Shown here in pieces: positions 1 to 64,000 of a stretch of 64,000 bases of DNA; positions within the stretch are counted from its first letter, which is position 1; each line of letters opens with the position of its first letter. Source of the DNA: a virus; the IMG/VR virus record IMGVR_UViG_3300050821_005575, positions 6,981 to 70,980 of that record, one strand, 5' to 3'. Both the position numbers and the translations under genes were made by a program. The notes beneath the pieces are model-generated. The model was not told the DNA's origin. It made no database searches and saw nothing but the letters and a program-made list of their open reading frames with translations.

Positions 1-59
1 TCGTGAAATCGCCGAGTTGAAACAGAGCATCCGGGCCGTTCTCTTCGTGACGACACCCA

Positions 60-320
60 TCACTTACCTCCGGACTTTGACCGTTCCATCTGGACACGAG
101 CGACGCGAAGCATCGCAAGGATCTCCTCGGACTCGGCGGCTTTTGCCGCGTTGCAGGCCTTCAGGTCCTCGTACAGTTTATTGACCCAGCCGAGCGCGAC
201 GCCGCAGATCGCGCTCATCGCGCCGACGAGTGCCAGGATGATGACCCAGGCTAGAGCGCTGATCCCACCGGACGGCGGCTCGACGTCCGACGCCGTCAGT
301 ATCGACAACAGAAGGTTCAC
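60..320 (-). CDS. Small membrane protein (one TM helix plus coiled tail); possibly holin-like
   Basis: GTG start with GGAGG RBS inside track ORF 60..362; hydrophobic stretch ALAWVIILALVGAMSAICGVALGW. Confidence 0.5.
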   Translation of the reverse strand: MNLLLSILTASDVEPPSGGISALAWVIILALVGAMSAICGVALGWVNKLYEDLKACNAAKAAESEEILAMLRVARVQMERSKSGGK

Positions 321-365
321 CCTGCCTCCTTGCCCCGGTCTGATCTCTATATTATAGGACATTTC

Positions 366-1070
366 TCATAGGAAGAAAGCGGTGCGTTTCGGAGAGACGG
401 GCGGCGTCGGAGGGGGCGGGACCGTCCCGAAGGTCGTCACGAGGACCGCGGGCGGGTAGGCGCCGTCATCCTTCCAGATTCGGATGCCGCCGGACGCGCC
501 GGGGCCTCCGTTCACCTGCGGGAAGGTCGCCTGACTGCCGCCGCCCCCGCCACCGCCTCCCGGTCCGCCGCCCGGGCTCCCGTCGAGGTGCGCGTTCTGG
601 GGACTCCCGTCTCCGCCTGCTCCAGCCTGCGTGCCATTGACGCCGCCTGACGGGTAGGCGCCAGCAACGCCTGGAGCCGTCGGACTGCCCGAGGAGCCTC
701 CGCCGCCACCGGCACCCGGAGTCGACGGGACCGAAGTCGCGCCCGGGCCGCCGTCGAACAGGATCGTACCGACGCCTCCCGTACCTCCGGCGCCGGGCGT
801 GGCGAACCCGGCATTCCCGCCGCCGTTCGCCTGGATCCCGTTCGGCAGGGTGCCGGTTCCGAAGATAGACTCACGCGGGAAGGCGTTCTGGCCGGTCCGG
901 ATGAAGTAGACATTCCCCATGATGACGGCGATGACAGCGCGGGCGTACTCGCCGCCACCTCCTCCGCCTCCGATGTCAGTCGGGTCGCCGAGGCGTCCAG
1001 TGCCGCCCGCACCCCAAGCCTCGACGAGGGCGTTCCCCGTGAAGGTTGCAGTCCAGGTCGTGTCGGGCAT
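366..1070 (-). CDS. Glycine-rich virion protein (spike/fibre-like)
   Basis: VEAWGAGG and GGGGGGEYA motifs typical of phage glycine-rich domains; lies in the structural operon. Confidence 0.65.
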   Translation of the reverse strand: MPDTTWTATFTGNALVEAWGAGGTGRLGDPTDIGGGGGGGEYARAVIAVIMGNVYFIRTGQNAFPRESIFGTGTLPNGIQANGGGNAGFATPGAGGTGGVGTILFDGGPGATSVPSTPGAGGGGGSSGSPTAPGVAGAYPSGGVNGTQAGAGGDGSPQNAHLDGSPGGGPGGGGGGGGSQATFPQVNGGPGASGGIRIWKDDGAYPPAVLVTTFGTVPPPPTPPVSPKRTAFFL

Positions 1071-1082
1071 GGTCTACCTACC

Positions 1083-1472
1083 TCAGGTCACGACGACGGT
1101 CAGGTTCGCACCGGCCGAGATCGAGCCGACCTGCGTGATCGATATTGCCAGGGCATGATCGGAGTCGACGAGCGTCGACGAGAAGACGAGGTCGCCAACG
1201 AGATTGCCGCTCGCGATCGTCAGTGTCCCGAGCGTCGAGACCGTCGAACCGTCGGATCGCTTGATGAGCAGGATGTCGATCGTAATGTCCGTACCGGCCG
1301 GAGCGCTCTTGACCTGACCGGTCGCCTTCGTGACTGAATCGCCCTGGCCCGGCAGCCATGGGATCAGAGCGTTGTCGGTCGTGTCGAGATTCCCCTGGAA
1401 CGTGAAGGCGTACCGGACGACCAGTGGAATTGGGATTCCGCCCGACCCGCCGCCGCCACCACCGCTAGCCAT
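1083..1472 (-). CDS. Putative virion beta-sandwich (spike/decoration) protein
   Basis: Gly-run N-terminus followed by an alternating beta-strand pattern (SAPAGTDITIDI...ISITQVGS...LTVVV). Confidence 0.5.
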   Translation of the reverse strand: MASGGGGGGSGGIPIPLVVRYAFTFQGNLDTTDNALIPWLPGQGDSVTKATGQVKSAPAGTDITIDILLIKRSDGSTVSTLGTLTIASGNLVGDLVFSSTLVDSDHALAISITQVGSISAGANLTVVVT

Positions 1473-1499
1473 GCGTACCTCTTTCTTTCTCGTTCGGAC

Positions 1500-2057
1500 T
1501 CAGGTCGGAATCGGGGCCAGCCACGTGACCGCCAGCATCGGAGACCAGCGGAAGTAGCCGGGGTCGTTCTCGACGAAGAGTCCGTATGCCGCATCGGCCT
1601 GAGACTCCAGCAGGAAGAAGTCCCCGACGTTCGCCTGGACGAGACCCTGTGCGAAGAAGGTCAAGCCGGTCTGCGCGAGCGGCAGGCCGCGCCGGTTCGT
1701 GAAGGCCGTAAACCAGCCGCCGGGACCTCCCTCGTGGACCGGGATCCCGTTCTGGTCGACCTGACAGCCGAACTCCTCTCCGAGACTTATGGTCTCGTCG
1801 AAGCTGACGTTCCCGAAGACGTAGTAGATCCCCGTCTTCGTGATGTTGACCTTCGTCGGGTCCGCGACCAGATCGACCATCCCGCTCGAGGCCCCGTAGA
1901 CGATCGTGTCGAAGTAGGTCGCGTTACCCTGGCCTCGCGGCAGGTTGCTGATGTTCGGCATGTTCGCCGGATTTGCCAGCCGGACGCAGACCGACGGTCC
2001 GAAGACGAACGGGCTGCCGCCCCCGCCACCCCCGCCACCGCCACCGCCGCCAGCCAT
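1500..2057 (-). CDS. Putative receptor-binding protein with C1q/TNF-like head
   Basis: Poly-Gly N-terminus; KVNITKTGIYYVFGNVSF and NVGDFF resemble C1q-like strands. Confidence 0.5.
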   Translation of the reverse strand: MAGGGGGGGGGGGGSPFVFGPSVCVRLANPANMPNISNLPRGQGNATYFDTIVYGASSGMVDLVADPTKVNITKTGIYYVFGNVSFDETISLGEEFGCQVDQNGIPVHEGGPGGWFTAFTNRRGLPLAQTGLTFFAQGLVQANVGDFFLLESQADAAYGLFVENDPGYFRWSPMLAVTWLAPIPT

Positions 2058-2065
2058 CGGTCACG

Positions 2066-2968
2066 CTAACCCTGGATGATGCCACGGATCATCGTGCAGC
2101 GGATGTCGTGCGCGCCGCCGAAGTCCCCTTTCGCGAGCTGGGCTCGAACGGTGACGAGGGTTCCCTCTGAAGTCCCGAGAAGCGCCGCGAAGTGCGTTCC
2201 TTCCGCCAGCGCCTGACAGTACCGCGTCGAGGCGGACGGATTGACGTCCCCGGCGGCCCCCATATCCGCGGCCTGCTCAGGTCCGGTCACGTCGTCGATC
2301 CCGAGCCCGATGAAAGCCGTCGTGCCGGAGACGCTCTGCAGGACGTAGATACCCTCCAGGTCGACAGCGTCCTCGCCGTTCGCGATGAAGTTGACTCGGC
2401 TGCCGACGCCTCCGTTCAGCTCGATGAACGGATTCGTGTTCAACGCGTAGGTGACCTCACCCGCGCCGTCATTGTAGGCCGGATTCGCCAGGATCGACAG
2501 CGACAGGCGATTGTACCAGTTGACGATCCACCGGTTCGCGTCGCTCGACTCGAACTGCGGCGTCGCGTTTATGCGGACCCAGCCGACGAAGCGCCAGTTG
2601 AGCGCGTTCCCGGAGATCCCGAGGTACCGGACGCCGTTCACGGTCGACGGCAGCGACGCCGACAGGCGGATCGACGACGGCGAGAACGTCGCCTTCGCGT
2701 TCGAGACGTAGACGTAGTAGAGCGTGTTCGCCGCGGGGGCTGACCCTGCGTCGGCGCCCGCGCCCGTGATCAGGTGATCGGCGATACCTCTCTGGAGACC
2801 GACACCGCCGCCGGGAATGACGACGGTCTGGCCGTTCACGACGACCTTGTTGCCGTTGTACTGCAGGAGCTGCAGCGTCGATGTGACGCCGCTCCCGAGA
2901 TTGATATTGGCGAGGCGCGCCTGAAAGAGCGTCGCCGGGGACTGATTCCCGATCCCTCCGTCGGCCAT
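2066..2968 (-). CDS. Putative fibre/spike protein
   Basis: Likely ATG at 2968 (MADGG), just after the upstream stop; ANTLYYVYVS and WIVNWYNR resemble phage fibre motifs. Confidence 0.55.
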   Translation of the reverse strand: MADGGIGNQSPATLFQARLANINLGSGVTSTLQLLQYNGNKVVVNGQTVVIPGGGVGLQRGIADHLITGAGADAGSAPAANTLYYVYVSNAKATFSPSSIRLSASLPSTVNGVRYLGISGNALNWRFVGWVRINATPQFESSDANRWIVNWYNRLSLSILANPAYNDGAGEVTYALNTNPFIELNGGVGSRVNFIANGEDAVDLEGIYVLQSVSGTTAFIGLGIDDVTGPEQAADMGAAGDVNPSASTRYCQALAEGTHFAALLGTSEGTLVTVRAQLAKGDFGGAHDIRCTMIRGIIQG

Positions 2969-2969
2969 A

Positions 2970-3383
2970 CTATGCGATCTCCACGGTCCAGGAAACGCCG
3001 TCGTCGGCGTCGTCGGCATCGATCCAGATTGCCGAAACGTCCGTCAGGGCCAGCTCGACGAAGGCGCCGGGCTCGAGAGGCGTCGCCTTCGCGTGGTTCT
3101 GGGCGTCCGCGGCGGACGGTCCGACGTAGATGTTACCATTGTTCGTGATGAGCGCCCGGACGAAGATCTGGAATCCGTTCGGGACGGCCTGGGCCTGAAG
3201 CTGCGCGGCGGTGCCCGGGACCGCGACGACCTGCTGATTGACTGCAAAAGTCGGCTGGTTCGGCGGCGCACCGCCCCCGCCCCCACCGCCCGTCACGGGC
3301 AGGGGATTCAACGGACCGATCGGGATGCCGTTCTCGTCGTGCAGGACCGACGGCCAGAGGTTCGGGTTCAGTGGCGCGGGCAT
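2970..3383 (-). CDS. Small virion beta-sandwich protein
   Basis: GGAG RBS; NNGNIYVG...LEPG...IWID pattern seen in small phage structural proteins. Confidence 0.5.
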   Translation of the reverse strand: MPAPLNPNLWPSVLHDENGIPIGPLNPLPVTGGGGGGGAPPNQPTFAVNQQVVAVPGTAAQLQAQAVPNGFQIFVRALITNNGNIYVGPSAADAQNHAKATPLEPGAFVELALTDVSAIWIDADDADDGVSWTVEIA

Positions 3384-3402
3384 CGTGTCTCCTTCTTAAC
3401 CA

Positions 3403-4143
3403 CTAAGCCTCGAAGTCGCCGGTCTCCCACTCCGACGAGCCGCCCTTCGCGGAGGCCCAGTAGTAGTAGAAGCCGAAGACGCCGCGGACCGTCACGTCGA
3501 CACCGGAGCGGTTCTCGATCAGCCCCTGGAACTGGCAGCGTCCGCGCAGGGCGAACTGCAGGCCCGCCTCAAAGAAGTTCAGGGGCGTTCCGACGCCCGG
3601 CCAGACCGTCGTCCGGCCGAACTGGATCGCGTGGCTCGTCCCGTACGAGGTCGGGTTCTGGTCGTCCCAGACCGGAATGATGTTCTTCGAGGGCGCGGCG
3701 ATGCCCTTCTGGCCGAGCTGGAACCAGAACTCGAGCTGCGAGTTGAGCAGCGGCGCGATCGGCGCGACGTCGAGACCGAGGAAGGACGCCACGCCACGCT
3801 GCCGGTCGGCGATCTCGCGGTCGAACACGAGCGCGATCGACCCGGCCGGGATGATGAGCGACGAGCGGACCTTGATCAGCGGCTTCGAGAACCAGGGCGG
3901 CTGATTGAAGGCCGGGAACTTGACGAAGCAGACCCGGGGCTTCGCACAGGGATCCGGCTGCGGCGGGCAGGACGGATCGTAGACGACGTCGTACGGACGC
4001 GGCTCGCCCTGTCCGGCGTCGCGCCAACCCTCGTTGTGGTACTGCTCGTGGTCCGGGCCGCCCATGCCGCCTCCGCGAGGGGGCGGGCGCGGCGGGTCCG
4101 GGGGACGTCCCGGAGGACGTCCCGGGGGTCTCTTAGCTGACAT
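3403..4143 (-). CDS. Putative minor capsid/penton-like jelly-roll protein
   Basis: Overlaps the upstream gene; Pro-rich N-terminus then a beta-rich domain ending VTVRGVFGFYYY; function inferred from position. Confidence 0.4.
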   Translation of the reverse strand: MSAKRPPGRPPGRPPDPPRPPPRGGGMGGPDHEQYHNEGWRDAGQGEPRPYDVVYDPSCPPQPDPCAKPRVCFVKFPAFNQPPWFSKPLIKVRSSLIIPAGSIALVFDREIADRQRGVASFLGLDVAPIAPLLNSQLEFWFQLGQKGIAAPSKNIIPVWDDQNPTSYGTSHAIQFGRTTVWPGVGTPLNFFEAGLQFALRGRCQFQGLIENRSGVDVTVRGVFGFYYYWASAKGGSSEWETGDFEA

Positions 4144-5077
4144 ACGAGATCTTTCTCCCCGCGAAGACGGCCTTGATCGTGTTGTCGGCGTTCGAGATGT
4201 CGGTCAGGTCGAGCTGGACTTTCGTGGATCTACGGATCAGCCAGGACGAGGCCCAGCGGGCGGGCCAGATGCCGCCTGAGCCCAGGAATCCGCCCGCGCC
4301 GTCCGGCATCTCGGCGTGTCCGCCGAACAGAAGGTCCCGATGGACATCGGCGCCGGTCAGGGCCCGGTCGTTCTGGCCGTCCCGGATCAGGCAGCGGAAC
4401 TGACCGGTCGACTGCTGCGAGAGCTTGAAGCACTCGAAGTCGGAGTTGTCCGGGATCGTCATGAAGAAGATGTTCTTCTGGAGCGCCGTCAGGACGACGG
4501 GCTCGTCGGTCGTCTGGAAGTAGGCGTAGGTCCGCTCGCGCCGGTCGACGTACTTCCAGACCTCCTCCTTGATAGCTCCGGCGGGCGCCATATTCGGATA
4601 GAACTTGATGCCGCCCAGGACGAACTCGACGAAGCGGGCGTTCGAGAGGTCGTTGTTGTAGAGCGTCAGGTTGAGCGACTGGACCGGCGGGATGAAGATC
4701 GTCTCCGGCAGGACGTACGGCTGGGAGGCGTTCCCGGACAGCGCGAGCAGGGGGACGACACGATTCGAGAACTGGATCCGCTTCCCGGGATGCTCGAGCA
4801 GGAAGTCGATGTCGTAGGTCTGGAGCAGCGCACCCGGCTGGGTCGGGTCATCGGCGGGCGCGTAGACGTTGCACTTGACGTAGAAGGCCTCGATCGGGCC
4901 GTCGTACTGCGCCGTCAGCGGGAAGGGGCCCGCCCGACCGCCTGCCGGAATCGAGATGATCTGGTTCGGCTTCGAGACGGTCAGCTCGAACGGCTGAACC
5001 CAGTCCTTCGCTGGGTTCATGTAGATCTGACCGGTGTCTTTGTCTTTGAGGAATGTCGGGACCTGACTCCAGGCCAT
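4133..5077 (-). CDS. Putative capsid protein made of two tandem beta-barrel (jelly-roll-like) repeats
   Basis: The two halves share a pattern (LNLTLYN..VEFVLGGIK versus VQLDLTD..IKAVFAGRK); AAGGAG RBS. Confidence 0.55.
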   Translation of the reverse strand: MAWSQVPTFLKDKDTGQIYMNPAKDWVQPFELTVSKPNQIISIPAGGRAGPFPLTAQYDGPIEAFYVKCNVYAPADDPTQPGALLQTYDIDFLLEHPGKRIQFSNRVVPLLALSGNASQPYVLPETIFIPPVQSLNLTLYNNDLSNARFVEFVLGGIKFYPNMAPAGAIKEEVWKYVDRRERTYAYFQTTDEPVVLTALQKNIFFMTIPDNSDFECFKLSQQSTGQFRCLIRDGQNDRALTGADVHRDLLFGGHAEMPDGAGGFLGSGGIWPARWASSWLIRRSTKVQLDLTDISNADNTIKAVFAGRKISYVS

Positions 5078-5133
5078 TGTAGTCTCCTTCCGAGCTAACT
5101 CAGCAGGGAAGCGGACCGCGCACAGTGCGGGCG

Positions 5134-5979
5134 CTAAAGTGCCATTGCTATCGGATTCGATTTCACGTTCATGTCACGCATCAGGGCGCTGTACTTCAAT
5201 CCAACCTCGAAGCGTCCCATTCGACGACCGACGAGTTGCTTCTCGGAGTAGTACTTAATTCCGAGGTCAGCTTGCTTCCGTTTCACGATTAGGTACGGAC
5301 GCGTCAGCATGAGAAACTTGACAGCGTCGCGATCAACGAACCGAAGAGTCCAGGATGGAACTCGCTTACAGCCGTCGCCACCGCTTTCACCCTTCGAATA
5401 GATGGTGCCCCCGAAGGCACGTCTCAGAAACTCCAGTGAAGCGTAGATCGTATTTACAACATTCACGCTCAACTGAGTTGACGATCCGCTCGCAGTGATA
5501 GAAACGGACCCCTCAGCGTCGAAGAATCCCGCGGCGTAAGCTTCGTCTGCGAATCCATCCGGCGTCGGAAGGTCGAGCCTTTTCTTCATCTCTGAGAGGC
5601 GAACCCTAATCGTCTCGCGAGCTGCGAGCTCAACGGGAGACATGTAACGAAACCGACGCTCTTTCCTTTTAAGAAGGAGGATTGCAAGATTGACCTGCTC
5701 TGTTTTTATGGATAGGAAATTTTTTACAGTCTCTAGAAAGTTCTCAGCCCTAGACGCAGAGCAGACCCACTGCCACCCGGGTTTTCTATTTTTCCTAGGG
5801 TCAGCAGCCTTTACGACCCATCCTCCGAACCTGGAGAGCAGCCACTCTAAAGACTCTCGATTTGTTCCGCTGACGCGGACTCCAAGCCGGTAGATGGATC
5901 CATGTTCAACGGTGATGTACACTGAGCCATCACCGTCGAAAAATCCAGCTGCGTACTTCTTTTCGTTTACGTCCATCAA
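5134..5979 (-). CDS. Free-standing double-motif LAGLIDADG homing endonuclease
   Basis: Two motifs, YAAGFFDGDGS and YAAGFFDAEGS; lower GC than its neighbours. Confidence 0.9.
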   Translation of the reverse strand: MMDVNEKKYAAGFFDGDGSVYITVEHGSIYRLGVRVSGTNRESLEWLLSRFGGWVVKAADPRKNRKPGWQWVCSASRAENFLETVKNFLSIKTEQVNLAILLLKRKERRFRYMSPVELAARETIRVRLSEMKKRLDLPTPDGFADEAYAAGFFDAEGSVSITASGSSTQLSVNVVNTIYASLEFLRRAFGGTIYSKGESGGDGCKRVPSWTLRFVDRDAVKFLMLTRPYLIVKRKQADLGIKYYSEKQLVGRRMGRFEVGLKYSALMRDMNVKSNPIAMAL

Positions 5980-6046
5980 GGAGTGTTCCCTTTTCAGGGA
6001 ACACTCGAAGTTGCACGTTGCTTGTAACGTGTTCTCTACAAAGGCT

Positions 6047-7368
6047 TTAGACGCCTTTGTATAGGATCCCTCTCATGAACCAACGAAACAGCAGGTTGCC
6101 GGTCGTCCCGGCGAGCCCGCTCGGCCAGCTGATCTTGACGGAGTACGGCTCCGTCGCGTTGATGTGCAGCGCGCGTCCACCGATGTCGAACCGGTAGATG
6201 TTGTCGCTGACGCCCCAGCCGATGTGCGGCGCGTCGGTGACGGCCTGCCCCTCGGTGTCGACACCGGCGGGCACGTCCTCGATCGGGATCGTCAGGAAGG
6301 TCGTGTCCTGGCCGAAGACGACCTGGGCGACGCCCGCGGCTTCGACGAGCGTGTAGTTGCCGATCGACAGGAGCTTGGACGACGGGCTGCCCCAGATGCG
6401 GCAGTTATACCCGAAGACGTCGAAGCTCAAAGGCGTTCCCAGAGACCCGGCCTGGGTCTGGTTGGAATAGAGGAACGTCTTCACCGTCAGCGCGTCGTTC
6501 AGCACCTGACCGACGGGCTTCTGGTACAGCGTGAACTCGCGGTTCGGCGCCGAGGCCAGAATGATCTCCGAGTCGTACAAGGGCTGCTTGTACGACCGCA
6601 CGATCGCCGCGGGCACGCCCTGCGTGATCTTGTAATCAGGCTGTTACTTTTGTGACCAGTGACCTCACTGGCGGGCGGAGCTCTTCGGCTCCACCTCTCG
6701 CGGTTCACTTCCCGCGAGTTCAGACTGTCGCACGCCCGTTTCCGGGCTCCTCTCGCTCAGTCGTTCAGCGTTCCCAGTGCCGCGCAGATTCAACTTGGCG
6801 CACTCCAAGTAGAGCTGCTTGCGGTACGCGCGTTCCCCGGGAGAGAGCTTCGAGCAATCACGGCGGGTGGAGAACGACCTCATCCGACTCCTGAGTTCGA
6901 ACACCAGTTCCGCCTGCCGCGCCTTGATGACAAGGTACGGATAGATCACCCGAAGAACCTCTTCGGCGCGCTGATTACGGAAACAGAGACGGTAGACAGG
7001 CTTCTGTCCTTTGACCACTCTCCGACGATCGACCGTGATTCTTTCGATCAGATGTCCGATCCGGAATTTCACCCAGTCGATCAATTGGAGGTTCGTGTTC
7101 GTGATCTCGAGCGCACCGACGTAGTGCTCATACCCGAGACCGCGGGAACGAAGTTCGACAATCGTCACGGCTCCGTCGCCGTCGATCATCCCGGCCAGAT
7201 ACGCCTTCTCGGTTTCCGTCAGCATAGGATTCGCCCTTGTTGGCCTCTCAGCTTCCAAGTCTATCAGAGAGGATTTTACAACCCCAATACAATTTAGGGT
7301 TGAACTACCGTGACCCCCTGCGCCGAGGGGTCCGCCGCCGCCGCGGCGGCTGCCTGTCCCATGTTCAT
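6047..7368 (-). CDS. Candidate major capsid protein (single jelly-roll-like), spliced from exon 1 7368-7296 and exon 2 6636-6047, 220 aa
   Basis: Exon 1 MNMGQAAAAAAADPSAQGVTVVQP has an AAAGGTGG RBS and joins in frame (T+AT=Tyr) to YKITQGVPAAIVRSYKQPLYDS...; beta-rich body. The capsid role is inferred. Confidence 0.7.
6637..7295 (-). ncRNA. Group I self-splicing intron
   Basis: P1 CAACCCU/GGGGUUG with a U-G wobble at the 5' splice site; P3 UCCUCUC/GAGAGGA; R-like GAACGACUGAGCG and S-like GCGACAGUCUG; terminal G; P10-like UUGUA/UACAA pairing with exon 2. Confidence 0.88.
6665..7225 (-). CDS. Intron-encoded single-motif LAGLIDADG homing endonuclease
   Basis: MLTETEKAYLAGMIDGDG motif; ORF lies inside the intron and runs into the catalytic core. 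Confidence 0.9.
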   Translation of the reverse strand: MLTETEKAYLAGMIDGDGAVTIVELRSRGLGYEHYVGALEITNTNLQLIDWVKFRIGHLIERITVDRRRVVKGQKPVYRLCFRNQRAEEVLRVIYPYLVIKARQAELVFELRSRMRSFSTRRDCSKLSPGERAYRKQLYLECAKLNLRGTGNAERLSERSPETGVRQSELAGSEPREVEPKSSARQ

Positions 7369-7535
7369 GATATCCACCTTTCGGTCTCACGCCACTTCCG
7401 GCCGGGACTCTCGTCCACGAAATGCCGACGGGGGGCTGGCGTCCGTAGCCCACTCCCCGCGGATCGCTCGCTCGGAGCGCCCCGCGGGGAGGCACCGGAG
7501 ACTCGCGCCTCCGGTGCTCCCTTGGATCGCTTGGA

Positions 7536-8657
7536 CTAGAACCGCTCGGACATGCCCCGACGCGAGAACTCGTCGTCCCCGCTGTCGTGACCCATTCCGG
7601 CGTTGGCGTTCTCGGTGTTGACCTGGGTGAGGTACGCCCCCATCCCACCGTTCGCCTGCTGCGTGTTGAACTGGGTCAGGTACGCCTCGGAACCGGCCGG
7701 ACGCAGGTACGAGATCCCGGCGGGCTGCAGGTACGTCGACATCCCCTCGGAACCCGCGCTGCGCAGGTAGCCGTGGACGCCGCCGCCCTTGAGCTCCTTG
7801 AGGACCTCCGCCTCGATCGCCTTCCGGAAGGCGTCGGTCTCCGGCGAGCCGGAGAGCGTCGGGATGAACTGCTGGGCCGGAGTGCCCGCGACCGCGAGCG
7901 AGAGCCCCTGCCAGAGGGTCGCGAATAGACCGCCGGTCAGGACCCGGGCCGTCAGCTTCGGATTCTTCAGGAGGACGGACGCGCCGGTCAGGAGCGCCGT
8001 CGAGAGCAGGGTCGAGCCGACCTGGACGAACGGGGCCGTCCCGGCCGTGGCGGGCATCCAGGGCTGCACGTACAGCCACTTGCTCAGACCCATCGAGCCT
8101 CCGAAGCCGATGCCCATCTGGAACAGCGTCTCGAGCGTGTCCATCGAGAAGGCTGACATCAGGGCGTTCTTGATCGCCGCGACGGGGTCGCTGGACAACC
8201 GGTACGAGACCGCCGGGTTCCGACGGACACGACCGTAGCTCCGACGGGACTTACGGCTCCGACGGTGCCGACGCGGATTCGACACGACGACGGGGTTCGC
8301 GTGAACCCGACGCCGACGGCTCCGGCGGTAGCGCTTCGGGAAGCTGAACGCGCGGATCTGACCGCGACGCGAGCCGCGCCGACGGCGCTTCGCGTACTTG
8401 GTGATCTTGCGCCAGCGGCGGCCGACCTTGATGTGGCCGCTGGGATTGCGATGACGACGCCGGGACGACCGGCGAGTCTTCATGAAATGCCCCTTGGCAT
8501 TTCGACGCCGCCCTGCCCGACGGCGCGTACGGGTGCGTGCCATCCGAATCTCCTTGCCCGTCGTGCGGGCGGTTCTGGAACGAGAACGTCTCCGACGGGA
8601 AGCGACAGGCTTCCTGCCGGTTTTGCCCGGGTTCATGAAAACGAGTGCTCCGATCAT
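7536..8657 (-). CDS. Arg-rich (protamine-like) core/membrane virion protein
   Basis: Arg-rich N-terminal third with NP motifs, hydrophobic middle, and C-terminal YL-x-PAG / GMG repeats. Confidence 0.6.
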   Translation of the reverse strand: MIGALVFMNPGKTGRKPVASRRRRSRSRTARTTGKEIRMARTRTRRRAGRRRNAKGHFMKTRRSSRRRHRNPSGHIKVGRRWRKITKYAKRRRRGSRRGQIRAFSFPKRYRRSRRRRVHANPVVVSNPRRHRRSRKSRRSYGRVRRNPAVSYRLSSDPVAAIKNALMSAFSMDTLETLFQMGIGFGGSMGLSKWLYVQPWMPATAGTAPFVQVGSTLLSTALLTGASVLLKNPKLTARVLTGGLFATLWQGLSLAVAGTPAQQFIPTLSGSPETDAFRKAIEAEVLKELKGGGVHGYLRSAGSEGMSTYLQPAGISYLRPAGSEAYLTQFNTQQANGGMGAYLTQVNTENANAGMGHDSGDDEFSRRGMSERF

Positions 8658-8661
8658 GCTT

Positions 8662-10962
8662 CTACCCTCGCATCCAGTCGCCGACCTTCTGGCCGGGGCC
8701 CATGACCTTGATGATCGCCTTGCCGGACGGCGAGGCGAGGACCGGAACCGACTTCTTCCATTTGTGCCGGTACATGTGCGGGCCTTTCTTCGAGCCCTTC
8801 GGAGGACGGTACATGTCCTCCGGCGAGTCGCCGTAGTGCGTCATCGCGACGACAGCGTCGACCTTGTTCGGCGAGCCGAGCGGCAGATGCTTCCAGACGA
8901 CGCAACGCGTGCCGCGGTCGGAGGCCTTCTGGAGCCGGGCCGCCTGCTGGCACTGCTTGATCAAATCTCGGTCGCCGATCCTGCGCGCGAGCTCCATCGC
9001 CTGCGCGACGGTCATCTTCGTGCCGGGTGTGGGGAGACGGAGCGTGCCTGGGTTCTGCAGCGCACGAGACGCCTCGGCGGAGACCTTCATGGAGGCCTTG
9101 TACGCCGCACGAGGACCGTACATTCTCACGACCTCGGCCTTCCCCATCGCCTTACCGGCCATCGACGCGCGCGTCGGCCCCGGAACGAAGGTTCGACCGA
9201 ACGATGTCGCCGCTCTTGCGGACTTCAGAATCCGACCGGATTCCTTGCGGTTCAACGGATTCGCCCCGACCGGCACGCCGAGCCTGCGCCTCCGCGTCGT
9301 CGTCCCGCCACGACGTCCGGCGTCCGTGTCGAGCCACTGTCGCTCGAGGGCGCGCTTCGCGGAGTCCGCCAGCGTGACCCATGGGAAGCGCGCATACTGC
9401 GCGGCGGTCGCCTCCGGGTAGCCGACGAAGCCGAGCAGCCAGAGGCGCTTCTGGCCGGACATCCGGTCCCACTGGACCGAGACCGGTGGATTCGCCATCA
9501 GGCCAATCGTCTGGAGGAGCGGGTTCGGAAGAACGTGTCCGTGCTTCGGATTCCTGCAGACCGGGTTTGAGCAGGGATTCTTCCGTAGCCCGAGCTCCAT
9601 CTCGGCTGTCCGGTGGATGATCTTATGGCCGACTCGCTTGTACGGCTGCTCGCCGAAGAGAGCGACCGCTGAACCCATGCCGACCGAGACTCCGGCGGCC
9701 TCGGCGGCGGCTTCGCGGTTGAATGGCTTCACGCGGCGCGAGATGTCCTGGTAGCGACGAGCGACGCGTGCGGCCTTGGCGACCTCGCCACGGTTCAGCG
9801 GGTTCATCCGAGACCGTCCGATCCCGTACGCCTTCAGGAACTTCATCGCCTCGCCGCGTCCGTTCGCCGTGTAGACCGCGTTACCCTGGTGGTAGTCGGC
9901 GTACGGGCCGTGTCCGGACGCTTTGAAGAAGCGGTAGCGCGTCACGCCGTCGCCGGGCGCCCAGGTCGCGACAGACAGATTGAAGAGCGAGGCGGCGCGC
10001 TCCATCGCGTTCAGCTGACGCTTCGGATTGTTGAACGTGTAGATGTTCTTCCGGACACGACCTGGATTCTCGTGCGCCGAACGCGGCGGCGAGAGGTCGA
10101 CCGTCGTGAAGGTCTCGTGCGGGTACTCGCGCATGACCTTCGGGACGTCGTAGACGGACTTCGCGTACAGCGGCTCGAAGGACCTGGACTTCGGGATCAG
10201 CTTGTACCGGTAGCCCTTCTCGAACATCCCCATGTCCATCTCGAACTCGGACGATGCGCCCTTGCGCGCGACGGTCGAGGACATCCCGCGGCTCGTCGGC
10301 CGGACGAGTAGGTGATCCCAGTTGCCGAGCTCAGCCTCTCCCTCGAAGGAGTCCCGGAATGTCCGGGCCGCCATCTCGCGCGTCGCCTTGTTGAATATCG
10401 TGTCGATCTTCGGCGGGAGCGAGCCGCGCTCGGAGCTCTGGACGAATTCGCGGATGTACTTCTTCGCGCCGGACTCCATCAGGTACATGAAGAGCTTGAC
10501 GGCCTTTTCGCGGTCGTAGACGCCCTTCCGGCGCTTCAGCATCAGGTTCTTCACGATCGGAACGTACTGCTGCCGGTGCAGGTCCGCGTCGTTCTCGATG
10601 TACAGCTCGAGTTCGCGCGCCGCGTCGGCGTTGGCCGGACCGGACGGAGGATTGTTGAAGGTGTAGATGTTCCGGCGAACCGTGCCGCGGGGATTCGAAC
10701 GTGCCGAGCCGCGGGGATAGATCTCCTCGGTGATACCCATCACGTACGCCATCGCCACCGAGATCTTCATGCCGACTCGAGCGCCCATGATGTCTAGGTA
10801 GATGAAGTAGATCCGACCGGTCTTATTGGCGAGCGCCTGACCACGCTCGGCGCACTTCCGGATCGCCTCCGCGCCGACGCCGGTCGCGCGCTTCGTGTAG
10901 ACGACCTCTCCGGTCGTCTTGTCGACCAGGATGAAGGACGGCGGATTCTTCGCGGCTCTCAT
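8662..10962 (-). CDS. Large basic modular protein with repeated NP motifs (putative core polyprotein)
   Basis: About a dozen NP motifs separating modules; internal duplications NIYTFNNP x2 and NPLNR x2. Confidence 0.6.
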   Translation of the reverse strand: MRAAKNPPSFILVDKTTGEVVYTKRATGVGAEAIRKCAERGQALANKTGRIYFIYLDIMGARVGMKISVAMAYVMGITEEIYPRGSARSNPRGTVRRNIYTFNNPPSGPANADAARELELYIENDADLHRQQYVPIVKNLMLKRRKGVYDREKAVKLFMYLMESGAKKYIREFVQSSERGSLPPKIDTIFNKATREMAARTFRDSFEGEAELGNWDHLLVRPTSRGMSSTVARKGASSEFEMDMGMFEKGYRYKLIPKSRSFEPLYAKSVYDVPKVMREYPHETFTTVDLSPPRSAHENPGRVRKNIYTFNNPKRQLNAMERAASLFNLSVATWAPGDGVTRYRFFKASGHGPYADYHQGNAVYTANGRGEAMKFLKAYGIGRSRMNPLNRGEVAKAARVARRYQDISRRVKPFNREAAAEAAGVSVGMGSAVALFGEQPYKRVGHKIIHRTAEMELGLRKNPCSNPVCRNPKHGHVLPNPLLQTIGLMANPPVSVQWDRMSGQKRLWLLGFVGYPEATAAQYARFPWVTLADSAKRALERQWLDTDAGRRGGTTTRRRRLGVPVGANPLNRKESGRILKSARAATSFGRTFVPGPTRASMAGKAMGKAEVVRMYGPRAAYKASMKVSAEASRALQNPGTLRLPTPGTKMTVAQAMELARRIGDRDLIKQCQQAARLQKASDRGTRCVVWKHLPLGSPNKVDAVVAMTHYGDSPEDMYRPPKGSKKGPHMYRHKWKKSVPVLASPSGKAIIKVMGPGQKVGDWMRG

Positions 10963-11225
10963 CGGCGCCTCCGCATCGAGACATGCGTCCGAGGGACCGG
11001 ATTCCGACGGACGGCTGACGCAGCGCGCGTCTCGCGCCGGGAGAACCAGACGCCGATCATGGCTGAGACCGCGGCGCCTGCGACCATGCCGACGACGACC
11101 ATCGGCAGGACGTCGTTGACGAGCATGTTCTCGATGACCGGCGCCATCGACGCCGTCGCCGCGTCGGTGATCGACGTGGTCACGTCGCCGAGGCCGGGTC
11201 TCCGGATGTAGGTGATCTGGCTCAT
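10959..11225 (-). CDS. Small virion membrane protein
   Basis: PGLGD motif, one TM helix, basic tail with RRNP. Confidence 0.6.
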   Translation of the reverse strand: MSQITYIRRPGLGDVTTSITDAATASMAPVIENMLVNDVLPMVVVGMVAGAAVSAMIGVWFSRRETRAASAVRRNPVPRTHVSMRRRR

Positions 11226-11234
11226 TCTCGTTGA

Positions 11235-12875
11235 CTAGCGGCTACGGCGCCGACCGGCCGTGCCGGGGCGCTGCTTGTGCATGACGTAATAGGTCCCGGC
11301 GCCGATGATCCCGAAGAAGGCCAGCGTGACCGGGTTCAGGTACCAGGGGACGGTTCCGGGCGCGAGAACCGTCTTCCCGGCGAGCTTGTTCGTCGCGGCG
11401 ATGACGGACTGCATGAGCGAGGACTGCATCGCGGCGGGCGCGATCGTCCCCGCCGCCGTGAAGGCCGAGGCGATCGAGGTCCAGACCGAGCCGCCCGCGG
11501 AGGCCGCGGCGGCGGCAGTCGGCGAGGAGGAGGCCGCGGGCGTCGGGACAGGCGCGAGCTGGTTCGACGTGACCGCGGTCGACATGATCGAGGCCGAGGA
11601 CGCGGCGGGCGCCGGAGCGGGCGCAGGAGCCGCGGCCGGGATTGACGTGACGATGTCCGGCGTCGGCGACGTGCCCGAGGAGTCCGGCGAGAGCGAGGTC
11701 ACCAGACCCGGGTCGCTCGTCGTGTCCTGGCCCATGCCCTCCATGACCCCAAACGGGATCCGGCGGGGTGAGACCATGACGTTACGGCGTCTGACCATCA
11801 TCGGCTGTCCCATGTTCGTCCTCACTTGTCTCTCGGGTGACTCGGCGGCCTTGACCTTCACGTACGCGCCCGTCCGGACGTACCGGACGGAGTCCTGGCC
11901 CATCTGCCCGTTCCAGCGCGAGCCGGGCGGGTAGAACTGGCTCGTGATCTTGTAGCGGGGATTGACGTCCTGGGTCTGGTAGTAGGGGTTCCCGTGGTCG
12001 TTCGTCGGGTAGCCCGCGATCGACTCGATCCGCTCGGACGGGTTAACCAGCGGCGCGGCCTTCAGGAGGTGCATGTCCGGATTGAGGTCGGCGTCTGGGA
12101 TCTGCGTCTCGTGCGGCGGGAGGAGCTGTAGGTCGTCGAAGTTGCCGGGCGGGATCAGGCCGGGCCCGGCGCCGAAGTCCTTCGGGATCCCGTAGGCGAT
12201 GTAGTCCTGAGGATAGGCCGTGTCGATGGGCGCGGTCGGCGAGGCCTGATTGTCGCCGAAACCGCTCAGACCTCTATTGATGGCGGCCATGTCGGCTCCC
12301 TTCAGGACGCTCTCGATCGGCTGCTCCGGCCAGCGGGCCAGCATGTTCGGCGCGACCGGCGGACGCCAGCCCGAGTAGGCGCCGGGCGTCGACGAGTCGA
12401 GCGGGTACCAGTTGCCGTCGACAAGGAGCGACGTCCAGACGTGCGAGAACTCGTCCGGCCGGGACGCGTCGACCTTCGCGGTCTCGAAGGCGTACTGGAA
12501 GCCCAGGATGCCGCCCAGCGTCGCGGTCATGATCGCGAAGGTGTCGCAGTCCCCGGTGAAGAGTCCCGGACCGTTGTAGGTCCCGGCCTGCTTCGCCTGG
12601 ATGACCGGACGCATCGCCTCGATCGGATGCTCCAGACCCTCGACCTGGAAGGCATCGGACTTGAAGATCCCGTGAGCCTTACACCAGTTGAAGATCGCGT
12701 CGGCCGTCGCCGTGGTCTTCCCGCGGACGTCCCCGGAGACGGACATCCGGATCCAGGTCGCGATCTTCTGGAGCGTCGGGTCGAGCTTCCCCTGCGCGAC
12801 CAGGGTGTGCATCTTGTCGATCGTGGTCGACGTGCCGGACACGCCTCGGTCGAGGTTCTCGACGGTCGAGCTCAT
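11235..12875 (-). CDS. Transglutaminase-like cysteine protease with C-terminal membrane anchor
   Basis: GDCDT...FSHVW...WYPLD Cys-His-Asp triad; Ala/Pro/Ser linker; TM helix plus Arg tail; AGGAG RBS. Confidence 0.8.
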   Translation of the reverse strand: MSSTVENLDRGVSGTSTTIDKMHTLVAQGKLDPTLQKIATWIRMSVSGDVRGKTTATADAIFNWCKAHGIFKSDAFQVEGLEHPIEAMRPVIQAKQAGTYNGPGLFTGDCDTFAIMTATLGGILGFQYAFETAKVDASRPDEFSHVWTSLLVDGNWYPLDSSTPGAYSGWRPPVAPNMLARWPEQPIESVLKGADMAAINRGLSGFGDNQASPTAPIDTAYPQDYIAYGIPKDFGAGPGLIPPGNFDDLQLLPPHETQIPDADLNPDMHLLKAAPLVNPSERIESIAGYPTNDHGNPYYQTQDVNPRYKITSQFYPPGSRWNGQMGQDSVRYVRTGAYVKVKAAESPERQVRTNMGQPMMVRRRNVMVSPRRIPFGVMEGMGQDTTSDPGLVTSLSPDSSGTSPTPDIVTSIPAAAPAPAPAPAASSASIMSTAVTSNQLAPVPTPAASSSPTAAAAASAGGSVWTSIASAFTAAGTIAPAAMQSSLMQSVIAATNKLAGKTVLAPGTVPWYLNPVTLAFFGIIGAGTYYVMHKQRPGTAGRRRSR

Positions 12876-13043
12876 CGAGAACTCCTGGAGGTAATGGGGA
12901 GAGGGCTCCGGACGGGTGTCCGGAGCCCTCCGGAAGAAGGAAGAGCTAAGGAGGAGGTCAGGTCACGTTCGGCGGAACCGGGCGAACAGCGCATTGCGCT
13001 CCCTGGATTTCTCCAGGCTGTCCACCCAGTACGGGCGATCCAC

Positions 13044-13220
13044 CTACTTCTTCGTCGCGAGCACGGTCACGGTCGGTTTACCGGCGCGGACCTCGATGAG
13101 CAGCTGCGCGGCACACCTCTTGTTTCCGCACTTGGCTTCGAGGCTCCCCTCGATCCGCTGCCGCATCAGCCAGTTTCCGCAGGCCGGACACCGCAGGTCA
13201 TTCCCCGTGCTCTCAGGCAT
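13044..13220 (-). CDS. Com-like zinc-ribbon regulator (58 aa, below the track cutoff)
   Basis: MPESTGNDLRCPACGNWL...IEGSLEAKCGNKRC; CxxC...C-x4-C pattern like the Mu Com family. Confidence 0.6.
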   Translation of the reverse strand: MPESTGNDLRCPACGNWLMRQRIEGSLEAKCGNKRCAAQLLIEVRAGKPTVTVLATKK

Positions 13221-13495
13221 CTTTTCGTTCTTTACGAAAAAAGCCGCGACGTTTCCGCCGCGGCTTGTCCGCCCAGTACGAGCGATCCGCCGAATCTCTA
13301 CGTGACAGTTTGCGACGAGCTGGATTGTTTGTCAAGCGAAATCCGAATCAGAGAATCTCGAGGACACGCCGACAGCGTTTACAGACGACGCACCAGCGCG
13401 TCCGACCCCAGAGCGCGGCAATATTCTCGACAGCGGGATCGTGTCCGCGAAGGATCAAGCAGGCCGTCTGACGGAGCCACCGCAGGAAGCGCACG

Positions 13496-13810
13496 TCACT
13501 TCTTTGTCCGCGCGCCGCTGAACAGCGCGGAAAACGCCGACTGGAGTCCGCCAGATTTGATGATGATCCGGAGATCCTCGCGCAGGCCGCGGATCTCGTC
13601 GATCAGCTCGTCGGTCACGTCGCGCATCCCGTCCTTCGGCATCATGACGGTCTCGGCGACGCCGGAGGCGACGTCGATCAGGCCGTTCATGACCTCGATC
13701 TGCTTCTTCGCGACCGCGGAGAGGTTCGCCGTCGCGAGGGCGATGTCCTCGAAGGACTTGATGAACTGCGCCCGCTGCTGGCGGATCTGCGCTTCGTCGT
13801 CCGGCGGCAT
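13496..13810 (-). CDS. Hypothetical helical protein
   Basis: Coherent codon usage, in operon. Confidence 0.6.
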   Translation of the reverse strand: MPPDDEAQIRQQRAQFIKSFEDIALATANLSAVAKKQIEVMNGLIDVASGVAETVMMPKDGMRDVTDELIDEIRGLREDLRIIIKSGGLQSAFSALFSGARTKK

Positions 13811-13835
13811 GTCGTCGAAGTCCCCGTGTACACGG

Positions 13836-14174
13836 TCAGACGGACTTGTTCCTCTTCCGGACCTCGTCGAGGACGAGGTCGATCGACTCGACCATCTTGT
13901 CGACTTCCTTCGGTGAGGTCCGTTCGAGGATCTGTGCGACGCCGGTGATCTGCTTCAGGAACTCCATGCCGACCGGGATCCCGTTCGAGATCAGGAGCTC
14001 CTTCGTCTCGGACTCGCTCAGGCCGTTCCGCTTCGCGGACTCAATAACTGCCCGCTCTCCGAGGATGAAGGACTGCCTGAAGAGGTCCTGGATCTGATCC
14101 AGGATGACCTCCTGGGACGTCTTGTTCTCGAGATGCTCCATTACTTTCCACCCTTCGCTTTCTCTTTGATCCAC
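13836..14174 (-). CDS. Hypothetical protein (true start probably near 14141)
   Basis: Helical ORF coupled to the upstream gene. Confidence 0.55.
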   Translation of the reverse strand: MDQRESEGWKVMEHLENKTSQEVILDQIQDLFRQSFILGERAVIESAKRNGLSESETKELLISNGIPVGMEFLKQITGVAQILERTSPKEVDKMVESIDLVLDEVRKRNKSV

Positions 14175-16204
14175 TCGGCCTGGACGGTCTTGATGAGCCG
14201 CCGCAGGAAGCTCGCGACGGCCTCGTCCTCACCTGCCTTCTTGATCTCGTCTACCTGCGCGCGGTCACCGCCGGACTCCATCAGGAGCGCCTCGAGCTGC
14301 GGACCGGAGTCAATCGCCTCGAGCCGGTCGAGCAGCTCGTCGTCGAGGAACTCGATCGCATCGGCGGCGACGTAGGACTCGACGTGCTTGTTCTCGGCGG
14401 CCTGCTGCGGGAATCCCTGCCGGATCTCCGAGCGGATCCCGTGCAGGACGAAGTCGACGGCGAACTTCCGGTCGTACTTCATCTCGCCGGGGTGGACCGG
14501 GAACGGGATCTTCAGGGTCGCACCGCCCTCGCCGAGCATCGGGAAGACTCCGTGCTTCACATCACCTCCTTCGCCGGGTGCCGCCTCTGCGGGCGCCACC
14601 GGCTGCGTCTTTTTCGTCAGGTCGGTCGGCTGGATCGCGATCTGCTTGACGGTGCCGCCTGAGCTCCGCTGCTCCGAGACGACTTTCGTCCCGGCGTGAC
14701 GGGGCGGGACGGCGATCTTGCCCTTCGGGACCTGCATCGCGATCAGCCGTCCGCTCGCGTCGGGCGTCAGCTGGATCCCCTGCGCCATCAGGTCGTCGTG
14801 GACCTTCTTCGCGACGGCCTGGGCGGCCTCGGCGTGGATCTGCTGCTCGCGCTCCTTCGAGACGACGCCGCCCGGCTCCTTCTTCATCTGCGTCTCGACG
14901 AGCGACTTCAGGATCGGCGCGAACTCTTTGACGGCGAGCTTCGCGACGTCCTCGTACTCGGAGCCGCTCTCGCCGCCTTCCTTCCCGCCACCTCCGGCCA
15001 TCAGATTGTCGAAGGACATGTCGATCAGGCGGCCCTCGAGCTCGGACAGGCGGGTGCCCTTACCCTCCCCGGCGCCCGTGATCGCCTTCAGCTTCTCAGC
15101 GCGGTTCAGGAACGTGTCGAGCTCGTCGCCGGACGAACGGACCGGCGCCGCAGCCTTCGTCGTCAGAGCGGTCATGAGCGTGGAGATCTGCGTCGCGTCG
15201 CTGTCCATCTTCTTCGTCAGGAACTTCATCACGTCGGACTCGCCGGACGACGCGGGCTTCGCGGTCGCAAGCGCAGCGATCGACTGCGCGAGCGATGTGA
15301 TCGAGGTCTCTAGCTTGTCGAAACGGTCGTTGACCTTCTTCTCGGCGAGCTGTGCGGCGAGCTGGGCATTCTGCTCGCGGAGCTTCTTGACCTCGTCAGA
15401 CTCGCCGACCGGCAGCGCGGGCGCGGGCGGCTTGTTCCCGCCCTCCATGTCCCGGACCTGGGACTCGAGTTCCTCGATCTCCTTCTTGACGCGGGCACGC
15501 TCGAGGCGACGCTCGAGGTCCTGACGGAGTTTGATGAGCGGATCCGTCTCGCGCATCGTCGGGTCGCTGGCGGAGGTCGGAATCATCGTCCGGGGGTCCT
15601 GCTGCGCGGCCTGCTGCTGCGCGGCGGTCGGCGCGTCCTCGAAGAACGGCTCCGCATCGACCTCGGGATGCTCGATCGTGAAGAAGCCGAGCATCTTCTC
15701 CTCGCCGTTCGTCGTCGCCGGGTGGATCGTACACTTGTACTTCTTCCCGCCGTGCCGGTCGAAGACGTCGTTCTCGATCTCCTCGCGCGTCGTCGGACAC
15801 TGGTAGCGATCCGGAAGCTTGATCGCGCAGCGACGGCGCGTCCCGTCGGCCATCTCGACGGACTTCGGAAACTGCCGCTGGACGACGACCATGTTCCTGC
15901 CGTCGGCGAGCAACGCGTCGGTGTCGTCCGGAGGCTCGACGTCGGACGCCGGGGTCGCGACGGGGGCGGGCTTCGTCGTGTCTCCGCCGAAACGCTTCGC
16001 GGCGGCCCGGGCGGACTTGTCAGAACCTTTGATGGTCAGCTGGACCTGCGCGGGCTCGTCGGCAGGACTCTCCGGAGCGTCCGGGATCGGCTCGGTCTCC
16101 GTCAGGACCGTCCCGGCGCCGGATCCGAGCGCGGGATCCTCTGGGACGTCACCGCCGTTACTTGACAGGTCGGACGGACGACTCTTTGAGGGCTTTCGCG
16201 ACAT
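14141..16204 (-). CDS. Large coiled-coil hypothetical protein
   Basis: ATG 16204 with GGAGG RBS; long heptad stretches. Confidence 0.7.
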   Translation of the reverse strand: MSRKPSKSRPSDLSSNGGDVPEDPALGSGAGTVLTETEPIPDAPESPADEPAQVQLTIKGSDKSARAAAKRFGGDTTKPAPVATPASDVEPPDDTDALLADGRNMVVVQRQFPKSVEMADGTRRRCAIKLPDRYQCPTTREEIENDVFDRHGGKKYKCTIHPATTNGEEKMLGFFTIEHPEVDAEPFFEDAPTAAQQQAAQQDPRTMIPTSASDPTMRETDPLIKLRQDLERRLERARVKKEIEELESQVRDMEGGNKPPAPALPVGESDEVKKLREQNAQLAAQLAEKKVNDRFDKLETSITSLAQSIAALATAKPASSGESDVMKFLTKKMDSDATQISTLMTALTTKAAAPVRSSGDELDTFLNRAEKLKAITGAGEGKGTRLSELEGRLIDMSFDNLMAGGGGKEGGESGSEYEDVAKLAVKEFAPILKSLVETQMKKEPGGVVSKEREQQIHAEAAQAVAKKVHDDLMAQGIQLTPDASGRLIAMQVPKGKIAVPPRHAGTKVVSEQRSSGGTVKQIAIQPTDLTKKTQPVAPAEAAPGEGGDVKHGVFPMLGEGGATLKIPFPVHPGEMKYDRKFAVDFVLHGIRSEIRQGFPQQAAENKHVESYVAADAIEFLDDELLDRLEAIDSGPQLEALLMESGGDRAQVDEIKKAGEDEAVASFLRRLIKTVQAEWIKEKAKGGK

Positions 16205-16406
16205 TCCAGGCCTCCAGAATTTGCGGATGACTGATGAACCCCTTGAAGAGGTGCATCGGACAGTAGATGTGGACGGATCCGTTGACGGCGAGGGTCGCAT
16301 TGCAGTGGTGCGCGTCGACCTGTTTCGACCCGAAGAGCTGGCCCGTGAGGGGACAGAGCACCTTCACCTGAGGTAGGAGCACTCTTCCGGGCTTCGTCAT
16401 GCCCTA

Positions 16407-16435
16407 TTTATATATAGCCTGGATCGTCGGGTCAA
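16407..16435 (-). promoter_or_regulatory. Sigma70-type promoter for the leftward operon
   Basis: TTGACC-N17-TATAAA on the minus strand. Confidence 0.5.
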
Positions 16436-16460
16436 TCGTTTTCGGAATCCGATTTTCCAC

Positions 16461-16488
16461 TTGACAGGCCAACCCAGCGTGCTATACT
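16461..16488 (+). promoter_or_regulatory. Sigma70-type promoter for the replication operon
   Basis: TTGACA-N16-TATACT. Confidence 0.6.
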
Positions 16489-16517
16489 CATTCCGTGGGC
16501 GCCAGACGACACAGCAT

Positions 16518-16637
16518 AGAGTCCCTGAATCATCGCGGCCGGGGTATTGGTCTGTCCGCATCCGGCTCTGGTGCCCACACATCACGCGCCGGTATGTGCG
16601 CGGATGGACTACGGGCCGCGATGATTCAGCGGCTCTA
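16518..16637 (+). ncRNA. Unassigned structured leader RNA
   Basis: Perfect 16-bp inverted repeat CTGAATCATCGCGGCC (16525-16540) / GGCCGCGATGATTCAG (16614-16629) enclosing a further stem. Confidence 0.45.
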
Positions 16638-16703
16638 GGCACACTCCGGACGGCGGGGAGGAGGACCCCGTCGGCCGGATGAGAGACGAAGAAGGAGGAG
16701 CCC

Positions 16704-18449
16704 GTGACGAACGCTGTGGTCCCGGCGAAGCCCGCGCTGTCGCCCTGGACCTTCACCGACGAAGAGATCTTGGCGCACTTCCCAGCTGGAAAGACTCCGC
16801 GCCCCCAGCAGATCGAAGCGATCAAGAAGATCAATGCCGCCTTCCGCGACGGGAAACGCGTCGTCGGTCTCGAGATGCCGGTCGGCTCCGGCAAGAGCTT
16901 CGTCTGCATGACCTTCGCGAACGCCGCCCGTACGATCGGCGGCACGCACTTTTGCACGGCTCAACGAATTCTCCAGAAGCAGTACGCCCGGGACTTCCCT
17001 GCACCAGAGATGGAGGTCCTGATGGGGCGGGCAAACTACGCCTGCACGCATCCGGACGCCAAGCCGGACACCGACGCGGCGCACGGTGTCTGCCGTTCCA
17101 AGAGTAAGGGGATCCTGGCGACCTGCCTGCATGACGACGCCGAGCCGATCGCCCGGGCAGCCGGGATCTCTCCGATGCAGGCCGCCGTCTCGCTCGCGCT
17201 ACCGGCGAGCTGCCATAAGTGCCCCTACTGGTCTCAGCTCCAGCGTTGCGCGGATCACCCGATCACACTCTTCAACTTTTCGAGCTTCCTCTTCCAGCAA
17301 CGCATCGGACGCTTCGGTAAACGCGGCCTCATGCTGATCGATGAGTGCCACGCGACTGAGGGAAATCTGATGGCGTTCGTTTCGATGGAGTTGACCGAGT
17401 GGTCCCTGTCGATCGTCGACGTGAAGATCGGCGACGAACCGATCGAGTCGAAGGCTCAGTTCGCCGAGTGGCTCCGCGAGACCGACCTGCTCCGTAAAAT
17501 CGAAACGGCGCTCAAAAGCGCCGAGGACGGAGCCGAGGACGTTCCGGAGGATCTGTCGGCGGCCGAGGCCGACGCTCTGAAAGAACTCCAGATGAAGCTC
17601 AGTAACTTCATGGCGTACCTGGACAAGACGGAGTGGGTCCTAGAAACGAACGTGTACAAGGACCGTCGCGGTGAGTCGTCCCTCAAGATCGTCGCCCGTC
17701 CGCTCTACGCGAAGGACTTCGCCGAGGATCTACTTTTCAGGCACGCCGACCGCGTCCTGGCGATGTCCGGAACGATCCTAGACATCCGGATCTGGTCGGA
17801 AGGGCTCGGTCTCGATCCGAAGGCGGTCGCCTTCGTCTCGATGGATTCGGACTTCCCTGTCGAGAATCGAAAAGTCTTTTTGTCATACGCTGGGAATTGC
17901 TCTCGAAAAACTCTAGATGAAACTAAACCTAAGCTGGTACGACTGGTCCGCGCGATCTTAGCCGCCCACGTCGGTCAGCGCGGCCTGATCCACACGCAGA
18001 GCCACGACCTCGCCAGCTACCTCCGGCAGGAGGTCGCCTCGCCTCGCTTCCTGTTCGCCGACCAGTTCGACGGCGACAAGGACGAGATGCTCCAGGCACA
18101 CGCCGAGCGCGAGGACAGCGTCCTTGTCTCCCCTGGAATGAAGGAGGGCGTCGACCTCCGTGACGAGCTTGGCCGCTTCAATGTGATCCTGAAGATGCCG
18201 TATGCCTCGATCGGCGACAAGATCATCAAGGAGCGTATGGAGAAAAACCCAACATGGTATTCGTACAAAACAATTATTGACCTCCTCCAGAGTCTAGGGC
18301 GTACGACTCGAAGCAAGACAGACTGGAGTTACACCTACATTCTGGATAGCGGATTTGAAAATCTCTTATTTAGAAATGGGCACATGATCCCGGACTGGGT
18401 AAAGGCTGCCTTTGTTCGTGGCCTTCCAAAGGAGATCAGACGTGCTTGA
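16704..18449 (+). CDS. DinG/XPD-family SF2 helicase
   Basis: Q motif RPQQ, Walker A MPVGSGKS, GRANYAC Fe-S region, DECH, EGVDL, QSLGRTTRS. Confidence 0.9.
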   Translation: MTNAVVPAKPALSPWTFTDEEILAHFPAGKTPRPQQIEAIKKINAAFRDGKRVVGLEMPVGSGKSFVCMTFANAARTIGGTHFCTAQRILQKQYARDFPAPEMEVLMGRANYACTHPDAKPDTDAAHGVCRSKSKGILATCLHDDAEPIARAAGISPMQAAVSLALPASCHKCPYWSQLQRCADHPITLFNFSSFLFQQRIGRFGKRGLMLIDECHATEGNLMAFVSMELTEWSLSIVDVKIGDEPIESKAQFAEWLRETDLLRKIETALKSAEDGAEDVPEDLSAAEADALKELQMKLSNFMAYLDKTEWVLETNVYKDRRGESSLKIVARPLYAKDFAEDLLFRHADRVLAMSGTILDIRIWSEGLGLDPKAVAFVSMDSDFPVENRKVFLSYAGNCSRKTLDETKPKLVRLVRAILAAHVGQRGLIHTQSHDLASYLRQEVASPRFLFADQFDGDKDEMLQAHAEREDSVLVSPGMKEGVDLRDELGRFNVILKMPYASIGDKIIKERMEKNPTWYSYKTIIDLLQSLGRTTRSKTDWSYTYILDSGFENLLFRNGHMIPDWVKAAFVRGLPKEIRRA

Positions 18450-19281
18450 AAGAACTGGACTTTGCAACTGCGGCTGCGGCGGTAGAACTACAGTAGCAAA
18501 AAAGAACTGCAAAACATCGAATAGAATGAAGGGATTTAGTTCATTTTACATTCGAGGGCACCAACCTAAAGATTCTGTAAGGTTGAGCCAAGATAGACTT
18601 CTCAACGAGAATAAGATCTGTACTTCCTGCAAACTTGAGAAAAAAAAATCTGAATTCAGAAAGAAAAGTGGGGCGTATGGAGACGGGCGTTCATCGTATT
18701 GCTTTCCTTGCGAAAAAGTAAAATTAAAAAATTACTTCAAAACAGAAGCTGGAAAGCAATCAAGAAAAAGAGCTGCTGTAAAACTTCGTAAATCCGGCTA
18801 CTATAAAAATCTTGAATGCAGGGTAGATCAGAGATTTCGTCGAGCAAAGCAAAGAGCAAAATCAATAGGAAGGTTATTTGATATTTCATTCGAAGAGTAC
18901 AAAGAAATAATCTCAAAGCCTTGCCACTACTGCAGGCTTCCGATGGATCAGAAGTCAGGATACTGCCTAGAACGGCTTGATAATTCAGTTGGGTATACAA
19001 AAATAAACGTAGTTCCATGCTGTACGCTATGTAACTGCACAAGAAGCAATAGATTCACTGTCGGAGAAATGATTTCTTTTCTTGGACCAACAATTCACAT
19101 TATCCGTACTTCAAGAACTTGCAATAACCTAGATCCGCAGCACTATCTTGGGTTAATCGAAAAATTCAAATCTCTATTTTCCGAATTCAATCAACAGCTA
19201 AAGGATAGCTTTAGTTGCGATACGACCCATTCCGACACAGCGCCCGTGTCTAAGGAACAGAAGAAGGTCGAGCCGCAGTAG
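18442..19281 (+). CDS. HNH-type homing endonuclease
   Basis: CHYC...LERLDNSVGYTKINVVPCCTLCN; markedly AT-rich. Confidence 0.8.
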   Translation: MLERTGLCNCGCGGRTTVAKKNCKTSNRMKGFSSFYIRGHQPKDSVRLSQDRLLNENKICTSCKLEKKKSEFRKKSGAYGDGRSSYCFPCEKVKLKNYFKTEAGKQSRKRAAVKLRKSGYYKNLECRVDQRFRRAKQRAKSIGRLFDISFEEYKEIISKPCHYCRLPMDQKSGYCLERLDNSVGYTKINVVPCCTLCNCTRSNRFTVGEMISFLGPTIHIIRTSRTCNNLDPQHYLGLIEKFKSLFSEFNQQLKDSFSCDTTHSDTAPVSKEQKKVEPQ

Positions 19282-19312
19282 ACGGCCCGAAGGGAAGAAG
19301 AAGGAGGAGAGT

Positions 19313-20587
19313 ATGTCCGGCGACCCGTTCGAGGATCCCGTCGTTCATAAGCAGTACCTGAAGATCGCCCTGTCCGGCGAGGGCGGATCCGGAAAAACAA
19401 GAGCGCTGCTGTCGTTCCCGAAACCCTGCGTCATCGATACCGAGAAGGGCACGCTGCCGTACCGGGGCAAGTACGACTTCAAGGTGAAGGTCCTGAACCG
19501 CTGGCGCCAGCTCGACGGCGTGCTCAAGTGGCTCAGGGCGAACCCTGGCGTCTACGAGACACTCGCGATCGACTCGACGACGATCTTCTACCTGGATCTG
19601 ATCCAGGAGATCGTCGACTACATCAAGAACAAGCGCGGCAACGAGATCATGTCCCCGGGCGACTGGGGAATCGAAAAGAGGCGTTGGGCCGCCTTCCTGA
19701 ACCAGTTGGTCGAGCTGCCGATGCACGTCATCCTCTCCTTCCGAGAGAAGGCCGAGTACGAGGAGACCATCAACAAGATGGGCGAGGAGGTCCGGAAGAA
19801 GACCGGCTCGTTCCTCGCCGAAGCCGACAAGCAGACCGAGTATCTGTTCGACCTCGGCTACCGCTGCCACACGGAGCTCAACAAGAAGGACAAGACGACG
19901 AAGTTCCTGATGACCTGCACGAAGACGCGCTTCGACTGGTCGCCGAAGTATGGCATCTGGGACGTGACCGGCAAGCGCGCCTACCAGGAGTTCTTTGCAC
20001 CGCACGCCGTGAAGATGCTGGACGCCCCGGACGCGCCGGTCGTCGAGCCGACCGAGCCGATCCTGATCCTGCCGGATCCGACGCCGGTCGAGCGGACCGC
20101 CGACGCCATCGAGACCGTCGCGAAGGCTGACCCCGAGACGATCAAGGCCGCCGCCGAGAGCTTCGCGAAGCCGAAGCCGGAATCCGACACAATGGAGACG
20201 CTGAACAAGCTCTTCAGCTATCCGAAGCCGGACCCGTCCCAGCCGGAGGCGACGCTCGAGGATATCAAGGTCCTGATGACCCGTTGGAGTGAAATCAACT
20301 GGCCCGACCAGAAGTACAAGTGCCGAGCCCAGACCTGCGGGGCGGACGGACACACCCATCACAACACGACGAAAGCCGAAGGGAAGTCGCTCCTGCTGGC
20401 CGCCTACGACGTCGCCTCGTCGAAGGAGCTCCGGAAGCCACAGGTCGATTTTCTCTACGACGCATTCGGCAAGGTCCTGTCCGGACTTGCCTTCATGGCT
20501 CGCGATGCGAATGGAGCCGTCTACATCGCGACGCCTCCCGGTGAGACGGAGGAGGAGGTGCGGGCGAACGTCCTGAAGTGGGAGTAG
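19313..20587 (+). CDS. Sak4/AAA_24-like ATPase (recombinase/annealing protein)
   Basis: GEGGSGKT, VIDTE, TLAIDS; followed by an SSB-like gene. Confidence 0.8.
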   Translation: MSGDPFEDPVVHKQYLKIALSGEGGSGKTRALLSFPKPCVIDTEKGTLPYRGKYDFKVKVLNRWRQLDGVLKWLRANPGVYETLAIDSTTIFYLDLIQEIVDYIKNKRGNEIMSPGDWGIEKRRWAAFLNQLVELPMHVILSFREKAEYEETINKMGEEVRKKTGSFLAEADKQTEYLFDLGYRCHTELNKKDKTTKFLMTCTKTRFDWSPKYGIWDVTGKRAYQEFFAPHAVKMLDAPDAPVVEPTEPILILPDPTPVERTADAIETVAKADPETIKAAAESFAKPKPESDTMETLNKLFSYPKPDPSQPEATLEDIKVLMTRWSEINWPDQKYKCRAQTCGADGHTHHNTTKAEGKSLLLAAYDVASSKELRKPQVDFLYDAFGKVLSGLAFMARDANGAVYIATPPGETEEEVRANVLKWE

Positions 20588-20661
20588 ATGTTTGCTCTGG
20601 AGGGGGTGGACCGCTGTGGTTGACTTCCTAATACCGAACAAAGAAAAAGAAAGGAAGAACA

Positions 20662-21291
20662 ATGGGTAATCCAGAGAATCCCTTCGCGGACTTCGAGACC
20701 GACTTCAAGTCCGCCGACAAGGCGGATCCGGCGGCGACTCCAGGTCGCGTTCCTCCGGAGACCTACAAGTTTGTCCTGACCGCCGCGGACGTGAAGGGCG
20801 ACGGCGTCCTCGCGGACCACGAGGTCTTCGTCGCGAACTCCGGATCGAAGGGCTTCAAGCTCTTCTGCGAGATCCTTGAGCCCGAGTCCGTCCCGAACCC
20901 GAAGACCGGCGAGCCGCACGTCACGAAGGGCGTCGTCCTCGAGCATGTCTTCTGGGTCACGCAGAAGAATCTCCCGTACATCAAGCGGGACATCTCAACG
21001 ATCCTCGAGCGCGACCTCGGCTCACTGACCGAGCTCACGACAACCACCTGGGCCGGTCGGACCTTCGAGGGTGTCGTGAAGGATGAAACCAGGGACGGCT
21101 ACACGCGCAGCCGGATCGCCTTCATCAACGCCTGGGTCCCCGTCGCCGAGGACAAGAAGGAGGATCAGAAGAAGCTCGAAGCGAGCAAGGCGAAGACCGC
21201 GCAGCCCGCGAAGGGTGCGGCAACTCACGCAAAGGGTGCGGCGCCTGTGAAGGGGCAGCCCGCGACCAAGTCCGGCAGCTCGGATTTCTAG
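20662..21291 (+). CDS. Putative ssDNA-binding protein (DUF669-like)
   Basis: Follows Sak4; VPPETYKFVL pattern; flexible tail ending DF. Confidence 0.55.
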   Translation: MGNPENPFADFETDFKSADKADPAATPGRVPPETYKFVLTAADVKGDGVLADHEVFVANSGSKGFKLFCEILEPESVPNPKTGEPHVTKGVVLEHVFWVTQKNLPYIKRDISTILERDLGSLTELTTTTWAGRTFEGVVKDETRDGYTRSRIAFINAWVPVAEDKKEDQKKLEASKAKTAQPAKGAATHAKGAAPVKGQPATKSGSSDF

Positions 21292-21437
21292 CACGTTCCG
21301 AAGGGGACTGACATCCTCTTCTCTCTCTGCTGTCCACCGGGTCCTCCCTATTCCCGGTGGACAGCGATAGAGGGAACGGGCTAGATCGGGTGGGATCCGC
21401 GCGGTGGCACGCGCGGCATAGAACGGAGAGAGTCGCG

Positions 21438-23852
21438 GTGTCTGACACGAAGCCGGAGATCGCATCTTCGGCACGCTTCATACAAGAGCTCTGGCGATCC
21501 GCCCCAGCAGACTGGATCGTCGAGATCAATCTCCTCCAGTACCGGCCGACCCAGGATAACCCCGACGCGAAGCGGATGCGGGCGCTCTTCTTTCCGGTTA
21601 AGCAGGCGCTCGCCGACTGGGAGACGATCCGGAGGCAGCTCGAACACTTCAACAAGACCCAGGTCGAGAACATCCACCACGGCGTCAATCCGCGCTTCCG
21701 GAAACCGAAAAAGCACGGTCTGAACTCAGACGTCTCGCACTACGTCGCGGCCTGGGTCGACGTCGATTTCCACGGCCAGGAAACAGCCGTCCGGAAGCAG
21801 TTCGCAGAAGTAATCTCAGACCTGCGCGCCCGTGGCCTCGGACCGTCCGTCATCATCGAGTCCGGACGTGGCCTGCACGCCTACTGGCTCTTCACCCAGC
21901 CGGTCCTGGTCGCGGTCGCCCGTCCGATCTGCACGGGCCTTCAGGACTACTTCAAGATCGCCGACCCTGTCAGCGACCAGCGCCGGATCCTCCGGCTGCC
22001 GGGCTTCGCGAATCTGAAGGACCCGAGGGATCCTCGCTTCTGCACGATCGCCGAGGCGACCTGGGAGCGCTACGCGCCAGAGGCTTTCAAGGACTTCGCG
22101 ATCGACCCGAAGAAGAGCGAACACGACCTCGAGCTCGAAGTGGAGGAGAAAGAGAAGTCCCAGACGAAGACCTCGTCTCGGGACTCCCGGATCGAAGAGA
22201 TTAAGGGCGGCGTCGACGAGTCCGGTGGTCCTTACGGGGGGCGCCACCTATCGGCCGTTGCTCTCGCCGGGCACTACTGCTCGAAGCTCAAGACGAAGAA
22301 GCTCGCGATGTACGCGATGAAGGACTGGAACACGAAGAACCGGCCGCCGATGCCGGACGACGAGGTCGAGAAGATTGTCGAGGATATCTGGGCTCGCGAG
22401 GAGATCAAGCGCGCCGAGGAGAAGGAAGACCGGAAGGACCGGCAAGACGACGCCCCAAAGGGGCCATCAGACGGCCCGCCCTGGTTCGACGAGGACGGCC
22501 GACTCGTCCCGGCGCTGCTGGCCGCGCACATCATGTCCGAGACGCGCTTCCTGGCGACGCCGATCGGCGACGACGGGAAGGGTATCCGGCTGTACTTCTA
22601 CAGGGACGGCGTCTTCAAGCCCGGTGGATCCGACTTCGCCCGTCGCGAGATCGTGAAGGCGATGGGCAAGTCTCTCCGTGACAAGCACCTGACCGAGGTC
22701 GTCGAGCTCATCGTCGAGCTATCAAAGAGACCGTACGATGAAGTCGATCTTTACGCGAAGAATCTGATCAACGTCAAGAACGGAATGCTCGACTGGAGGA
22801 CGAAGCAGCTCTCCCCTCACGACCCGAAGTACCTCTCGACGATCCAGATTCCGGTCGTCTGGGATCCTGCGGCGAAGTCCGAGACGCTCGACAGGTTCTT
22901 CAAGACGATCCTGCCGGAGGACGCGATCCTTCTCGTCGAGGAGTACGTCGGGCACATGATGATCCCGGACGCCTCGATGACGAAGTGTCTCGTCCTGGTC
23001 GGGGAGGGCGGGAACGGAAAGTCGACGTTCCTCGAGCTCGTCGAGCACCTGATCGGAGAGCGGAACATTTCGTACTGCTCGCTCCAGAGCCTCACCGAGG
23101 AGCGCTTCCTGGCCTCGGTCCTGATCGGGAAGCTCGCGAACTGCTACGACGAGCTCGAGTCGAAGGCGCTCGAGAACACCGGGATCTTCAAGCAGATCAC
23201 CGACGGGAATCAGATCAAGGCCGAGGAGAAGGGTAAGGCGCCGTTCTGGTTCCGACCGTTCTGCCGGATGGTCTTCGCGACGAACCAGATGCCCCGCGCG
23301 ACTGACAGGTCCTCGGCCTACTTCGACCGATTCCTTTTCGTTGAGTTCAATCAGCGGATCAGGGATACCGGGAGCGAGATCAAGAAGTACTCAGAGAAGC
23401 TGGTCTCCGAACCTGGACTGCTGTCGGCGTTCCTGTCGCGAGCGGTCGACGGGCTTGGCCGCCTCATAGCTCGAAGCCGATTCACGATTCCCGGATCCTC
23501 GAAGAACGCGCTCGAGGAGTACCGGCGGGACTGCAACTCGGCCTACGACTTCCTCCGGGAGTGCTGTCGCGAGGAGACGAACGGCTGGCTCGCCGGGCCA
23601 CTCGTCTACGACCGGTACAAGGTTTGGTCCGAGGATGGCGGCCGGAAACCGATGTCGACGCGCGAGTTCAACAAGACCCTCCGGGGTGCGAATGTTAGAG
23701 AGGTCCGGCGCGGCGAGGCGCGTGGCTGGGGCGGTATGACGTGGTCGAACGGTCACCCACCGACTGGCGCTCGGGACGAAGTCCAGGAGTTTGGTAAGTC
23801 GAGGCCTACAGACGCTTCGTCACCGACGAAACAGCTTGGCCTTGATTTTTGA
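21438..23852 (+). CDS. Primase-helicase (RepB-like primase, PriCT, D5/P4-type SF3 helicase)
   Basis: WVDVD, SGRGLHAYW, RILRLPG; INVKNG; GEGGNGKS; FATN; YFDRF. Confidence 0.9.
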   Translation: MSDTKPEIASSARFIQELWRSAPADWIVEINLLQYRPTQDNPDAKRMRALFFPVKQALADWETIRRQLEHFNKTQVENIHHGVNPRFRKPKKHGLNSDVSHYVAAWVDVDFHGQETAVRKQFAEVISDLRARGLGPSVIIESGRGLHAYWLFTQPVLVAVARPICTGLQDYFKIADPVSDQRRILRLPGFANLKDPRDPRFCTIAEATWERYAPEAFKDFAIDPKKSEHDLELEVEEKEKSQTKTSSRDSRIEEIKGGVDESGGPYGGRHLSAVALAGHYCSKLKTKKLAMYAMKDWNTKNRPPMPDDEVEKIVEDIWAREEIKRAEEKEDRKDRQDDAPKGPSDGPPWFDEDGRLVPALLAAHIMSETRFLATPIGDDGKGIRLYFYRDGVFKPGGSDFARREIVKAMGKSLRDKHLTEVVELIVELSKRPYDEVDLYAKNLINVKNGMLDWRTKQLSPHDPKYLSTIQIPVVWDPAAKSETLDRFFKTILPEDAILLVEEYVGHMMIPDASMTKCLVLVGEGGNGKSTFLELVEHLIGERNISYCSLQSLTEERFLASVLIGKLANCYDELESKALENTGIFKQITDGNQIKAEEKGKAPFWFRPFCRMVFATNQMPRATDRSSAYFDRFLFVEFNQRIRDTGSEIKKYSEKLVSEPGLLSAFLSRAVDGLGRLIARSRFTIPGSSKNALEEYRRDCNSAYDFLRECCREETNGWLAGPLVYDRYKVWSEDGGRKPMSTREFNKTLRGANVREVRRGEARGWGGMTWSNGHPPTGARDEVQEFGKSRPTDASSPTKQLGLDF

Positions 23853-23859
23853 GCTAAAA

Positions 23860-24070
23860 ATGATGTTTTCAGTGACAGTCGATGACAAAAGTGACAGAAC
23901 AGATCTATTCTACCTCGTATTTGGGATATAGAAAAATATTAAGTAGAGTAGCGTTGAAGGAATAATTTTCTACGTGTGTAAATGCGGAGCAGAATGGGTT
24001 TGGACTGTCACTTTTGTCACTAAATTCACCGTCTCAAAATGAGAATGTTAGATACGTTTGAGGTATAAAA
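23860..24070. other. Putative replication origin
   Basis: AT-rich non-coding stretch right after primase-helicase; 15-bp inverted repeat TGACAAAAGTGACAG (23883-23897) / CTGTCACTTTTGTCA (24005-24019). Confidence 0.55.
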
Positions 24071-24550
24071 ATGAGCTCAATTCAAGCCACGATCGCCGCG
24101 AAGCAGCGGGCGATGCTCCCGCAGCGCCTCACGAACGGCGCCGCAGTCCTCGGCCGCCTCTGGCGTGAGAACATCCGCTGCCTCGGGAGCTGGTCCGGCC
24201 TCTGCCCGTGCCCGGCGCCGACAGACTTCTGCGGTGCAAAGGCGAAGTGGCTCGGGCTGATCCGGGAGCTCTGTGGTGGACCGCCCTACGAAACACCCTG
24301 GAACTCGCCGGAGGTCCTGTCCGGGACCGAGGGTTACCTCGTGTTGGAGTTAATGAGCCGGAAGATGATCGAGGCAACCGGCCTGACGATCCGGATCGCC
24401 CGGCCCGGCGACCGCGTGCCGCTCCGGATCGGACCGAAGGGGACGGACTTCCAGACCGTCATCGACCTCGCGGCGATCGACGACGACGCCGTCCAGGCCG
24501 TCGCGCTCGACGCTGTCGTGAAGCTCCAGGAGGTGTTCGGTGCCCGCTGA
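24071..24550 (+). CDS. Hypothetical protein
   Basis: GAGG RBS, coherent codon usage. Confidence 0.6.
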   Translation: MSSIQATIAAKQRAMLPQRLTNGAAVLGRLWRENIRCLGSWSGLCPCPAPTDFCGAKAKWLGLIRELCGGPPYETPWNSPEVLSGTEGYLVLELMSRKMIEATGLTIRIARPGDRVPLRIGPKGTDFQTVIDLAAIDDDAVQAVALDAVVKLQEVFGAR

Positions 24551-24779
24551 GAATCCCTTCGGCGAGATCGACCGGGCGTTCAACGAGACGCTACAGAAGC
24601 ATCTCGACCTTGCTCTCGAGCTGGACCGGATGGACGAGGACGTGACCTCGTGGGAAGCCGATTTCCTCCAGAGCATCATCGCCAGACTACGCGACAAGAA
24701 GATCCCGCTGACCCAGGGCCAGATCGACACGCTGTACAAGATGTGCGACCAGTACGACATCGACCGCGACGAGGACTAA
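24540..24779 (+). CDS. Hypothetical protein
   Basis: TSWEADFLQSI...LTQGQ pattern common in small phage proteins. Confidence 0.6.
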   Translation: MPAENPFGEIDRAFNETLQKHLDLALELDRMDEDVTSWEADFLQSIIARLRDKKIPLTQGQIDTLYKMCDQYDIDRDED

Positions 24780-24802
24780 GCGTGTACACGAGGAGATTCG
24801 AC

Positions 24803-25039
24803 ATGGTCGAACGAGGCGGACCCTCCGACATGTTCGGGCCGCTCCTGCCGCGCCGGAAACGCGCCCGCGGCTGGACGGAGCTCGACCGGATCCGGAGGCG
24901 CTACGCGAAGCTCTCCCAGCTCGTCGCCGACGGTGAGGCGAACGAGCGGCAGATGGAGGAGGCGAGTCGCCTCAGAATCCTAATCATCGACCGCGAGAAC
25001 GAGGCGAGGGTGAAATGGGCGAAGTCATTCGGCAAGTAG
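24803..25039 (+). CDS. Hypothetical protein
   Basis: AGGAG RBS before ATG 24803. Confidence 0.55.
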   Translation: MVERGGPSDMFGPLLPRRKRARGWTELDRIRRRYAKLSQLVADGEANERQMEEASRLRILIIDRENEARVKWAKSFGK

Positions 25040-25305
25040 AAGGCTCGACGGCCTTCCTGCAGCTCCTCGAGGAGCGTAAGGATTCCTGTTTTCTTTGCCG
25101 CTGGACCCTCTTCGATCTGACAAAAAACGGCAAGCTGACCGGCTGGCCGCTCGACGCTTTCAGTAAGCCGGACTTCCCGATCTCGGCGAAACTCACTCAC
25201 GCCATCCTCGAGCTCGGAGACTCGGCGCCGGACGACTGGGAGGACGACGAGGATCTCGCCTCGGTCGTCGCGCACCTGCTCGAAACCTCCACGACCCTGT
25301 ACTGA
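25015..25305 (+). CDS. Hypothetical protein
   Basis: Overlapping operon gene. Confidence 0.5.
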   Translation: MGEVIRQVEGSTAFLQLLEERKDSCFLCRWTLFDLTKNGKLTGWPLDAFSKPDFPISAKLTHAILELGDSAPDDWEDDEDLASVVAHLLETSTTLY

Positions 25306-25316
25306 AAGGATTTCCG

Positions 25317-25715
25317 ATGCCCTTCCGCTGCAAGATCTGCGAGCTCGACATCCTGCCCGGCGCGCCGATGGTCTCGAACGAGCGCGACGAGGTCGCGCAC
25401 GAGACCTGCTTCAGGCCTGTCGCGAACCTCGTCGCTCATACTGTGTCGAAGCCGCCTGTTCCGGCCGCGCCGGAGCCCTGCATATCAGCCGTCAAACAAA
25501 CGATTTGCATAGTCTGTGGAATAGATTGCATCAGTCGATGTCCTTGTGGTGCGTTAGTTTGTCAAGCTTACAGCTTTGAGCGCTCATGTAGCCTAACCCA
25601 TGAGAGCACTTGTGGTATCGCCAGGAGATCTAGAGAGGTAGATAGCGAGGTTGTGAAAAGTGAAAAACAAGATCTCTATAAAAAACGGAACGGAAAATGC
25701 AAGAAATTAAAATAG
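25317..25715 (+). CDS. Cys-rich (zinc-finger) hypothetical protein
   Basis: CKIC...HETC and CIVC...CPC motifs; AAAGGA RBS. Confidence 0.5.
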   Translation: MPFRCKICELDILPGAPMVSNERDEVAHETCFRPVANLVAHTVSKPPVPAAPEPCISAVKQTICIVCGIDCISRCPCGALVCQAYSFERSCSLTHESTCGIARRSREVDSEVVKSEKQDLYKKRNGKCKKLK

Positions 25716-26329
25716 GAGATAAGTTTGGCCGTCTCGTAGTTCTTCGTGAATCTTCAAGAGCGTCCTCAAAGAGGCGTGAGAGGCGATGGTTTGTTCGTTG
25801 TGATTGCGGTAAAGCTCTAATTGTTAGAGATCAGAGCTTAAAGAGAGGGTTAACGAAATCGTGCGGATGTTTAGCTCTCGAATTAAAAATAATACGCTCT
25901 AGGACGCATGGGCTCACGAAAATCCCAGAGTACAAAATTTGGAACACAATGATCCAGAGATGCCATAACAAAAACTCTACTAAATATCGGCGATACGGTG
26001 CGCGTGGAATACACGTCTGCCGTGCTTGGAGGGAGTCATTTGAGAGGTTTATCAGGTACGTCGGGCGTCGCCCTACTAACAAGCATTCGATAGGTAGAAT
26101 TGATAATAACGGTAACTACGAGCCAGGAAACGTTATCTGGGATACCGCTAAAAGTCAGGCGTCGAATAGATCGTCAAATGTATTCGTAACGATACGCGGA
26201 GTTACAAAGACCGCTACCGAATGGGCTGTAGAGAATCAGATCTCACCAAAGATCGCTTTAGATCGGATCCGTAGTGGCTGGAAACGCGCAATAGCCGTAA
26301 CTAAGCCTAAAGGCTGGAGTCGCCGATGA
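25697..26329 (+). CDS. HNH homing endonuclease
   Basis: GRLVV..CDCG..SCGC..HG..W..MIQRC..YGARGI..RIDNNGNYEPGN; AT-rich. Confidence 0.88.
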   Translation: MQEIKIGDKFGRLVVLRESSRASSKRRERRWFVRCDCGKALIVRDQSLKRGLTKSCGCLALELKIIRSRTHGLTKIPEYKIWNTMIQRCHNKNSTKYRRYGARGIHVCRAWRESFERFIRYVGRRPTNKHSIGRIDNNGNYEPGNVIWDTAKSQASNRSSNVFVTIRGVTKTATEWAVENQISPKIALDRIRSGWKRAIAVTKPKGWSRR

Positions 26330-28044
26330 TCCTTGTAACCTTTGCGGGTGCCACGTCGGCCCTGACCGGCCGGACGCGCTCCGTCGTCCAGTTCGGCCTC
26401 GCCAGAAGCTCTTCACCGGCTGAAGCGCTTATGGCAGCGTTCGACAAGTTCCAGGACGAGAAGGAGGCTTTCCTGTTCGTCCAGCCGGGCGGCCGGGTCT
26501 GGACCGCACCGGTCTTCAACTACCTGAAGGGTCCAGCCTTCGACGTCGCGGCTTGTGTCGACCGGATCGGCGCGGCCCCGCTGACGCCGCGGCAGTTCGA
26601 CGGGATCGGTATCGTCGGCCTCGAGACGCTCCTGCTCCGGCCGACTCCGGGCGCCGAGCGACTGCTTCTGCGCTGGATCGACCGGAACGCCGCCGTGCCG
26701 GGCCGTGAGGACGTCAATCTCTGCGTCGCCCTGGCGGAGACGCGGGACGTCTCGTTCGCCTTCCTGCCACCATCCTGGCGCTGGCAGACCGGCTCGGCCG
26801 TCCCGGAGTCCGATGCCGTCGTGCGCTTCGGCGCGTCCGGTCCAGGCCTCGCGCCGCCACCGGCACCGCGTGTCTCGGACCTAGCCGTGCCGAAGACTCC
26901 GGAGCCGTCCACGCCGAAGCGCCGGTCGCCAGAGGTCGTCGTCGTCGGACATTTCTTCCAGTATACGGGCTACGGGAAAATGAACCGGGAAGTCCTCCTT
27001 CGGATTGCGAATTCCATGTCCGTCCGGATCGACGACACGCACAAGGAGCCGGTCTATGTCGCCGAGGACATCCGGGCCCGCCTTGACGTCCACAAGCGCG
27101 TCCTGGTCGGCCCGCGGGCACCGCTCCTGCGGATCATGGGACCGGATCACATCACTGACCGGACCCGCCACCGGATCGTCTACACGATGCAGGAGTCCTC
27201 GGAGAGAGTTCATCCGGACATGGTCAAGAGGGCGAACGAGAACTTCGACGAGCTCTGGACGCCGACCCAGTGGAACGCCGACGTCTTCAAGGCGTCCGGC
27301 GTGAAGCTGCCGATGCAGGTCATCCCGCTCGGCGTCGACACGGCGGTCTACCGGCCGATCCGTGACTGTAAGCTTCCGCCGTGCAGGCTAATCTCGATGG
27401 CTCGCCGTGGATTCTCCGGAGTGCCGCCCGGCTTCACGTTCCTGACGGTGGGCTTGCCTGGGTTTCGTAAGGGCTGGGATGTGATCGCCGATGCGATGGA
27501 ACTGGCTTTCAGTGGCCGGAAGAACGTCAATCTCGTCATCGCTCTGACGCACTCTCCGACCGCCTGGAAGGAAAAGGTCTACCAGCAGTTTGCGAAGTAC
27601 ACCATTCCGATCTGGACGCTCGAAGGCTCCTTCGACGAGCATGAGCTAGCCCGGATCTACTCGTCGGTCGACGCGTACGTCTCGGCCTCGCGCGGCGAGG
27701 GCTTCAATCTTCCGGCGCTCGAGGCCGCCGCGTGCGGTCGGCCGGTCATCGTCCCGAACAACACCGCTCACACGGAGATCTTCGGTCCGGAGGCCTACCT
27801 GTTCGACCCGGACGGCGTGAAGACCTACCCGGAGGGCGACTGGATCTCGGACTGGTACCGCGGTATGCTCTTCTCGAGGTTCGGGAAGCCCGCGATCCGG
27901 CGGCTCGCGGCGGTCCTCGAGCACGTCGCCCGCGGGAAGGATGTCCGGAGGCTCGACCTCCTCGAGAAGGTCCGCCGGAAGTACACCTGGGACGCGACGG
28001 CCCGGTCCGTCGTTGAGCGTCTGCTGGAGGTTCAGCCGACATGA
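26326..28044 (+). CDS. GT-B glycosyltransferase (GT4-like) with N-terminal extension
   Basis: TGYG, RKGWD, SRGEGFNLPALEAAACGRPVI. Confidence 0.88.
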   Translation: MILVTFAGATSALTGRTRSVVQFGLARSSSPAEALMAAFDKFQDEKEAFLFVQPGGRVWTAPVFNYLKGPAFDVAACVDRIGAAPLTPRQFDGIGIVGLETLLLRPTPGAERLLLRWIDRNAAVPGREDVNLCVALAETRDVSFAFLPPSWRWQTGSAVPESDAVVRFGASGPGLAPPPAPRVSDLAVPKTPEPSTPKRRSPEVVVVGHFFQYTGYGKMNREVLLRIANSMSVRIDDTHKEPVYVAEDIRARLDVHKRVLVGPRAPLLRIMGPDHITDRTRHRIVYTMQESSERVHPDMVKRANENFDELWTPTQWNADVFKASGVKLPMQVIPLGVDTAVYRPIRDCKLPPCRLISMARRGFSGVPPGFTFLTVGLPGFRKGWDVIADAMELAFSGRKNVNLVIALTHSPTAWKEKVYQQFAKYTIPIWTLEGSFDEHELARIYSSVDAYVSASRGEGFNLPALEAAACGRPVIVPNNTAHTEIFGPEAYLFDPDGVKTYPEGDWISDWYRGMLFSRFGKPAIRRLAAVLEHVARGKDVRRLDLLEKVRRKYTWDATARSVVERLLEVQPT

Positions 28045-29447
28045 GCAAGCTGATCGATGTTGAGGTCCGCGGCGGCCTCGGGGACGTCTTCATCCAGTTT
28101 CACGAGACGACGGCCTACGACGAGATCGACGCGATGAGTCAGGACGACCGGGCGCGCGTCACGATCATCTCGCACAACCCATTCGCCGACGAGATCTTCA
28201 AGTGGCATCCGAAGCGCGACCGGATCGAGATCGTGAAGTCCCGGCACTTCTTCCTGGCGCCGTACGACGTCCCGGGGCCGCGGATCGCCGCCGGGGTCGC
28301 ACCGGTCGCTCCGGCTGGACATCCTGGACGTCAGAGGCAGCCGATCAGATTCTATCCGTCACCTGACGACTTAAAGATCCTGGAGACCGTCGTTCCGAAG
28401 GCTCCGTTCCTTGTCATCGCGCCGACCGCGTCTGGCATGGAGATCGAGAATCGGAACTTCCCTCCTGGGATTATCACGACGATCGTCGATCTTGCCCGGT
28501 CACGACGGATCCCAATTATCTTCGTTGGTAGAACCTACCAAGGGCCGCACGCACCAAAGGCCGCACCGACGTACCCACCAGGAGTCATCGATCTGACAGA
28601 CCTTCTATCAGTACCAGGAACCGCTGAGGTCTTAAAGCGTAGCCGGGCAACTGTCTGCGCGCATTCAGCGTTGCTTCTTTTGAGTTGGTATGAGCGTAAG
28701 CCAAATTTTATATTGATGCCTCCGAGATATAAACACGTTGACTTCGACAACCCGTCGCCATTCGGTTTCGGGAAGGACTTTCCTGAGACCGTTCGGATGA
28801 TGTTTAGTGAGTTCACGTCTCAGAAATTCGATATCTTTCTCGAGAAGAACTTTCAGGAGAATCCTGCCGTGTCAACGATACCGCATCCGATATTTGAATC
28901 CTGGTACGCACCTGGAGGTCAGGGAAGTGGTCCAGGGTCTTCCCCAGCGCACACCGCTCTCTGGCGAATGTTCTTGGAGAGGTTCATTCAGAGGAGTCAC
29001 GTCAAGTCAGTCGTCGACTTCGGCTGCGGAGACTGGCAGTTCTCGCGCCTCGTACGCTGGGGGTCAGTCCCGTACCACGGGGTTGACGTCGTCCCATCAC
29101 TGATCTCCAGTCTCCGTGAGAAGTACACGAGACCTGGAGTCTCATTCTCGTGCGTGGATTCAGAGGACCCAGCTATCCCGGATGGTGACCTCCTCGTGAC
29201 GAAGGATGTTCTGCAGCACCTCCAGAACAATGTCGTCTCGAGGCTTATCGAGAAGTTCCGGAAATTCCGCCTCGTACTGCTAGTGAACGACTGGCACGAG
29301 TCGAATCCGAACTACGAGATCCATACGGCCCAGTGGCGTCCCCTCGACTTCGCGAAGCCGCCGTTCTCGATCGATGTCAGCTTAGCCTTCGACTTCAAGG
29401 ATCAGTGGGGGAAGCGGGCGTACCTCTGGATTCCAGGCGGAAAATAA
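28041..29447 (+). CDS. Glycosyltransferase-like domain fused to a class I SAM methyltransferase
   Basis: N-terminal GGLGD (GT9/GT11-like); C-terminal SGPGS..VVDFGCGD..KDVLQHL. Confidence 0.75.
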   Translation: MSKLIDVEVRGGLGDVFIQFHETTAYDEIDAMSQDDRARVTIISHNPFADEIFKWHPKRDRIEIVKSRHFFLAPYDVPGPRIAAGVAPVAPAGHPGRQRQPIRFYPSPDDLKILETVVPKAPFLVIAPTASGMEIENRNFPPGIITTIVDLARSRRIPIIFVGRTYQGPHAPKAAPTYPPGVIDLTDLLSVPGTAEVLKRSRATVCAHSALLLLSWYERKPNFILMPPRYKHVDFDNPSPFGFGKDFPETVRMMFSEFTSQKFDIFLEKNFQENPAVSTIPHPIFESWYAPGGQGSGPGSSPAHTALWRMFLERFIQRSHVKSVVDFGCGDWQFSRLVRWGSVPYHGVDVVPSLISSLREKYTRPGVSFSCVDSEDPAIPDGDLLVTKDVLQHLQNNVVSRLIEKFRKFRLVLLVNDWHESNPNYEIHTAQWRPLDFAKPPFSIDVSLAFDFKDQWGKRAYLWIPGGK

Positions 29448-29456
29448 AAATCGTAC

Positions 29457-29484
29457 TTGACACTCATACGTATAGGTGTATAAT
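29457..29484 (+). promoter_or_regulatory. Consensus sigma70 promoter
   Basis: TTGACA-N16-TATAAT. Confidence 0.7.
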
Positions 29485-29492
29485 TGGATCGT

Positions 29493-29618
29493 ATGGAAAA
29501 GATCAAGCTGACCGTTCTGTCCTGCGAAAAGTGCAGACACCGTTGGATTCCAAGACATCAGAAGCAACCGGCGGTCTGCCCGAAGTGTAAGCGGAAGGAC
29601 TGGACTGTTAAGAGGTAG
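29493..29618 (+). CDS. 41-aa zinc-finger protein (below the track cutoff)
   Basis: CEKCRHRWIPR...PAVCPKC..W. Confidence 0.65.
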   Translation: MEKIKLTVLSCEKCRHRWIPRHQKQPAVCPKCKRKDWTVKR

Positions 29619-29626
29619 GAGGCTCT

Positions 29627-30496
29627 ATGAAGATCCTCGCGATCGTCGCTATCCTGTGCGCCATCCCTCCTCAGGCGACCGAGCTCACCAAGGCCGAGAA
29701 GGTCCTGGTTGATCGTCCGGACGATCCAGCCGCGAACACGACGCTCGGTGCCTACTACGCGGGGAGCGCTGACTGGGAGCGGGCCATGCCGTACCTCGGC
29801 AAGTCGAAGGCTCCGGAGGTCGTGACCGGCCTCGACGCTGAGAAGAAGGAGGATGGGAACTACCTGACCTGGGTCGAGATCGCCGACGCATGGACGAAGA
29901 AGCTGCCGAAGTCCGGCTCGGTCCGGCAGACCTGCATTGACCGGGCGAACTACTGGTACCTGCGGGCGTGGCCGAATCTCGACGAGGTATGGCGGGCAAA
30001 GCTCCGGGAGCGTCTGGCGCGCCTGTACACTCCGACTACCCCCGGCCGGTCCACTGGCTTTCAGGAGGGCTGGAGCGGCCCTGCCGATGGCGCTCACAAG
30101 GCGCTCCTGACTGCCGAGCGCGTCCACTCCGGCGGAACGGCCATGAAGCTCATCCCGAGTAAGAAGGCGAAGAACGCGCGCCTGCTGTTCACGCCGTCGG
30201 TTGAAGTGAAGCCCGGTAAGAAGGTTGAATTCTCCCTCTGGATCCTGACCGACGGGACCGGCTCCGTCGACGACCACGTCCGCTTCTACATCGACGGGCA
30301 GGTCGGCGCGAAGGCGATCGTGAAAGACTGTCCGATCTGGCAGCGTCTCTCCTTCGAGACAGAGGCTGGCGAGGGTACGATCAAAGCGAACATCGAGGTC
30401 GTTCTATTCTCGACGTTCGGGACGGCGTACGTCGACGACGTCTCCATCAAGATTGACGGGAAGGAAGGTTTGCAGGGCGGGAGCTTCGAGAAATGA
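29627..30496 (+). CDS. Secreted protein with helical domain and carbohydrate-binding-like module
   Basis: Signal peptide MKILAIVAILCAIP; HSG..AMK..WQR..AYVDDVSI..GGSFE (CBM4/9-like). Confidence 0.65.
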   Translation: MKILAIVAILCAIPPQATELTKAEKVLVDRPDDPAANTTLGAYYAGSADWERAMPYLGKSKAPEVVTGLDAEKKEDGNYLTWVEIADAWTKKLPKSGSVRQTCIDRANYWYLRAWPNLDEVWRAKLRERLARLYTPTTPGRSTGFQEGWSGPADGAHKALLTAERVHSGGTAMKLIPSKKAKNARLLFTPSVEVKPGKKVEFSLWILTDGTGSVDDHVRFYIDGQVGAKAIVKDCPIWQRLSFETEAGEGTIKANIEVVLFSTFGTAYVDDVSIKIDGKEGLQGGSFEK

Positions 30497-31224
30497 CTCT
30501 CCGTCGGAACCTCCTGTTTCACTGCTACCCGATCAAGGGGACGCTCTGGCCCTGGCACGTCGAGCGCCTCCTGGAGTACCGGCACGTCTGGAACGGTCGC
30601 CGGATCGTCGTCCTGGCTCTGGACGGCAGGACCGCACCGGAGATCGAGCTCCGCGCCGCCTTCGCCCCGCTAGACGCCGAGATCCTCGTCCGCCGGAACA
30701 TCCCTGGTCTCGCCGAGACGGCGCACTTCATCGAAGCCTTGGGGATCCTGGAGTCCCGTCGACCCGACGAGGCGACCTTCTACGCGCACGCGAAGGGCGT
30801 CACGAAGAAGACGGAGCCCTTGAAGGAGGCTGTCAGGCGCTGGTCGGATCTGCTGTATCGGGCGACGCTGACCTATCCGGATCTGATCGACCGACGGCTC
30901 GCGTCGACCGGGACCGTCGGCTGTCTCCGCTGGACTCACCTGAAGGTCCAGCCGCTCCGGACCGGCTGGTGCTGGGCCGGTACCTTCTTCTGGGTCCGGC
31001 ACGACCTCCTGTTCGCACGGGACTGGCGCCGGATCGCTCAGGAGGTCTACGGAGTCGAGGACTACCCGAGCTGGCAGTTCTCGATTGGCGAGAGCTCCTG
31101 CCTGACCCGCGAGGAGGTCACGCCGGAGGACCTGTACGGCGGCGCCATCGACGAGCTATTCCATCAGGAGACGATGGGCGCGCTCGATATCGAGAATCAA
31201 CGTACTCTGGAGGGTATGAAATGA
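30493..31224 (+). CDS. Putative glycosyltransferase-associated protein
   Basis: FYAHAKG and GTFFW motifs; sits inside the GT cluster. Confidence 0.5.
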   Translation: MTLRRNLLFHCYPIKGTLWPWHVERLLEYRHVWNGRRIVVLALDGRTAPEIELRAAFAPLDAEILVRRNIPGLAETAHFIEALGILESRRPDEATFYAHAKGVTKKTEPLKEAVRRWSDLLYRATLTYPDLIDRRLASTGTVGCLRWTHLKVQPLRTGWCWAGTFFWVRHDLLFARDWRRIAQEVYGVEDYPSWQFSIGESSCLTREEVTPEDLYGGAIDELFHQETMGALDIENQRTLEGMK

Positions 31225-31910
31225 GCGGCAGGCACGCGATCGTCACGGCAGCTCTCGGGCCGTCGCACGCGGCCCTGGCGAAGGTCTCTGTGCCGCTGCT
31301 CGAGAAGTACGCGCTCCGGATCGGCGCCGACCTGTACGTCAACTGTACGCGTCTCTTTCCGGACCGGCATCCCTACTGGGAGAAGTTCGCCCTGAGCAAG
31401 TTTCTTCAGAGCTACGACCGCGTCGCCTGGATCGACATCGACACGATCGTCAATCCAGCTGCGCCGTCGATCTTCGAGGCGGCTCCGGTCGGGAAGTTCT
31501 GCGCCTTCGACGAGGGTCTGGTCTTCGGCGACAGGCAGGAACAGCTCTGGAAGGACTCTGCCTTCTACGGCGTCGGCGGCGACCGGATCGTCGGCTGGCC
31601 CCACAAGTACTTCAACGTCGGTGTCATGGTCATCGAGCCGTCCCACGAGCCCCTGTTCAAGCAGCCGTCGCTCGTCAAATCGGACTCGATCATGCCGGAG
31701 CAGACCTACCTGAACCTGAAGCTCGCGGAGACCCGTACACCCTGTCACGACCTGACCTCGCTTTGGAACGGCCTTCACTCGATCCACGCTGAGGGCGACC
31801 GGAAGCGACTGAACATCGTCCATTACGCGGGCTGGCCGAAGACGCCGGACTGGGTCTATCGCGTGACCACGCAGATGAAGAAGGATCTCGCCGTCTGGGG
31901 TGCCGCGTGA
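31221..31910 (+). CDS. GT-A glycosyltransferase (GT8/GT34-like)
   Basis: WEK..WIDID (DxD), FNVGV, EQTYLN, IVHYAG. Confidence 0.8.
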   Translation: MSGRHAIVTAALGPSHAALAKVSVPLLEKYALRIGADLYVNCTRLFPDRHPYWEKFALSKFLQSYDRVAWIDIDTIVNPAAPSIFEAAPVGKFCAFDEGLVFGDRQEQLWKDSAFYGVGGDRIVGWPHKYFNVGVMVIEPSHEPLFKQPSLVKSDSIMPEQTYLNLKLAETRTPCHDLTSLWNGLHSIHAEGDRKRLNIVHYAGWPKTPDWVYRVTTQMKKDLAVWGAA

Positions 31911-33094
31911 GCGAGGACGAAGCGGTCGCCCTGGCGTCAGACGTCAAGGGTTGGCTGTCCGAACCGGAGATCCGTGTGCTCTATCGGTCTACCGTCGATG
32001 CTCTGAGACGGAATCCGTCTGGTATGATCGTCGAAATCGGCAGCTACCACGGACGTTCGACCGTCGTCCTGGCGTCGGCAGCACGGGACGCAGGTTACGG
32101 CACCCGCATCCTCGCGATCGACCCGCACGAAGGAAACCTGACCGGCCTGCAGGCCGCCCCGAGCTGGGGAGCGTTCCTTGAGAATATCGACCGGTCAGGA
32201 CTCTCAGAGTTCATTGTCCCTCTACTGAATAACTCGTCCGAGGTCGCCCTGTCGTCGTCGGACCGGATCGCCATGCTGCTCGTCGACGGCCTGCATGACG
32301 CCGCGTCCGTCGCGGCCGACTACGCGCACTTCGGTCCACATGTTCCGGTCGGCGGCCTCATCGCCTTCCACGACTACTGGAACACGGACTACCCTGGTGT
32401 CCGGTCCGTCGCCGATGCGCGGATCGTCGACGGCCAGCTCAGGACGTACGCAGCGCCGCCGAAGCCGTCCAAGGATGACAGTCTGCTCGTTACGCAGAAG
32501 CTCCCACGCCTGTCGATCATCATTCCGACCTGCGGGCGCATGTCTCTCGGCCGTACGCTGGAATCAATCGCCCGAGAAGGGGGATTGTTGAGCGACGAGA
32601 TCATCGTCGTTGGGGACGGCCCGCAGCAGGTCGCTCAGACGATCGTGGAGTCATTCAACAATGGTGGGAGGCTGTTTATCCGCTACCTCGAGCACGGGCC
32701 GACCCATGTCAACGGGATTGCCCAGCGGAACTTCGCGATGCCGCTCGCAACCGGAACGCACCTGATGTTCCTCGACGACGATGACGTGCCCGCTGAGGGC
32801 GCCATCCGAACCATCCGTCAGGAGATCGTCGAGAACCCGGACCGGCCGCTGATCTTCCGGGAGGAGTCCCGTACACCGCGGCACCCCTGGGGCGTCGTCT
32901 GGAAGGACCGGGAGATCCGGCGCGGGAACGTCGGCACGCAAGGGATCGTCGTCCCGAACGTCCAAGCGCGTCTCGGCTCCTGGGGTAACTCCTACGAAGG
33001 CGACTACGATTTCGCCAGGACGACGGTCGACCTGTACCCGAACCGCGACAAAGACGTCGTCTGGGTCGATCGGGTCGTCGCGTACCTGTACTAG
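31907..33094 (+). CDS. Methyltransferase (Methyltransf_24-like) fused to GT2 glycosyltransferase
   Basis: VEIGSYHGRS, VDGLH, FHDY; then LSIIIPT, VVGDG, FLDDDD. Confidence 0.85.
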   Translation: MSEDEAVALASDVKGWLSEPEIRVLYRSTVDALRRNPSGMIVEIGSYHGRSTVVLASAARDAGYGTRILAIDPHEGNLTGLQAAPSWGAFLENIDRSGLSEFIVPLLNNSSEVALSSSDRIAMLLVDGLHDAASVAADYAHFGPHVPVGGLIAFHDYWNTDYPGVRSVADARIVDGQLRTYAAPPKPSKDDSLLVTQKLPRLSIIIPTCGRMSLGRTLESIAREGGLLSDEIIVVGDGPQQVAQTIVESFNNGGRLFIRYLEHGPTHVNGIAQRNFAMPLATGTHLMFLDDDDVPAEGAIRTIRQEIVENPDRPLIFREESRTPRHPWGVVWKDREIRRGNVGTQGIVVPNVQARLGSWGNSYEGDYDFARTTVDLYPNRDKDVVWVDRVVAYLY

Positions 33095-33107
33095 TTGGAG
33101 GAATAAA

Positions 33108-33677
33108 ATGAACATCGGAAAACAATTCTCGGTTGACGTTGAAGGAACGGTCTACACGATCGTCTATTCGAAGCACTTCGCGGAACGGTATGACTTGGAT
33201 GAGCCAGGACGCCCGGCAGTCAGGAGGTCCGTCGGCGAGGATCTGATCGAGCAGAAGATCCGGGAAGCTCTACCTGAGATCGACGAAGTCTGCTCGTACA
33301 GACTTCCCGTGTCCGGCATCATCCAGTCTCGCTCGGCGAAGCTGAACATGTCGTTCTCCGTCATAGAAACCTCTCGCGGGCGAATCATTACGATGATGAA
33401 CGCGATGCGGAAGACCGGGTACACGCCGAAGTCAGCGAAGGACTACATCATCCAGGTTAATCCGCCTGTGACGGTCCGCTTCCGACGCGGCATATCAAAG
33501 GGCCTTCAGGAGACAGTTCTGTCCGACCTGATCCCGCAGCTTGGCGGCCTCGAGGATGGAACCGCCTACCATCTTCGCGGAGAAGAGGTCGAGTACTGGG
33601 TTGAGATGGCCGGAGAGAATGCCTACGTGGACGATGCCGACTGGATCCGGGACGTGTATGAAATTCAGGTTTCTTGA
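33108..33677 (+). CDS. Hypothetical two-module protein joined at an NPP motif
   Basis: GGAGG RBS; HFAER motif in the first module. Confidence 0.6.
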   Translation: MNIGKQFSVDVEGTVYTIVYSKHFAERYDLDEPGRPAVRRSVGEDLIEQKIREALPEIDEVCSYRLPVSGIIQSRSAKLNMSFSVIETSRGRIITMMNAMRKTGYTPKSAKDYIIQVNPPVTVRFRRGISKGLQETVLSDLIPQLGGLEDGTAYHLRGEEVEYWVEMAGENAYVDDADWIRDVYEIQVS

Positions 33678-34063
33678 AGTGATTGTAATCCCGATGAAAT
33701 GTGAGTGCGGGCGGCGGCTCCGTCGACTACCTAGGAGTCGTGAGCGGAAGTACGGACGTTCGGTCATGGTTTTGTATTGCCCGAGCTGTAACGTTCTTCT
33801 CGAGAAGAGAATCTCAAAGTAGGCACACTACTACGATTGAGTGCAGCGTGAAGAAGGAAAACAAAGACACGATCGGGTGTTTCCTGGTCGTCAGCGCGGT
33901 CATTATCCTCTTCGCCGCTGTCCTGGCTGTCGCGTTTCGGGTGTTCCGAATGATCGCGTACTAAAAACGACAATGTACGACTGTGAAAACTGCGACGAAG
34001 ACTGCGAGTGTCCGTGTCATGTCGACGGCGGATCTTGCGTCTGAGAGTAGATAGGAGAGAGAG

Positions 34064-34714
34064 ATGATCCCGCCAATTGAGTCGCTCGAGGAGCTTCATC
34101 GAGACATCGTCGTCCGCGACATCAAGATCAATAATCTCAGCGAGCACTGCATGGTCGCTGAGAGGGAGGTTAAGGACCTCAAGGGCGTCGTCTCGCAGAA
34201 GAACGCCCAGGTGGTCCGGCTCGAAGCCGAGAACGTCCGCCTGAAGATGCAGCGGACCGACGCCGAACTCGCCGGGCAGGTCGAGGGACTCCGGAAGGAG
34301 GTCGGCATCAAGGACCGCGCGTTGGTCGACTACAAGCGCCAGCTCGCCATCTTCATCGAGAACGAAAAGCTGATCCTCGCTAGGGCGTCCGCCGCCGAGC
34401 AGAAGGTCGCGACGCTCCAGAACACGCTGACGGCGATGCAGGTCGATCGTGACACGTCAGAGCGCCGGGCTGCCTCCGCATCCGACGTTGCCCGCGAGTC
34501 CGAACGTCTCGTCGCACAGGCCGTCGTGAAGGCGAAGGACGCCGACGAGCGCGCCCGCGTCGCCGTGAAGCCGTACGAGAACCTCCTGCGGCTCGCCGAG
34601 GCCGTCGTCCTGAAGTCGCCGTCACTGAACCGCAACGAGACTGAAGCGAAGTCCTTCCGGACGGCGCTCGAGCTGCACCGGAAGTCGAAGGGACAGTCTG
34701 TGGGACCGGGGTAA
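34064..34714 (+). CDS. Coiled-coil hypothetical protein
   Basis: AGGAG RBS; heptad pattern. Confidence 0.65.
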   Translation: MIPPIESLEELHRDIVVRDIKINNLSEHCMVAEREVKDLKGVVSQKNAQVVRLEAENVRLKMQRTDAELAGQVEGLRKEVGIKDRALVDYKRQLAIFIENEKLILARASAAEQKVATLQNTLTAMQVDRDTSERRAASASDVARESERLVAQAVVKAKDADERARVAVKPYENLLRLAEAVVLKSPSLNRNETEAKSFRTALELHRKSKGQSVGPG

Positions 34715-34803
34715 GGGTAGGGCGGGCCGCGGCCGGGAACGCCCCGGCGCGCGGCCCGCCCCGGTTGGGGCGTGCTTCTAGTCGAAGTATACACGGAGGT
34801 CGC

Positions 34804-35079
34804 GTGACGAAGGTCGAGTTCCTGGAGCGCTGGGCGAAGCGCGCGACAGGCGATAAACCCGTCGAGTCCTTCGAGCGGGACCTCGAGTCGCTGATGGCGA
34901 TGACGATCCGGGCGGCGACCTCAGGGATCGCGAAGGGTCTGAACGCCGCGGCCCGGCAGTCCGTCAGCATCATGCACGAGCGAATCCTGCGAGAGGTCGC
35001 CGCGACTGTCGTCCCGGCCGTCGAGGCGGCGCTCATGAAGGCGAATGGCATCGAGGAAGAGGGAGTCGATCCGAAGTGA
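34804..35079 (+). CDS. Hypothetical protein
   Basis: GGAGG RBS and GTG start. Confidence 0.55.
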   Translation: MTKVEFLERWAKRATGDKPVESFERDLESLMAMTIRAATSGIAKGLNAAARQSVSIMHERILREVAATVVPAVEAALMKANGIEEEGVDPK

Positions 35080-35098
35080 TCGTGTACACGGAGACTTT

Positions 35099-35719
35099 AT
35101 GACGCGCGGCACCGAGCAAGGCAAGAAGATCGACGAGATCGCTCTCGACTGGGATTCGCACCTGATCGTCCGATATCACTCCAGTCGGTACGCTCCGACA
35201 TTCACCGTCGAAGCCGGAAACGAAAGCTTCACGGGAGATAACCTGAAGCTCCTGATCGAGCAGGCCACGGTCTACCTGAGCGGCTGGTCGAAACTGAAGT
35301 GGGAGCCGATCATTGCGATCAGGACAGAGGTCTACGATGACATGCGCCCGAGCTTCGAGCGGCTCTTCCGGTCGAAGCATAAGGGGAAGGCCGTTTACCG
35401 CCGCTGGCGCGTCGGCGAGGACGACGAGCCTGAGTTCGGTTCATACCACAAGGATAAGCACGCCAAGACGGAAAACTCTATGGACGGCGTGCCTGGGAGT
35501 ATCGACCGCGGTCCTGGCGGACGCATCGTCGCTTTCACGCCTGAGCGCTGGACGCAGCTCCGGGGGCTTCGGAAGATGCTCGGGGATGCGATGGAGATCG
35601 CCCAGGCAAAGCTATCGAAGATCCTGGCCGATACGTCCGAGTCCGGATTCGACGCCTTCCTGAAGCAGATCTCGAACGGGGATCGCGCCGCCCTGCCGTT
35701 CAACGCTGCACCGAAGTAA
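35099..35719 (+). CDS. Hypothetical protein
   Basis: GGAG RBS; stop codon lies within family A site 35708. Confidence 0.6.
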   Translation: MTRGTEQGKKIDEIALDWDSHLIVRYHSSRYAPTFTVEAGNESFTGDNLKLLIEQATVYLSGWSKLKWEPIIAIRTEVYDDMRPSFERLFRSKHKGKAVYRRWRVGEDDEPEFGSYHKDKHAKTENSMDGVPGSIDRGPGGRIVAFTPERWTQLRGLRKMLGDAMEIAQAKLSKILADTSESGFDAFLKQISNGDRAALPFNAAPK

Positions 35720-35741
35720 CAATGAGTGCTGTGATGATGCT

Positions 35742-36401
35742 ATGACGAGGTGGTGGGCCTTAGATCCTAGGTTCTTCAGTCAACCGGAGAAGAAGATGAG
35801 ACAATGCACGATCTGCGGAAGCCAAGCCGAGCAGCATATGTGCGGCGGGACTCCGACGCTGCCTCCGTACGATAGCCTGTCGGAAGAGATTCGGAATCTT
35901 CGCGCTGGGCTCGAATCTCTCCAGCGGTCTCATATGCAGGACATGGAGATGGCGATTGAGCAGCGCGATAAGGCGTACAGCGAATTGGACGCCATGAAAC
36001 TTCAGATTGGCGAACAGGCCAAGGCGATTCGGAATGTCCAGCGTGCGCTCATACGGAATGAGAACCGTGAAATCAACATGGGCGAGGCTTGGGCGCTGAT
36101 CACGGAGGCCGTCGCTGAAAAGCCAAAGAGCGAGAGCGGTGAGGCGATGGTCTGGAGGGCCTGCCCAGAGCACAAGCACCACGAGAAGAAGCCGTTCAAG
36201 TGGGGCCCGTCGCCGTGGCACCCCTGCCCGAACTGTGAATACCGGAACATCACCGAGAAACTGGAGACCGGCCCGCAGACGTTCACCGAGAAGCGGTCTG
36301 AGTCCTCACGGAAGATCGAGCATTGCAAGTCGCCCGCCTGCAATGGTGACGACAATTGCCAATGCAAGTGCTATGACTGCCTTCAAATCGTGAACTTCTG
36401 A
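35742..36401 (+). CDS. Hypothetical mosaic protein with Cys clusters
   Basis: Long ORF following family A site 35708. Confidence 0.5.
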   Translation: MTRWWALDPRFFSQPEKKMRQCTICGSQAEQHMCGGTPTLPPYDSLSEEIRNLRAGLESLQRSHMQDMEMAIEQRDKAYSELDAMKLQIGEQAKAIRNVQRALIRNENREINMGEAWALITEAVAEKPKSESGEAMVWRACPEHKHHEKKPFKWGPSPWHPCPNCEYRNITEKLETGPQTFTEKRSESSRKIEHCKSPACNGDDNCQCKCYDCLQIVNF

Positions 36402-36578
36402 AGAACGCATTTAGGATTGACAGATGAATAAGGACATCAAGAAGTGCCCGCCTTGTACCAAGGAAACCGGAAGGCAGGGGTTTGTCATCCGGTACTACCG
36501 GGGCGGGAGAATCCGGCTGCACAAGAAATGCGCCCGGCAGTTCGATCAGAATAGAAGTGCGTTTGGCTTTTGAGCTAT

Positions 36579-36887
36579 ATGACGAAAAGAAGACGCAAAA
36601 GTTCAAGAGAGCCGATCCCCGCCAAGGCAGTCCAGCTTGTCAGGCGATTGGTGAAACGTCTTGGAGAAGACGAGGTGTGGATTCGCTGCCGCTGGAGTTA
36701 CAAAAGCGGCTGGAGCGTCGAGGTCGTCGTGTCGTTCTCGGGATATTACGACCGCGTCAGTAAGCTGCTGCGAGAGGTCAGAGGCTTCAAGTGGGTCGTG
36801 AGTTGGCACAAGGAAGGTCTTGAGCTTCACGTATGGCACGACGACTGGTACGAGAAATTCAAAAAGAATGAGGCTCGTGAATCATGA
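36579..36887 (+). CDS. Hypothetical protein
   Basis: Operon-like packing. Confidence 0.45.
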   Translation: MTKRRRKSSREPIPAKAVQLVRRLVKRLGEDEVWIRCRWSYKSGWSVEVVVSFSGYYDRVSKLLREVRGFKWVVSWHKEGLELHVWHDDWYEKFKKNEARES

Positions 36888-37135
36888 CGTCCGAACAGCG
36901 CAAACTATTGGGCGAGATCATCAACGACGAACTGATGGAGCGCGGCTGGACGCTGGAGGATCTCGCCAAGAAGTCCGAGCTTCAGGCACTCCGTATTCGA
37001 GAGCTTGTTGGCGGGTGCGGGCCAATGACGAAGGTTGTTGCCCTTGGGCTGTCGAACGCCTTCGGCACCTCGATGGAATTCTGGATCAACCTTTGTCACC
37101 AACCCCAAGAAGGGAAGGTGTCAGATCGAAAATAG
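36884..37135 (+). CDS. XRE/HigA-like helix-turn-helix regulator
   Basis: GEIINDELMERGWTLEDLA...ALGLSNAFGTSMEFWINL. Confidence 0.8.
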   Translation: MTSEQRKLLGEIINDELMERGWTLEDLAKKSELQALRIRELVGGCGPMTKVVALGLSNAFGTSMEFWINLCHQPQEGKVSDRK

Positions 37136-37519
37136 GCTCTGTGGTTCCACGCTTCAAGGTCATGGGCCAGACGTCCATTGCAACCTTCCCTATGGACACC
37201 GGAAACTGAAGTGCTTCAGCGCAATCGAATGTCAGGACGGTGTTCTGCTCTGCCTGGAATGGCACTTCGTCCCGGCAGAAGAACGAAAAGCGACCGACAC
37301 TTCCAGCGAAAGGAGTAAGTCATGAGCGATCGAGAAAGAATCGTGAAAGCTTTAGAAGAGGCTCTTCGGAAGACTGAGGAGATTACGAACGCCCAGAGGA
37401 AGCAGTGGCCGAACACAAAAGCTTGGGGCAATACGCTAGCCGCCCGCGAGGCTATGGCAGCGACCTTTCGAGAAGCGATTGAGATTGCTAGGACAGCTTA
37501 GTAGGATAGGCACAGAATA

Positions 37520-38440
37520 ATGGAAGAGTGCAGACTCCATCCGACAGCCGGACGGCACTTCGTCCACGTCTTTCCGAGCGATCCGTTTCTCGGAGAGATC
37601 CGAGACTGCTATAGGTCAGCGGCGCGTCGGATCCCCTGGATGTCGGTTGACGATATTTCGTACTGGCATCCTGACCGACCAGAATGGGGCGACCGTGAGC
37701 GTGTGGTGATATTCTGGGGAGCGTCCCCTGGCTGGATCCCGAGGCACCGACGAGCCGCTGCAGTCCTGCGCTATACAGAGTCTGTCGGAATCCCGGAAGG
37801 TCTGAATCCAGTTCAGCGTCAGCTCGTCGAGCAGTTTTCGGCGTGCTCAGAAGCTTTCGATATGCTACTCGGTGGAACCGTAACAGTCGCCGACTTCTGG
37901 TCCGGGAAGTACAAGATGACCGCCTTCGCGCCGATCGGCTACGAGCCGGAGATCCTCGGTCGACCGGACTGGTCGACGCCGAAGATCGCAGACTTCGCCT
38001 TCCGAGGGAATCTCATCGGCCGTCGGATGTACATCATGAAGAAGCTTCAGAAGTCCTTTCTGAACATCAACTGGATCCACTCGTTCGGCCTCGAGAGGAA
38101 ATTTCAGCTAGATAAAACGCTGATTGACCTGTACATCGGTCATTCCAGCGACCTGAGCTTTCCAGGGATGCGTCTCTGGCAGGGAATCTCTTCGTCGGCG
38201 GCGCTCGTCATGGAGCCTCGGGATGCATGGCCCGCGGTCGCCGGTCGTCACTATATCGAGATCCCTGAGGCCGATCCGGACCTCTTCGGCTTCTTCGTCG
38301 AGAAGCTGCGGGAGCTCCTGCGGGACACCGCCGCCCTTCGGTTGATCGCAGAGACGGCCCATAAGGAGCTCTCGGCCTATACGATCGACCGGTGTATGGA
38401 GGACTTTGTCGTCCCGGCAACGAAGGGGCTGCGCGGGTGA
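37520..38440 (+). CDS. Putative glycosyltransferase (CgeB/Glyco_trans_1_2-like)
   Basis: DFAFRG..R, RLWQ, GRHYI, LIAETA pattern; ATG lies inside family A site 37510. Confidence 0.6.
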   Translation: MEECRLHPTAGRHFVHVFPSDPFLGEIRDCYRSAARRIPWMSVDDISYWHPDRPEWGDRERVVIFWGASPGWIPRHRRAAAVLRYTESVGIPEGLNPVQRQLVEQFSACSEAFDMLLGGTVTVADFWSGKYKMTAFAPIGYEPEILGRPDWSTPKIADFAFRGNLIGRRMYIMKKLQKSFLNINWIHSFGLERKFQLDKTLIDLYIGHSSDLSFPGMRLWQGISSSAALVMEPRDAWPAVAGRHYIEIPEADPDLFGFFVEKLRELLRDTAALRLIAETAHKELSAYTIDRCMEDFVVPATKGLRG

Positions 38441-39291
38441 ACGACGTCATTCTGTCCCTAACTCCGACCGGCATGGTCCCGACGAAGGCGATGACGCAGT
38501 ACGTTCCGATCGATCCGCCGGAGATCGTCGACGACGTTCTGGCCTGCCACGCGACCGGCATCACGTCGGTCCACCTGCACGCTAGACGTGTTGACGGCAC
38601 ACCGACGCATCGTGCAGATGTCTATGGCCGGATCATCGAGGGGATCCGCCGGGCAGCTCCGGAGATCGTCATCTGCGTCTCGCTGTCAGGTCGGGTCGTC
38701 CGGGATCTCGCTCAGCGCGCCGAGCCGCTGACCCTGCTCGGTGACCTGAAGCCTGACATGGGCTCCCTGACGCTCTCGTCGATGAATTTCCCGGGTCAAC
38801 CGTCCGTCAACGAGCCCGCGGTCATCCAGGGGCTCGCCGAGGAGATGCTCCGACGCGGTGTCGTCCCGGAGCTAGAGATCTTCGATCTCGGAATGGTCAA
38901 CTACGCGCACTATCTGTACGAAAAAGGACTCCTGAAGAAGCCTCTGTACGCGAACATCTTCCTGGGCGGGATCGCCGGGGCTCAGCTAGACCTCGTCCAC
39001 GCCGGGATCCTCCTGAAGGACCTGCCGCAGCTGACCTACTGGTCCTTCGGCGGCCTCGGTGACGCGCAGCTCGGCGCGAACGTCCTAGCCCTGACGATGG
39101 GCGGCGGCGTCCGGGTCGGCCTTGAAGATTCGATCTGGTCGGACCCGTCCAGAACGACGCTGGCGACGAACCTCGACCTCGTCGAGCGGATCCACCGGCT
39201 AGCCGGAATGCTCGGCCGGAAGGTCATGAAGCCGCTGGACTTCCGGATCCTGATGGGCATGGAGATCGCGAAGGGGAGGTACGGGCGATGA
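38437..39291 (+). CDS. Beta-keto acid cleavage enzyme (BKACE/Kce, DUF849)
   Basis: PTG..VHLHAR..PDMGSL..S.NF..PELEIFD.G..GGGVRVGLED. Confidence 0.9.
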   Translation: MNDVILSLTPTGMVPTKAMTQYVPIDPPEIVDDVLACHATGITSVHLHARRVDGTPTHRADVYGRIIEGIRRAAPEIVICVSLSGRVVRDLAQRAEPLTLLGDLKPDMGSLTLSSMNFPGQPSVNEPAVIQGLAEEMLRRGVVPELEIFDLGMVNYAHYLYEKGLLKKPLYANIFLGGIAGAQLDLVHAGILLKDLPQLTYWSFGGLGDAQLGANVLALTMGGGVRVGLEDSIWSDPSRTTLATNLDLVERIHRLAGMLGRKVMKPLDFRILMGMEIAKGRYGR

Positions 39292-39956
39292 CTCGACCGT
39301 TCGTCATGTTCGGCTTCTCGCACCTGTTCGGCGACATCGTCGACTGTATCGAGTCGGTCGACGGACAGCTCGACCGCGTCTACCTGAACGTCCCGGAGAC
39401 CTTCGAGAAGCCGGGACGCGCTTCGCTCTCTCAGAGGATCTCGCGGCTCGGTTATCACGTCACCGTCGAAAACATAATTAGCTTCCGGAGGGTCCACCCA
39501 AGCGAAAGCTACGTCATCGGATTCTCCCGGAGTCAGGCAGATGAGCTTATCCGGCACTTGGAGGTTGGACTCGGACCGTGCAATCCGCTAACCCACAAGT
39601 CGGCGATCCTTCAGATGGGAGCTTCTCTCGGTCCATGGTCGATCGTTAACGCAGGGGCGATTCTCGGCTCCTGGAGCAAGTTCGGCCGCCACGTCATCGT
39701 GAACCGCGGCGCGAATGTCGGACACGACGCCATCGTTGGAGACCACTGCTTCATCGCTCCTGCCGCAGTCCTCTGCAGCCACGTCGTCCTGGACGAGGAC
39801 GTCTTTGTCGGCGCGAACGCGACGATCCTGCCGGACGTCCACGTCGGTGCCGGGGCGACGGTCGCCGCTGGCGCTGTCGTCCTCGAGGACGTCCCGGCGC
39901 ACACGATGGTTGCCGGGGTCCCTGCGGTCGTCAAGAATGCTCCGATCGGTGCCTGA
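39288..39956 (+). CDS. NeuD/PglD-like sugar O-acetyltransferase
   Basis: Hexapeptide repeats, VGHD, VAGVPA. Confidence 0.88.
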   Translation: MTRPFVMFGFSHLFGDIVDCIESVDGQLDRVYLNVPETFEKPGRASLSQRISRLGYHVTVENIISFRRVHPSESYVIGFSRSQADELIRHLEVGLGPCNPLTHKSAILQMGASLGPWSIVNAGAILGSWSKFGRHVIVNRGANVGHDAIVGDHCFIAPAAVLCSHVVLDEDVFVGANATILPDVHVGAGATVAAGAVVLEDVPAHTMVAGVPAVVKNAPIGA

Positions 39957-40175
39957 TGCTGATCGCGATTCTCTGCGACGCCGGTCCTGACCTCGACGGG
40001 TCCGAACGACGGGTCACGATCCTGATCGATGCGGAGGGGAACCGCCACGAGACTCGCATCGGCTGGCCGGATGTCGGCGACGTCAGTATCTGCTGGGGGC
40101 CGATCCTGCTTATCACGCGCGAGGAGTACATCCTGGAGTCTCACATCGCCTACGGAAGCGCCTAGAGGAGGAATC

Positions 40176-40370
40176 ATGCTGAAGGAACTGTTCACGCACA
40201 TCGACGCCTTCGTGACGAAGTACGGCGGCTCGACGCCGGACAAGATGAGGGCCGACCTCCTGGAGCTCATCCAGAAGGCCTCCGACCACGGCGCCGATAA
40301 GAACCAAGGGAACGTTGCCGGGATCGCCGTCAAGGCGATCAAGGCGCTGTTCGGCAAGAAGGAGGACTGA
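40176..40370 (+). CDS. Hypothetical protein
   Basis: GAGGAGG RBS. Confidence 0.55.
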   Translation: MLKELFTHIDAFVTKYGGSTPDKMRADLLELIQKASDHGADKNQGNVAGIAVKAIKALFGKKED

Positions 40371-40479
40371 CCGTGACGGGCGAGCTGGCGCCGTTCGTCC
40401 ACGTCGCGATCGGCTTCGCGCTCGGGATCTTCACATGGTCGATCCTGTGCGGGGGACGACGGCGCCGAAGGAGGGGGCT

Positions 40480-40965
40480 ATGAAGACACTGGACGCAGAT
40501 GAAGTTACCGAGGAGACTGCACACCGGGAGCGGAAGTGGGGGCTCCTGCAGGCGCGGACCATCTCCGATGGCGGTCAGACCGTCTACATGAAGCGCCTGA
40601 CGATCCTGCTGACGCCGTGGTTCTCGATCAAGCTCCATCGGATCTACCGGCCGGACAAGGATCGTGACCTCCACGATCACCCCTGGACGTTCTTCTCGAT
40701 CCTTCTCTTGGGTCGGTACATCGAGGACACGGTCAACGGCCCGCGCTTCGTCAACTGGTGGAACTGGAAGCGCGCGGAGGGTCGACACTCGATCCTCGTG
40801 ACGACCCGGACGCCGGTCTGGACGCTCGTCTTCACCGGCCCGAAGCGGCGGGTCTGGGGTTTCTGGGTGGACGGAGGAACTCGGTTCGTCGACTGGGAGA
40901 CGTACGACACGCTGAAGGGACGTGGGGAGACCTCTTCGCTCCAGGATCAGACTAAGGTTTTATAA
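40480..40965 (+). CDS. Cupin-like phage protein
   Basis: LHRI...LHDHPW.F.S..L.G.Y.E...WTL...WGF. Confidence 0.7.
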   Translation: MKTLDADEVTEETAHRERKWGLLQARTISDGGQTVYMKRLTILLTPWFSIKLHRIYRPDKDRDLHDHPWTFFSILLLGRYIEDTVNGPRFVNWWNWKRAEGRHSILVTTRTPVWTLVFTGPKRRVWGFWVDGGTRFVDWETYDTLKGRGETSSLQDQTKVL

Positions 40966-40984
40966 TCTACGAACGGAGGCGAAG

Positions 40985-41305
40985 GTGAATCTACTCGAGG
41001 TCCAGTCGAAGCTCCCGTGGGGGATGAAGTACAGCGAGCTCTTCCAGAGGAATCCATGCATCCATAAGGACTTCCAGCACGCCCTCGTCCATGTTGCGAA
41101 GGCCTCCGGGAAGCTCTGGACGATGGTTGAAGCTGCAGATCATTCTATCGACGTACCGAACTTTCCGAAGGCTGAGGTCGAGAAGTATCTGGCCGACCTC
41201 GTGATCTGCGCACTGCGCATGGCGAATACGAACCCGAGCGGACTGATCGACCTTCAGGCTGCGGTCATCAACCGCCTGGAGACGAAGAACGGGGTGAAGC
41301 TGTGA
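40985..41305 (+). CDS. MazG-like helical protein (tentative)
   Basis: LADLVICALR motif; small all-alpha protein. Confidence 0.4.
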   Translation: MNLLEVQSKLPWGMKYSELFQRNPCIHKDFQHALVHVAKASGKLWTMVEAADHSIDVPNFPKAEVEKYLADLVICALRMANTNPSGLIDLQAAVINRLETKNGVKL

Positions 41306-41464
41306 AGGTTCACATCGCCGCGCTGGTCGACCTCAGCGCGAAGCGCGGAGGCTGGCCGTCGCATTCCAGTCTCGTCGGTCGATGCGGCCGGACTCGACCT
41401 CAGGAGACCACGACAAGACGGAGTCGAGCGACCTGTAAAGCTTGCTTAAAAGCGAAGGTCTAAG

Positions 41465-41689
41465 ATGGAAGACGCGATCAAGACCGTCTGCACGATCCTT
41501 GGAGCTCCGATCTGCACGTTTTTCTGGTGGGTTATCAGTCAGTCATTCCAGAAAACCCTCGTAAAGGACACCGGCTGGAAGTGGCTGAAGTACCCGTTCA
41601 TGATCGCAGACGGCGCGTACGCCGGACTGTGCGGCTACGCCTTCGCGACCGAACTGACGAGGCTTGGTCTTTTTATAGCTGCACACTAG
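41465..41689 (+). CDS. Small membrane protein
   Basis: Two hydrophobic segments; stop inside family A site 41681. Confidence 0.5.
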   Translation: MEDAIKTVCTILGAPICTFFWWVISQSFQKTLVKDTGWKWLKYPFMIADGAYAGLCGYAFATELTRLGLFIAAH

Positions 41690-41776
41690 AAATATAGTGT
41701 GCAGAATCCGAAACAGAAGCTATAATCCGTCCGGCAGTTGAGCGACTGCCGTGGTGGCATTGTGTTCTTTGGAAAT

Positions 41777-42070
41777 GGGCCCGAACAGGATTCGACCGGA
41801 ACCGCGGGGCCGGGTGTTGCGCGCCGTAGTTGGTCGCTTGGCTACGATAAAAGGCGACCAAACAACTAACTGGCAAGCGCCAGCTCCTCGCCGCGGCCTG
41901 ACCGCGACCGTCCGCTCTCGCTGACCTCCGATAGGCAGGGACGGACGTAAACAGGATCGGAGGACCCCTGGGCACACTGCTGTAGGTTGGCGGACCTAAA
42001 CCGCCTACGCGCGTAGAAGCCTCGGTTTCCGGCTCTAGGGACGGCGGTTCGATTCCGCCCGGGTCCACCA
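41777..42070 (+). ncRNA. ssrA: tmRNA
   Basis: 5' GGGCCCG..GGATTCGAC; 3' GGTTCGATTCC..CGGGTCCACCA; G3-U wobble in the acceptor stem; tag ORF 41872-41901 GKRQLLAAA* after TAACT; TATAAT at 41721. Confidence 0.93.
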
Positions 42071-42089
42071 TTTACAGGAAGGGAAGAGA

Positions 42090-42638
42090 ATGCATCCATC
42101 GGTCATCGACTTTCTTCGTCGAAACGTCCAGTCCAGCGACATCCTCGGGAAGAGCGTACTTGAAGTCGGCAGCTACAACGTCAACGGGAGCCCGCGCGAG
42201 GTCATCGAGCCGCTGCGGCCGGGCTCGTACATCGGCGTCGACGCGCAGTCCGGCCCGTGCGTCGACAAAGTCGTCGCGGCGGACGATCTCGTCAAGGAGT
42301 TCGGCGAGGAGCGCTTCGACGTCGTCGTCTCGACCGAAATGCTCGAGCACGTCCGCTACTGGCGCCGGATCGTCACGCAGATGAAGGCTGTCGTGAAGAT
42401 CGGCGGCCTGCTGGTCGTCACGACTCGTTCGCCGGGCTTCCCGTACCATGCTTATCCGGAGGATCACTGGCGCTTCACGAAGGATCACTTTCTGTCGATC
42501 TTTCAGGATATGGCGATCCTGGTCCTCGAGGATGACATTCCGAACATGCCGGGCGTCCTACTGAAGGCTCGACGTAAGCCTTGCCACCTCCTGACCGTCG
42601 AGGAGCTCGGTCCGATCACCCCCGGGAACTCGAGGTAA
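42090..42638 (+). CDS. Class I SAM-dependent methyltransferase
   Basis: VLEVGS.NVNG, FDVVVSTEMLEH, PYHAYPEDHWRF. Confidence 0.85.
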   Translation: MHPSVIDFLRRNVQSSDILGKSVLEVGSYNVNGSPREVIEPLRPGSYIGVDAQSGPCVDKVVAADDLVKEFGEERFDVVVSTEMLEHVRYWRRIVTQMKAVVKIGGLLVVTTRSPGFPYHAYPEDHWRFTKDHFLSIFQDMAILVLEDDIPNMPGVLLKARRKPCHLLTVEELGPITPGNSR

Positions 42639-42639
42639 C

Positions 42640-43425
42640 GTGAGTAAGAAACCGAAGAGCGACTACCGGATCCCGTCGGCCTGCTTCGTCTGCGGCGCAG
42701 ACTTCATGGGTCGCTACAACGTCGGCGATCGGGCGAAGGTCTGCACGCCGCCGGACCACGTCTGCAAGCGGAAGACCGTCAAGATCCCCGGCCGCCGGGA
42801 CAAGCTCATCACCTGCGTCGACGGCTGCTGCCGGTCGAAGTACGCGAAGGGCTCAACGGTCTCATCGTCGAACGCCGCGATCGACACGCGGAAGTACCTG
42901 AGCGAGGACGAGTACCAGAAGGTTATCGCTGCCAGCCGGAAGATCGACGATCCGGCCGGGATCACGATCCGGTTCATCCTAGAGACTGGCTGCCGATGCG
43001 GCGAGGCTCTGCTTGTCCGGAAGCGCTACATCGAGTGGAAGGACGGGCCGATCTCGACGATCCGGATGCCGACCCTGAAGAAGGCTGGGCACCCGCTTCT
43101 GCCGGTCGACCTCGACAACAAGTCCGACCTCGCGAAGGAGCTCCGGACCTGGACCCGGAAGATGTCCGACACGGATATGATCTTCCAGATCCCAAAACGG
43201 ACGCTCCAGAGCCTCTTCGAGCGGATCCTGGATAAGATCAAGACGGACCGCTTCGGCCTGATCCACATCCTCCGGCACACCCGCGCCAGCCGCCTGATCG
43301 AGGCTGGGATGGACTTCAACTACGTTCGCTCTCAGCTCCGCTGGTCGTCGATCGAGCTGGCGAAGATCTACGTCCACACGAAGGAGGAGAAGGTTGTCAG
43401 CGGATTCGAGAAGCTACGGAAATGA
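42640..43425 (+). CDS. Tyrosine recombinase with Cys-rich N-terminus
   Basis: ETGCRCGE (R), TLKK (K), HILRH (HxxR), LRW (H/W position), IYVH (Y). Confidence 0.9.
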   Translation: MSKKPKSDYRIPSACFVCGADFMGRYNVGDRAKVCTPPDHVCKRKTVKIPGRRDKLITCVDGCCRSKYAKGSTVSSSNAAIDTRKYLSEDEYQKVIAASRKIDDPAGITIRFILETGCRCGEALLVRKRYIEWKDGPISTIRMPTLKKAGHPLLPVDLDNKSDLAKELRTWTRKMSDTDMIFQIPKRTLQSLFERILDKIKTDRFGLIHILRHTRASRLIEAGMDFNYVRSQLRWSSIELAKIYVHTKEEKVVSGFEKLRK

Positions 43426-43769
43426 TACAGAAAGTAAAAGAGGAGTTCTGTTTTTCCTGCGAGGGGCTCCTCCTTACGCCGGACGAGAAGCTCGGTCCGT
43501 TCTGTAAGCTCTGCTTCCAGAAGACGAAGCGCCGAGACCCGCTCATGCGGGCTGCGATCCGCTCGTCCGCGGTCGTCGTCGTGCCGCTGGTCTGTCCGCA
43601 CGAGGAGCGGAAGCACGGCAACTGTCGCTTCAAGGAGCCGCGGTACTTCTCCGTGATCGTCCTCGACAAGCAGCTTGAGGCGACGAAGATCACGGGTCCT
43701 TACACGGAGCGCGGCGCCGAGCGCGAGGCGAAGCGGGTCCGCCGGGGGATCGACAGGAGGGGACGATGA
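43422..43769 (+). CDS. Zinc-finger hypothetical protein
   Basis: CFSC...CKLC; ATGA coupling to the recombinase. Confidence 0.55.
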   Translation: MIQKVKEEFCFSCEGLLLTPDEKLGPFCKLCFQKTKRRDPLMRAAIRSSAVVVVPLVCPHEERKHGNCRFKEPRYFSVIVLDKQLEATKITGPYTERGAEREAKRVRRGIDRRGR

Positions 43770-43996
43770 GACGGCTGGTCGGACGTATCTCGAAGTACGA
43801 CTGCGACCGCTGCGGGAAGAAGGAGTTCTGCCAGAGCACCGGCTTCGAGAAGCCGAGCGACGACTTGTCGGTAAATCGAGGCGCCTCGATCATGCTTCCG
43901 ATCGTCGAGGACGGCGAGCTCTCCTTCCAGACGAAGGATCTCTGCGGGGATTGCGTGACGTCGCTGTCGGACTGGATGAAGAAGAAGGAGGGTTAG
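43766..43996 (+). CDS. Zinc-finger hypothetical protein
   Basis: CDRCG...DLCGDC. Confidence 0.65.
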   Translation: MRRLVGRISKYDCDRCGKKEFCQSTGFEKPSDDLSVNRGASIMLPIVEDGELSFQTKDLCGDCVTSLSDWMKKKEG

Positions 43997-43997
43997 T

Positions 43998-44345
43998 ATG
44001 TTCCAGAAGAGTATCGAAGCGATCATCGCTCAGGGCGTCAAGGATCTCGAGGCCGTCGTGAAGCAGACACGTCAGGCGGCCGACGACGCGAAGATTCGAG
44101 TCTCGCAGTGCCAGTCCGAGATCCAGTCTCTCGTCAACCTTGCGAAGCAGGTCCCGGAGAAGGTATTTGACCGGTACTCGAACGTTCTGGTCGGGACGGT
44201 CAATCAGTACGGGGAGAGTCCTACCGGCCTGTATGCCTCGATTAGATTATCAACATCGGAGGCACAGCTTCAAGGGCTCATGGGTTCAGAAGATCTGAAG
44301 CGTGGTAAGTACCGCGTGATCGTACTCCTTGAGCAGATCTCGTAG
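43998..44345 (+). CDS. Hypothetical protein
   Basis: GGAGG RBS. Confidence 0.6.
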   Translation: MFQKSIEAIIAQGVKDLEAVVKQTRQAADDAKIRVSQCQSEIQSLVNLAKQVPEKVFDRYSNVLVGTVNQYGESPTGLYASIRLSTSEAQLQGLMGSEDLKRGKYRVIVLLEQIS

Positions 44346-44548
44346 ATGAAGATGAGCATCGGTCTTAGGGCTGGTCTGTCGTACGACACTACCTGCAATC
44401 GTCCAGGAGCAAAGCCGCCCATGCTGTACTACCTGCACGGCAAGGGTCGCTTCATTCGCTGCACCAGCCGTCTCTGGAAGACCGTAAATAAACGTGTCGT
44501 CGCTCAAGGTCGAGATCTCCCTGGTTTCTGTCATAAATAGGAGGCTCT

Positions 44549-44773
44549 ATGTTCTGGTTTCTCAGGAAGCTCTTCTGGTGGCCCCGCTGGACCTACTCGA
44601 TCGCCGTCGGCACCTCGCACGCGAGCGCTGAGGAGGCGAAGGCGAACGCGCTGATCCAGGCAGGGAAGATCGGCGGCGAGATCATAGGGATTGCAGCGGC
44701 CGACATGTGCTGCCAGAATGAGGCGGTCCCCGGGGGATGCGAGTGGGACGTCTACCTGCTCGTCCGGAACTAG
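44549..44773 (+). CDS. Hypothetical protein
   Basis: AGGAGG RBS. Confidence 0.5.
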   Translation: MFWFLRKLFWWPRWTYSIAVGTSHASAEEAKANALIQAGKIGGEIIGIAAADMCCQNEAVPGGCEWDVYLLVRN

Positions 44774-44794
44774 ACCGCCGACAGGGAGGAGACC

Positions 44795-45892
44795 ATGGAA
44801 TCCGAGATCATCACCGAGCTGGACGGGTCCGGGATCCGCTTCGTTGGGCTCAGGAACCCGTCTCCGTTCCTGGACAGGACCGTCACCAACCGGAACGAGG
44901 CATACGCAATGCTCGGTGGTCACACGCTCGACGTCGACATACGGGCTGGCAAGGATCCTGTCCTCGCGCTCACGCCGGAGCTCCGCTTTCAGTACATGAC
45001 CGAGGCGACGATCGACAAGCGGACCGGAATGCCTAAGGTCGTCCAGAAGAAGGGTGTCGCCAAGATCCAGCACTCCCACATGGACGAGTTCGTCCTGACG
45101 GCTCCGTCGCTCTTCACGGCGACCTCGAAGATGTCGGCGGCATCCTGGTCGGTCCCGGCAGGTCCGCCGTCGGTCGGCGGGGCCTGCGCCTCGGCCGAGC
45201 TCTACAAGAACACGTCGAAGTACAACGTCGCCCTCCAGCAGGGAGACGTCGAGCAGCGTCCGGCCTCGAAGCCGGAGTGGATCTGCAACTTCTGCTACGC
45301 CGGGAAGTCGAACTACATGCACCGGACCTCACAGTACTCCCAGACGGCCCGCCTGATCTGGCTGACCGGCATGGTCGATCATCTGGGCGTCGACGGCGCC
45401 GCGGAGAAAATGGCCGAGGCGCTGCGGGTCCACCAGGGCAACACGAAGAGGCGCGCGAAGGCCGGAGAGAATCCGAAGTTCTTCCGGATACACGACTCCG
45501 GAGACTTCCAGCTGTCGCCGAATACGTACCTGCTCTGGTGTCTCGTCGCCCGGGCGATGCCGGAGGTCAACTTCTGGGCGCCGACCCGCATGTGGACCTT
45601 CCCGAAGTTCAACGAGCTTGTCCGCGCGAACCCGCCGCCGGATAACATGTCGATCCGGCCGTCGGCCCTGCACTTCGGCGACATCGCGCCGGACCTGGAC
45701 GGCTTCGACCATGGGTCCTCAGCGCACTCGATCGAAGTCGATCCCGTCAAGGCCGGGAAGGCCGACTGGATCTGCCCGGCCTACCAGCACGACGGCCATA
45801 CGTGCGCGGGTGCTGGCGGCCCGAAGGGCGAGAAGGACTGCCGTGTCTGCTGGGTCCACGTCGACATGTCCGTTTCCTACAGGAGCCACTGA
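44795..45892 (+). CDS. GP88-like phage protein (Cys-cluster, radical-SAM-like)
   Basis: C..ICNFCYA.K, FFRIHDSGDF, FWAPTR, CPA..C..CRVCW. Confidence 0.75.
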   Translation: MESEIITELDGSGIRFVGLRNPSPFLDRTVTNRNEAYAMLGGHTLDVDIRAGKDPVLALTPELRFQYMTEATIDKRTGMPKVVQKKGVAKIQHSHMDEFVLTAPSLFTATSKMSAASWSVPAGPPSVGGACASAELYKNTSKYNVALQQGDVEQRPASKPEWICNFCYAGKSNYMHRTSQYSQTARLIWLTGMVDHLGVDGAAEKMAEALRVHQGNTKRRAKAGENPKFFRIHDSGDFQLSPNTYLLWCLVARAMPEVNFWAPTRMWTFPKFNELVRANPPPDNMSIRPSALHFGDIAPDLDGFDHGSSAHSIEVDPVKAGKADWICPAYQHDGHTCAGAGGPKGEKDCRVCWVHVDMSVSYRSH

Positions 45893-46155
45893 TGAACAAG
45901 CTGCAGGTCGAACTGGATCGCTTCCTGGGCGGTGCCCGCTCCAATCCGCCGGAGGCGAAGATGTACGAGTTCCTGGAGGTCCTGTCTGGGGACGGAAAGC
46001 TCTTCGACTACTCCGAGCAGGACTGGGTCGAGGCCGGTCGCTCCCAGGGCATGACCGACGACCAGATCGCGGCCTGGATCGAGACCGCGGCCTCCTGGCT
46101 CGACGACACGACCGACGAGGGGAAGTACGAGCCTGAGCTGGCGGCCTGGGCGTAG
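45892..46155 (+). CDS. Hypothetical acidic protein with RSNPP motif
   Basis: AGGAG RBS; TGATG coupling. Confidence 0.6.
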   Translation: MNKLQVELDRFLGGARSNPPEAKMYEFLEVLSGDGKLFDYSEQDWVEAGRSQGMTDDQIAAWIETAASWLDDTTDEGKYEPELAAWA

Positions 46156-46216
46156 CAGGCGGCGCCGGAGCGACTGCGCGGGAAGAGCGTAGTGGAAGTG
46201 TTTTAGGAGAAGAAGG

Positions 46217-46423
46217 ATGAGCGACGTCGACAACGGCGGTCAGGCTTTCCCAAGTGACAGCGATGAGTCTGGGTTCGCTGGAATGACACTTCGCGACTAC
46301 TTCGCCAGTCAGGTGATCTTAGGTTACCTGAGAGGCGAGCCGATCCACATTGCAGCGCAACGGGCCTATGCGGCGGCGGACGCCATGATCGCCGTTCGTA
46401 ACTTAAAGAAGGCTGCACAGTAA
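46217..46423 (+). CDS. Common small phage protein
   Basis: GGQAFP...GMTLRDYFA...AYAAADAMI motif; stop inside family A site 46415. Confidence 0.8.
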   Translation: MSDVDNGGQAFPSDSDESGFAGMTLRDYFASQVILGYLRGEPIHIAAQRAYAAADAMIAVRNLKKAAQ

Positions 46424-46444
46424 TCGGGTTGAGTGCAGAACAGC

Positions 46445-46473
46445 TTGACAGAGGTACGTTCAGTGTTTATACT
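46445..46473 (+). promoter_or_regulatory. Sigma70-type promoter
   Basis: TTGACA-N17-TATACT. Confidence 0.65.
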
Positions 46474-46603
46474 GAATGCTGTCCAAGGTGCTGTGCGATA
46501 TGAGTCCTACGAACTGCGGCGATGTCCTATCTCTCGTACTGCGCCTTGGACAGTTCAGCACGTCAATGGGACTCGCCGCAGCTCGAAGGGTTCGGAGGTT
46601 ATA

Positions 46604-47023
46604 ATGAAGGGTCTCCCTCCCGAAGGCCTCTGGATCTCCCCGGAAGGGAAGAAGATCCGCGTGGTCGAGCATCTCATCACGATCGCCCACTACCCTGAAA
46701 AGTTTGGCATCACGGATCGTCAGGTTGAAGGTAAGTCGATCTCGCAGCTACGTGAGATCGCCGACGATCTGATACGGGACGGTTGGGTCCGCTACCGGCA
46801 CTTTGGAGACTCGTACAATTTCGAGGTCGTGAACGCGAAACGGAAGATCGAGACGATCGAGGACGTGCTGACTCTCGTCGATGCGTACACGCTTGAGAAG
46901 GTGTACATCGCTCAGGCGGAGCCTCGTAAAGACTTCACCGGGACCGTCGAAGATGTCTTCGAGCGTCGGATCTTCGGATATCAGGAGAACCCGAAGAGGA
47001 AGAACCGCTGGCGGTTCACTTAA
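46604..47023 (+). CDS. Hypothetical protein
   Basis: GGAGG RBS; WISPEG..H..GWVR motif; C-terminal ENP. Confidence 0.65.
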   Translation: MKGLPPEGLWISPEGKKIRVVEHLITIAHYPEKFGITDRQVEGKSISQLREIADDLIRDGWVRYRHFGDSYNFEVVNAKRKIETIEDVLTLVDAYTLEKVYIAQAEPRKDFTGTVEDVFERRIFGYQENPKRKNRWRFT

Positions 47024-47060
47024 GCACACTAGACCTATTGAGTGCCAAGGGAGGATAGCT

Positions 47061-47333
47061 ATGAAAACGATCCTGACACAAGCCCAGAATGATGTTCTTG
47101 GTGATCTTGCGATCGAACTCCTAAGGAAGCTTGGGCCCCCGGAGGACAGGACAAAGCTCATCGTCATCGTCGATGCTTTCCGGATGGCCGTCGAGCCTCA
47201 GATCATCGAGATCCGGAAGCTCCGGGAGATCGCCAAGCACGCAGGGGCGCACGCCAGGGGTGATGAGGACGGCGCGAAACTGTACGAGCTTCTCGACGCC
47301 ACGCGCGACCCTGAGTTAATGTTTACCCGGTAG
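47061..47333 (+). CDS. Hypothetical protein bracketed by family A sites 47024 and 47338
   Basis: GGAGG RBS. Confidence 0.6.
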   Translation: MKTILTQAQNDVLGDLAIELLRKLGPPEDRTKLIVIVDAFRMAVEPQIIEIRKLREIAKHAGAHARGDEDGAKLYELLDATRDPELMFTR

Positions 47334-47378
47334 GGTGGCACAGAAGCCGAATTGAGTGCCACTGGGAACGAATTCCGC

Positions 47379-47406
47379 TTGACTTATTCTCATGCCATGA
47401 TACAAT
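47379..47406 (+). promoter_or_regulatory. Sigma70-type promoter with extended -10
   Basis: TTGACT-N16-TACAAT preceded by TGn. Confidence 0.6.
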
Positions 47407-47436
47407 GCTTTCATTGAATTGAGAAAAGGTGAAACA

Positions 47437-47658
47437 ATGAACTACGAAGAGATGGTCAAGGAGATCCGGGCGAGCGAGAACTTGGGGCGCGGGTCCTGCT
47501 CCTGGGTGGACGAATGCCTGACGGACGAGGAACTTACTAAGCAGCTCCGGGATCTTGTCGAGGGTGACCGGATCTGCCAGCCGATGAAGAAGCCGACCGC
47601 CGCCAAGGTGATCCGCGAACTGACCCGCATCAATCGGGCCGTGCTGGAGCGGATGTGA
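47437..47658 (+). CDS. Hypothetical protein
   Basis: AAAGG RBS; GRGSCSWVDEC. Confidence 0.55.
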   Translation: MNYEEMVKEIRASENLGRGSCSWVDECLTDEELTKQLRDLVEGDRICQPMKKPTAAKVIRELTRINRAVLERM

Positions 47659-48146
47659 AGACCGTCGTTTTCGTCGGGTGCGGGAAGGCTAAGCTGGACC
47701 GGAAGGCCCCGGCCAAAGATCTCTACACGTCCACCCTGTTCAAGAAGTGCCGTGCCTACGCGGAGCGGTACGGCGACGAGTGGGCCATCCTGTCCGCGAG
47801 GTATCGGCTTGTGATGCCAGATCAGGTAATTGAGCCATATGACGTCTGCCTGGACGACTACGACCGCGTTGGGCTTCAGGGCTGGGTCCACTTGACTCAA
47901 TACGAGATTGTGGCCCGGTGGCCCAGCGAAACGACCAAGTACGTCTGCCTCGGCGGGGCGCTCTACTCGCTGGCCTTCACGGGCTACCCACGGCACCTTC
48001 AGGTAGAGCTTCCGATGTGTCACCTTGGGATGGGTGAGCGTTTGCAATTCCTGACCCGTGAGAACGCGAGGGCTTGGAACGATGCGCGCAACGCAGAAAG
48101 CGTTCCAGGCGTTGCCCCTCGCGCTCTCAAGGGTGAGGTTTCATAG
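47655..48146 (+). CDS. DUF6884-like protein
   Basis: GCGKAK..PAKDLY.S.LF..WAILSA.Y..IEPYD. Confidence 0.7.
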   Translation: MKTVVFVGCGKAKLDRKAPAKDLYTSTLFKKCRAYAERYGDEWAILSARYRLVMPDQVIEPYDVCLDDYDRVGLQGWVHLTQYEIVARWPSETTKYVCLGGALYSLAFTGYPRHLQVELPMCHLGMGERLQFLTRENARAWNDARNAESVPGVAPRALKGEVS

Positions 48147-48401
48147 AAGACTCGGAGGATGAAATGACATGGCCGAGAAGCGAGAAGAAGCAATTCCGCC
48201 ATCGCCACCGCTGCAGGCATTGCAGGCGGGAATTCCTGTGTTGGGTGCCTCTGTGCCCTGGCGATCGGGAGTGCAGCAAGAAGCCGTGCCTGAGTCGTCG
48301 CGCTGCGGGTGCTGGGGCAAAGACGCTTGGCACCGGAAGTACGGAATGAAGCCGGGCGAAGTCTGTGTGAATTCGTAGAAGAACTGATTGGAAACTCATA
48401 G

Positions 48402-48545
48402 ATGATCTGCGCCAATAGGAAGTGCGCCAAGCCGTTCACGCCGGACAAGCCCTGGGGGAAGTATTGCTCCGAAAGTTGCGGGGACAAGGCTCGCCACCAG
48501 CGGTACTACCGGCGCAAGAAGAGGTCGGCACAGAAGGCAGATTGA
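48402..48545 (+). CDS. Zinc-finger mini-protein (below the track cutoff)
   Basis: CANRKC..F..KYCSESC; ends AQKAD* inside site 48528. Confidence 0.6.
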   Translation: MICANRKCAKPFTPDKPWGKYCSESCGDKARHQRYYRRKKRSAQKAD

Positions 48546-48560
48546 GTGCCAGGAGGGGAT

Positions 48561-48707
48561 ATGGAGTATGGGAAAAGGTGTCCGTGTAAGGTAGACCATA
48601 GAAAGGTGAAGTTGCGCTGTTCCTTGTGCGGCCATTTCAAGGAGCGCACGAAGAGGTGTCAATTTTACGAAATTCTTACAGCTTCCGTAGTGGCACAGAA
48701 GAGGTAA
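48561..48707 (+). CDS. Cys-rich mini-protein (below the track cutoff)
   Basis: AGGAGG RBS; ends AQKR* inside site 48693. Confidence 0.45.
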   Translation: MEYGKRCPCKVDHRKVKLRCSLCGHFKERTKRCQFYEILTASVVAQKR

Positions 48708-48709
48708 GA

Positions 48710-48805
48710 GTGCTGGTCGGAATTATCGTAGGTCTTGCTTACATTCTCGCTGGAGTTCTAGCTGAAGCGTGGGACCGCCAGGACGGGTTGGCACAGAAGA
48801 GGTAA
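48710..48805 (+). CDS. 31-aa membrane peptide (below the track cutoff)
   Basis: GTG in the right arm of site 48693; hydrophobic; ends AQKR* inside site 48791. Confidence 0.4.
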   Translation: MLVGIIVGLAYILAGVLAEAWDRQDGLAQKR

Positions 48806-48808
48806 AGA

Positions 48809-49051
48809 ATGCCGAAGACATTTAAGATTGACCCATGCTGGTTCGGAGAGCGAAAGGTCGTCTATGTCCGCGTAGAACTTCCGAGTCACAAGGACCGAGC
48901 CTCTACGGCGCACTTCGTCGTCTATGGACACTCGGTCGACAAAGTAGCCGACAAGGTCTTCAGTGCCCTAGCGAGAGAGTTCGGGTGGCATGGGGGCGGC
49001 CACCCAAGAGTCGGCCGGACGCCTAAGAAGAAGCTGGCACAGAAAAGGTGA
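48809..49051 (+). CDS. Hypothetical cassette protein
   Basis: ATG in site 48791, stop in site 49037. Confidence 0.6.
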   Translation: MPKTFKIDPCWFGERKVVYVRVELPSHKDRASTAHFVVYGHSVDKVADKVFSALAREFGWHGGGHPRVGRTPKKKLAQKR

Positions 49052-49054
49052 AGA

Positions 49055-49255
49055 GTGCATAAGATCTCGAAGATGATGGCGGCGATCATAGTCAAGAAGG
49101 ATGGCTCCGTCTGCTATACGATTCATGACGCCAAAGGAACTGTTGTGGCAGGTGGCGGAACTCGCCGTGGGAAGAATGCTCCAAAGGATCCGATCAAGAC
49201 GGCCTGCCAGAGCGTTGAGCGAATGCTTAGAGGACTTTTGGCACAGAAAGGCTGA
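49055..49255 (+). CDS. Hypothetical cassette protein
   Basis: GTG in site 49037, stop in site 49241. Confidence 0.55.
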   Translation: MHKISKMMAAIIVKKDGSVCYTIHDAKGTVVAGGGTRRGKNAPKDPIKTACQSVERMLRGLLAQKG

Positions 49256-49259
49256 AAGA

Positions 49260-49517
49260 GTGCCAAAAGAAGTCTACCTGAAAACCGGCTACTACGTCAT
49301 GTGGTACTCTCGCCGGAGCGAGGCTGGTCATCTTCGTCGCTGGCGCTCGGCGAGTAAGCACGGCCTTCTGATCTGCGTCGGCTGCGGCTTCTCCTGGCTG
49401 AAGGTGGCGACCGCGAAGATCAGTCTGGACGGAGAAGTCGAGTGCCGGGACAAGAGCGACTGCTTCCGGCGTCAGACGATGCGGATGAGAGTGAAGGGGG
49501 AAAATGATGGATCCTGA
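49260..49517 (+). CDS. Hypothetical Cys-containing protein
   Basis: GTG in the right arm of site 49241; CVGC..C..C. Confidence 0.5.
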   Translation: MPKEVYLKTGYYVMWYSRRSEAGHLRRWRSASKHGLLICVGCGFSWLKVATAKISLDGEVECRDKSDCFRRQTMRMRVKGENDGS

Positions 49518-49743
49518 TACTCCTGTAATCTGCGGCGACCACAACTACGTCGCATTCTCTCCGTGCCCGCGATGTGCGGCTATGACGGCGCCGCCACGGC
49601 CGGTCACCGCTACGTTCATTAGCCGAGTCGAAGTCGTTGCGAAATCAGACTTGAAACCATGGTGGATTCCTAAGATCGTTTTCATGTGGATGGCGAAAGT
49701 TGTTTCTAGGACGCAGGAAGTGAGATTAAAATAGAATATACCT

Positions 49744-50052
49744 ATGAAAGTAAAGATACTCCTGACAAAGGCGGAGCAGTCCGTCGGACTTCAGTACCTT
49801 CCGATGATCCCTGGCGACACCATCTACATCTTCGTTAGCCCTTCTCTCGGGGGTTACTTCCACTCCAGGAACGTGATAGGGCCGTTCGATCTGGTCTTCC
49901 TATCGTCGAGCCGTCAAGTTCTCTTTCAGAGAACCATGATCCCTCCGAACGATATCGTCGCGACTCCTCCTGGCGCCGCGTGGGCCCTGGAGGCGAAGCC
50001 TGGGGTGCTGCAGCGGTTCATCGTTCAAGGTAAGTTCACGCTGAGCTTCTGA
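49744..50052 (+). CDS. DUF192-like protein
   Basis: GLQY..F..NV..PFDLVFL..ALE pattern. Confidence 0.55.
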   Translation: MKVKILLTKAEQSVGLQYLPMIPGDTIYIFVSPSLGGYFHSRNVIGPFDLVFLSSSRQVLFQRTMIPPNDIVATPPGAAWALEAKPGVLQRFIVQGKFTLSF

Positions 50053-50300
50053 TGCCGAAGGAGATCCTCGTCTACCGCGGCTGGATCGGCGCGAAGGAGT
50101 TCGATCGTGCCGAGCTGGAGAAGATGGGGATCGAGCTCGGCCGCTGGAATCCGGAAGGAGCGTTCGACTACGTGTCGATGACGGCTGACGTGTACGCCGT
50201 CTTCACGAAGCGCTGGAAGGGTCGCGGGGTCTGGGGACTGATCGGCAAGCGGGAGCTCGTCTACTCGAAGACCGAGGACGACATCGACATCCCGTTCTGA
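50052..50300 (+). CDS. Hypothetical protein ending DDIDIPF
   Basis: TGATG coupling; SSB-like acidic tip. Confidence 0.55.
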   Translation: MPKEILVYRGWIGAKEFDRAELEKMGIELGRWNPEGAFDYVSMTADVYAVFTKRWKGRGVWGLIGKRELVYSKTEDDIDIPF

Positions 50301-50308
50301 ATCAGATC

Positions 50309-50638
50309 GTGTACACGATGACTTCTACGGGCTGGAAGTTCTCGGCGCACGCCGCCGAGCGTCTCGCGAAACGGTTGAGGCTTATCCTGGATATGCGGGT
50401 TGAGGCCGAGATCTCGCGGATGCTCGACTCGGCCCAGGCGAAGCCGGTAAAGCTGAACTACGGCCGGTCCCTGTACCAGATCCCGGTCATGGGTGTCAAC
50501 GTGATCGCGGTCTGCAATACTCGGGAGCGCATCGTCATCACGTTCATGGACGCGGAGAGATGGAACACGAAGTTCAAGCGCCGAACCAAACGCGACGACA
50601 AGTTCCGCCCTAAGGGCGGATTCGACGAGGAGGAGTAG
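50309..50638 (+). CDS. Hypothetical protein, weakly RelE/DUF4258-like
   Basis: FSAHAAERL...IVITF. Confidence 0.5.
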   Translation: MYTMTSTGWKFSAHAAERLAKRLRLILDMRVEAEISRMLDSAQAKPVKLNYGRSLYQIPVMGVNVIAVCNTRERIVITFMDAERWNTKFKRRTKRDDKFRPKGGFDEEE

Positions 50639-50681
50639 TACTGGACAGGTCGGAATCCAGTCTGCATACTATTAGACTACT

Positions 50682-51200
50682 GTGCCGAACGAACGGGAAG
50701 AGATCAGAAGGGCGATTGCTCTTGCAGAGCAGAAAGCGAAGGAGAGACTGATGCGTGGATCCCCGGCATTCCTTCCAGGCTCGTCGTACGTCGCCGGATT
50801 CAGTGAGGAGCCGTCGGTCGTCGTCTCAGTCCAGAAGCTCGGGAACGGGTACATGCTGGACCTCCGGACGAACCCGAAGCGCCCGCCTCTCCCGCGTCCC
50901 GTCCACGTCCCGAGCCCGTTCGCCGGTCAGGATCCCGACGAGTTGATCGACCGGATGATCGACGGCCTCGGCTCACTGGTCCGGTCCATCAACGACAAAG
51001 GGGCGGGAGAGCACTGGAAGGACGAGGACGACCGGAGGCAGGTCCGGGAAGCCTTCCGGATCATGTTCCCCGGCCTGACGAGCAGCGTCGATCGGCTGGT
51101 CTCCGACGAGCCGGAGCCGACCTACGAGGAGCCGCGGCACGAGCAACTCGTCTTCGAGACGAAGGAGAAGCTCTTCGAGTATCTGACGAAGAGCCTGTAG
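50682..51200 (+). CDS. Hypothetical protein
   Basis: GTG start in the right arm of site 50664. Confidence 0.6.
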   Translation: MPNEREEIRRAIALAEQKAKERLMRGSPAFLPGSSYVAGFSEEPSVVVSVQKLGNGYMLDLRTNPKRPPLPRPVHVPSPFAGQDPDELIDRMIDGLGSLVRSINDKGAGEHWKDEDDRRQVREAFRIMFPGLTSSVDRLVSDEPEPTYEEPRHEQLVFETKEKLFEYLTKSL

Positions 51201-51231
51201 TCGGCGCGGCATCGGGAAGAAGGAGAGGGTC

Positions 51232-51795
51232 GTGGACTTCCATCTAGAACGAATCTCGGTAGGTCGATTTAGATTTATCGTTGACAGAGAACCTCAACAG
51301 TTCGGATTCTGTCGGTGTGGCTGCGGCCTAAAGACGGACATAGCTACATACAACGTACCGGGTAAAACTATTAAAGGTCAGCCTTTAAGGTACCGGTCCG
51401 GTCACGGAGCGATGGCAAAAAAAACTGAGAAAGAAGTTGTACTGAAAGGTACGTGCCTCGTTTGGATGGGAGTTAGAAGTAGCGAGGGGTACGCGATTGT
51501 CGGCCATGTGTATATCCACACACTTTTATACGAAAAATTAACCGGTCGCATTCCTGATGGCCTTGAGCTAGATCATCTCTGTCGAAATAGGTTTTGTATA
51601 AATCCAAGACACGTCGAGCCTGTGTCCCGTGCCGAAAACTGCAGAAGAGGTGATGGGACAAAACTTACGTATTCAGATGTCGCTCAAATAAAAAGCATGA
51701 GAGAAAGAGGGGTAACCTTAAAAACAATAGCGAAAATATTCAGCGTTGGGCATCCACACGTTTCTAGGATCTGCTCTGGAAAGGTATGGAAATGA
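51232..51795 (+). CDS. HNH homing endonuclease with C-terminal HTH
   Basis: LELDHLCRNRFCINPRHVEPV..EN; AT-rich. Confidence 0.88.
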   Translation: MDFHLERISVGRFRFIVDREPQQFGFCRCGCGLKTDIATYNVPGKTIKGQPLRYRSGHGAMAKKTEKEVVLKGTCLVWMGVRSSEGYAIVGHVYIHTLLYEKLTGRIPDGLELDHLCRNRFCINPRHVEPVSRAENCRRGDGTKLTYSDVAQIKSMRERGVTLKTIAKIFSVGHPHVSRICSGKVWK

Positions 51796-52277
51796 GCGGA
51801 GGATTCGGAGAGCGGATAACAATGATCTGCGCTGTTTGCAGCTCCGCCCATCACGATAGCAGTAAAGAGGTCTACGTTCACGATGCGCAGACAGGGGCTT
51901 ATAGGAAGGCGATTTGTCCGCTATGCGTCTGTCTTGATTGCTGCCAACTCCACAACGACCCGATCCGATCGAAGATCCGGCCGCTGATGATGGGCCAGAC
52001 GCTCGCGCAGCAGTACCACCTGACCGTCGACGAGCACCTGCCTGGACAGCCTGCACGGAAACGGAACATCACGATCAAGGCGCCCGGTCCGCTCAACGTC
52101 CCGGAGGCGATCAAAGCGATGGGGGACCTGATGGGCCTGCAGGGTCCGGAGGCGCCTCCCCGCCACAACCTACAGCAGTCTGTTCCCTGTAACTGTAGTA
52201 AGAATGCCGTTTCGAAGTGCATCGCCTGCGAGATGCCGCTCTGTATCAAGTGCCTGAAGACTCATGACTGTGGATAA
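51792..52277 (+). CDS. Multi-zinc-finger hypothetical protein
   Basis: Several CxxC motifs; B-box-like C-terminus. Confidence 0.55.
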   Translation: MSGGFGERITMICAVCSSAHHDSSKEVYVHDAQTGAYRKAICPLCVCLDCCQLHNDPIRSKIRPLMMGQTLAQQYHLTVDEHLPGQPARKRNITIKAPGPLNVPEAIKAMGDLMGLQGPEAPPRHNLQQSVPCNCSKNAVSKCIACEMPLCIKCLKTHDCG

Positions 52278-52298
52278 TTCTCAAAGGAGGATCTGACG

Positions 52299-52643
52299 AT
52301 GGACAGCGGCGTGACTTTCCTGATGACCCCGCTCCCCGGACAGCGGATCGTCGATGGCAAGGATCCGGACGACTGGGAGGACGGCTCGGTCCTGGCGCTC
52401 CGGAAGGGTGGCGACGAGGTCCTGTTCGCCTCCTGGGAGGTCGAAAATCCGAAGGGGATGACCTGGATCCCGGTCGGCGAGTTCTCGCCGGATCCGGAGT
52501 CGGTCCAGCCGCCGAACCTCGAGCGCGAGGAGGAGCACCTGGAGCCGCCCGCCGACGAGACCGGCGCATCGGAGCGTCCGTCCGCGGCCGGTCCGTTCGG
52601 ACGTGGCTCCGGCAGCCTCCGGCGCCGTCCGGGGGTGGAGTAG
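52299..52643 (+). CDS. Hypothetical protein
   Basis: AGGAGG RBS. Confidence 0.55.
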   Translation: MDSGVTFLMTPLPGQRIVDGKDPDDWEDGSVLALRKGGDEVLFASWEVENPKGMTWIPVGEFSPDPESVQPPNLEREEEHLEPPADETGASERPSAAGPFGRGSGSLRRRPGVE

Positions 52644-52646
52644 ACC

Positions 52647-53030
52647 ATGGGCAAGAAGGGCAAGCCGGAGGAGTCCGAGCAGTTCGAGGTCTGGATCTCC
52701 TCGGTCAAGGGTTGGTTCCGCGTCGAGGAGAACGGAAACGAAGGTGTCTTCGTCAGCAAGAACCGGGCGATGCTGCTGGCGGAGTCGAAGTCTCACGGCG
52801 AGGAGGTCGTCGAGACCATGGTCATCTCCCGTCGGCCGATCGCCGTCTTCAACGGCGAGGCGATTGCCGTCAAACACCGTCTGGCCGCCGTTGGGAAGAA
52901 GGAGACAAGCAATGCCGAGGTTCACAGCGGTCGTAAGGATCAGGTCGACGTTCCGGAAGCCCGCCCTACAGACCAACCTGAAACCGGTCCTGGTGGGGCC
53001 GGACGGGAAGGAGCTCCCGAAGGACGATAG
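52647..53030 (+). CDS. Hypothetical protein
   Basis: GGAG RBS. Confidence 0.5.
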   Translation: MGKKGKPEESEQFEVWISSVKGWFRVEENGNEGVFVSKNRAMLLAESKSHGEEVVETMVISRRPIAVFNGEAIAVKHRLAAVGKKETSNAEVHSGRKDQVDVPEARPTDQPETGPGGAGREGAPEGR

Positions 53031-53271
53031 CGGTGCCTACATCGGCACCGGCACGCAGAAGTTCGAGAAGACGGAGACGGACTCGACGCACGACCCCCTG
53101 ACCGACGAGGCCGGGAACATCGTGACGGCCGGGAACCCCGACGCGCTCCTCCGGAAGGTGAAGGAACACTTCGCCGCGGACGAGTTCGAGAACGTCAAGG
53201 TCCTGGAGGTCTCGATCCAGGAGACCCTGACCATGAAGCATGTGACCGGTGAGGAGCTCGCGAAGCTGTGA
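52912..53271 (+). CDS. Hypothetical protein
   Basis: AAGGAG RBS before ATG 52912. Confidence 0.55.
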   Translation: MPRFTAVVRIRSTFRKPALQTNLKPVLVGPDGKELPKDDSGAYIGTGTQKFEKTETDSTHDPLTDEAGNIVTAGNPDALLRKVKEHFAADEFENVKVLEVSIQETLTMKHVTGEELAKL

Positions 53272-53682
53272 TCGGGGGAACCGTGACAAACCCGTCCGGA
53301 CTTACTAAGGATCCGATCGAAGGCGATGTTCCGGTCGCCTGCACGGTCTCAGGCGCCGTCTACACGCTCCGGAAGGTCGTCGGCGGGGAGACGCCGAAGG
53401 AGCTGGAGGTCGCCCTGCGCGGCCTCGAACGGGACGGCGTCAACATGCGCTTCGTCGGCGTCCCCTGCTCGGACTGCCGGTTCACGGTCTCGACGGACCG
53501 GGACCTCGGCAAGCGCTCGACCTGCGAGTACCGGCCCCTCCGCGGGCCTCTGTACGTCCCCAGACAGACCGGAGCCCTGCCTACCCAGGAACGGGGCTCC
53601 CCACCCCTCTCCTAACGCCAGGAGGGGCCCGGCCTTACACGGGCCCCTCCGGCGGCGTCAGGGGTGGGGTATTGGAGGTTAA

Positions 53683-54132
53683 ATGAAGAAAGTCCAGCTA
53701 AGGAAGAGCGATCTCTTCGCCCTAGTGGATGATGAGGACTACGATCGAGTCTCGAAGTATAGGTGGACTCTTGAGATCCGAAAGAATGGCCTTCGGTACG
53801 CCAGGGCATCCGTCTCCGGAAAGGTTATTCGACTCCATAGATTCATCTTGAACCTACGTCCAGGCGTCGGCAGTGTCGATCATGAGGACGGAGACGGACT
53901 CAATAACACGAAGAAGAACCTACTGGAGACCACAAGGGCGGAAAACGTCCGGAATGGAAGAGTCCATAGCGACTCAACCTCAAGGTATAAAGGGGTCCTC
54001 CGGGTGAAGTTGAGATGGATGGCTAAGCTAATCCTTGGGACGTTCGATACAGAAGAGGAAGCTGCGGCGGCCTACAGGAAAGCATTCCAGGCGTACTTCG
54101 GACGCCCTCCCAGGTACCCATCTAAGGGGTAA
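53683..54132 (+). CDS. HNH endonuclease with AP2-like domain
   Basis: ALVDDED..LHRFI..VDHEDGDGLNN..NL; SRYKGV..LGTFDTEEEAA. Confidence 0.88.
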   Translation: MKKVQLRKSDLFALVDDEDYDRVSKYRWTLEIRKNGLRYARASVSGKVIRLHRFILNLRPGVGSVDHEDGDGLNNTKKNLLETTRAENVRNGRVHSDSTSRYKGVLRVKLRWMAKLILGTFDTEEEAAAAYRKAFQAYFGRPPRYPSKG

Positions 54133-54190
54133 ATACCCCCTCTAGGGATGCACACAACTCTCATTGTGTGCAATATTCCGTTTTTTCGCC

Positions 54191-54219
54191 TTGACTACTG
54201 TACAGTAGTCGTATATAAT
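54191..54219 (+). promoter_or_regulatory. Sigma70 promoter with overlapping 18-bp perfect palindrome (putative operator)
   Basis: TTGACT-N17-TATAAT; GACTACTGTACAGTAGTC at 54193-54210. Confidence 0.7.
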
Positions 54220-54225
54220 CTGGTC

Positions 54226-54831
54226 ATGACGAAGAAGGAGGTCCCCGTGAAGGCGGTCAAGATCAACCGGGAGGCGTGGCTCCGGGCGGCCTACGCGCTC
54301 CTCCGGAGGAAGCTCCTGAAGGAGGCGCCGGAGCAGGTCGCGCTCTCCTGGTCCTTCCCAGCCAAGGGCGGCACCTCGGCGAACCGGCGCCGGATCGGCG
54401 AGTGTCACTACAAGGGCGGCTCGGCCGACGGCGCGATCGAGGGCGACCGGGTCATCCTGATCTCGCCGACGCTGAAGTCGCCCCTGGAGCTCATCGAGAC
54501 CCTCCTGCACGAGATGGTCCACGCGGCCCTGCCGATGGGCTGCGGCCACCGGAAGCAGTTCTCCCGCCTCGCGGCCCGGGTCGGCCTCGTGAAGCCCTGG
54601 ACGGCCACCAAGGCCTCGCCGGAGCTCGCGAAGCGGATTGAGGGTGAGTTCCTGCCCGCCCTGCCCGCGTGGCCCGGCGGCCACCTCGTCATCCAGGCGA
54701 CCCAGAAGAACCGCCAGCTGAAGGGCGTCTGCGAGTGCGAGCGGATCATCCGGGGTTCGGCTAAGCTCTTCGAGGCCGGACCGATCATCTGCGGCCTCTG
54801 CGAGGCGCCCTTCGAGCTGGAGGCGAAGTAG
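54226..54831 (+). CDS. SprT-like zinc metalloprotease
   Basis: TLLHEMVH..GH..F; C-terminal CEC..CGLC. Confidence 0.8.
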   Translation: MTKKEVPVKAVKINREAWLRAAYALLRRKLLKEAPEQVALSWSFPAKGGTSANRRRIGECHYKGGSADGAIEGDRVILISPTLKSPLELIETLLHEMVHAALPMGCGHRKQFSRLAARVGLVKPWTATKASPELAKRIEGEFLPALPAWPGGHLVIQATQKNRQLKGVCECERIIRGSAKLFEAGPIICGLCEAPFELEAK

Positions 54832-54833
54832 AC

Positions 54834-55310
54834 GTGTACACGGACAGATCCCTAGGTCTTGCGATTCGATTCTGGATGCACGTTCAGGTGTCAACGACGA
54901 ACGCCTGCTGGCTCTGGACGGCCTCAACGGTAAAGGGATACGGACAGATCGGAGCTGGTGGCACGGGCGGAAGGATGTTGAAGGCTCACAGGGTCTCCTG
55001 GGAGATGCATAACGGTCAGATTCTGGATGGGATGGGCGTTCTCCATAGTTGCGACACCCCCCTCTGCGTCAATCCGAAGCATCTTTTCCTTGGAACAACG
55101 GCTGATAACAATAAGGACATGGTCGAGAAGGGGAGGCAGGTAAGAGGGTCTCGTGTGGCCCATAAGACCAGCTTGACCGAGGCTAAGGTTTTAGAGATGA
55201 AGCTACTCCTTAAGATTGGACAGATCAGATCTGAGATCTCTAAGAAGTTCAACGTTACGATGAACGTGGTCAATGAGATAGCCAGCGGAAGAACGTGGAG
55301 GCATGTATGA
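54834..55310 (+). CDS. HNH homing endonuclease
   Basis: CWLW..GYG..AHRVSW..VLHSCDTPLCVNPKHL..N..DM..KGR. Confidence 0.9.
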   Translation: MYTDRSLGLAIRFWMHVQVSTTNACWLWTASTVKGYGQIGAGGTGGRMLKAHRVSWEMHNGQILDGMGVLHSCDTPLCVNPKHLFLGTTADNNKDMVEKGRQVRGSRVAHKTSLTEAKVLEMKLLLKIGQIRSEISKKFNVTMNVVNEIASGRTWRHV

Positions 55311-55729
55311 TGACGGAAATCAGGTCTCCTAAACTGTTTAACGGAAAATACACCGTCGAGTCCAAGGCGACCGGCGAGCACCGGACCTTCTGGGTCCGAA
55401 CGCAGCCCACGGACGCCGAGTTCGCGCCCGGCAAGCGCGTCCTGGGGCTCCTGACCGGCACGCAGAACGACGACCCGGACCACTACACCGGCTTCGCCTT
55501 CGTCGACGACAGCGGGATCCACGTCTGGCGCTCGAAGGCCGAGAAGTCCCCGCTCTGGGGGCAGTACGCCGACCTGCTCTGGACGCTGGCCCTGGACGGT
55601 GCCCTATCGCCCTGGGCCGACAAAGGCTTCACGATCCTCATGGAGGGCGCCTGCGTGCGCTGCAATCGACCCCTGACCAACCCTCAGTCGATCAAGACCG
55701 GGATCGGACCGATTTGCGAGGGCCTGTAG
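55307..55729 (+). CDS. DUF6011-like protein
   Basis: CVRCNRPLTNPQSIKTGIGPIC. Confidence 0.8.
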   Translation: MMTEIRSPKLFNGKYTVESKATGEHRTFWVRTQPTDAEFAPGKRVLGLLTGTQNDDPDHYTGFAFVDDSGIHVWRSKAEKSPLWGQYADLLWTLALDGALSPWADKGFTILMEGACVRCNRPLTNPQSIKTGIGPICEGL

Positions 55730-55910
55730 GAGGAATTATGGTCGTGAGAAAAGGTGGCCCTAAGCACTTCTTCGATGGTCATTCAGACCCGGAGTGGATG
55801 GCGATGGCTATGTGGTGGGCTCTCACAAGATCGGAGACGTGCCACCTGCCTATCCGTCGTCCGATGCGCTGCACCTACATGTGGATGTGTTTGAATTGAA
55901 GGAGGAGACC

Positions 55911-56117
55911 ATGTTCTGCGCCACCTGCGTCAGCTACCCGAACCACGTCAGCTTCGCCGCCGAGGTGATCGCCGACGACTACGGCAAGTTCTGCGGCAAC
56001 GGCCTGCGCTTCGCCAGCCCGGACGAGGCGAAGGCGTACGCCAAGGACCTCTTCTCGCGCTGGACCGCCGTCCGGTCCTGGCGCGTCGTCCCGTCGACGG
56101 ATCCCGTGAATCAGTAG
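55911..56117 (+). CDS. Small phage hypothetical protein
   Basis: AAGGAGG RBS; NGLRFA..EA..Y..DL..RW. Confidence 0.65.
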   Translation: MFCATCVSYPNHVSFAAEVIADDYGKFCGNGLRFASPDEAKAYAKDLFSRWTAVRSWRVVPSTDPVNQ

Positions 56118-56130
56118 AAGGAGGAGCCAG

Positions 56131-56460
56131 ATGTCGTTTCCGCCGATTGTCCGCCGCGCGATCCTCGACCGCCAGCCATCCAGGCGTCGCCGCACACAGC
56201 CCGGGTCGACCGTCACCTCGGTCGTCGTCCGGCTCGCCGTCGCTCCGGAGCGGGTCCGACTGTTCAAGATCGACGCGCGTTACCGTCAGCTCAACCTGAG
56301 CACCAAGGAGCTGTCCTGTCTGCAGCCGATCCAGATCACGCTCTTCTGGAATCGCTACGCGTGCCGGTCCGTCCGGCTGATCATCAATCAGCGCCGGGCG
56401 TACCTGCTGTCGGTCACGGAGACCGGAATCGTCGTCTTCTCGTACTCGAAGATCTCTTAG
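56131..56460 (+). CDS. Hypothetical basic protein
   Basis: AAGGAGG RBS. Confidence 0.55.
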   Translation: MSFPPIVRRAILDRQPSRRRRTQPGSTVTSVVVRLAVAPERVRLFKIDARYRQLNLSTKELSCLQPIQITLFWNRYACRSVRLIINQRRAYLLSVTETGIVVFSYSKIS

Positions 56461-56594
56461 GATGTGGCTATGATCCAGGTGATGATGCTCTGCTGGGCGA
56501 ACGGACACGTCGGGGCGGGTGCCCCGCTGGTCCTCCTGGCAGCGGTCCTGCTCGTCGTCGCGCTGCTCGGCAGCATGTCGCGCGAGGAGGGCTC

Positions 56595-56909
56595 ATGAGG
56601 TTATCCGACGTCAACCCCGCGAAGTGCCCGCACCTGTACGCCGCCCTGAAGCGCGGCCAGGAGCGCCAGTACGAGGGCTGGGCGCGTGTCGCCGAGCTGC
56701 GCCGGTCCGGACAGGAGGACGCGGCCGGTCGCCTCGTCCGGAAGCTGCTCGGCGTCCATGGGCCGCCGATGCCGGAGGAGGTCAAGGAGAAGCTCCGCCG
56801 GTACAACGAGGAGCACCGGGACGAGATCCGCGAGAGGCGTCTGCAGGCCGTCGCGACGCGCCGCCGGACGCTGGCGCTCCTGACGACGGGAAGGAGGATC
56901 GGACGTTGA
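56595..56909 (+). CDS. Hypothetical protein
   Basis: GGAGG RBS before ATG 56595. Confidence 0.55.
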   Translation: MRLSDVNPAKCPHLYAALKRGQERQYEGWARVAELRRSGQEDAAGRLVRKLLGVHGPPMPEEVKEKLRRYNEEHRDEIRERRLQAVATRRRTLALLTTGRRIGR

Positions 56910-57046
56910 TCGAGACGAAGCTGAAGTGGACGGTCTACGTCGGCGGTCGCCTGCTCGATGTCATGACCGACGAGCAGGTCGAGGAGATGATCCAGACCTG
57001 GAAGGTGATCCTGATCGACGCGCGACGTGGGCTGATTGAGTTTTGA

Positions 57047-57538
57047 ATGAGCAAGAAAAGGTACGAGGTAATGCCTCTCGAGCTTCGAATGCTTCGGTAT
57101 ATCGACTTCACGTCGACGTGCTGGAACTCAATGAAGGTCCCGACTGATCGTGGTTATACGCAGATCGGAACAGTTGACCAGTCGAAGCCTCCCGGGTCAT
57201 ACCACAAACTCAAGATGTTTCACGTCGCTGTCTGGGAGATCCTTAAAGGAAAGATTAAGGAAGGTCTTCAGTTAGATCACCTATGCCGAAATCCTCGCTG
57301 TGTCAACCCGAAGCATCTTGAGCCTGTAACTCCAAGGGTAAACACGCTTAGAAGTCTCGCTCCATCCGCCTTCAATTCGAGAAAGACGAAGTGTCTTCTT
57401 GGGCACCCATTCAATAGGGAAAACACCTACCGATATCGTGGGTATCGAGCATGTAAGATTTGCAGAAGAAGGCAGCTTAGAGAATCAAGACAAAGAAAAC
57501 TCTACAGGACTGTAAAGGAGGGGATGCGCCCCTGCTGA
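57047..57538 (+). CDS. HNH homing endonuclease
   Basis: LDHLCRNPRCVNPKHLEPVT..N..KTKC..GH..CKIC. Confidence 0.9.
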   Translation: MSKKRYEVMPLELRMLRYIDFTSTCWNSMKVPTDRGYTQIGTVDQSKPPGSYHKLKMFHVAVWEILKGKIKEGLQLDHLCRNPRCVNPKHLEPVTPRVNTLRSLAPSAFNSRKTKCLLGHPFNRENTYRYRGYRACKICRRRQLRESRQRKLYRTVKEGMRPC

Positions 57539-57639
57539 GCGGTAACCCCTCTCTATCCGGGCCGGAGCACTTCGCTCCGGCCCTCCTCGCGGGCGGCCCG
57601 AGTGGACCGTCCACGAGGAATGAAGGAGGAGTTATAGCT

Positions 57640-57897
57640 ATGACGACGAGCGACGAGAGGTACCCTCAGCACGCGAAGTTGAAGAAGGTTTCTGATAAGA
57701 CGCAGTTCGTCCATGACTTTCTGACCTTCTGTGAAGGGAAGGGTATCAGCCTTCAGACTGAGGATGGCGTCTACAAGCGACACGCAGATCTGCTTTACGA
57801 GTTCACCGGGATCGACCAGTGGAAGCTCGAGGACGAAAAGCGGTCGCTGATCGAAGACTGCAGGAAAATGATCGACAGTAGCAGGAAGAAGAGGTGA
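57640..57897 (+). CDS. Hypothetical protein
   Basis: AAGGAGG RBS. Confidence 0.6.
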   Translation: MTTSDERYPQHAKLKKVSDKTQFVHDFLTFCEGKGISLQTEDGVYKRHADLLYEFTGIDQWKLEDEKRSLIEDCRKMIDSSRKKR

Positions 57898-58111
57898 CCT
57901 GCCGCATCTGCCGTCAGCGTCCGGACTTCCGTGCGATCAAGCAGGTTCGCCTGCGCGCGGCGATCTACGGGATCGTCCCGTACGGACTCTGCCTGTGCGG
58001 AATGGAGGTCCTGCCGGACCGGAACGACGTAAACTACCGGAGAAGGTGGAAACGGGCCCTCTGGAGGGCCGTTTCCAGCGCCGGTAACCAGGGGTAATCG
58101 AGGGTGAAACG

Positions 58112-58606
58112 GTGACGAAGAAGGACAGGATCCGCTTCTGGAGCAAGGTGAAGGTCGACCCGACGACCGGCTGCTGGATCTGGACGGCGGCGGTCCGGAC
58201 CTGGAAGGCGGAGCCATGGGATGGGGGCTTTGGCGCCTTCAAGCTCTACGGGAAGGTCGAGCGGGCTCACAAAGTCGCCTACCGGATCCTCTTCGGCTGC
58301 TGGCCGCCAAGAGGGAAGGTCCTCCGGCACGGCTGCGACAACCGGCGCTGCGTGAATGTCCTGGAACACATCGAGCCCGGGACGCAGAAGCAGAACGTCG
58401 CCGACATGATCGCTCGAGGAAGGTCGATTCAGCAGCGTCGAAAGGCTACAATTTCACAGGGAGACGAGAATGGGCAATCCGAACCTTCGCAAGGGCAAAC
58501 CGAATCCGTACGGACCGACCGGCCTGTCGAGACGGGTTTTACTGCAGTTAGAGGACGGTCCCGCGACGATCAGTTCTATCCTTGGCGAGATGGTACCGCG
58601 CAGTGA
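58112..58606 (+). CDS. HNH endonuclease
   Basis: RFWSKV..CWIW..AHKVAY..HGCDNRRCVN..H..GTQKQN. Confidence 0.88.
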   Translation: MTKKDRIRFWSKVKVDPTTGCWIWTAAVRTWKAEPWDGGFGAFKLYGKVERAHKVAYRILFGCWPPRGKVLRHGCDNRRCVNVLEHIEPGTQKQNVADMIARGRSIQQRRKATISQGDENGQSEPSQGQTESVRTDRPVETGFTAVRGRSRDDQFYPWRDGTAQ

Positions 58607-58832
58607 TGGGGTCAACCGTGGGACGATCCTGACGATCTTGAACCGGGCGATCCTGAACGGCCTCGTGACGACGAACCGCCTGGACGGCGCGAAGAAGCCG
58701 TACCTCTTCGAGCTGACGGACGGCGGCCGACGCCGGATCGAGTGGATCCACGGCACGAAGGCGAAGGTTAAAGCGCCGCCCAGGTCGAAGCTCCGGATCG
58801 TCGCGAACCCGAATGTCGAGGAGGATGAGTGA
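58470..58832 (+). CDS. Winged-helix DNA-binding protein
   Basis: VLLQLEDGP...GLV...FELTDGGR (PadR/MarR-like wing). Confidence 0.6.
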   Translation: MGNPNLRKGKPNPYGPTGLSRRVLLQLEDGPATISSILGEMVPRSDGVNRGTILTILNRAILNGLVTTNRLDGAKKPYLFELTDGGRRRIEWIHGTKAKVKAPPRSKLRIVANPNVEEDE

Positions 58833-59134
58833 TGGGCAAGCTCGACGGTGGCGAAATGAGCGACGACATCGAAGAGATCAAGGCTATGATCGCCGACGCC
58901 AATGAGGAGGCACTCCTGGCAGACGGCTTCGACGGCGCGCTGATCGGGTTCGTCGAGATTCCTGGGAAGCTGGTCGCGTTGTACGACAAGGAGAAGTGTA
59001 TCGAGATCCTGATGCTCCGGGACGGCATGTCCTACGAAGGGGCCTACGACTTCTTCGAGTTCAATGTCCGGGACGCCTTCGTTGGCGAGGGGACCCCAGC
59101 CTTCGCGACGATCCTGAGGAAGTCTGCACACTAG
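58832..59134 (+). CDS. Conserved phage hypothetical protein
   Basis: ADGFDGALIG..YD..CIEIL..A..FFEFN..VGEGTP; stop inside site 59126. Confidence 0.75.
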   Translation: MGKLDGGEMSDDIEEIKAMIADANEEALLADGFDGALIGFVEIPGKLVALYDKEKCIEILMLRDGMSYEGAYDFFEFNVRDAFVGEGTPAFATILRKSAH

Positions 59135-59192
59135 ATAAATTCTGTGCCGTAGGATATATAATCGTACAGCGGGAAGATAATAAGGAGTCGAC

Positions 59193-59393
59193 ATGCTTTC
59201 GTTGATGCCAGGGCTCATCTGCTTTCACGGGAAAGAGTCTGGGGTCATCCTGGCAATAAGCTCCGACGAGAAGTGCGCGCTATTTGCAGGGAAGGACATG
59301 ACTCCTCTTCGGTGGGTAGAGATTGGTGAGATCACCGGGGATCCGGCTGCAATAGTCTCCGGAGATGACATCAAGAAGCTTCGCCCCAGGTAA
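59193..59393 (+). CDS. Hypothetical cassette protein
   Basis: TAAGGAG RBS; stop is the first TAA of site 59391. Confidence 0.6.
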   Translation: MLSLMPGLICFHGKESGVILAISSDEKCALFAGKDMTPLRWVEIGEITGDPAAIVSGDDIKKLRPR

Positions 59394-59418
59394 TCTTAGT
59401 GGAAGAAGATAAACAGCT

Positions 59419-59871
59419 ATGAAAGTGATACCTAAGCTGTTCCATGGCACCTTGGTAAAGTACGTCTCAGATATCCTCGAAAAAGGTATCGAAGAGGGGG
59501 AAGGCTGGGGCGGCGCTGGAACTGTCGGTACGTTCCTTTCTGGGACACCAGAAGGAGCTCTGTATTGGGCGAAGCTCGCGTACATGCGGTACAACGACGA
59601 GAGGATGGAGGCTGACAGGTTCGATCGTGACCACGGCGATGAGGCAGACAAACTAATCGCCGTAATTGCCGTCCAAATACCTACCCACGCTGAAGATGAA
59701 CTAAAGGCCGATGAGGAACAGTTCGAGGACGTCATGGCGGACTTTTCTCCGGACGACTGGAGGCAGTCGTTAAAGGAGATCGGAGACGTGCGTTTTGACG
59801 GCTCGATTCCTCCGGAGTGGATAAAAGAAGTTATTCGCCCAAGCGACGTAAAGACGTCTGGCCGTAGGTAA
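59419..59871 (+). CDS. ADP-ribosyltransferase-fold protein (tentative)
   Basis: LFHGT...IL..GI...FLS....A..WA...IPPEWI resembles ART/Tpt1-like motifs; stop in site 59869. Confidence 0.55.
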   Translation: MKVIPKLFHGTLVKYVSDILEKGIEEGEGWGGAGTVGTFLSGTPEGALYWAKLAYMRYNDERMEADRFDRDHGDEADKLIAVIAVQIPTHAEDELKADEEQFEDVMADFSPDDWRQSLKEIGDVRFDGSIPPEWIKEVIRPSDVKTSGRR

Positions 59872-59903
59872 TCTTCTCGGCAGAAGATAATAGAAAGGAT
59901 TTT

Positions 59904-60116
59904 ATGGCCGTACCAAAAGTCATCCGGAAGTTGCTTATCGGGAGTTACGTGAAGTTGAAGAAGCCGATCCATCGACACGACCTTCACATCCCAAAGGGAA
60001 CTGTCGGATACATCATGAGCGTCAGCGAGCGCGGCACGTCAGCAATGATTGGCTTCGACGACGGAAGGAAGTACGGGAAGTTCGAGTGCTGGTTCAAGGA
60101 TCTCGACCCCGCCTAG
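59904..60116 (+). CDS. Small SH3-like hypothetical protein
   Basis: GSYVKL...IPKGTVG.I..V pattern; stop in CCTAGG before site 60118. Confidence 0.55.
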   Translation: MAVPKVIRKLLIGSYVKLKKPIHRHDLHIPKGTVGYIMSVSERGTSAMIGFDDGRKYGKFECWFKDLDPA

Positions 60117-60125
60117 GTAATCTTC

Positions 60126-60557
60126 ATGGAAAAGCCGAAGTTCCAACTCAAGCGCCAGGGAACCGTGATCGTCGAGTACGACGACGAGAACGGCTACACC
60201 GTCGGCCTGCCGGACGGCTCGGTCGAGTTCGCGACCAGCAGGAAGGGCGTTGAGAGGATCGCGAAGAAGTGGAGCAAGGAGAACATTCCGCCCGGGTACA
60301 ACGGTGGACTCCTGGAGATCGACTACCGCAGCGAAGGCCCGCGCAAGAATCCGATTGAGGATCCGTTCATATTCCATCTGAAGCCTAGCGGCTGGACCGG
60401 TGCTCCTTGTCCGATCTGCGGCTGCGCGACCAAGAACCTCCGGGCAAAGCATCGGGCGTTGAAGGCAGATGAGGCGCACGAGTGGGGCGTCCCGTACATC
60501 AAGCGCGTCAGCGTGTCGTTCGGCGGGGACTTCTCCGACGAGCCTCTGAAGGAGTGA
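60126..60557 (+). CDS. Two-module hypothetical protein joined at RKNP
   Basis: ATG directly after the family B left arm; CPICG in the second module. Confidence 0.6.
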   Translation: MEKPKFQLKRQGTVIVEYDDENGYTVGLPDGSVEFATSRKGVERIAKKWSKENIPPGYNGGLLEIDYRSEGPRKNPIEDPFIFHLKPSGWTGAPCPICGCATKNLRAKHRALKADEAHEWGVPYIKRVSVSFGGDFSDEPLKE

Positions 60558-60558
60558 T

Positions 60559-60900
60559 ATGAGCCTTTCCTGCTACGACACCGTCGAGAGGCATGTCCGA
60601 GGTGAAGGGACTGACTACGGCACGACAGGATTCTTGATCCTAACGCACGGATCCCTTCGGCTGGTCTGGAGGCCCGGGAGCACGATCTGGGCTGGAATCG
60701 GCCGCACGGCATACTCTCCCGCGTGCCTTCAGGTCGAAGGCTATGGGTCGCGGGCGCTAAAAGGCACCGAACTATTAAGCGGAGGACGACTGACCGAGGA
60801 TCGGTGGCTGTCGGTCAGGAAGAAAATCTCAATCCTCCTCTCAGTTCCTTTAGAGATGATCCCGGAGATGCTTCCGGAGCGTACAATCGAGTTCCCCTAG
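60559..60900 (+). CDS. Hypothetical protein
   Basis: AAGGAG RBS; stop in CCTAGG before site 60902. Confidence 0.6.
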   Translation: MSLSCYDTVERHVRGEGTDYGTTGFLILTHGSLRLVWRPGSTIWAGIGRTAYSPACLQVEGYGSRALKGTELLSGGRLTEDRWLSVRKKISILLSVPLEMIPEMLPERTIEFP

Positions 60901-60926
60901 GTAATCTTCTTGGTGGAAGATAAACG

Positions 60927-61115
60927 ATGCACATCAACACGCGCCAGTGGAGCCCATGGGACGGGTACTATTGGTGGCATCGCTGGGAGAACGGCCGGGC
61001 CGAAGTCGTTCCGGTCTTCGTCTCGAAGTTCAGAGCATGGCGCCCGGTTCAGCAGCGGCCTCGAGATGGCACAGTCGTTCGCCATAAGACAGGCGGCTTA
61101 AAGCGCGTTGCCTAG
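60927..61115 (+). CDS. Hypothetical cassette protein
   Basis: Exactly fills the space between sites 60902 and 61117. Confidence 0.5.
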   Translation: MHINTRQWSPWDGYYWWHRWENGRAEVVPVFVSKFRAWRPVQQRPRDGTVVRHKTGGLKRVA

Positions 61116-61181
61116 GTAATCTGTTCTGCGTACGATTATAGCTGCACAGATCTGTGATTCGGTGCCGGAAGAGAGGTAGGC

Positions 61182-61412
61182 GTGGTCGACAATCTGCTGC
61201 ACTTCAGGACGATGTTCGGCGCGTCGCTCGGGGCGGTCATGCTGCTGGCCTTCTTCGTCGTGACCCGGTCGCGGTACTCGATCCTCCGGAAGTACTCGCT
61301 CCTGAGGGAACGTCCATACGGATGCAAGAAGTGCCTCGTCTGCGGCGGCGAGATTCGGGACCTGTGCAGCAGTCATCACAACCACGACTGGTGCCGCTGC
61401 GTCTGGCGCTAA
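61182..61412 (+). CDS. Small membrane protein with Cys/His tail
   Basis: TM segment followed by CKKCLVC. Confidence 0.5.
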   Translation: MVDNLLHFRTMFGASLGAVMLLAFFVVTRSRYSILRKYSLLRERPYGCKKCLVCGGEIRDLCSSHHNHDWCRCVWR

Positions 61413-61462
61413 ACTCCGGGAAACCGTAGAATCATACCTGCGACCGGGCGCAGGGGGCTCGC

Positions 61463-61786
61463 CTGAAAGTCTACGCGATCAAGGGCTCGAACTGCCCACT
61501 TCGGATCCAGATCTCCGACGACGAGATTGTCGCCTGCCTGCAGTTCCGTGACGAGCGCGGGGATCCGTTCTACTGGAAGCTGGTCTCGGTCGACACGGCG
61601 ACGAGGCTGATCTGCGAGTTCCAGATGACCGTCGCCTTCCTGCTGCCGGATACGCCGGAGGAGCAGATCACACCCGAAGCTCCTGGAGGGTCCGACGATT
61701 GTACCGGAGGGACTCGAAGCCCAGAACCTCCTGGGCGATCCGATCCGCCTCGTCCTGGACCGCCTGAGGTGTCCGCTTCGTCGTGA
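61463..61786 (+). CDS. Hypothetical protein with probable CTG start (not in the track)
   Basis: Open frame LKVYAIKGSNCPLRIQISDDEIVACLQF... with typical codon usage and a GGGGG RBS-like run. Confidence 0.4.
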   Translation: MKVYAIKGSNCPLRIQISDDEIVACLQFRDERGDPFYWKLVSVDTATRLICEFQMTVAFLLPDTPEEQITPEAPGGSDDCTGGTRSPEPPGRSDPPRPGPPEVSASS

Positions 61787-62066
61787 TCGGCCGGGAATGC
61801 TCCGGATACCGGAGACGCTTGCCGACAATGTGCCCGAGTTCGTGCGCGGACATCCCGAGGATCTCTTCGTCGAGGAGTTCGATCTCGGCGGCCTTCGCGA
61901 AACAGACCGTGTACACGCGGTGATTCGTATGGGCGAACTGGCGCCATTTTGCGGCGTGATGCCGGTCCGCCAGCGGGCAGAAGGTGAACCGGACGGACCG
62001 GATCCATGGAAACCTAAGTGCCGCCTGCGCCCGGATCAGACCGAAGAGGACCTCGACTCGGCTCAC
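61668..62066 (-). CDS. Putative zinc metallopeptidase-like protein
   Basis: AHELGH...EAD motif; GGAGG RBS. Confidence 0.6.
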   Translation of the reverse strand: MSRVEVLFGLIRAQAALRFPWIRSVRFTFCPLADRHHAAKWRQFAHTNHRVYTVCFAKAAEIELLDEEILGMSAHELGHIVGKRLRYPEHSRPITTKRTPQAVQDEADRIAQEVLGFESLRYNRRTLQELRV

Positions 62067-62067
62067 G

Positions 62068-62577
62068 TCACTCCTCCACGGACTGGCGTCGGCCGGTCGG
62101 CAGCGGCGCCGTGTCGCGCTTGACGCGGTCGGCGATCGTCTTCAAGTGCCCCTCGATCTTCTCGAGGAAGCCGTCCTCGACCTGATTCTTCATGACCTCG
62201 ACGATCGGCCGGGCCTCCTTCAGGAAGTCCTTGATCGAGTCCGTCGTGTACTGGTTCGTCTTGAGGCCTGTGTAGGCCATCCGGACCGTCATCGAGACCC
62301 GGCGGATGCTCGTGATCGTCGCCGGGACGATGAAGGCGAGGCCGAAGGTCATCAGGACGATCGCCATGACGGCCGGAGCGACCATTCCGATCGTACTGAG
62401 CTTCGTGTAGCCGAGAAACAGCGCGGCGCCGACAGCCCCAGCCAGGAGCGGGACCGTCGTCGACATGAGGATGCAGACCTTCCAGACGCGCCTGATCTCC
62501 CGGTCGAGCTCCTCCGGCGGGACGATATTCTCGAAGGTGATCGCCGGAATCTTTTGTGACTTGTCAAGTTCGTCCAC
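62068..62577 (-). CDS. Two-TM membrane protein
   Basis: Two hydrophobic helices. Confidence 0.65.
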   Translation of the reverse strand: MDELDKSQKIPAITFENIVPPEELDREIRRVWKVCILMSTTVPLLAGAVGAALFLGYTKLSTIGMVAPAVMAIVLMTFGLAFIVPATITSIRRVSMTVRMAYTGLKTNQYTTDSIKDFLKEARPIVEVMKNQVEDGFLEKIEGHLKTIADRVKRDTAPLPTGRRQSVEE

Positions 62578-62579
62578 GG

Positions 62580-62894
62580 CTAGATCCTCGTGGTCTGCTG
62601 GTTTTCATAGGGGTTATATTGATCCGTAAAGCCCGGCTCCATGAGCGGCGTGGACCGGCCGGGCGGCTGGAACGGGTTCTCCCGGGCCTTGAGCGGCAGG
62701 GAAAGATGAACTCCAGGTACGGACGGATCGATGAAAACGATCCGGAGCCAGCTCCCGTCGACCTCCTGGACCTTCACGACCTGAATGAGGCTGCCGGTCT
62801 CCTTGTGTTGCCAGACACGGGCAATCCTGATCGACCGTTTGTGGGTCCCAGCTCCGGGGCGATTCTTGATGATGATGTACGGCGCGTCAGCCAT
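62580..62894 (-). CDS. Hypothetical protein
   Basis: GGAGG RBS. Confidence 0.55.
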   Translation of the reverse strand: MADAPYIIIKNRPGAGTHKRSIRIARVWQHKETGSLIQVVKVQEVDGSWLRIVFIDPSVPGVHLSLPLKARENPFQPPGRSTPLMEPGFTDQYNPYENQQTTRI

Positions 62895-62897
62895 GTT

Positions 62898-63119
62898 CTA
62901 ACCCTCCTTCTTCGTTTCGATCTTCTCGAGCTTCGGAAACTCCAGGTAGCCGGGCGCGCCAGGAAAGCCGAACATCCCACCCATGCCGACGACCGGCATC
63001 ATCCGCATGACGACCTCTCGGCAGATGACGCAGTAGTCGATCCCCATGTACTGAGCCTGCGCGGTTCCACCGCAACGGAAGCATGGCTTCTTCTTGTGCA
63101 GGAACTTGAAGAAGTTCAT
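62898..63119 (-). CDS. Small zinc-finger protein
   Basis: CFRC...CVIC. Confidence 0.55.
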   Translation of the reverse strand: MNFFKFLHKKKPCFRCGGTAQAQYMGIDYCVICREVVMRMMPVVGMGGMFGFPGAPGYLEFPKLEKIETKKEG

Positions 63120-63565
63120 CGGCCCCTGAGACTCTTGCTGGCCGCGTACGCTGGGTCGGTCTTCGACGCCTTCCAGTCAGAGATCTTCGACTTCGCGGAC
63201 ATCAAGAGACCGCCAACCGGGATCAGCCAGGACCACTTCGAGACGATGTTCTGCATCGCGACGACGTTCGGGTTGTTACCGGCGGCTGAGATGTCCGAGA
63301 GGATCGCAGGAGTCCCAGCGGCGGGTGCCGCCGCGGGGGTCGCAGCTGGAGTCAGTTGCGCCGGGAGCGGCGCCGGGACCGTCTGGCCGAGGCAGCTCCC
63401 GCCGCACTGACAGCCAGGACAGCAGGCACCGAAGCCGGAACGAAGCTCTGCGGCACGGGCGGTCGCCCGGGCGACGAGCGCGGAGGCCCTTGCCGGATCA
63501 ACGCCGCGGGCGACGAGGCTTGCCCGCACGTCTGCGGCGGTGGCGGTCTGTTCGGCGGTCAGCAT
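63116..63565 (-). CDS. Putative virion membrane protein with GFG/LGQ motifs
   Basis: ATG 63565 with GGAGG RBS; SGFGACCPGCQCGGSCLGQ, Ala/Pro linker, hydrophobic C-terminal segment. Confidence 0.55.
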   Translation of the reverse strand: MLTAEQTATAADVRASLVARGVDPARASALVARATARAAELRSGFGACCPGCQCGGSCLGQTVPAPLPAQLTPAATPAAAPAAGTPAILSDISAAGNNPNVVAMQNIVSKWSWLIPVGGLLMSAKSKISDWKASKTDPAYAASKSLRGR

Positions 63566-63567
63566 GG

Positions 63568-64000
63568 CTATTCTGCCTCCTCTGTCTCTGCGTCTTCCTT
63601 TTCGGATTCCTCGCCTTCCTCGTCGTCCTCTTCCTCCTCTTCGCCTTCCTCCTCTTCGCTGTCTTCCTCTTCGGACTCCCACTTCTCGACGAAGTCTCCC
63701 CACGACCCGACGACGAAGTCCTCCTCGTCCGTGTCGTAGCAGATCGTCTTGTCGTACGTGTCCCCGAGGTTCACGTACAGGAGGATCGTGTCCCGCCAGT
63801 ACTTGCCGAGATCCGCACCCTCCCCGGAGACACCTTCGACGCCGTGGCCGTCCAGTATCTTGTCCACCGTCTCCATCGCTTCGTTCACGGCCTCCAGGAA
63901 CTCGTCGTCGTTCTCGGAGACCTTGTCCGGACGGGCCAGCGCGTCGGCGAGCTCGCGAAGCTTCTCGGAGTCGATCTCCGGGAATTCCCTCGTGAGCTCT
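63568..64000 (-). CDS. Phage hypothetical protein with acidic tail (5' truncated by the window)
   Basis: HGVE..YVNLGDTY..SWGD motif; frame open to the window edge. Confidence 0.65.
   Translation of the reverse strand, partial: ELTREFPEIDSEKLRELADALARPDKVSENDDEFLEAVNEAMETVDKILDGHGVEGVSGEGADLGKYWRDTILLYVNLGDTYDKTICYDTDEEDFVVGSWGDFVEKWESEEEDSEEEEGEEEEEDDEEGEESEKEDAETEEAE

Follow-up and report, generated by a model that had tools for sequence, protein, structure and literature searches.

The virus, a soil virus of 71 kb, is represented by a circularly assembled record of 70,980 bp (G000; other G and L numbers denote sequences compared with it), and the window analysed here is a 64,000-nt stretch of that record. 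The accessory region of the window, from 33823 to 61165, carries two families of short repeats, A-sites and B-sites, and a gene for a tyrosine recombinase. The exact A pattern, GCAC-N14-GTGC, occurs 12 times in the window where ~0.7 copies are expected by chance; 100 shuffles gave a mean of 0.70 and a maximum of 4, none reaching 12. Other spacings (N10-N13 and N15-N18) give 0-3 matches each in the whole 70,980-bp record. A weight matrix adds two near-copies, at 48791 (right arm ending in ATGC) and at 50664 (GCAT; the minus strand is the better match). The first-pass annotation had counted 16 sites and proposed a matrix scan of the whole record; the repeat is real, but that scan returns 14 sites scoring 19 bits or more, 12 exact and two near. 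All 14 lie at gene junctions within 33823-61165 and no match of at least 19 bits occurs in the remaining ~44 kb, which bears out the earlier view that the sites are confined to gene junctions of the accessory region. Shuffled genomes give 0-1 matches at 14 bits. The sole further match with two mismatches, at 59294, looks like chance. The A consensus is (T)G-GCACA-S-W-A-N6-TTGAGTGC-CA, and the direction assigned by the matrix is that of transcription in 13 of the 14 sites. The B family, TAATCTTC-N6-GAAGATAA, has the same 8-6-8 geometry and behaves alike. Exact A-sites number 12 in G001, 8 in G002 and 9 in G003, with 0, 1 and 4 matches, respectively, to a reversed-pattern control. The features are as follows.

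33823..33844, plus strand: A-site, centre CTACGA; exact pattern, 27.7 bits; G001 counterpart with the same centre and a homologous right flank
35708..35729, plus strand: A-site, centre GTAACA; exact pattern; an upstream 224-aa ORF terminates within it (frame 1 open for 223 codons, TAA at site position 10)
37510..37531, plus strand: A-site, centre TAATGG; exact pattern; contains the ATG of a 306-aa gene; centre identical in G002 and one base off in G003 (TCATGG), right flank homologous in both
41681..41702, plus strand: A-site, centre GAAATA; exact pattern; TATAAT (41721-41726) 18 nt on; centre and -10 element also in G001, G002 and L034
42640..43425, plus strand: tyrosine recombinase, 261 aa, Cys-rich N-terminus; Pfam PF00589, 1.9e-16
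46415..46436, plus strand: A-site, centre ATCGGG; exact pattern; then promoter 46445-46473
47024..47045, plus strand: A-site slot a1, centre GACCTA; exact pattern; centre also in G001, G002, G003, G005 and L040/G007
47338..47359, plus strand: A-site slot a2, centre GCCGAA; exact pattern; then promoter 47379-47406
48528..48549, plus strand: A-site slot a3, centre GGCAGA; exact pattern; whole 22-mer identical in G002, G003, G005, L037, L040/G007 and one MAG contig
48791..48812, plus strand: A-site slot a4, centre GAGGTA; found by matrix; right arm AAGAATGC, ATG at 19-21
49037..49058, plus strand: A-site slot a5, centre AAGGTG; exact pattern
50664..50685, minus strand: reversed A-site between gene families 82 and 83; 24.7 bits; likewise reversed relative to both families in G001 and G002
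54150..54171, plus strand: A-site, centre CTCTCA; exact pattern; then promoter 54191-54219; matches ends of rearranged blocks in G002
59126..59147, plus strand: A-site, centre GATAAA; exact pattern; overlaps a -35 region, TATAAT at 59157-59162; site and right flank kept in 4/4 genomes, inverted in G002
59159..59180, plus strand: B-site b1, TAATCGTA-CAGCGG-GAAGATAA; left arm overlaps a -10 element
59391..59412, plus strand: B-site b2, centre GTGGAA
59869..59890, plus strand: B-site b3, centre TCGGCA
60902..60923, plus strand: B-site b4, centre TTGGTG
61117..61138, plus strand: B-site b5, TAATCTGT-TCTGCG-TACGATTA; right arm end-type
61144..61165, plus strand: A-site, centre CTGTGA; exact pattern; directly after the last B-site; centre recurs after the G002 B array and at L040 4494

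At 8 of the 14 A-sites a reading frame with GCA as a codon enters from upstream, open for 34 codons or more, and ends within the site; at three more the stop of that frame abuts the site. The nine such genes noted earlier hold roughly. Over four genomes, a stop falls within the site in frame 1 at 36 of 48 sites, in frame 2 at 4/48 and in frame 3 at 13/48. ORFs of at least 50 codons start at the GTG or ATG at positions 19-21 in six of the 14 sites (five had been claimed), but comparison points to a later ATG, preceded by a Shine-Dalgarno of its own, as the true start of some of these genes. Promoter elements adjoin five A-sites rather than the four reported: 41681, 46415, 47338, 54150 and 59126. 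These elements comprise the arm's three best sigma-70-like promoters and two TATAAT motifs; at 41681 and 59126 the -35 region lies under the right arm of the site, b1 covers a -10 element, and the site centres are estimated to lie at about -32, -40, -54, -64 and -65. None of the sites has a terminator-like hairpin beside it. The genes for the tmRNA, the methyltransferase and the recombinase are under the control of the TATAAT at 41721-41726.

The assignment of the 42640 protein as a tyrosine recombinase is upheld by the Pfam match and by residues R119, H209, R212, W235 and Y244, invariant in 11 homologues. Its nearest solved folds are XerH (5jjv, E 1.1e-6) and XerA (5hxy), both single-recombinase Xer enzymes. 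Small Cys-rich proteins are encoded beside its gene. PF00589 is matched only once per genome, and a profile search of the genomes for a serine recombinase (PF00239) gave no match; the 42640 protein is a candidate enzyme for the sites. An identity as integron integrase was tried and rejected (27.9 bits on the integron-integrase model, cut-off 265 bits). Membership among integrons, as the label "integron-like" had implied, also fails on the sites, which at 22-26 bp are not attC-like, on the position of the recombinase in mid-array, and on the several units with promoters of their own.

Among relatives there are gene gains, losses, replacements, inversions and moves that end at the sites. Gene-content breakpoints occur more often at site junctions (60 of 67) than at other junctions (242 of 369), and 242 of the 302 breakpoints fall at junctions with no site, counts in which the gene calls at site-less junctions are rough and the genome pairs not independent. 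The first-pass refutation test, whether breakpoints in relatives map to the sites, thus went the way of the proposal, which is supported in part. Between 46415 of G000 and 58178 of G001 the centres differ, and the right arm marks the exact start of 95% identity; the right end of this module (46428-46597) is a start codon, not a site. Homology edges also coincide with arm/centre borders at 23139 of G002 compared with 4453 of G001 and 43563 of G003, and in the B family at 59159/G002 17201, 61117/G002 24432 and 59391/G003 45257. G002 has inverted and permuted blocks whose ends lie at 11182, 15488, 17234 and 23139 (reoriented coordinates). G001 carries GAGGTA sites at 60139 and 61163 as a direct repeat around extra genes, and G003 has TTGGTG at 45631 and again, in degenerate form, immediately ahead of gene family 158; such same-centre repeats are what integration of a circle would leave.

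The main feature of the sites is their centre. It had been entered as a caveat that the spacers differ, and within G000 they do, all 14 A and all 5 B centres being distinct from one another; yet each is specific to its slot and kept across genomes. G000-G003 all carry the core centres a1-a5 (GACCTA, GCCGAA, GGCAGA, GAGGTA, AAGGTG) without change and in one order. G005 has a1, a2, a3 and a5 in order (a4 without an exact match), G007/L040 has a1, a3 and a4, and L037 has a2, a3 and a4, also in order, with recombinases only 55-66% identical. A-sites of one slot (78 pairs) share a pairwise identity of 0.99 in the centre, 0.85 and 0.88 in the inner arms and 0.32 and 0.41 in the flanks, and centres of different slots one of 0.38; the B family (47 pairs) gives 0.99, 0.85 and 0.89 for centre and inner arms, the orthology groups in both being set by order and centre jointly, so that only the ordered a1-a5 and b1-b5 runs are free of circularity. 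When A-sites with the same centre are paired across genomes (79 pairs), 68 pairs lack any homologous flank, 11 share the right flank only and none the left only; 40 of 44 such B pairs have no homologous flank. With centres and order identical and the intervening genes different, the sites resemble fixed points of crossover at which viruses would swap genes.

We tentatively read the A- and B-sites, with rather more reserve than conviction, as heterospecific core sites of a conservative site-specific recombination system, comparable to dif modules or to engineered cassette exchange. In each site a 6-bp overlap region would lie between two inverted arms of ~8-10 bp that bind protein, and each slot boundary would have its own overlap sequence. 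Tyrosine recombinases require the overlap to match in both partners, so a boundary would find a partner only in its own counterpart, on the genome of a co-infecting relative or on a circular DNA, and the all-different centres within G000 would prevent deletion between sites. Genes between two boundaries could thus be exchanged, gained with duplication of a site, or inverted, the rest of the array being neither deleted nor scrambled. We infer that exchange is enzymatic and takes place at the centre, with the virus's own XerH/XerA-like recombinase at 42640 as the candidate enzyme. Some of the sites, overlapping promoters, are probably operators too. Several observations count against the recombination reading. 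There are two unrelated arm families, yet each genome has one tyrosine and no serine recombinase. The outer arm bases are invariant and the inner bases, beside the presumed cleavage points, vary, the reverse of the pattern in dif and lox sites. In the 20.7 kb examined of L041, whose recombinase is 53% identical, neither A- nor B-sites nor any other dyad repeats occur (L043 and L044 are likewise without sites). The large share of breakpoints at site-less junctions weighs in the same direction, as does gene family 158, which occupies three slots (a4-a5, a1-a2 and b4-b5), beyond what same-centre exchange can do.

It is possible, though on balance unlikely, that the sites are instead operators or roadblocks for dimeric transcription regulators, one per family, with recombination a by-product of their being the sole conserved junction sequence; the comparison is with the repressor stoperators of Cluster A mycobacteriophages. 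A stoperator is asymmetric, 13 bp long and bound by a monomeric repressor. The present sites are scattered over gene junctions, most of them facing the same way, and overlap stop and start codons, as Brown et al. (1997) reportedly described for the stoperators of L5. Each strong promoter of the arm (46445, 47379, 54191) and the TATAAT elements at 41721 and 59157 adjoin A-sites, with arms on two -35 regions and b1 on a -10 element; this fits operators and counts against recombination sites. Two regulators would also suit two families better than one recombinase. Stoperators (see also PMC9283540) and the >30 Cluster O dyad repeats of 17 bp, which have no assigned function and are thought to be bound by a dimeric protein (PMC4351075), are likewise sets of dozens of short protein-binding junction repeats that overlap stop or start codons in some cases and have a role partly or wholly beyond promoter control. 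According to PMC4351075, few if any Cluster O repeats are linked to indels. Slot-specific centres, present here, are not known from either system. If a regulator read the arms, there would be no reason to expect a centre that is specific to its slot and kept better than the inner arms. Moreover, 9 of the 14 A-sites have no nearby promoter, site-promoter distances vary, Pfam finds no HTH or repressor family among ~47 distinct window proteins, and the a1 and a2 centres are invariant though without a stop, Shine-Dalgarno or start role.

Less probable still are short linker homologies, in which ordinary or phage homologous or microhomology crossover would fall within 22-26 identical bases with no dedicated enzyme. 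Identity islands with unrelated flanks and duplicated sites around inserts are traces of homologous exchange as well; many breakpoints lie away from the sites, so illegitimate recombination is active in the arm, and the module at 46428-46597 ends at a start codon. However, a stretch of 22 bp is very short for homologous recombination to be efficient, and such recombination has no need of dyad symmetry and a fixed 8-6-8 geometry in two unrelated families and gives no reason for a centre kept better than the inner arms. The proposed precedent is the PeSL motif of T4-type phages, described in PMC2839356 and PMC4122927 as a junction motif that marks insertion, deletion and replacement in the hyperplastic accessory part and mediates modular shuffling and mini-circles. 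PeSLs are promoter-plus-terminator units, mutually alike, that recombine by homology, whereas only 5/14 A-sites have a promoter, none has a terminator-like hairpin and each has its own centre. Action in RNA, as translation junction signals (stop, ribosome-binding site, restart) or processing hairpins of polycistronic early transcripts, is very improbable: the frame-1 stops, the Shine-Dalgarno-like centres GAGGTA and AAGGTG with ATG/GTG at 19-21, and B arms that could pair as a 7-8 bp hairpin are in its favour, but A arms pair at GCAC/GUGC only, with inner mismatches kept and no compensating changes, many downstream genes have their own Shine-Dalgarno and ATG past the site, the a1 and a2 centres have no translational role, and no antisense partner of the centres was found elsewhere in the genome.

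Heterospecific recombination sites would have a close likeness in the pdif/dif modules of XerC/XerD, where many short arm-6 bp-arm sites bound accessory modules that differ between related replicons. To our knowledge the arms of the A- and B-sites are not dif-like. Here the carrier is a virus, not a plasmid; the sites point mostly in one direction instead of alternating; the centres form an ordered series kept genome-wide, with two arm families; and the candidate is a single virus-encoded recombinase, not host XerC/XerD. On Acinetobacter plasmids, pdif-bounded modules rearrange between identical or near-identical spacers (PMC13141974). Engineered cassette exchange with heterospecific lox or FRT also combines shared arms with non-cross-reacting spacers and swaps without deletion, but it is a laboratory design with two sites, whereas the array here, with 14 + 5 sites, would be natural. 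With integrons (IntI, attI, attC), which are reported in phages as well (PMC9892861), the locus shares an array of small, mostly unrelated genes, recombination-type sites and a tyrosine recombinase; it differs in having a recombinase that is not IntI, duplex-type dyads of 22-26 bp in place of folded attC, no attI/Pc arrangement, and an order kept by the centres.

The accessory arm of this virus carries two families of short inverted-arm sites at gene junctions, and the 6-bp centre of a site is kept at its position across related viruses while the adjoining genes change. Sites of the first family (A-sites) have the form GCAC-N14-GTGC, which occurs 12 times in the window against 0.70 expected by chance; other spacings give 0-3 matches each. 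A weight matrix adds the sites starting at 48791 and 50664, making 14 A-sites, all within 33823-61165, and no match of 19 bits or more is found elsewhere in the genome. The repeat reported by the first-pass annotation is therefore real, and the whole-contig scan that it proposed confines it to the same region, but the count is 14 (12 exact and 2 by weight matrix) rather than 16. The symmetry of the A-sites reaches further out (TGGCAC...GTGCCA, ~10-6-10), and 13 of the 14 score better the same way round. Across four genomes, a stop codon falls inside the site in the GCA-CAG/CAC frame at 36 of 48 sites, as against 4 and 13 of 48 in the other frames. Nine upstream genes had been said to read into the left arm in the GCA frame; eight ORFs do, and three more end at the site edge.

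The second family (B-sites), identified by a repeat search and a pattern scan, has the form TAATCTTC-N6-GAAGATAA. Its geometry is the same 8-6-8; members of both families are 22-26 bp long with 8-bp arms and a 6-bp centre. B-sites occur at this spacing only: 5 copies in the window's own virus (G000), 3, 8 and 5 in the relatives G001, G002 and G003, and 3 in a further related record, L040, against 0.045 expected in shuffles. The end B-sites have distinct arms, TAATCGTA and TACGATTA, which are paired with different centres in different genomes. All B-sites within one array share one orientation, and G002 has two arrays in opposite orientation.

Relatives were collected by protein-guided scans. 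Three IMG/VR records of 67-71 kb (G001-G003) were taken whole and compared with G000; in additional relatives from metagenomes and IMG/VR, recombinase identity is 44-74%. G000-G003 are about 70-85% identical where alignable. Their accessory arm is strongly mosaic, with inverted and permuted blocks in G002, and exact A-sites number 12 in G001, 8 in G002 and 9 in G003. In G000 no two of the 14 A centres are alike, nor are any two of the 5 B centres. Centres vary from site to site in one genome, yet they agree at the same position (slot) across genomes. For example, GACCTA, GCCGAA, GGCAGA, GAGGTA and AAGGTG (a1-a5) stand at five consecutive sites in the same order in G000, G001, G002 and G003. 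Partial runs keep this order: the first three and the fifth in G005; the first, third and fourth in G007/L040; the second to fourth in L037. The B centres also retain their order (b1-b5): CAGCGG in G000 or CAACGG in G001-G003, then GTGGAA, TCGGCA, TTGGTG and TCTGCG. Although L037 and L040 have recombinases sharing only 55-58% identity with that of the window, several 22-mers match base for base, and a MAG contig with proteins only 28-41% identical also bears one of the 22-mers. Two A-sites lie at the end of a MAG contig labelled Nitrospiraceae; the remainder of that MAG has no A-site enrichment (38 matches versus 139 for the control), and a host is not assigned on this basis.

In 68 of 79 same-centre cross-genome pairs there is no homologous flank within 40 nt, and the genes on either side are mostly unrelated. 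Within-slot identity is 0.99 for the centre, 0.97-0.98 for the outer arms, 0.85-0.88 for the inner arms and 0.32-0.41 for the flanks. Because slots were set by order and centre together, these figures escape circularity only in the ordered runs, where the match of order is itself the evidence. No clear linkage between inner-arm variants and the neighbouring gene was seen by eye. The literature searched contained no account of phage genomes with junction sites that are ordered and centre-specific.

Gene content changes at the sites more often than elsewhere. The comparison of relatives suggested by the first-pass annotation bears this out: a junction is a breakpoint in 60 of 67 comparisons with a site and in 242 of 369 without (odds ratio 4.5, p 4e-5), the comparisons coming from 12 ordered genome pairs that are not independent and from rough gene calls. 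The sites are not the sole places of change, since 242 of 302 breakpoints fall at site-free junctions. Individual cases locate the switch more closely. Between G000 and G001, a 170-bp stretch at 95% identity has its left end precisely at the right arm of site 46415, where the centre and all sequence to its left differ; its other end is the next start codon, with no site. In five further pairs a homologous flank is attached to a different centre, the switch falling at the arm/centre border. The GAGGTA site is present twice in G001 as a direct repeat with extra genes between, and one gene of G003 lies between two TTGGTG B-sites. The inverted and permuted blocks of G002 have their ends at sites, and its inverted same-centre B arrays enclose a block that is inverted relative to G000; the segment between these opposed arrays might flip in the population. 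On the reverse complement of the G002 record, the two oppositely oriented promoter-plus-B-array copies lie at ~11182-24460.

Only six cross-genome segments reach 90% identity, and near-identical genome pairs one unit apart were not found among the relatives: L035 is the same sequence as G003, and all others show ~70-75% identity over their alignable parts. The sole public run with this stretch is a soil metagenome, available as assembled contigs (Logan) and probably the source of the virus contig; no RNA run is listed with it. Over 41500-61400 its depth is flat at ~10x without joints or variants, which speaks neither for nor against recombination, as rare excised circles or isomers would not show up in contigs; the one contig break (50815-50833) is away from any site. 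Taken as a whole, the A- and B-sites are very probably evolutionary crossover points of some kind.

The candidate enzyme and its surroundings in the middle of the array are as follows.
41777-42070 (+), complete tmRNA gene
42640-43425 (+), tyrosine recombinase gene (the 42640 protein, 261 aa)
43422-43996, two small Cys-rich proteins (115 aa and 76 aa) that contain CxxC pairs, encoded immediately downstream of the recombinase

Each genome encodes one PF00589 protein, and none of the genomes has a serine recombinase. The 42640 protein matches PF00589 at 1.9e-16 and has the catalytic R...K...H-x-x-R...H/W...Y, with R119, K147, H209, R212, W235 and Y244 invariant in 11 sequences. Its structure model has a mean pLDDT of 72; the N-terminal Cys-rich 80 residues are poorly defined (pLDDT 36-64). 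The nearest folds are XerH bound to difH and XerA, then the P2 and HP1 integrases, integron integrase 2a3v, Cre and lambda Int. The protein is far under every NCBIfam cut-off, the best being a XerA-type model (53.7 bits versus 220). In every genome the gene lies mid-array, downstream of a site plus promoter; in G000 it is within the unit that opens at site 41681. The 76-aa Cys-rich protein (family 66) is called in G000-G002 and the 115-aa protein (family 65) in G000 and G003, the latter family also matching L036 and L037 by tblastn. A family search gave nothing for either; they may be DNA-binding partners.

That two arm families share one fixed geometry suggests recognition of the arms by dimeric proteins, and centres that are invariant within a slot but irrelevant between slots suggest that partners are matched through base pairing. 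A matching overlap in both partners is what tyrosine recombinases need, and both dif modules (PMC13141974) and engineered heterospecific sites exploit this. The finding that all centres differ within one genome fits the same partner-matching logic. We judge site-specific recombination at the sites to be a little short of an even prospect. That the 42640 protein is the enzyme acting there is doubtful. Tentatively, the whole could be a natural recombinase-mediated cassette exchange in a soil virus lineage, with orthogonal A and B families, 6-bp-labelled junctions and a XerH/XerA-like engine. Each junction would be labelled by its own 6-bp overlap sequence kept by the whole lineage, and for that reason co-infecting viruses could exchange accessory genes one slot at a time, take in circles and invert blocks, all without the array ever being scrambled. 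The engine would be a minimal XerH/XerA-like recombinase, perhaps with the two Cys-rich proteins. Several findings count against site-specific recombination: a single recombinase is set against two arm families; the inner arms vary; one gene family is found in three slots; the sites are tied to promoters; no recombination event was seen directly; and L041, a relative with the recombinase, has no sites in the 20.7 kb analysed, where a search for another dyad repeat co-varying with its recombinase found none.

The tie to promoters favours the leading alternative, that the sites are bound by a regulator and recombination is incidental. Five of the 14 A-sites adjoin promoter elements, at least five units bear promoter elements of their own, and none of 17 terminator-like matches adjoins a site. 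Every recognisable promoter of the accessory arm is tightly associated with sites, an argument for at least some of these being operators. We consider regulator sites with incidental recombination unlikely; were they the answer, slot-specific centres kept across viruses whose recombinases are only 55-66% identical would still have to be explained. Exchange through plain short homology at the junctions is improbable. An RNA-level role is very improbable, since the A arms form a stem of at most 4 bp, the hairpin reading was dropped because the inner-arm mismatches are conserved, and no antisense RNA partner for the centres was found.

Site-specific recombination, if it is the activity, would resemble some known systems more than others. 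An integron-like cassette system had been proposed earlier, but the array is not an integron and differs in three defining features. First, an IntI-type integrase is absent (integron integrase model TIGR02249, 27.9 bits versus a cut-off of 265). Second, attC sites are imperfect palindromes of ~57-141 bp recombined as folded single strands, unlike the short sites here. Third, an integron has attI and a common promoter beside the integrase gene with promoterless cassettes downstream, whereas here the recombinase is mid-array and units have their own promoter elements. By analogy, the array would work most like dif modules and engineered cassette exchange. Dif modules (pdif) likewise have two arms around a 6-bp spacer. 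Rearrangement between sites with identical spacers, as in dif modules, may also occur here: same-centre duplications flank inserts and inverted same-centre B arrays bracket the G002 block, though no event was caught in progress. The alternating orientation of neighbouring C and D modules is not seen, the A-sites facing one way with one exception and the B-sites being uniform per array. Pdif sites resemble the dif site of the host and are used by its XerC/XerD, whereas the arms here are presumably unlike dif consensus sequences. As in heterospecific-site cassette exchange, common arms are combined with mutually different centres in one molecule, and partners have the same centre at the same position; the recombinase is a candidate only. 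PeSL cassettes, composites of an early promoter and a terminator stem-loop, have nothing in common with the array beyond the concept of shuffling through a repeat at the junctions. The stoperators of Cluster A mycobacteriophages are asymmetric 13-bp sites bound by an immunity repressor whose gene is present; the A-sites are symmetric 22-mers, and scanning of the proteins revealed none of a repressor-like family, most small proteins having no family at all.

Phage genomes are mosaics, and Botstein's modular theory is said to have predicted linker sequences. The clean exchange of unrelated genes at gene borders has long called for an explanation. In this lineage the genes change but the junctions stay conserved, labelled and in order, so that the matter can be put to the test with a defined 22-bp substrate and a single candidate enzyme. 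If active, the sites would be a new route for viruses to trade accessory genes, such as host-takeover genes, and would offer genome engineering a ready-made collection of mutually exclusive recombination sites.

The window covers 64,000 bases of a virus record that consists of one contig of 70,980 bases, assembled as a circle because its ends overlap. No close phage relative was found in a 50,697-record phage collection, where protein searches returned distant primases and integrases only. Minus-strand genes occupy the first 17 kb of the window, its last 2.4 kb and the 7 kb outside it. This arm (1-16300, 61668-64000 and L001) has large genes of up to 766 aa without a terminase, portal or tail family match; no Pfam, PHROG or structural family was found for it (10 proteins against PHROGs, 10 against Pfam, 5 common to both). 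Plus-strand genes span 16.7-61.4 kb, opening with a DinG-like helicase, an AAA_24 protein, a D5-type primase, glycosyltransferases and methyltransferases, and from ~33.8 kb forming a long series of small genes, most without any family. The tmRNA gene (Rfam 105.9 bits, tag GKRQLLAAA) implies a bacterial host. It sits between the site-41681 promoter and a methyltransferase gene; judged by sequence comparison it looks like an inserted unit, because in G001 and G002 the same promoter leads directly into the methyltransferase gene with no space for a tmRNA.

Other features of the accessory arm were noted.
38392-39956, beta-keto acid cleavage enzyme (BKACE, 1.8e-70) adjoining a hexapeptide acyltransferase; kept in G002 and G003
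46437-46597, strong promoter TTGACA-17-TATACT, then ~130 nt 95% identical to G001 (genomes otherwise ~75%)
48693-48714, degenerate copy of the a4 site, ~100 bp before the true a4 (48791), with the same left arm and centre and a spacing of 13
53683-54132, HNH_3-type endonuclease-like protein, below the Pfam cut-off of 24.8 bits (20.4)
54191-54225, promoter after site 54150
54834-55310, HNH_3-type endonuclease-like protein, assigned to family 90 through similarity only
58112-58606, HNH_3-type endonuclease-like protein, above the same cut-off (27.3)

The long ORF in 46437-46597 is not conserved, and the segment may be a small RNA or leader. The degenerate a4 copy may be the leftover of a duplicated site. 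A sigma-54 promoter reading of TGGCAC was rejected, as by eye the distance to any TTGC does not fit. One of the three HNH_3-type genes directly precedes site 54150. In the promoter after that site, the spacer contains a 10-bp palindrome, ACTGTACAGT, and the -10 element is overlapped by a B-like half-site, TAATCTGG.

Follow-up and report, generated by a model that had tools for sequence, protein, structure and literature searches.

How phages and other viruses shuffle their accessory genes yet hold their genome order is an old question, usually answered by illegitimate recombination followed by selection or by homologous recombination at conserved linkers. The locus described here raises it in a specific form. 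Within the window, a 64,000-nucleotide stretch of a soil-virus genome (IMG/VR record IMGVR_UViG_3300050821_005575, positions 6,981 to 70,980), a block of about 2 kb consists of small accessory genes separated by short two-armed sites, each with its own 6-bp centre. Are these sites places at which related viruses exchange genes, and if so, by what means? With a rigid 22-bp site whose centre is specific to its position, a mechanism can be defined and put to the test, and this genome is a useful case, as it has two site families, one nested in the other, and one recombinase, so that what the resident enzyme can do may be separated from what needs a helper.

Layout of the family B block

The motif of the block, (A)GGTAATCTTC-N6-GAAGATAA (family B), is confined in the window to 59159-61138. 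A search of both strands of the window for the 8-6-8 pattern with at most three mismatches returned seven matches, all inside 59159-60923, where 0.34 were expected by chance and seven were reached in 0 of 100 shuffles; the exact 9-mer AGGTAATCT occurs five times in the 64 kb, every time within 59388-61122. In its generic form a B site has the left arm cccTAGG-TAATCTTC, a position-specific 6-bp centre and the right arm GAAGATAA, and among 80 strict-arm matches 79 have 6 bp between the arms. A site was called if 13 of its 16 arm positions matched, which inflates the arm conservation in a logo of 119 sites. Within each array all sites lie in gene orientation (for five sites it was assigned manually, following the majority of the array), and they are placed solely at gene junctions of the accessory region.

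The array fills one slot of a second system, family A, whose sites GCACACTA-GATAAA-TTCTGTGC (59126-59147, + strand, as are all features that follow) and GCACAGAT-CTGTGA-TTCGGTGC (61144-61165) form the left and right borders, at distances of 9 bp (left) and 3 bp (right) from the TA-flanked outer arms. The first B site, B0 (59157-59180), joins the outer left arm TA+TAATCGTA to the centre CAGCGG and the standard right arm, its 8-6-8 core at 59159 reading TAATCGTA-CAGCGG-GAAGATAA. B1 (59391-59412; TAATCTTA-GTGGAA-GAAGATAA) holds the TAA stop of a 66-aa gene and is followed by B2 (59869-59890; TAATCTTC-TCGGCA-GAAGATAA). A lone left arm TAATCTTC at 60118-60125, which runs directly into the ATG (60126) of the next gene, is the scar of a fused cassette boundary. 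B3 (60902-60923) reads TAATCTTC-TTGGTG-GAAGATAA, and the last site, B4 (61117-61140), has the left arm TAATCTGT, the centre TCTGCG and the outer right arm TACGATTA+TA. The outer arms, TATAATCGTAC on the first and GTACGATTATA on the last B copy, are complementary, 59157-59167 and 61130-61140 being exact reverse complements of each other across 11 bp. A first-pass annotation of this DNA had described the internal sites, the left-arm-only copy at 60118, the stop codons, the split outer arms and the spacing to family A, and all of its coordinates were confirmed.

In each of the three frames a B site offers the incoming gene a stop codon; the following gene begins 1-15 nt past the site. In the block the five upstream ORFs end within the left arm or directly beside it (TAA at 59391 and 59869; TAG at 60114, 60898 and 61113). 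Over all arrays, 75 of 107 upstream ORFs end at site-borne codons, and downstream starts cluster right behind the site, 15 of them at +23 and 43 within +22 to +29.

Site order and gene content among relatives

The block was compared with three whole relatives, 17 metagenome pieces and contigs of two other samples. There were 32 metagenome loci, from which 11 single hits without an array, mostly low-GC, were left out (L032, L033, L034, L037, L041, L042, L043, L048, L050, L051 and L062); L046 was dropped because it looks like a fold-back assembly, and L052 because it is the same record as G002. L035 and L045, identical to parts of L039 and L040, were kept out of the logo and of the stop/start, order, same-slot and identity-length counts, and are still among the 101 intervals of the gene-content comparison. 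The metagenome search pattern demanded the centres TCGGCA and TTGGTG, and their ubiquity is therefore partly a matter of selection.

The window block proved to be a five-site copy (CAGCGG, GTGGAA, TCGGCA, TTGGTG, TCTGCG) of a larger scaffold, whose ordered sites number 13-15 in lower-GC viruses that form a sister group; the centre GTGGAA, for example, was found in 13 of 22 arrays. Over 20 arrays, 62 of 63 consecutive canonical-centre pairs were collinear, the canonical order having been derived from the same arrays on which collinearity was counted. For TTGGTG and TCTGCG two orders exist, nine against three. Gene content behaved differently: of 217 same-slot pairs drawn from different sources, only three had a homologous protein in common. 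Because relatives keep the site order but carry different genes between the sites, the B sites mark places of gene swapping. The earlier proposal that the sites are cassette boundaries is borne out in the same way, since relatives have the sites but differ in which genes lie between them and how many, and sometimes in the order of the sites.

Nucleotide alignments gave the same picture. Between the window and its relatives, alignment was limited to 28-44-bp stretches at the sites (87-100% identity), with the intervening genes unaligned; B2 matches G001 over 28 bp at 100%, and the flanks on both sides are unrelated. Among L039, L047 and L053 the sites likewise align and the genes between them do not, the sites being 93-100% identical as against 81-88% for the few shared genes. 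The window virus (G000) and G003, whose backbone proteins are 24-43% identical, have four identical centres in the same order. Uninterrupted identity around same-type sites had a median of 21 bp and was at least 30 bp in 33 of 504 pairs, which is short for ordinary homologous recombination.

Hybrid sites switch partner at the borders between arm and centre. At the first site of G002, which is missing the 66-aa gene, the outer left arm is joined directly to GTGGAA; at the right end, L087 has TCGGCA-TACGATTA, that is, TCGGCA with the outer right arm, and G001 has TTGGTG-GACGATTA, a combination also present in L044; L060 ends like B4. A B0-type outer arm also opens the arrays of G002, L060, L087 and L167. 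The outer arms TATAATCGTA...TACGATTATA enclose the six-site array of L060 and the three-site array of L087 as well, and the outer right arm is missing in G002, L167 and array 1 of G001. Single cassettes are in some cases flanked by the same centre twice (TTGGTG in L060; TCGGCA in G003/L009), and near-duplicate neighbouring centres are common (CCAACG/CAACGG, TTCGGA/TCGGAG, TCGGTA/TCGGCA). Homologues were about as frequent out of slot (14 interval pairs) as within the same slot (three), and in several of the 14 the slot is in fact shared and its centre mutated. Out-of-slot homologues are not what strictly in-register exchange would lead one to expect.

Contigs from other samples supplied breakpoints. 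In runs X2 and X3 a copy of the 143+113-aa cassette, about 97% identical, loses homology at 59866 and 60923/60924, which are site edges, and contigs of both runs carry the joint 59894>60126, so the 70-aa gene of the block is missing there. Many further X2 joints were rejected as deletions, since other arrays match there by their sites alone. No joint on the block was seen in contigs of the source run X1, and contigs cannot show circles or minor forms; run X4 gave no contig matching the block. At the level of these aligned genomes and contigs, the comparison shows genes exchanged, inserted, lost and fused exactly at B sites.

In family A, too, sites are kept and genes changed. G001 has an identical GATAAA site at the same 33-nt offset ahead of its first B site, L060 and L087 have a GCTAAA-centred A site at the equivalent place left of the array, and the CTGTGA centre is retained in G001 and G002. 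The suggestion that the landing pad of the block is itself a family A module thus stood up, as the block lies inside one slot of a system that behaves alike.

Recombinases, a proposed mechanism and its rivals

A single PF00589 gene is present in the complete genome (70,980 bp). It encodes a tyrosine recombinase of the type we call recA (42640-43425; PF00589 1.9e-16) and lies 16 kb from the B array and just 3' of a tmRNA gene. The protein has a Cys-rich N-terminus and an intact active-site set; R119, E122, K147, H209, R212, W235 and Y244 are invariant in 14 of 14 recA homologues, the mapping of these residues to the catalytic set relying on the known box I/II motifs. Its PDB matches are weak (XerA, E 0.00052; IntI4, E 0.0011). 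It may simply be an integrase, and it is a candidate for the enzyme acting on family A sites. No serine recombinase or Y1 transposase was found in the complete genome, and none of the four genomes encodes a transposase of the searched families.

The first-pass annotation had postulated a second recombinase outside the window. With a single PF00589 gene in the complete genome, such an enzyme is absent genome-wide and not merely beyond the window; what held is that a distinct type (recB) occurs together with B-type sites in relatives. All eight recA-type pieces have A sites, and all three recB-type pieces (G003, L044, L063) have B sites with 0-1 A-pattern hits, an association that represents two clades, not independent events. 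The recB genes of G003 and L044 are located between B sites. The complete genomes G000 and G001 each encode a single recombinase, which is of the A-associated type, and their B arrays differ in every slot, so B exchange runs without a resident B-type recombinase.

Our preferred reading, held with moderate confidence, is that B sites are gene-junction elements acting as fixed, position-labelled crossover points at which related viruses swap accessory genes. A tyrosine recombinase is our best guess for the strand-exchange enzyme. It would bind both arms and exchange strands, and matching 6-bp centres would be required, as for XerC/XerD at the pdif sites of Acinetobacter dif modules; under such a rule neighbouring sites in one genome would not recombine, and the same site in two co-infecting genomes would. 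Here the candidates are the single resident recombinase, an enzyme of the host, or the B-type recombinase that a co-infecting relative would bring. A more speculative extension, which we put forward tentatively, is that two orthogonal natural exchange systems operate in soil viruses of this group, each with a zinc-ribbon tyrosine recombinase (recA or recB), its own arms (A or B) and ordered centres serving as addresses, by which co-infecting viruses exchange genes one slot at a time and keep their genomes unscrambled; the B array would have been imported from the sister group and, in mixed infections, be served in trans. Should the address rule prove right, the pdif-module principle would extend from plasmids to viruses, and engineered cassette exchange with heterospecific lox/FRT sites would have its natural counterpart here. 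Narrow word searches of the literature found no published phage system of this kind.

The closest known system is that of the dif modules of Acinetobacter Rep_3 plasmids, which are bounded by pdif (XerC/XerD) sites (PMC13141974, PMC6449649). As described in PMC13141974, these modules resemble the B arrays in having two recombinase-type arms around a 6-bp spacer, many sites per replicon that each bound a small accessory module, variable spacers, and fused modules. Rearrangement and module replacement there take place between identical or near-identical spacers (PMC13141974), which may be set beside the collinearity, low same-slot homology and out-of-slot homologues of the B comparison. The B replicon, in contrast, is a virus, and B sites double as operon stop/start junctions; dif modules alternate C/D and D/C, whereas the B sites of an array all point the same way, and the B arms are near-palindromic, unlike the Acinetobacter pdif arms in Table 1 of PMC13141974. 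The B centres also form a long ordered series kept across distant relatives, and the B enzyme is only a candidate.

The main rival to a tyrosine recombinase is short-homology recombination at a protein-binding motif. The arms would bind a regulator, either a recombinase-fold repressor like MrpR on the SPBRE repeats of SPbeta or a stoperator-type silencer, and swapping would be a by-product: the 20-35-bp motif would be the last homology of diverged viruses, and crossovers made by the viral recombination machinery would fall on it, as has been suggested for the PeSL (promoter-early stem-loop) cassettes of T4-like phages (PMC2839356, PMC4122927). We regard this as possible, though doubtful. It agrees with the confinement of sites to accessory-region gene junctions and their orientation with transcription, with a solitary perfect palindrome of centre TGTAAG in L053, some 40 bp ahead of the textbook promoter TTGACA-N16-TATAAT that heads the array operon, with the AAA_24 (Sak4-like) protein that the virus encodes, and with the change of B arrays in genomes without a B-type recombinase. 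There are precedents as well. In Bacillus phage SPbeta, according to passages of PMC10516654, a tyrosine-recombinase-fold protein, the master repressor MrpR (YopR), binds a repeated element, SPBRE, at many intergenic places and represses; PeSL, as PMC2839356 describes it, is a repeated short motif between small non-essential genes in plastic phage regions, at which insertions, deletions and replacements between relatives end. Mini-circles made between adjacent motifs are a further mark of PeSL. MrpR, however, has lost four of the seven catalytic residues and keeps three, with no recombination seen in the account of PMC10516654, whereas all seven are kept throughout the recombinase family here. 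A dimeric regulator, moreover, explains neither the position-specific centres nor conservation above that of coding DNA; exact identity at same-type sites is only the 21-bp median given above, and the hybrids switch at arm/centre borders, where homology amounts to a few bases. PeSL combines a sigma-70 promoter with a terminator stem-loop and its exchange is ascribed to homologous recombination (PMC2839356), but B sites carry neither element: in 57500-62500 the two promoter-like and three terminator-like hits are no more than in shuffles, and none is at a B site. PeSL as presented in PMC2839356 also has no position-specific centre and no fixed order, and B sites have both.

The first-pass annotation had favoured a model like attI/attC, in which an empty palindromic TATAATCGTA-N6-TACGATTATA was split by circular cassettes carrying TAATCTTC-N6-GAAGATAA under a second recombinase. 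We now consider it unlikely. Its complementary outer arms are indeed found in G000, L060 and L087 around five, six and three sites, although the three may share them by descent and would therefore count as one event; same-centre pairs surround single cassettes in L060 and G003, and near-duplicate neighbouring centres are expected if insertion duplicates a site. Integron-like features include mostly single-gene, promoterless cassettes in one orientation, a hybrid first site, cassette number and content that vary between relatives, and a tyrosine recombinase in the genome with IntI4 among its weak PDB hits. Integron attC sites, however, are imperfect palindromes of 57-141 bp, variable in sequence and travelling with each cassette, an anatomy wholly missing from these 22-bp sites with constant arms. 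The B centres stay with position and not with the gene, holding one order over 20 arrays, and the first and last centres of each array differ, which does not fit the splitting of one empty site. Integrons have an IntI-type integrase beside attI where the array starts; here the recombinase gene lies 16 kb away, no attI/Pc module was identified, the complete genome has no second recombinase, and the arrays named above that are missing the outer right arm also speak against the model. Among 16 exact IMG/VR hits to the empty site TAATCGTA-N6-TACGATTA, none was in a relative. L023 was rejected as an empty-site relative (GC 0.54, no B site, one weak A-pattern hit), as was the contig of L017/L027/L028, which in the pieces compared shares no protein with G000 or G003; this contig, 66% complete and with no PF00589 hit, has nine empty-site-type palindromes immediately 5' of ribosome-binding sites. 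Hits to the head-of-array pattern GTGCCGTA-N3-8-TATAATC in IMG/VR were mostly chance, and among the matches listed only L167 is a relative.

It is very unlikely that the motif acts as RNA, as a hairpin that would carry the upstream stop codon in the 5' arm and purine-rich ribosome-binding bases in the 3' arm, and would couple the translation of neighbouring genes or mark a processing site. The stop and start positions reported above and the many G-rich centres ahead of GAAGA are in keeping with such a role, but the arm-arm hairpin is the predicted minimum-energy fold in one of five sites, and four of the five fold no better than shuffles (z -0.09 to 1.21), the site at 59869 alone being better (z -2.19). 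The GATAA form in 73 of 119 sites breaks a stem pair yet creates the third-frame stop, hybrid first and last sites are unable to pair, and fixed spacing and position-specific centres are left unexplained. We give hardly any credence to small transposable units with terminal inverted repeats GAAGATAA...TAATCTTC that insert between units with a 6-bp target duplication: cassettes do end in inverted arm copies and identical centres flank some of them (L060, L009/G003), but neighbouring centres mostly differ and are conserved across genomes, unlike random target duplications, and the enzymes sought, a Y1 transposase or serine recombinase, were not found. A CRISPR-like array, iterons, a packaging signal and RNase III sites were set aside as unfit for 22-bp sites with 8-bp arms at every gene junction.

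Cassette genes and host clues

A recombinase homologue is labelled as from a Thermoplasmata MAG. A search of a genome collection gave five hits, four of them single low-GC chance matches; the fifth, L080, is a 14-kb contig binned with a Thermoanaerobaculia MAG and has three B sites. This bin is too weak a host clue, and it conflicts with the Thermoplasmata label.

The cassette genes were sparsely annotated. A blastn search of 58400-61900 against 50,697 phage records gave no match, and five of the six cassette proteins had no Pfam or PHROGs match, among them the 66-aa protein (59193-59393), for which no family was found. The two-gene cassette (143 aa + 113 aa; 60126-60900) is the one with near-identical copies in runs X2 and X3, and its 143-aa protein had no Atlas score above 0.84. 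The 150-aa protein (59419-59871) can be called ADP-ribosyltransferase-like as a lead only: Atlas features place it at 0.95 to an Arr-ms cluster (153 shared features), a structure row points to a DarT/PARP cluster, and it has no Pfam match and a weak PHROG of unknown function as its sole PHROGs match. The 70-aa protein (59904-60116) has relatives in the same slot of L058 (54% identity) and in a different slot of L039 (47%), and the 62-aa protein (60927-61115) has a 74%-identity homologue behind a TTGGTG site in L063.

The B-site block and the anatomy of its sites

Re-reading of the sequence confirmed the first-pass description of the block at 59126-61165 as a nested array of small gene cassettes. 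Five 22-bp B sites with 8-6-8 geometry, that is, two 8-bp arms around a 6-bp centre (59159, 59391, 59869, 60902 and 61117), and an isolated left arm at 60118 set apart six ORFs of 66, 150, 70, 143+113 and 62 aa. The B pattern was matched seven times in the 64-kb window, counting both strands, against 0.34 matches expected and with none of 100 shuffles reaching seven; none of the 64 kb outside the block contained it, and all five exact copies of AGGTAATCT in the window fall within 59388-61122. The first site has TAATCGTA as its left arm and the last has TACGATTA as its right arm, and adding the TA flanks and one base of the centre to these outer arms gives a perfect inverted repeat of 11 bp. 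Family A sites (GCAC-N14-GTGC) flank the block 9 bp upstream and 3 bp downstream, and the block is of lower GC (0.52 at 59001-60000 vs ~0.62 genome-wide).

The logo of 119 sites reads cccTAGG-TAATCTTC-N6-GAAGATAA-a, and all but one of 80 strict-arm matches have a 6-bp spacer. Sites carry TAG at -3, TAA at +1 and TAA at +20, in three different frames, and 75 of 107 upstream ORFs stop on these codons (30, 36 and 9, respectively), while start codons downstream peak at +23. This supply of three-frame stops explains why the palindrome is broken by GATAA in internal right arms, whereas non-coding copies have GATTA. No sigma-70-type promoter or intrinsic terminator was found at any B site, an arm-arm RNA hairpin was the predicted fold in only one of five sites, and the RNA of four of the five folded no better than shuffles. 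A 35.9-kb IMG/VR contig of GC 0.48 (L017/L027/L028) carries nine perfect palindromes, TAATCGTAA-N4-TTACGATTA, each directly 5' of a conserved AGGAGA-ACACACATG start region in consecutive genes; in the pieces compared, this virus had no protein in common with the genome studied here (G000) or with the related virus G003.

The 150-aa cassette protein (59419-59871) starts ...LFHGT..., and among the Atlas clusters closest to it are rifampin ADP-ribosyltransferase (Arr-ms) and a DarT/PARP cluster, which is no more than a lead towards an ADP-ribosyltransferase fold. The three HNH endonuclease paralogues of the genome lie immediately upstream of the array (54834-55310, 57047-57538 and 58112-58606), and homologues are cassettes within the B arrays of loci L044 (12341-12700) and L053 (5394-5756); the L053 gene terminates at a B site, and an empty 6-bp slot comes next.

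Ordered centres and gene turnover between sites

Pattern scans located the B motif in three viruses of IMG/VR and, among 32 metagenome loci, in 19 of GC 0.54-0.63; the metagenome search pattern itself demanded a TCGGCA- or TTGGTG-like centre. The three viruses, G001 (70,898 bp, complete), G002 (68,222 bp) and G003 (38,276 bp, about half a genome), were compared at full record length. Within the block, alignment of the window with these relatives was confined to the sites (28-44 bp, 87-100% identity); the flanks outside it are conserved and align with G001, and among five arrays the genes between sites had no detectable similarity, save one exception.

Every B site is distinguished by a 6-bp centre of its own, and from array to array these centres return in one order: GTAATC, TTCGGA, TCGGAG, TTGTTA, TGACTG, TAAAGA, CTGACC, CCAACG, CAACGG, GTGGAA, TCGGCA, TTGGTG and TAGAGT, with TCTGCG found after TTGGTG in nine arrays and before it in three. 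Consecutive canonical centre pairs were collinear in 62 of 63 cases from 20 arrays, the same arrays from which the canonical order was derived. The five centres of the window make up the tail end of the series, and the ordered sites number 15 in L039 and 13 in L053, viruses that are essentially without family A sites. Core proteins of G000 and G003 share just 24-43% identity, yet four centres are identical; among L039, L047 and L053, sites are 93-100% identical, compared with 81-88% for one or two common genes, the remainder being unalignable. Excluded from every count was L046, a 4,973-bp metagenome contig with two mirror-image B arrays symmetric about its centre, which is probably a fold-back assembly artefact.

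Three kinds of sequence comparison show the B sites to be points at which accessory genes are exchanged. Intervals from different sources bounded by the same two centres shared a homologous protein in only 3 of 217 pairs. Homologous proteins also occurred in 14 differently bounded pairs; some of these represent one slot whose centre has mutated, others real moves, as where relatives of the window's 70-aa gene occupy its own slot in locus L058 and the CCAACG-CAACGG slot in L039. Contigs from two runs of other samples, X2 (landfill) and X3 (soil), carry the 143+113-aa cassette at ~97% identity, with homology ending at 59866 and 60923/60924, the outer edges of the third and fourth sites, and unrelated sequence beyond. 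Each run also has one contig linking 59894 straight to 60126, which lacks both the lone left arm and the 70-aa gene and has a complete TCGGCA site ahead of the 143-aa gene, so the half site at 60118 is the scar of a fusion of two cassettes in which one centre and one right arm were lost. In further X2 contigs the 143-aa gene is followed by the TTGGTG site, with no 113-aa gene between.

Outer arms, recombinases and known systems

The array of L060, a 70.5-kb contig with six sites, starts TATAATCGTA-CAACGG and ends TCTGCG-TACGATTATA; that of L087, a 67-kb virus with three sites, starts likewise and ends TCGGCA-TACGATTATA. The second array of G001 ends TTGGTG-GACGATTATA, and the G002 array starts TATAATCGTA-GTGGAA. 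This recurrence of outer arms beside varied centres indicates that arms stay with their flanks as the adjoining centre changes, and the partner switch falls at the arm/centre borders, the positions at which tyrosine recombinases cut. The earlier proposal that a single empty site was filled stepwise by cassettes, integron-style, is possible for the outer arms but is not the main process; it is spoken against by the differing first and last centres of the array, by the lack of the outer right arm in G002, in locus L167 and in array 1 of G001, by the possibility that the three matching arrays share their outer arms by descent, and by the 16 exact IMG/VR hits to the empty site, none of which came from a relative. 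Insertion seems to duplicate sites; L060 has one 95-aa gene between two TTGGTG sites, G003 has one cassette between two TCGGCA sites, and several neighbouring centres are near-copies of one another.

Exactly one PF00589 gene was found in each of G000, G001, G002 and G003, and no serine recombinase or Y1 transposase in any of the four. The second recombinase suspected at first pass is therefore not seen in the complete G000, with its single PF00589 gene, but a different type does exist in G003, L044 and L063 (recB-type). The G000 enzyme (42640-43425), of the type shared with G001 and G002 (recA-type), belongs to a family of 91 proteins, largely from 66-73-kb contigs, in which R119, E122, K147, H209, R212, W235, Y244 and a Cys-rich N-terminus were invariant in 14 of 14 aligned members; its alignment with the recB-type was not significant (E 0.02). 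All eight pieces with a recA-type recombinase have A sites, and all three with a recB-type have B sites and 0-1 A-pattern hits. The recB-type gene is flanked by B-type sites in G003 and L044, and in G003 it adjoins a solitary perfect palindrome with centre TGTAAG. This two-clade contrast fits one enzyme per arm family; against strict pairing, the complete G000 and G001 are without the recB-type, and still every slot differs between their B arrays. The palindrome, TAATCTT(A/C)-TGTAAG-GAAGATTA, was seen in G003 (36387-36408) ~90 bp past a 75-aa gene that comes after the recombinase gene, and in L053 (3703-3790) ~40 bp ahead of a consensus TTGACA-N16-TATAAT promoter at the array head.

Around sites of the same type, the stretch of exact identity is 21 bp long at the median and at least 30 bp in just 33 of 504 pairs; this is short for ordinary homologous recombination, although it might be long enough for phage annealing proteins. 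In the best-supported mechanism, which is inferred, a tyrosine recombinase acts on B sites as on pdif sites; we consider this reading about as likely as not. It is possible that a recombinase-fold protein here merely binds the sites, for which there is precedent in MrpR of SPbeta, a protein of this fold that binds the repeated SPBRE sites and represses; the recA-type recombinase keeps the full catalytic set, which MrpR does not (PMC10516654).

The nearest known system is the dif modules of Acinetobacter plasmids; in the present arrays, by contrast, the replicon is viral, the sites are in direct orientation, the arms are palindromic and unrelated, the sites have a stop/start function and the conserved series of centres is long. 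In T4-like phages, PeSL cassettes have a similar evolutionary role but are promoter-terminator units (PMC2839356), unlike B sites. Integrons resemble the present arrays in array logic and differ in site anatomy.

Family A scaffold, genome and host

Family A sites at 33823-61165 also have position-specific 6-bp centres, and the order GAAATA, GACCTA, GCCGAA, GGCAGA, GAGGTA, AAGGTG, GATAAA, CTGTGA is kept in G000, G001 and G002. Unrelated DNA fills three of the four slots compared (GACCTA>GGCAGA, GGCAGA>GAGGTA and GAGGTA>AAGGTG), and family A behaves as family B does. The large rearrangements between G000 and G001 have A or B sites as their borders, at 54150, 59159 and 61117-61144 of the window. 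The B array thus fills one A slot, which upholds the nesting proposed earlier. Comparison of window 50937-59163 with G001 47738-59703 shows two blocks inverted or transposed; these terminate at B arrays and, at 54150 in the window and at 47739 and 59696 in G001, at family A sites. The two B arrays of G001 are oppositely oriented, and G000 resembles a fusion of one array's head with the other's tail.

The window makes up the greater part of a contig of 70,980 bp, which has a direct terminal repeat of 27 bp and is classed by IMG/VR as a complete genome. Its gene products include a D5-type primase-helicase, an AAA_24 protein, glycosyl- and methyltransferases and a single tyrosine recombinase. None of the 10 large proteins of the presumed virion module (366-16300, minus strand) had a PHROG match at E 0.001, and the two largest had no Pfam match. 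Hints of the host conflict, as L080, a 14-kb contig with three B sites, was binned with a Thermoanaerobaculia MAG and the recombinase homologue P0067 bears the label of a Thermoplasmata MAG. In favour of a bacterial host is the tmRNA that ARAGORN predicts at 41777-42070, complete at 294 nt and with the tag GKRQLLAAA; a perfect-armed family A site (41681) lies on one side of it and the recombinase gene on the other.
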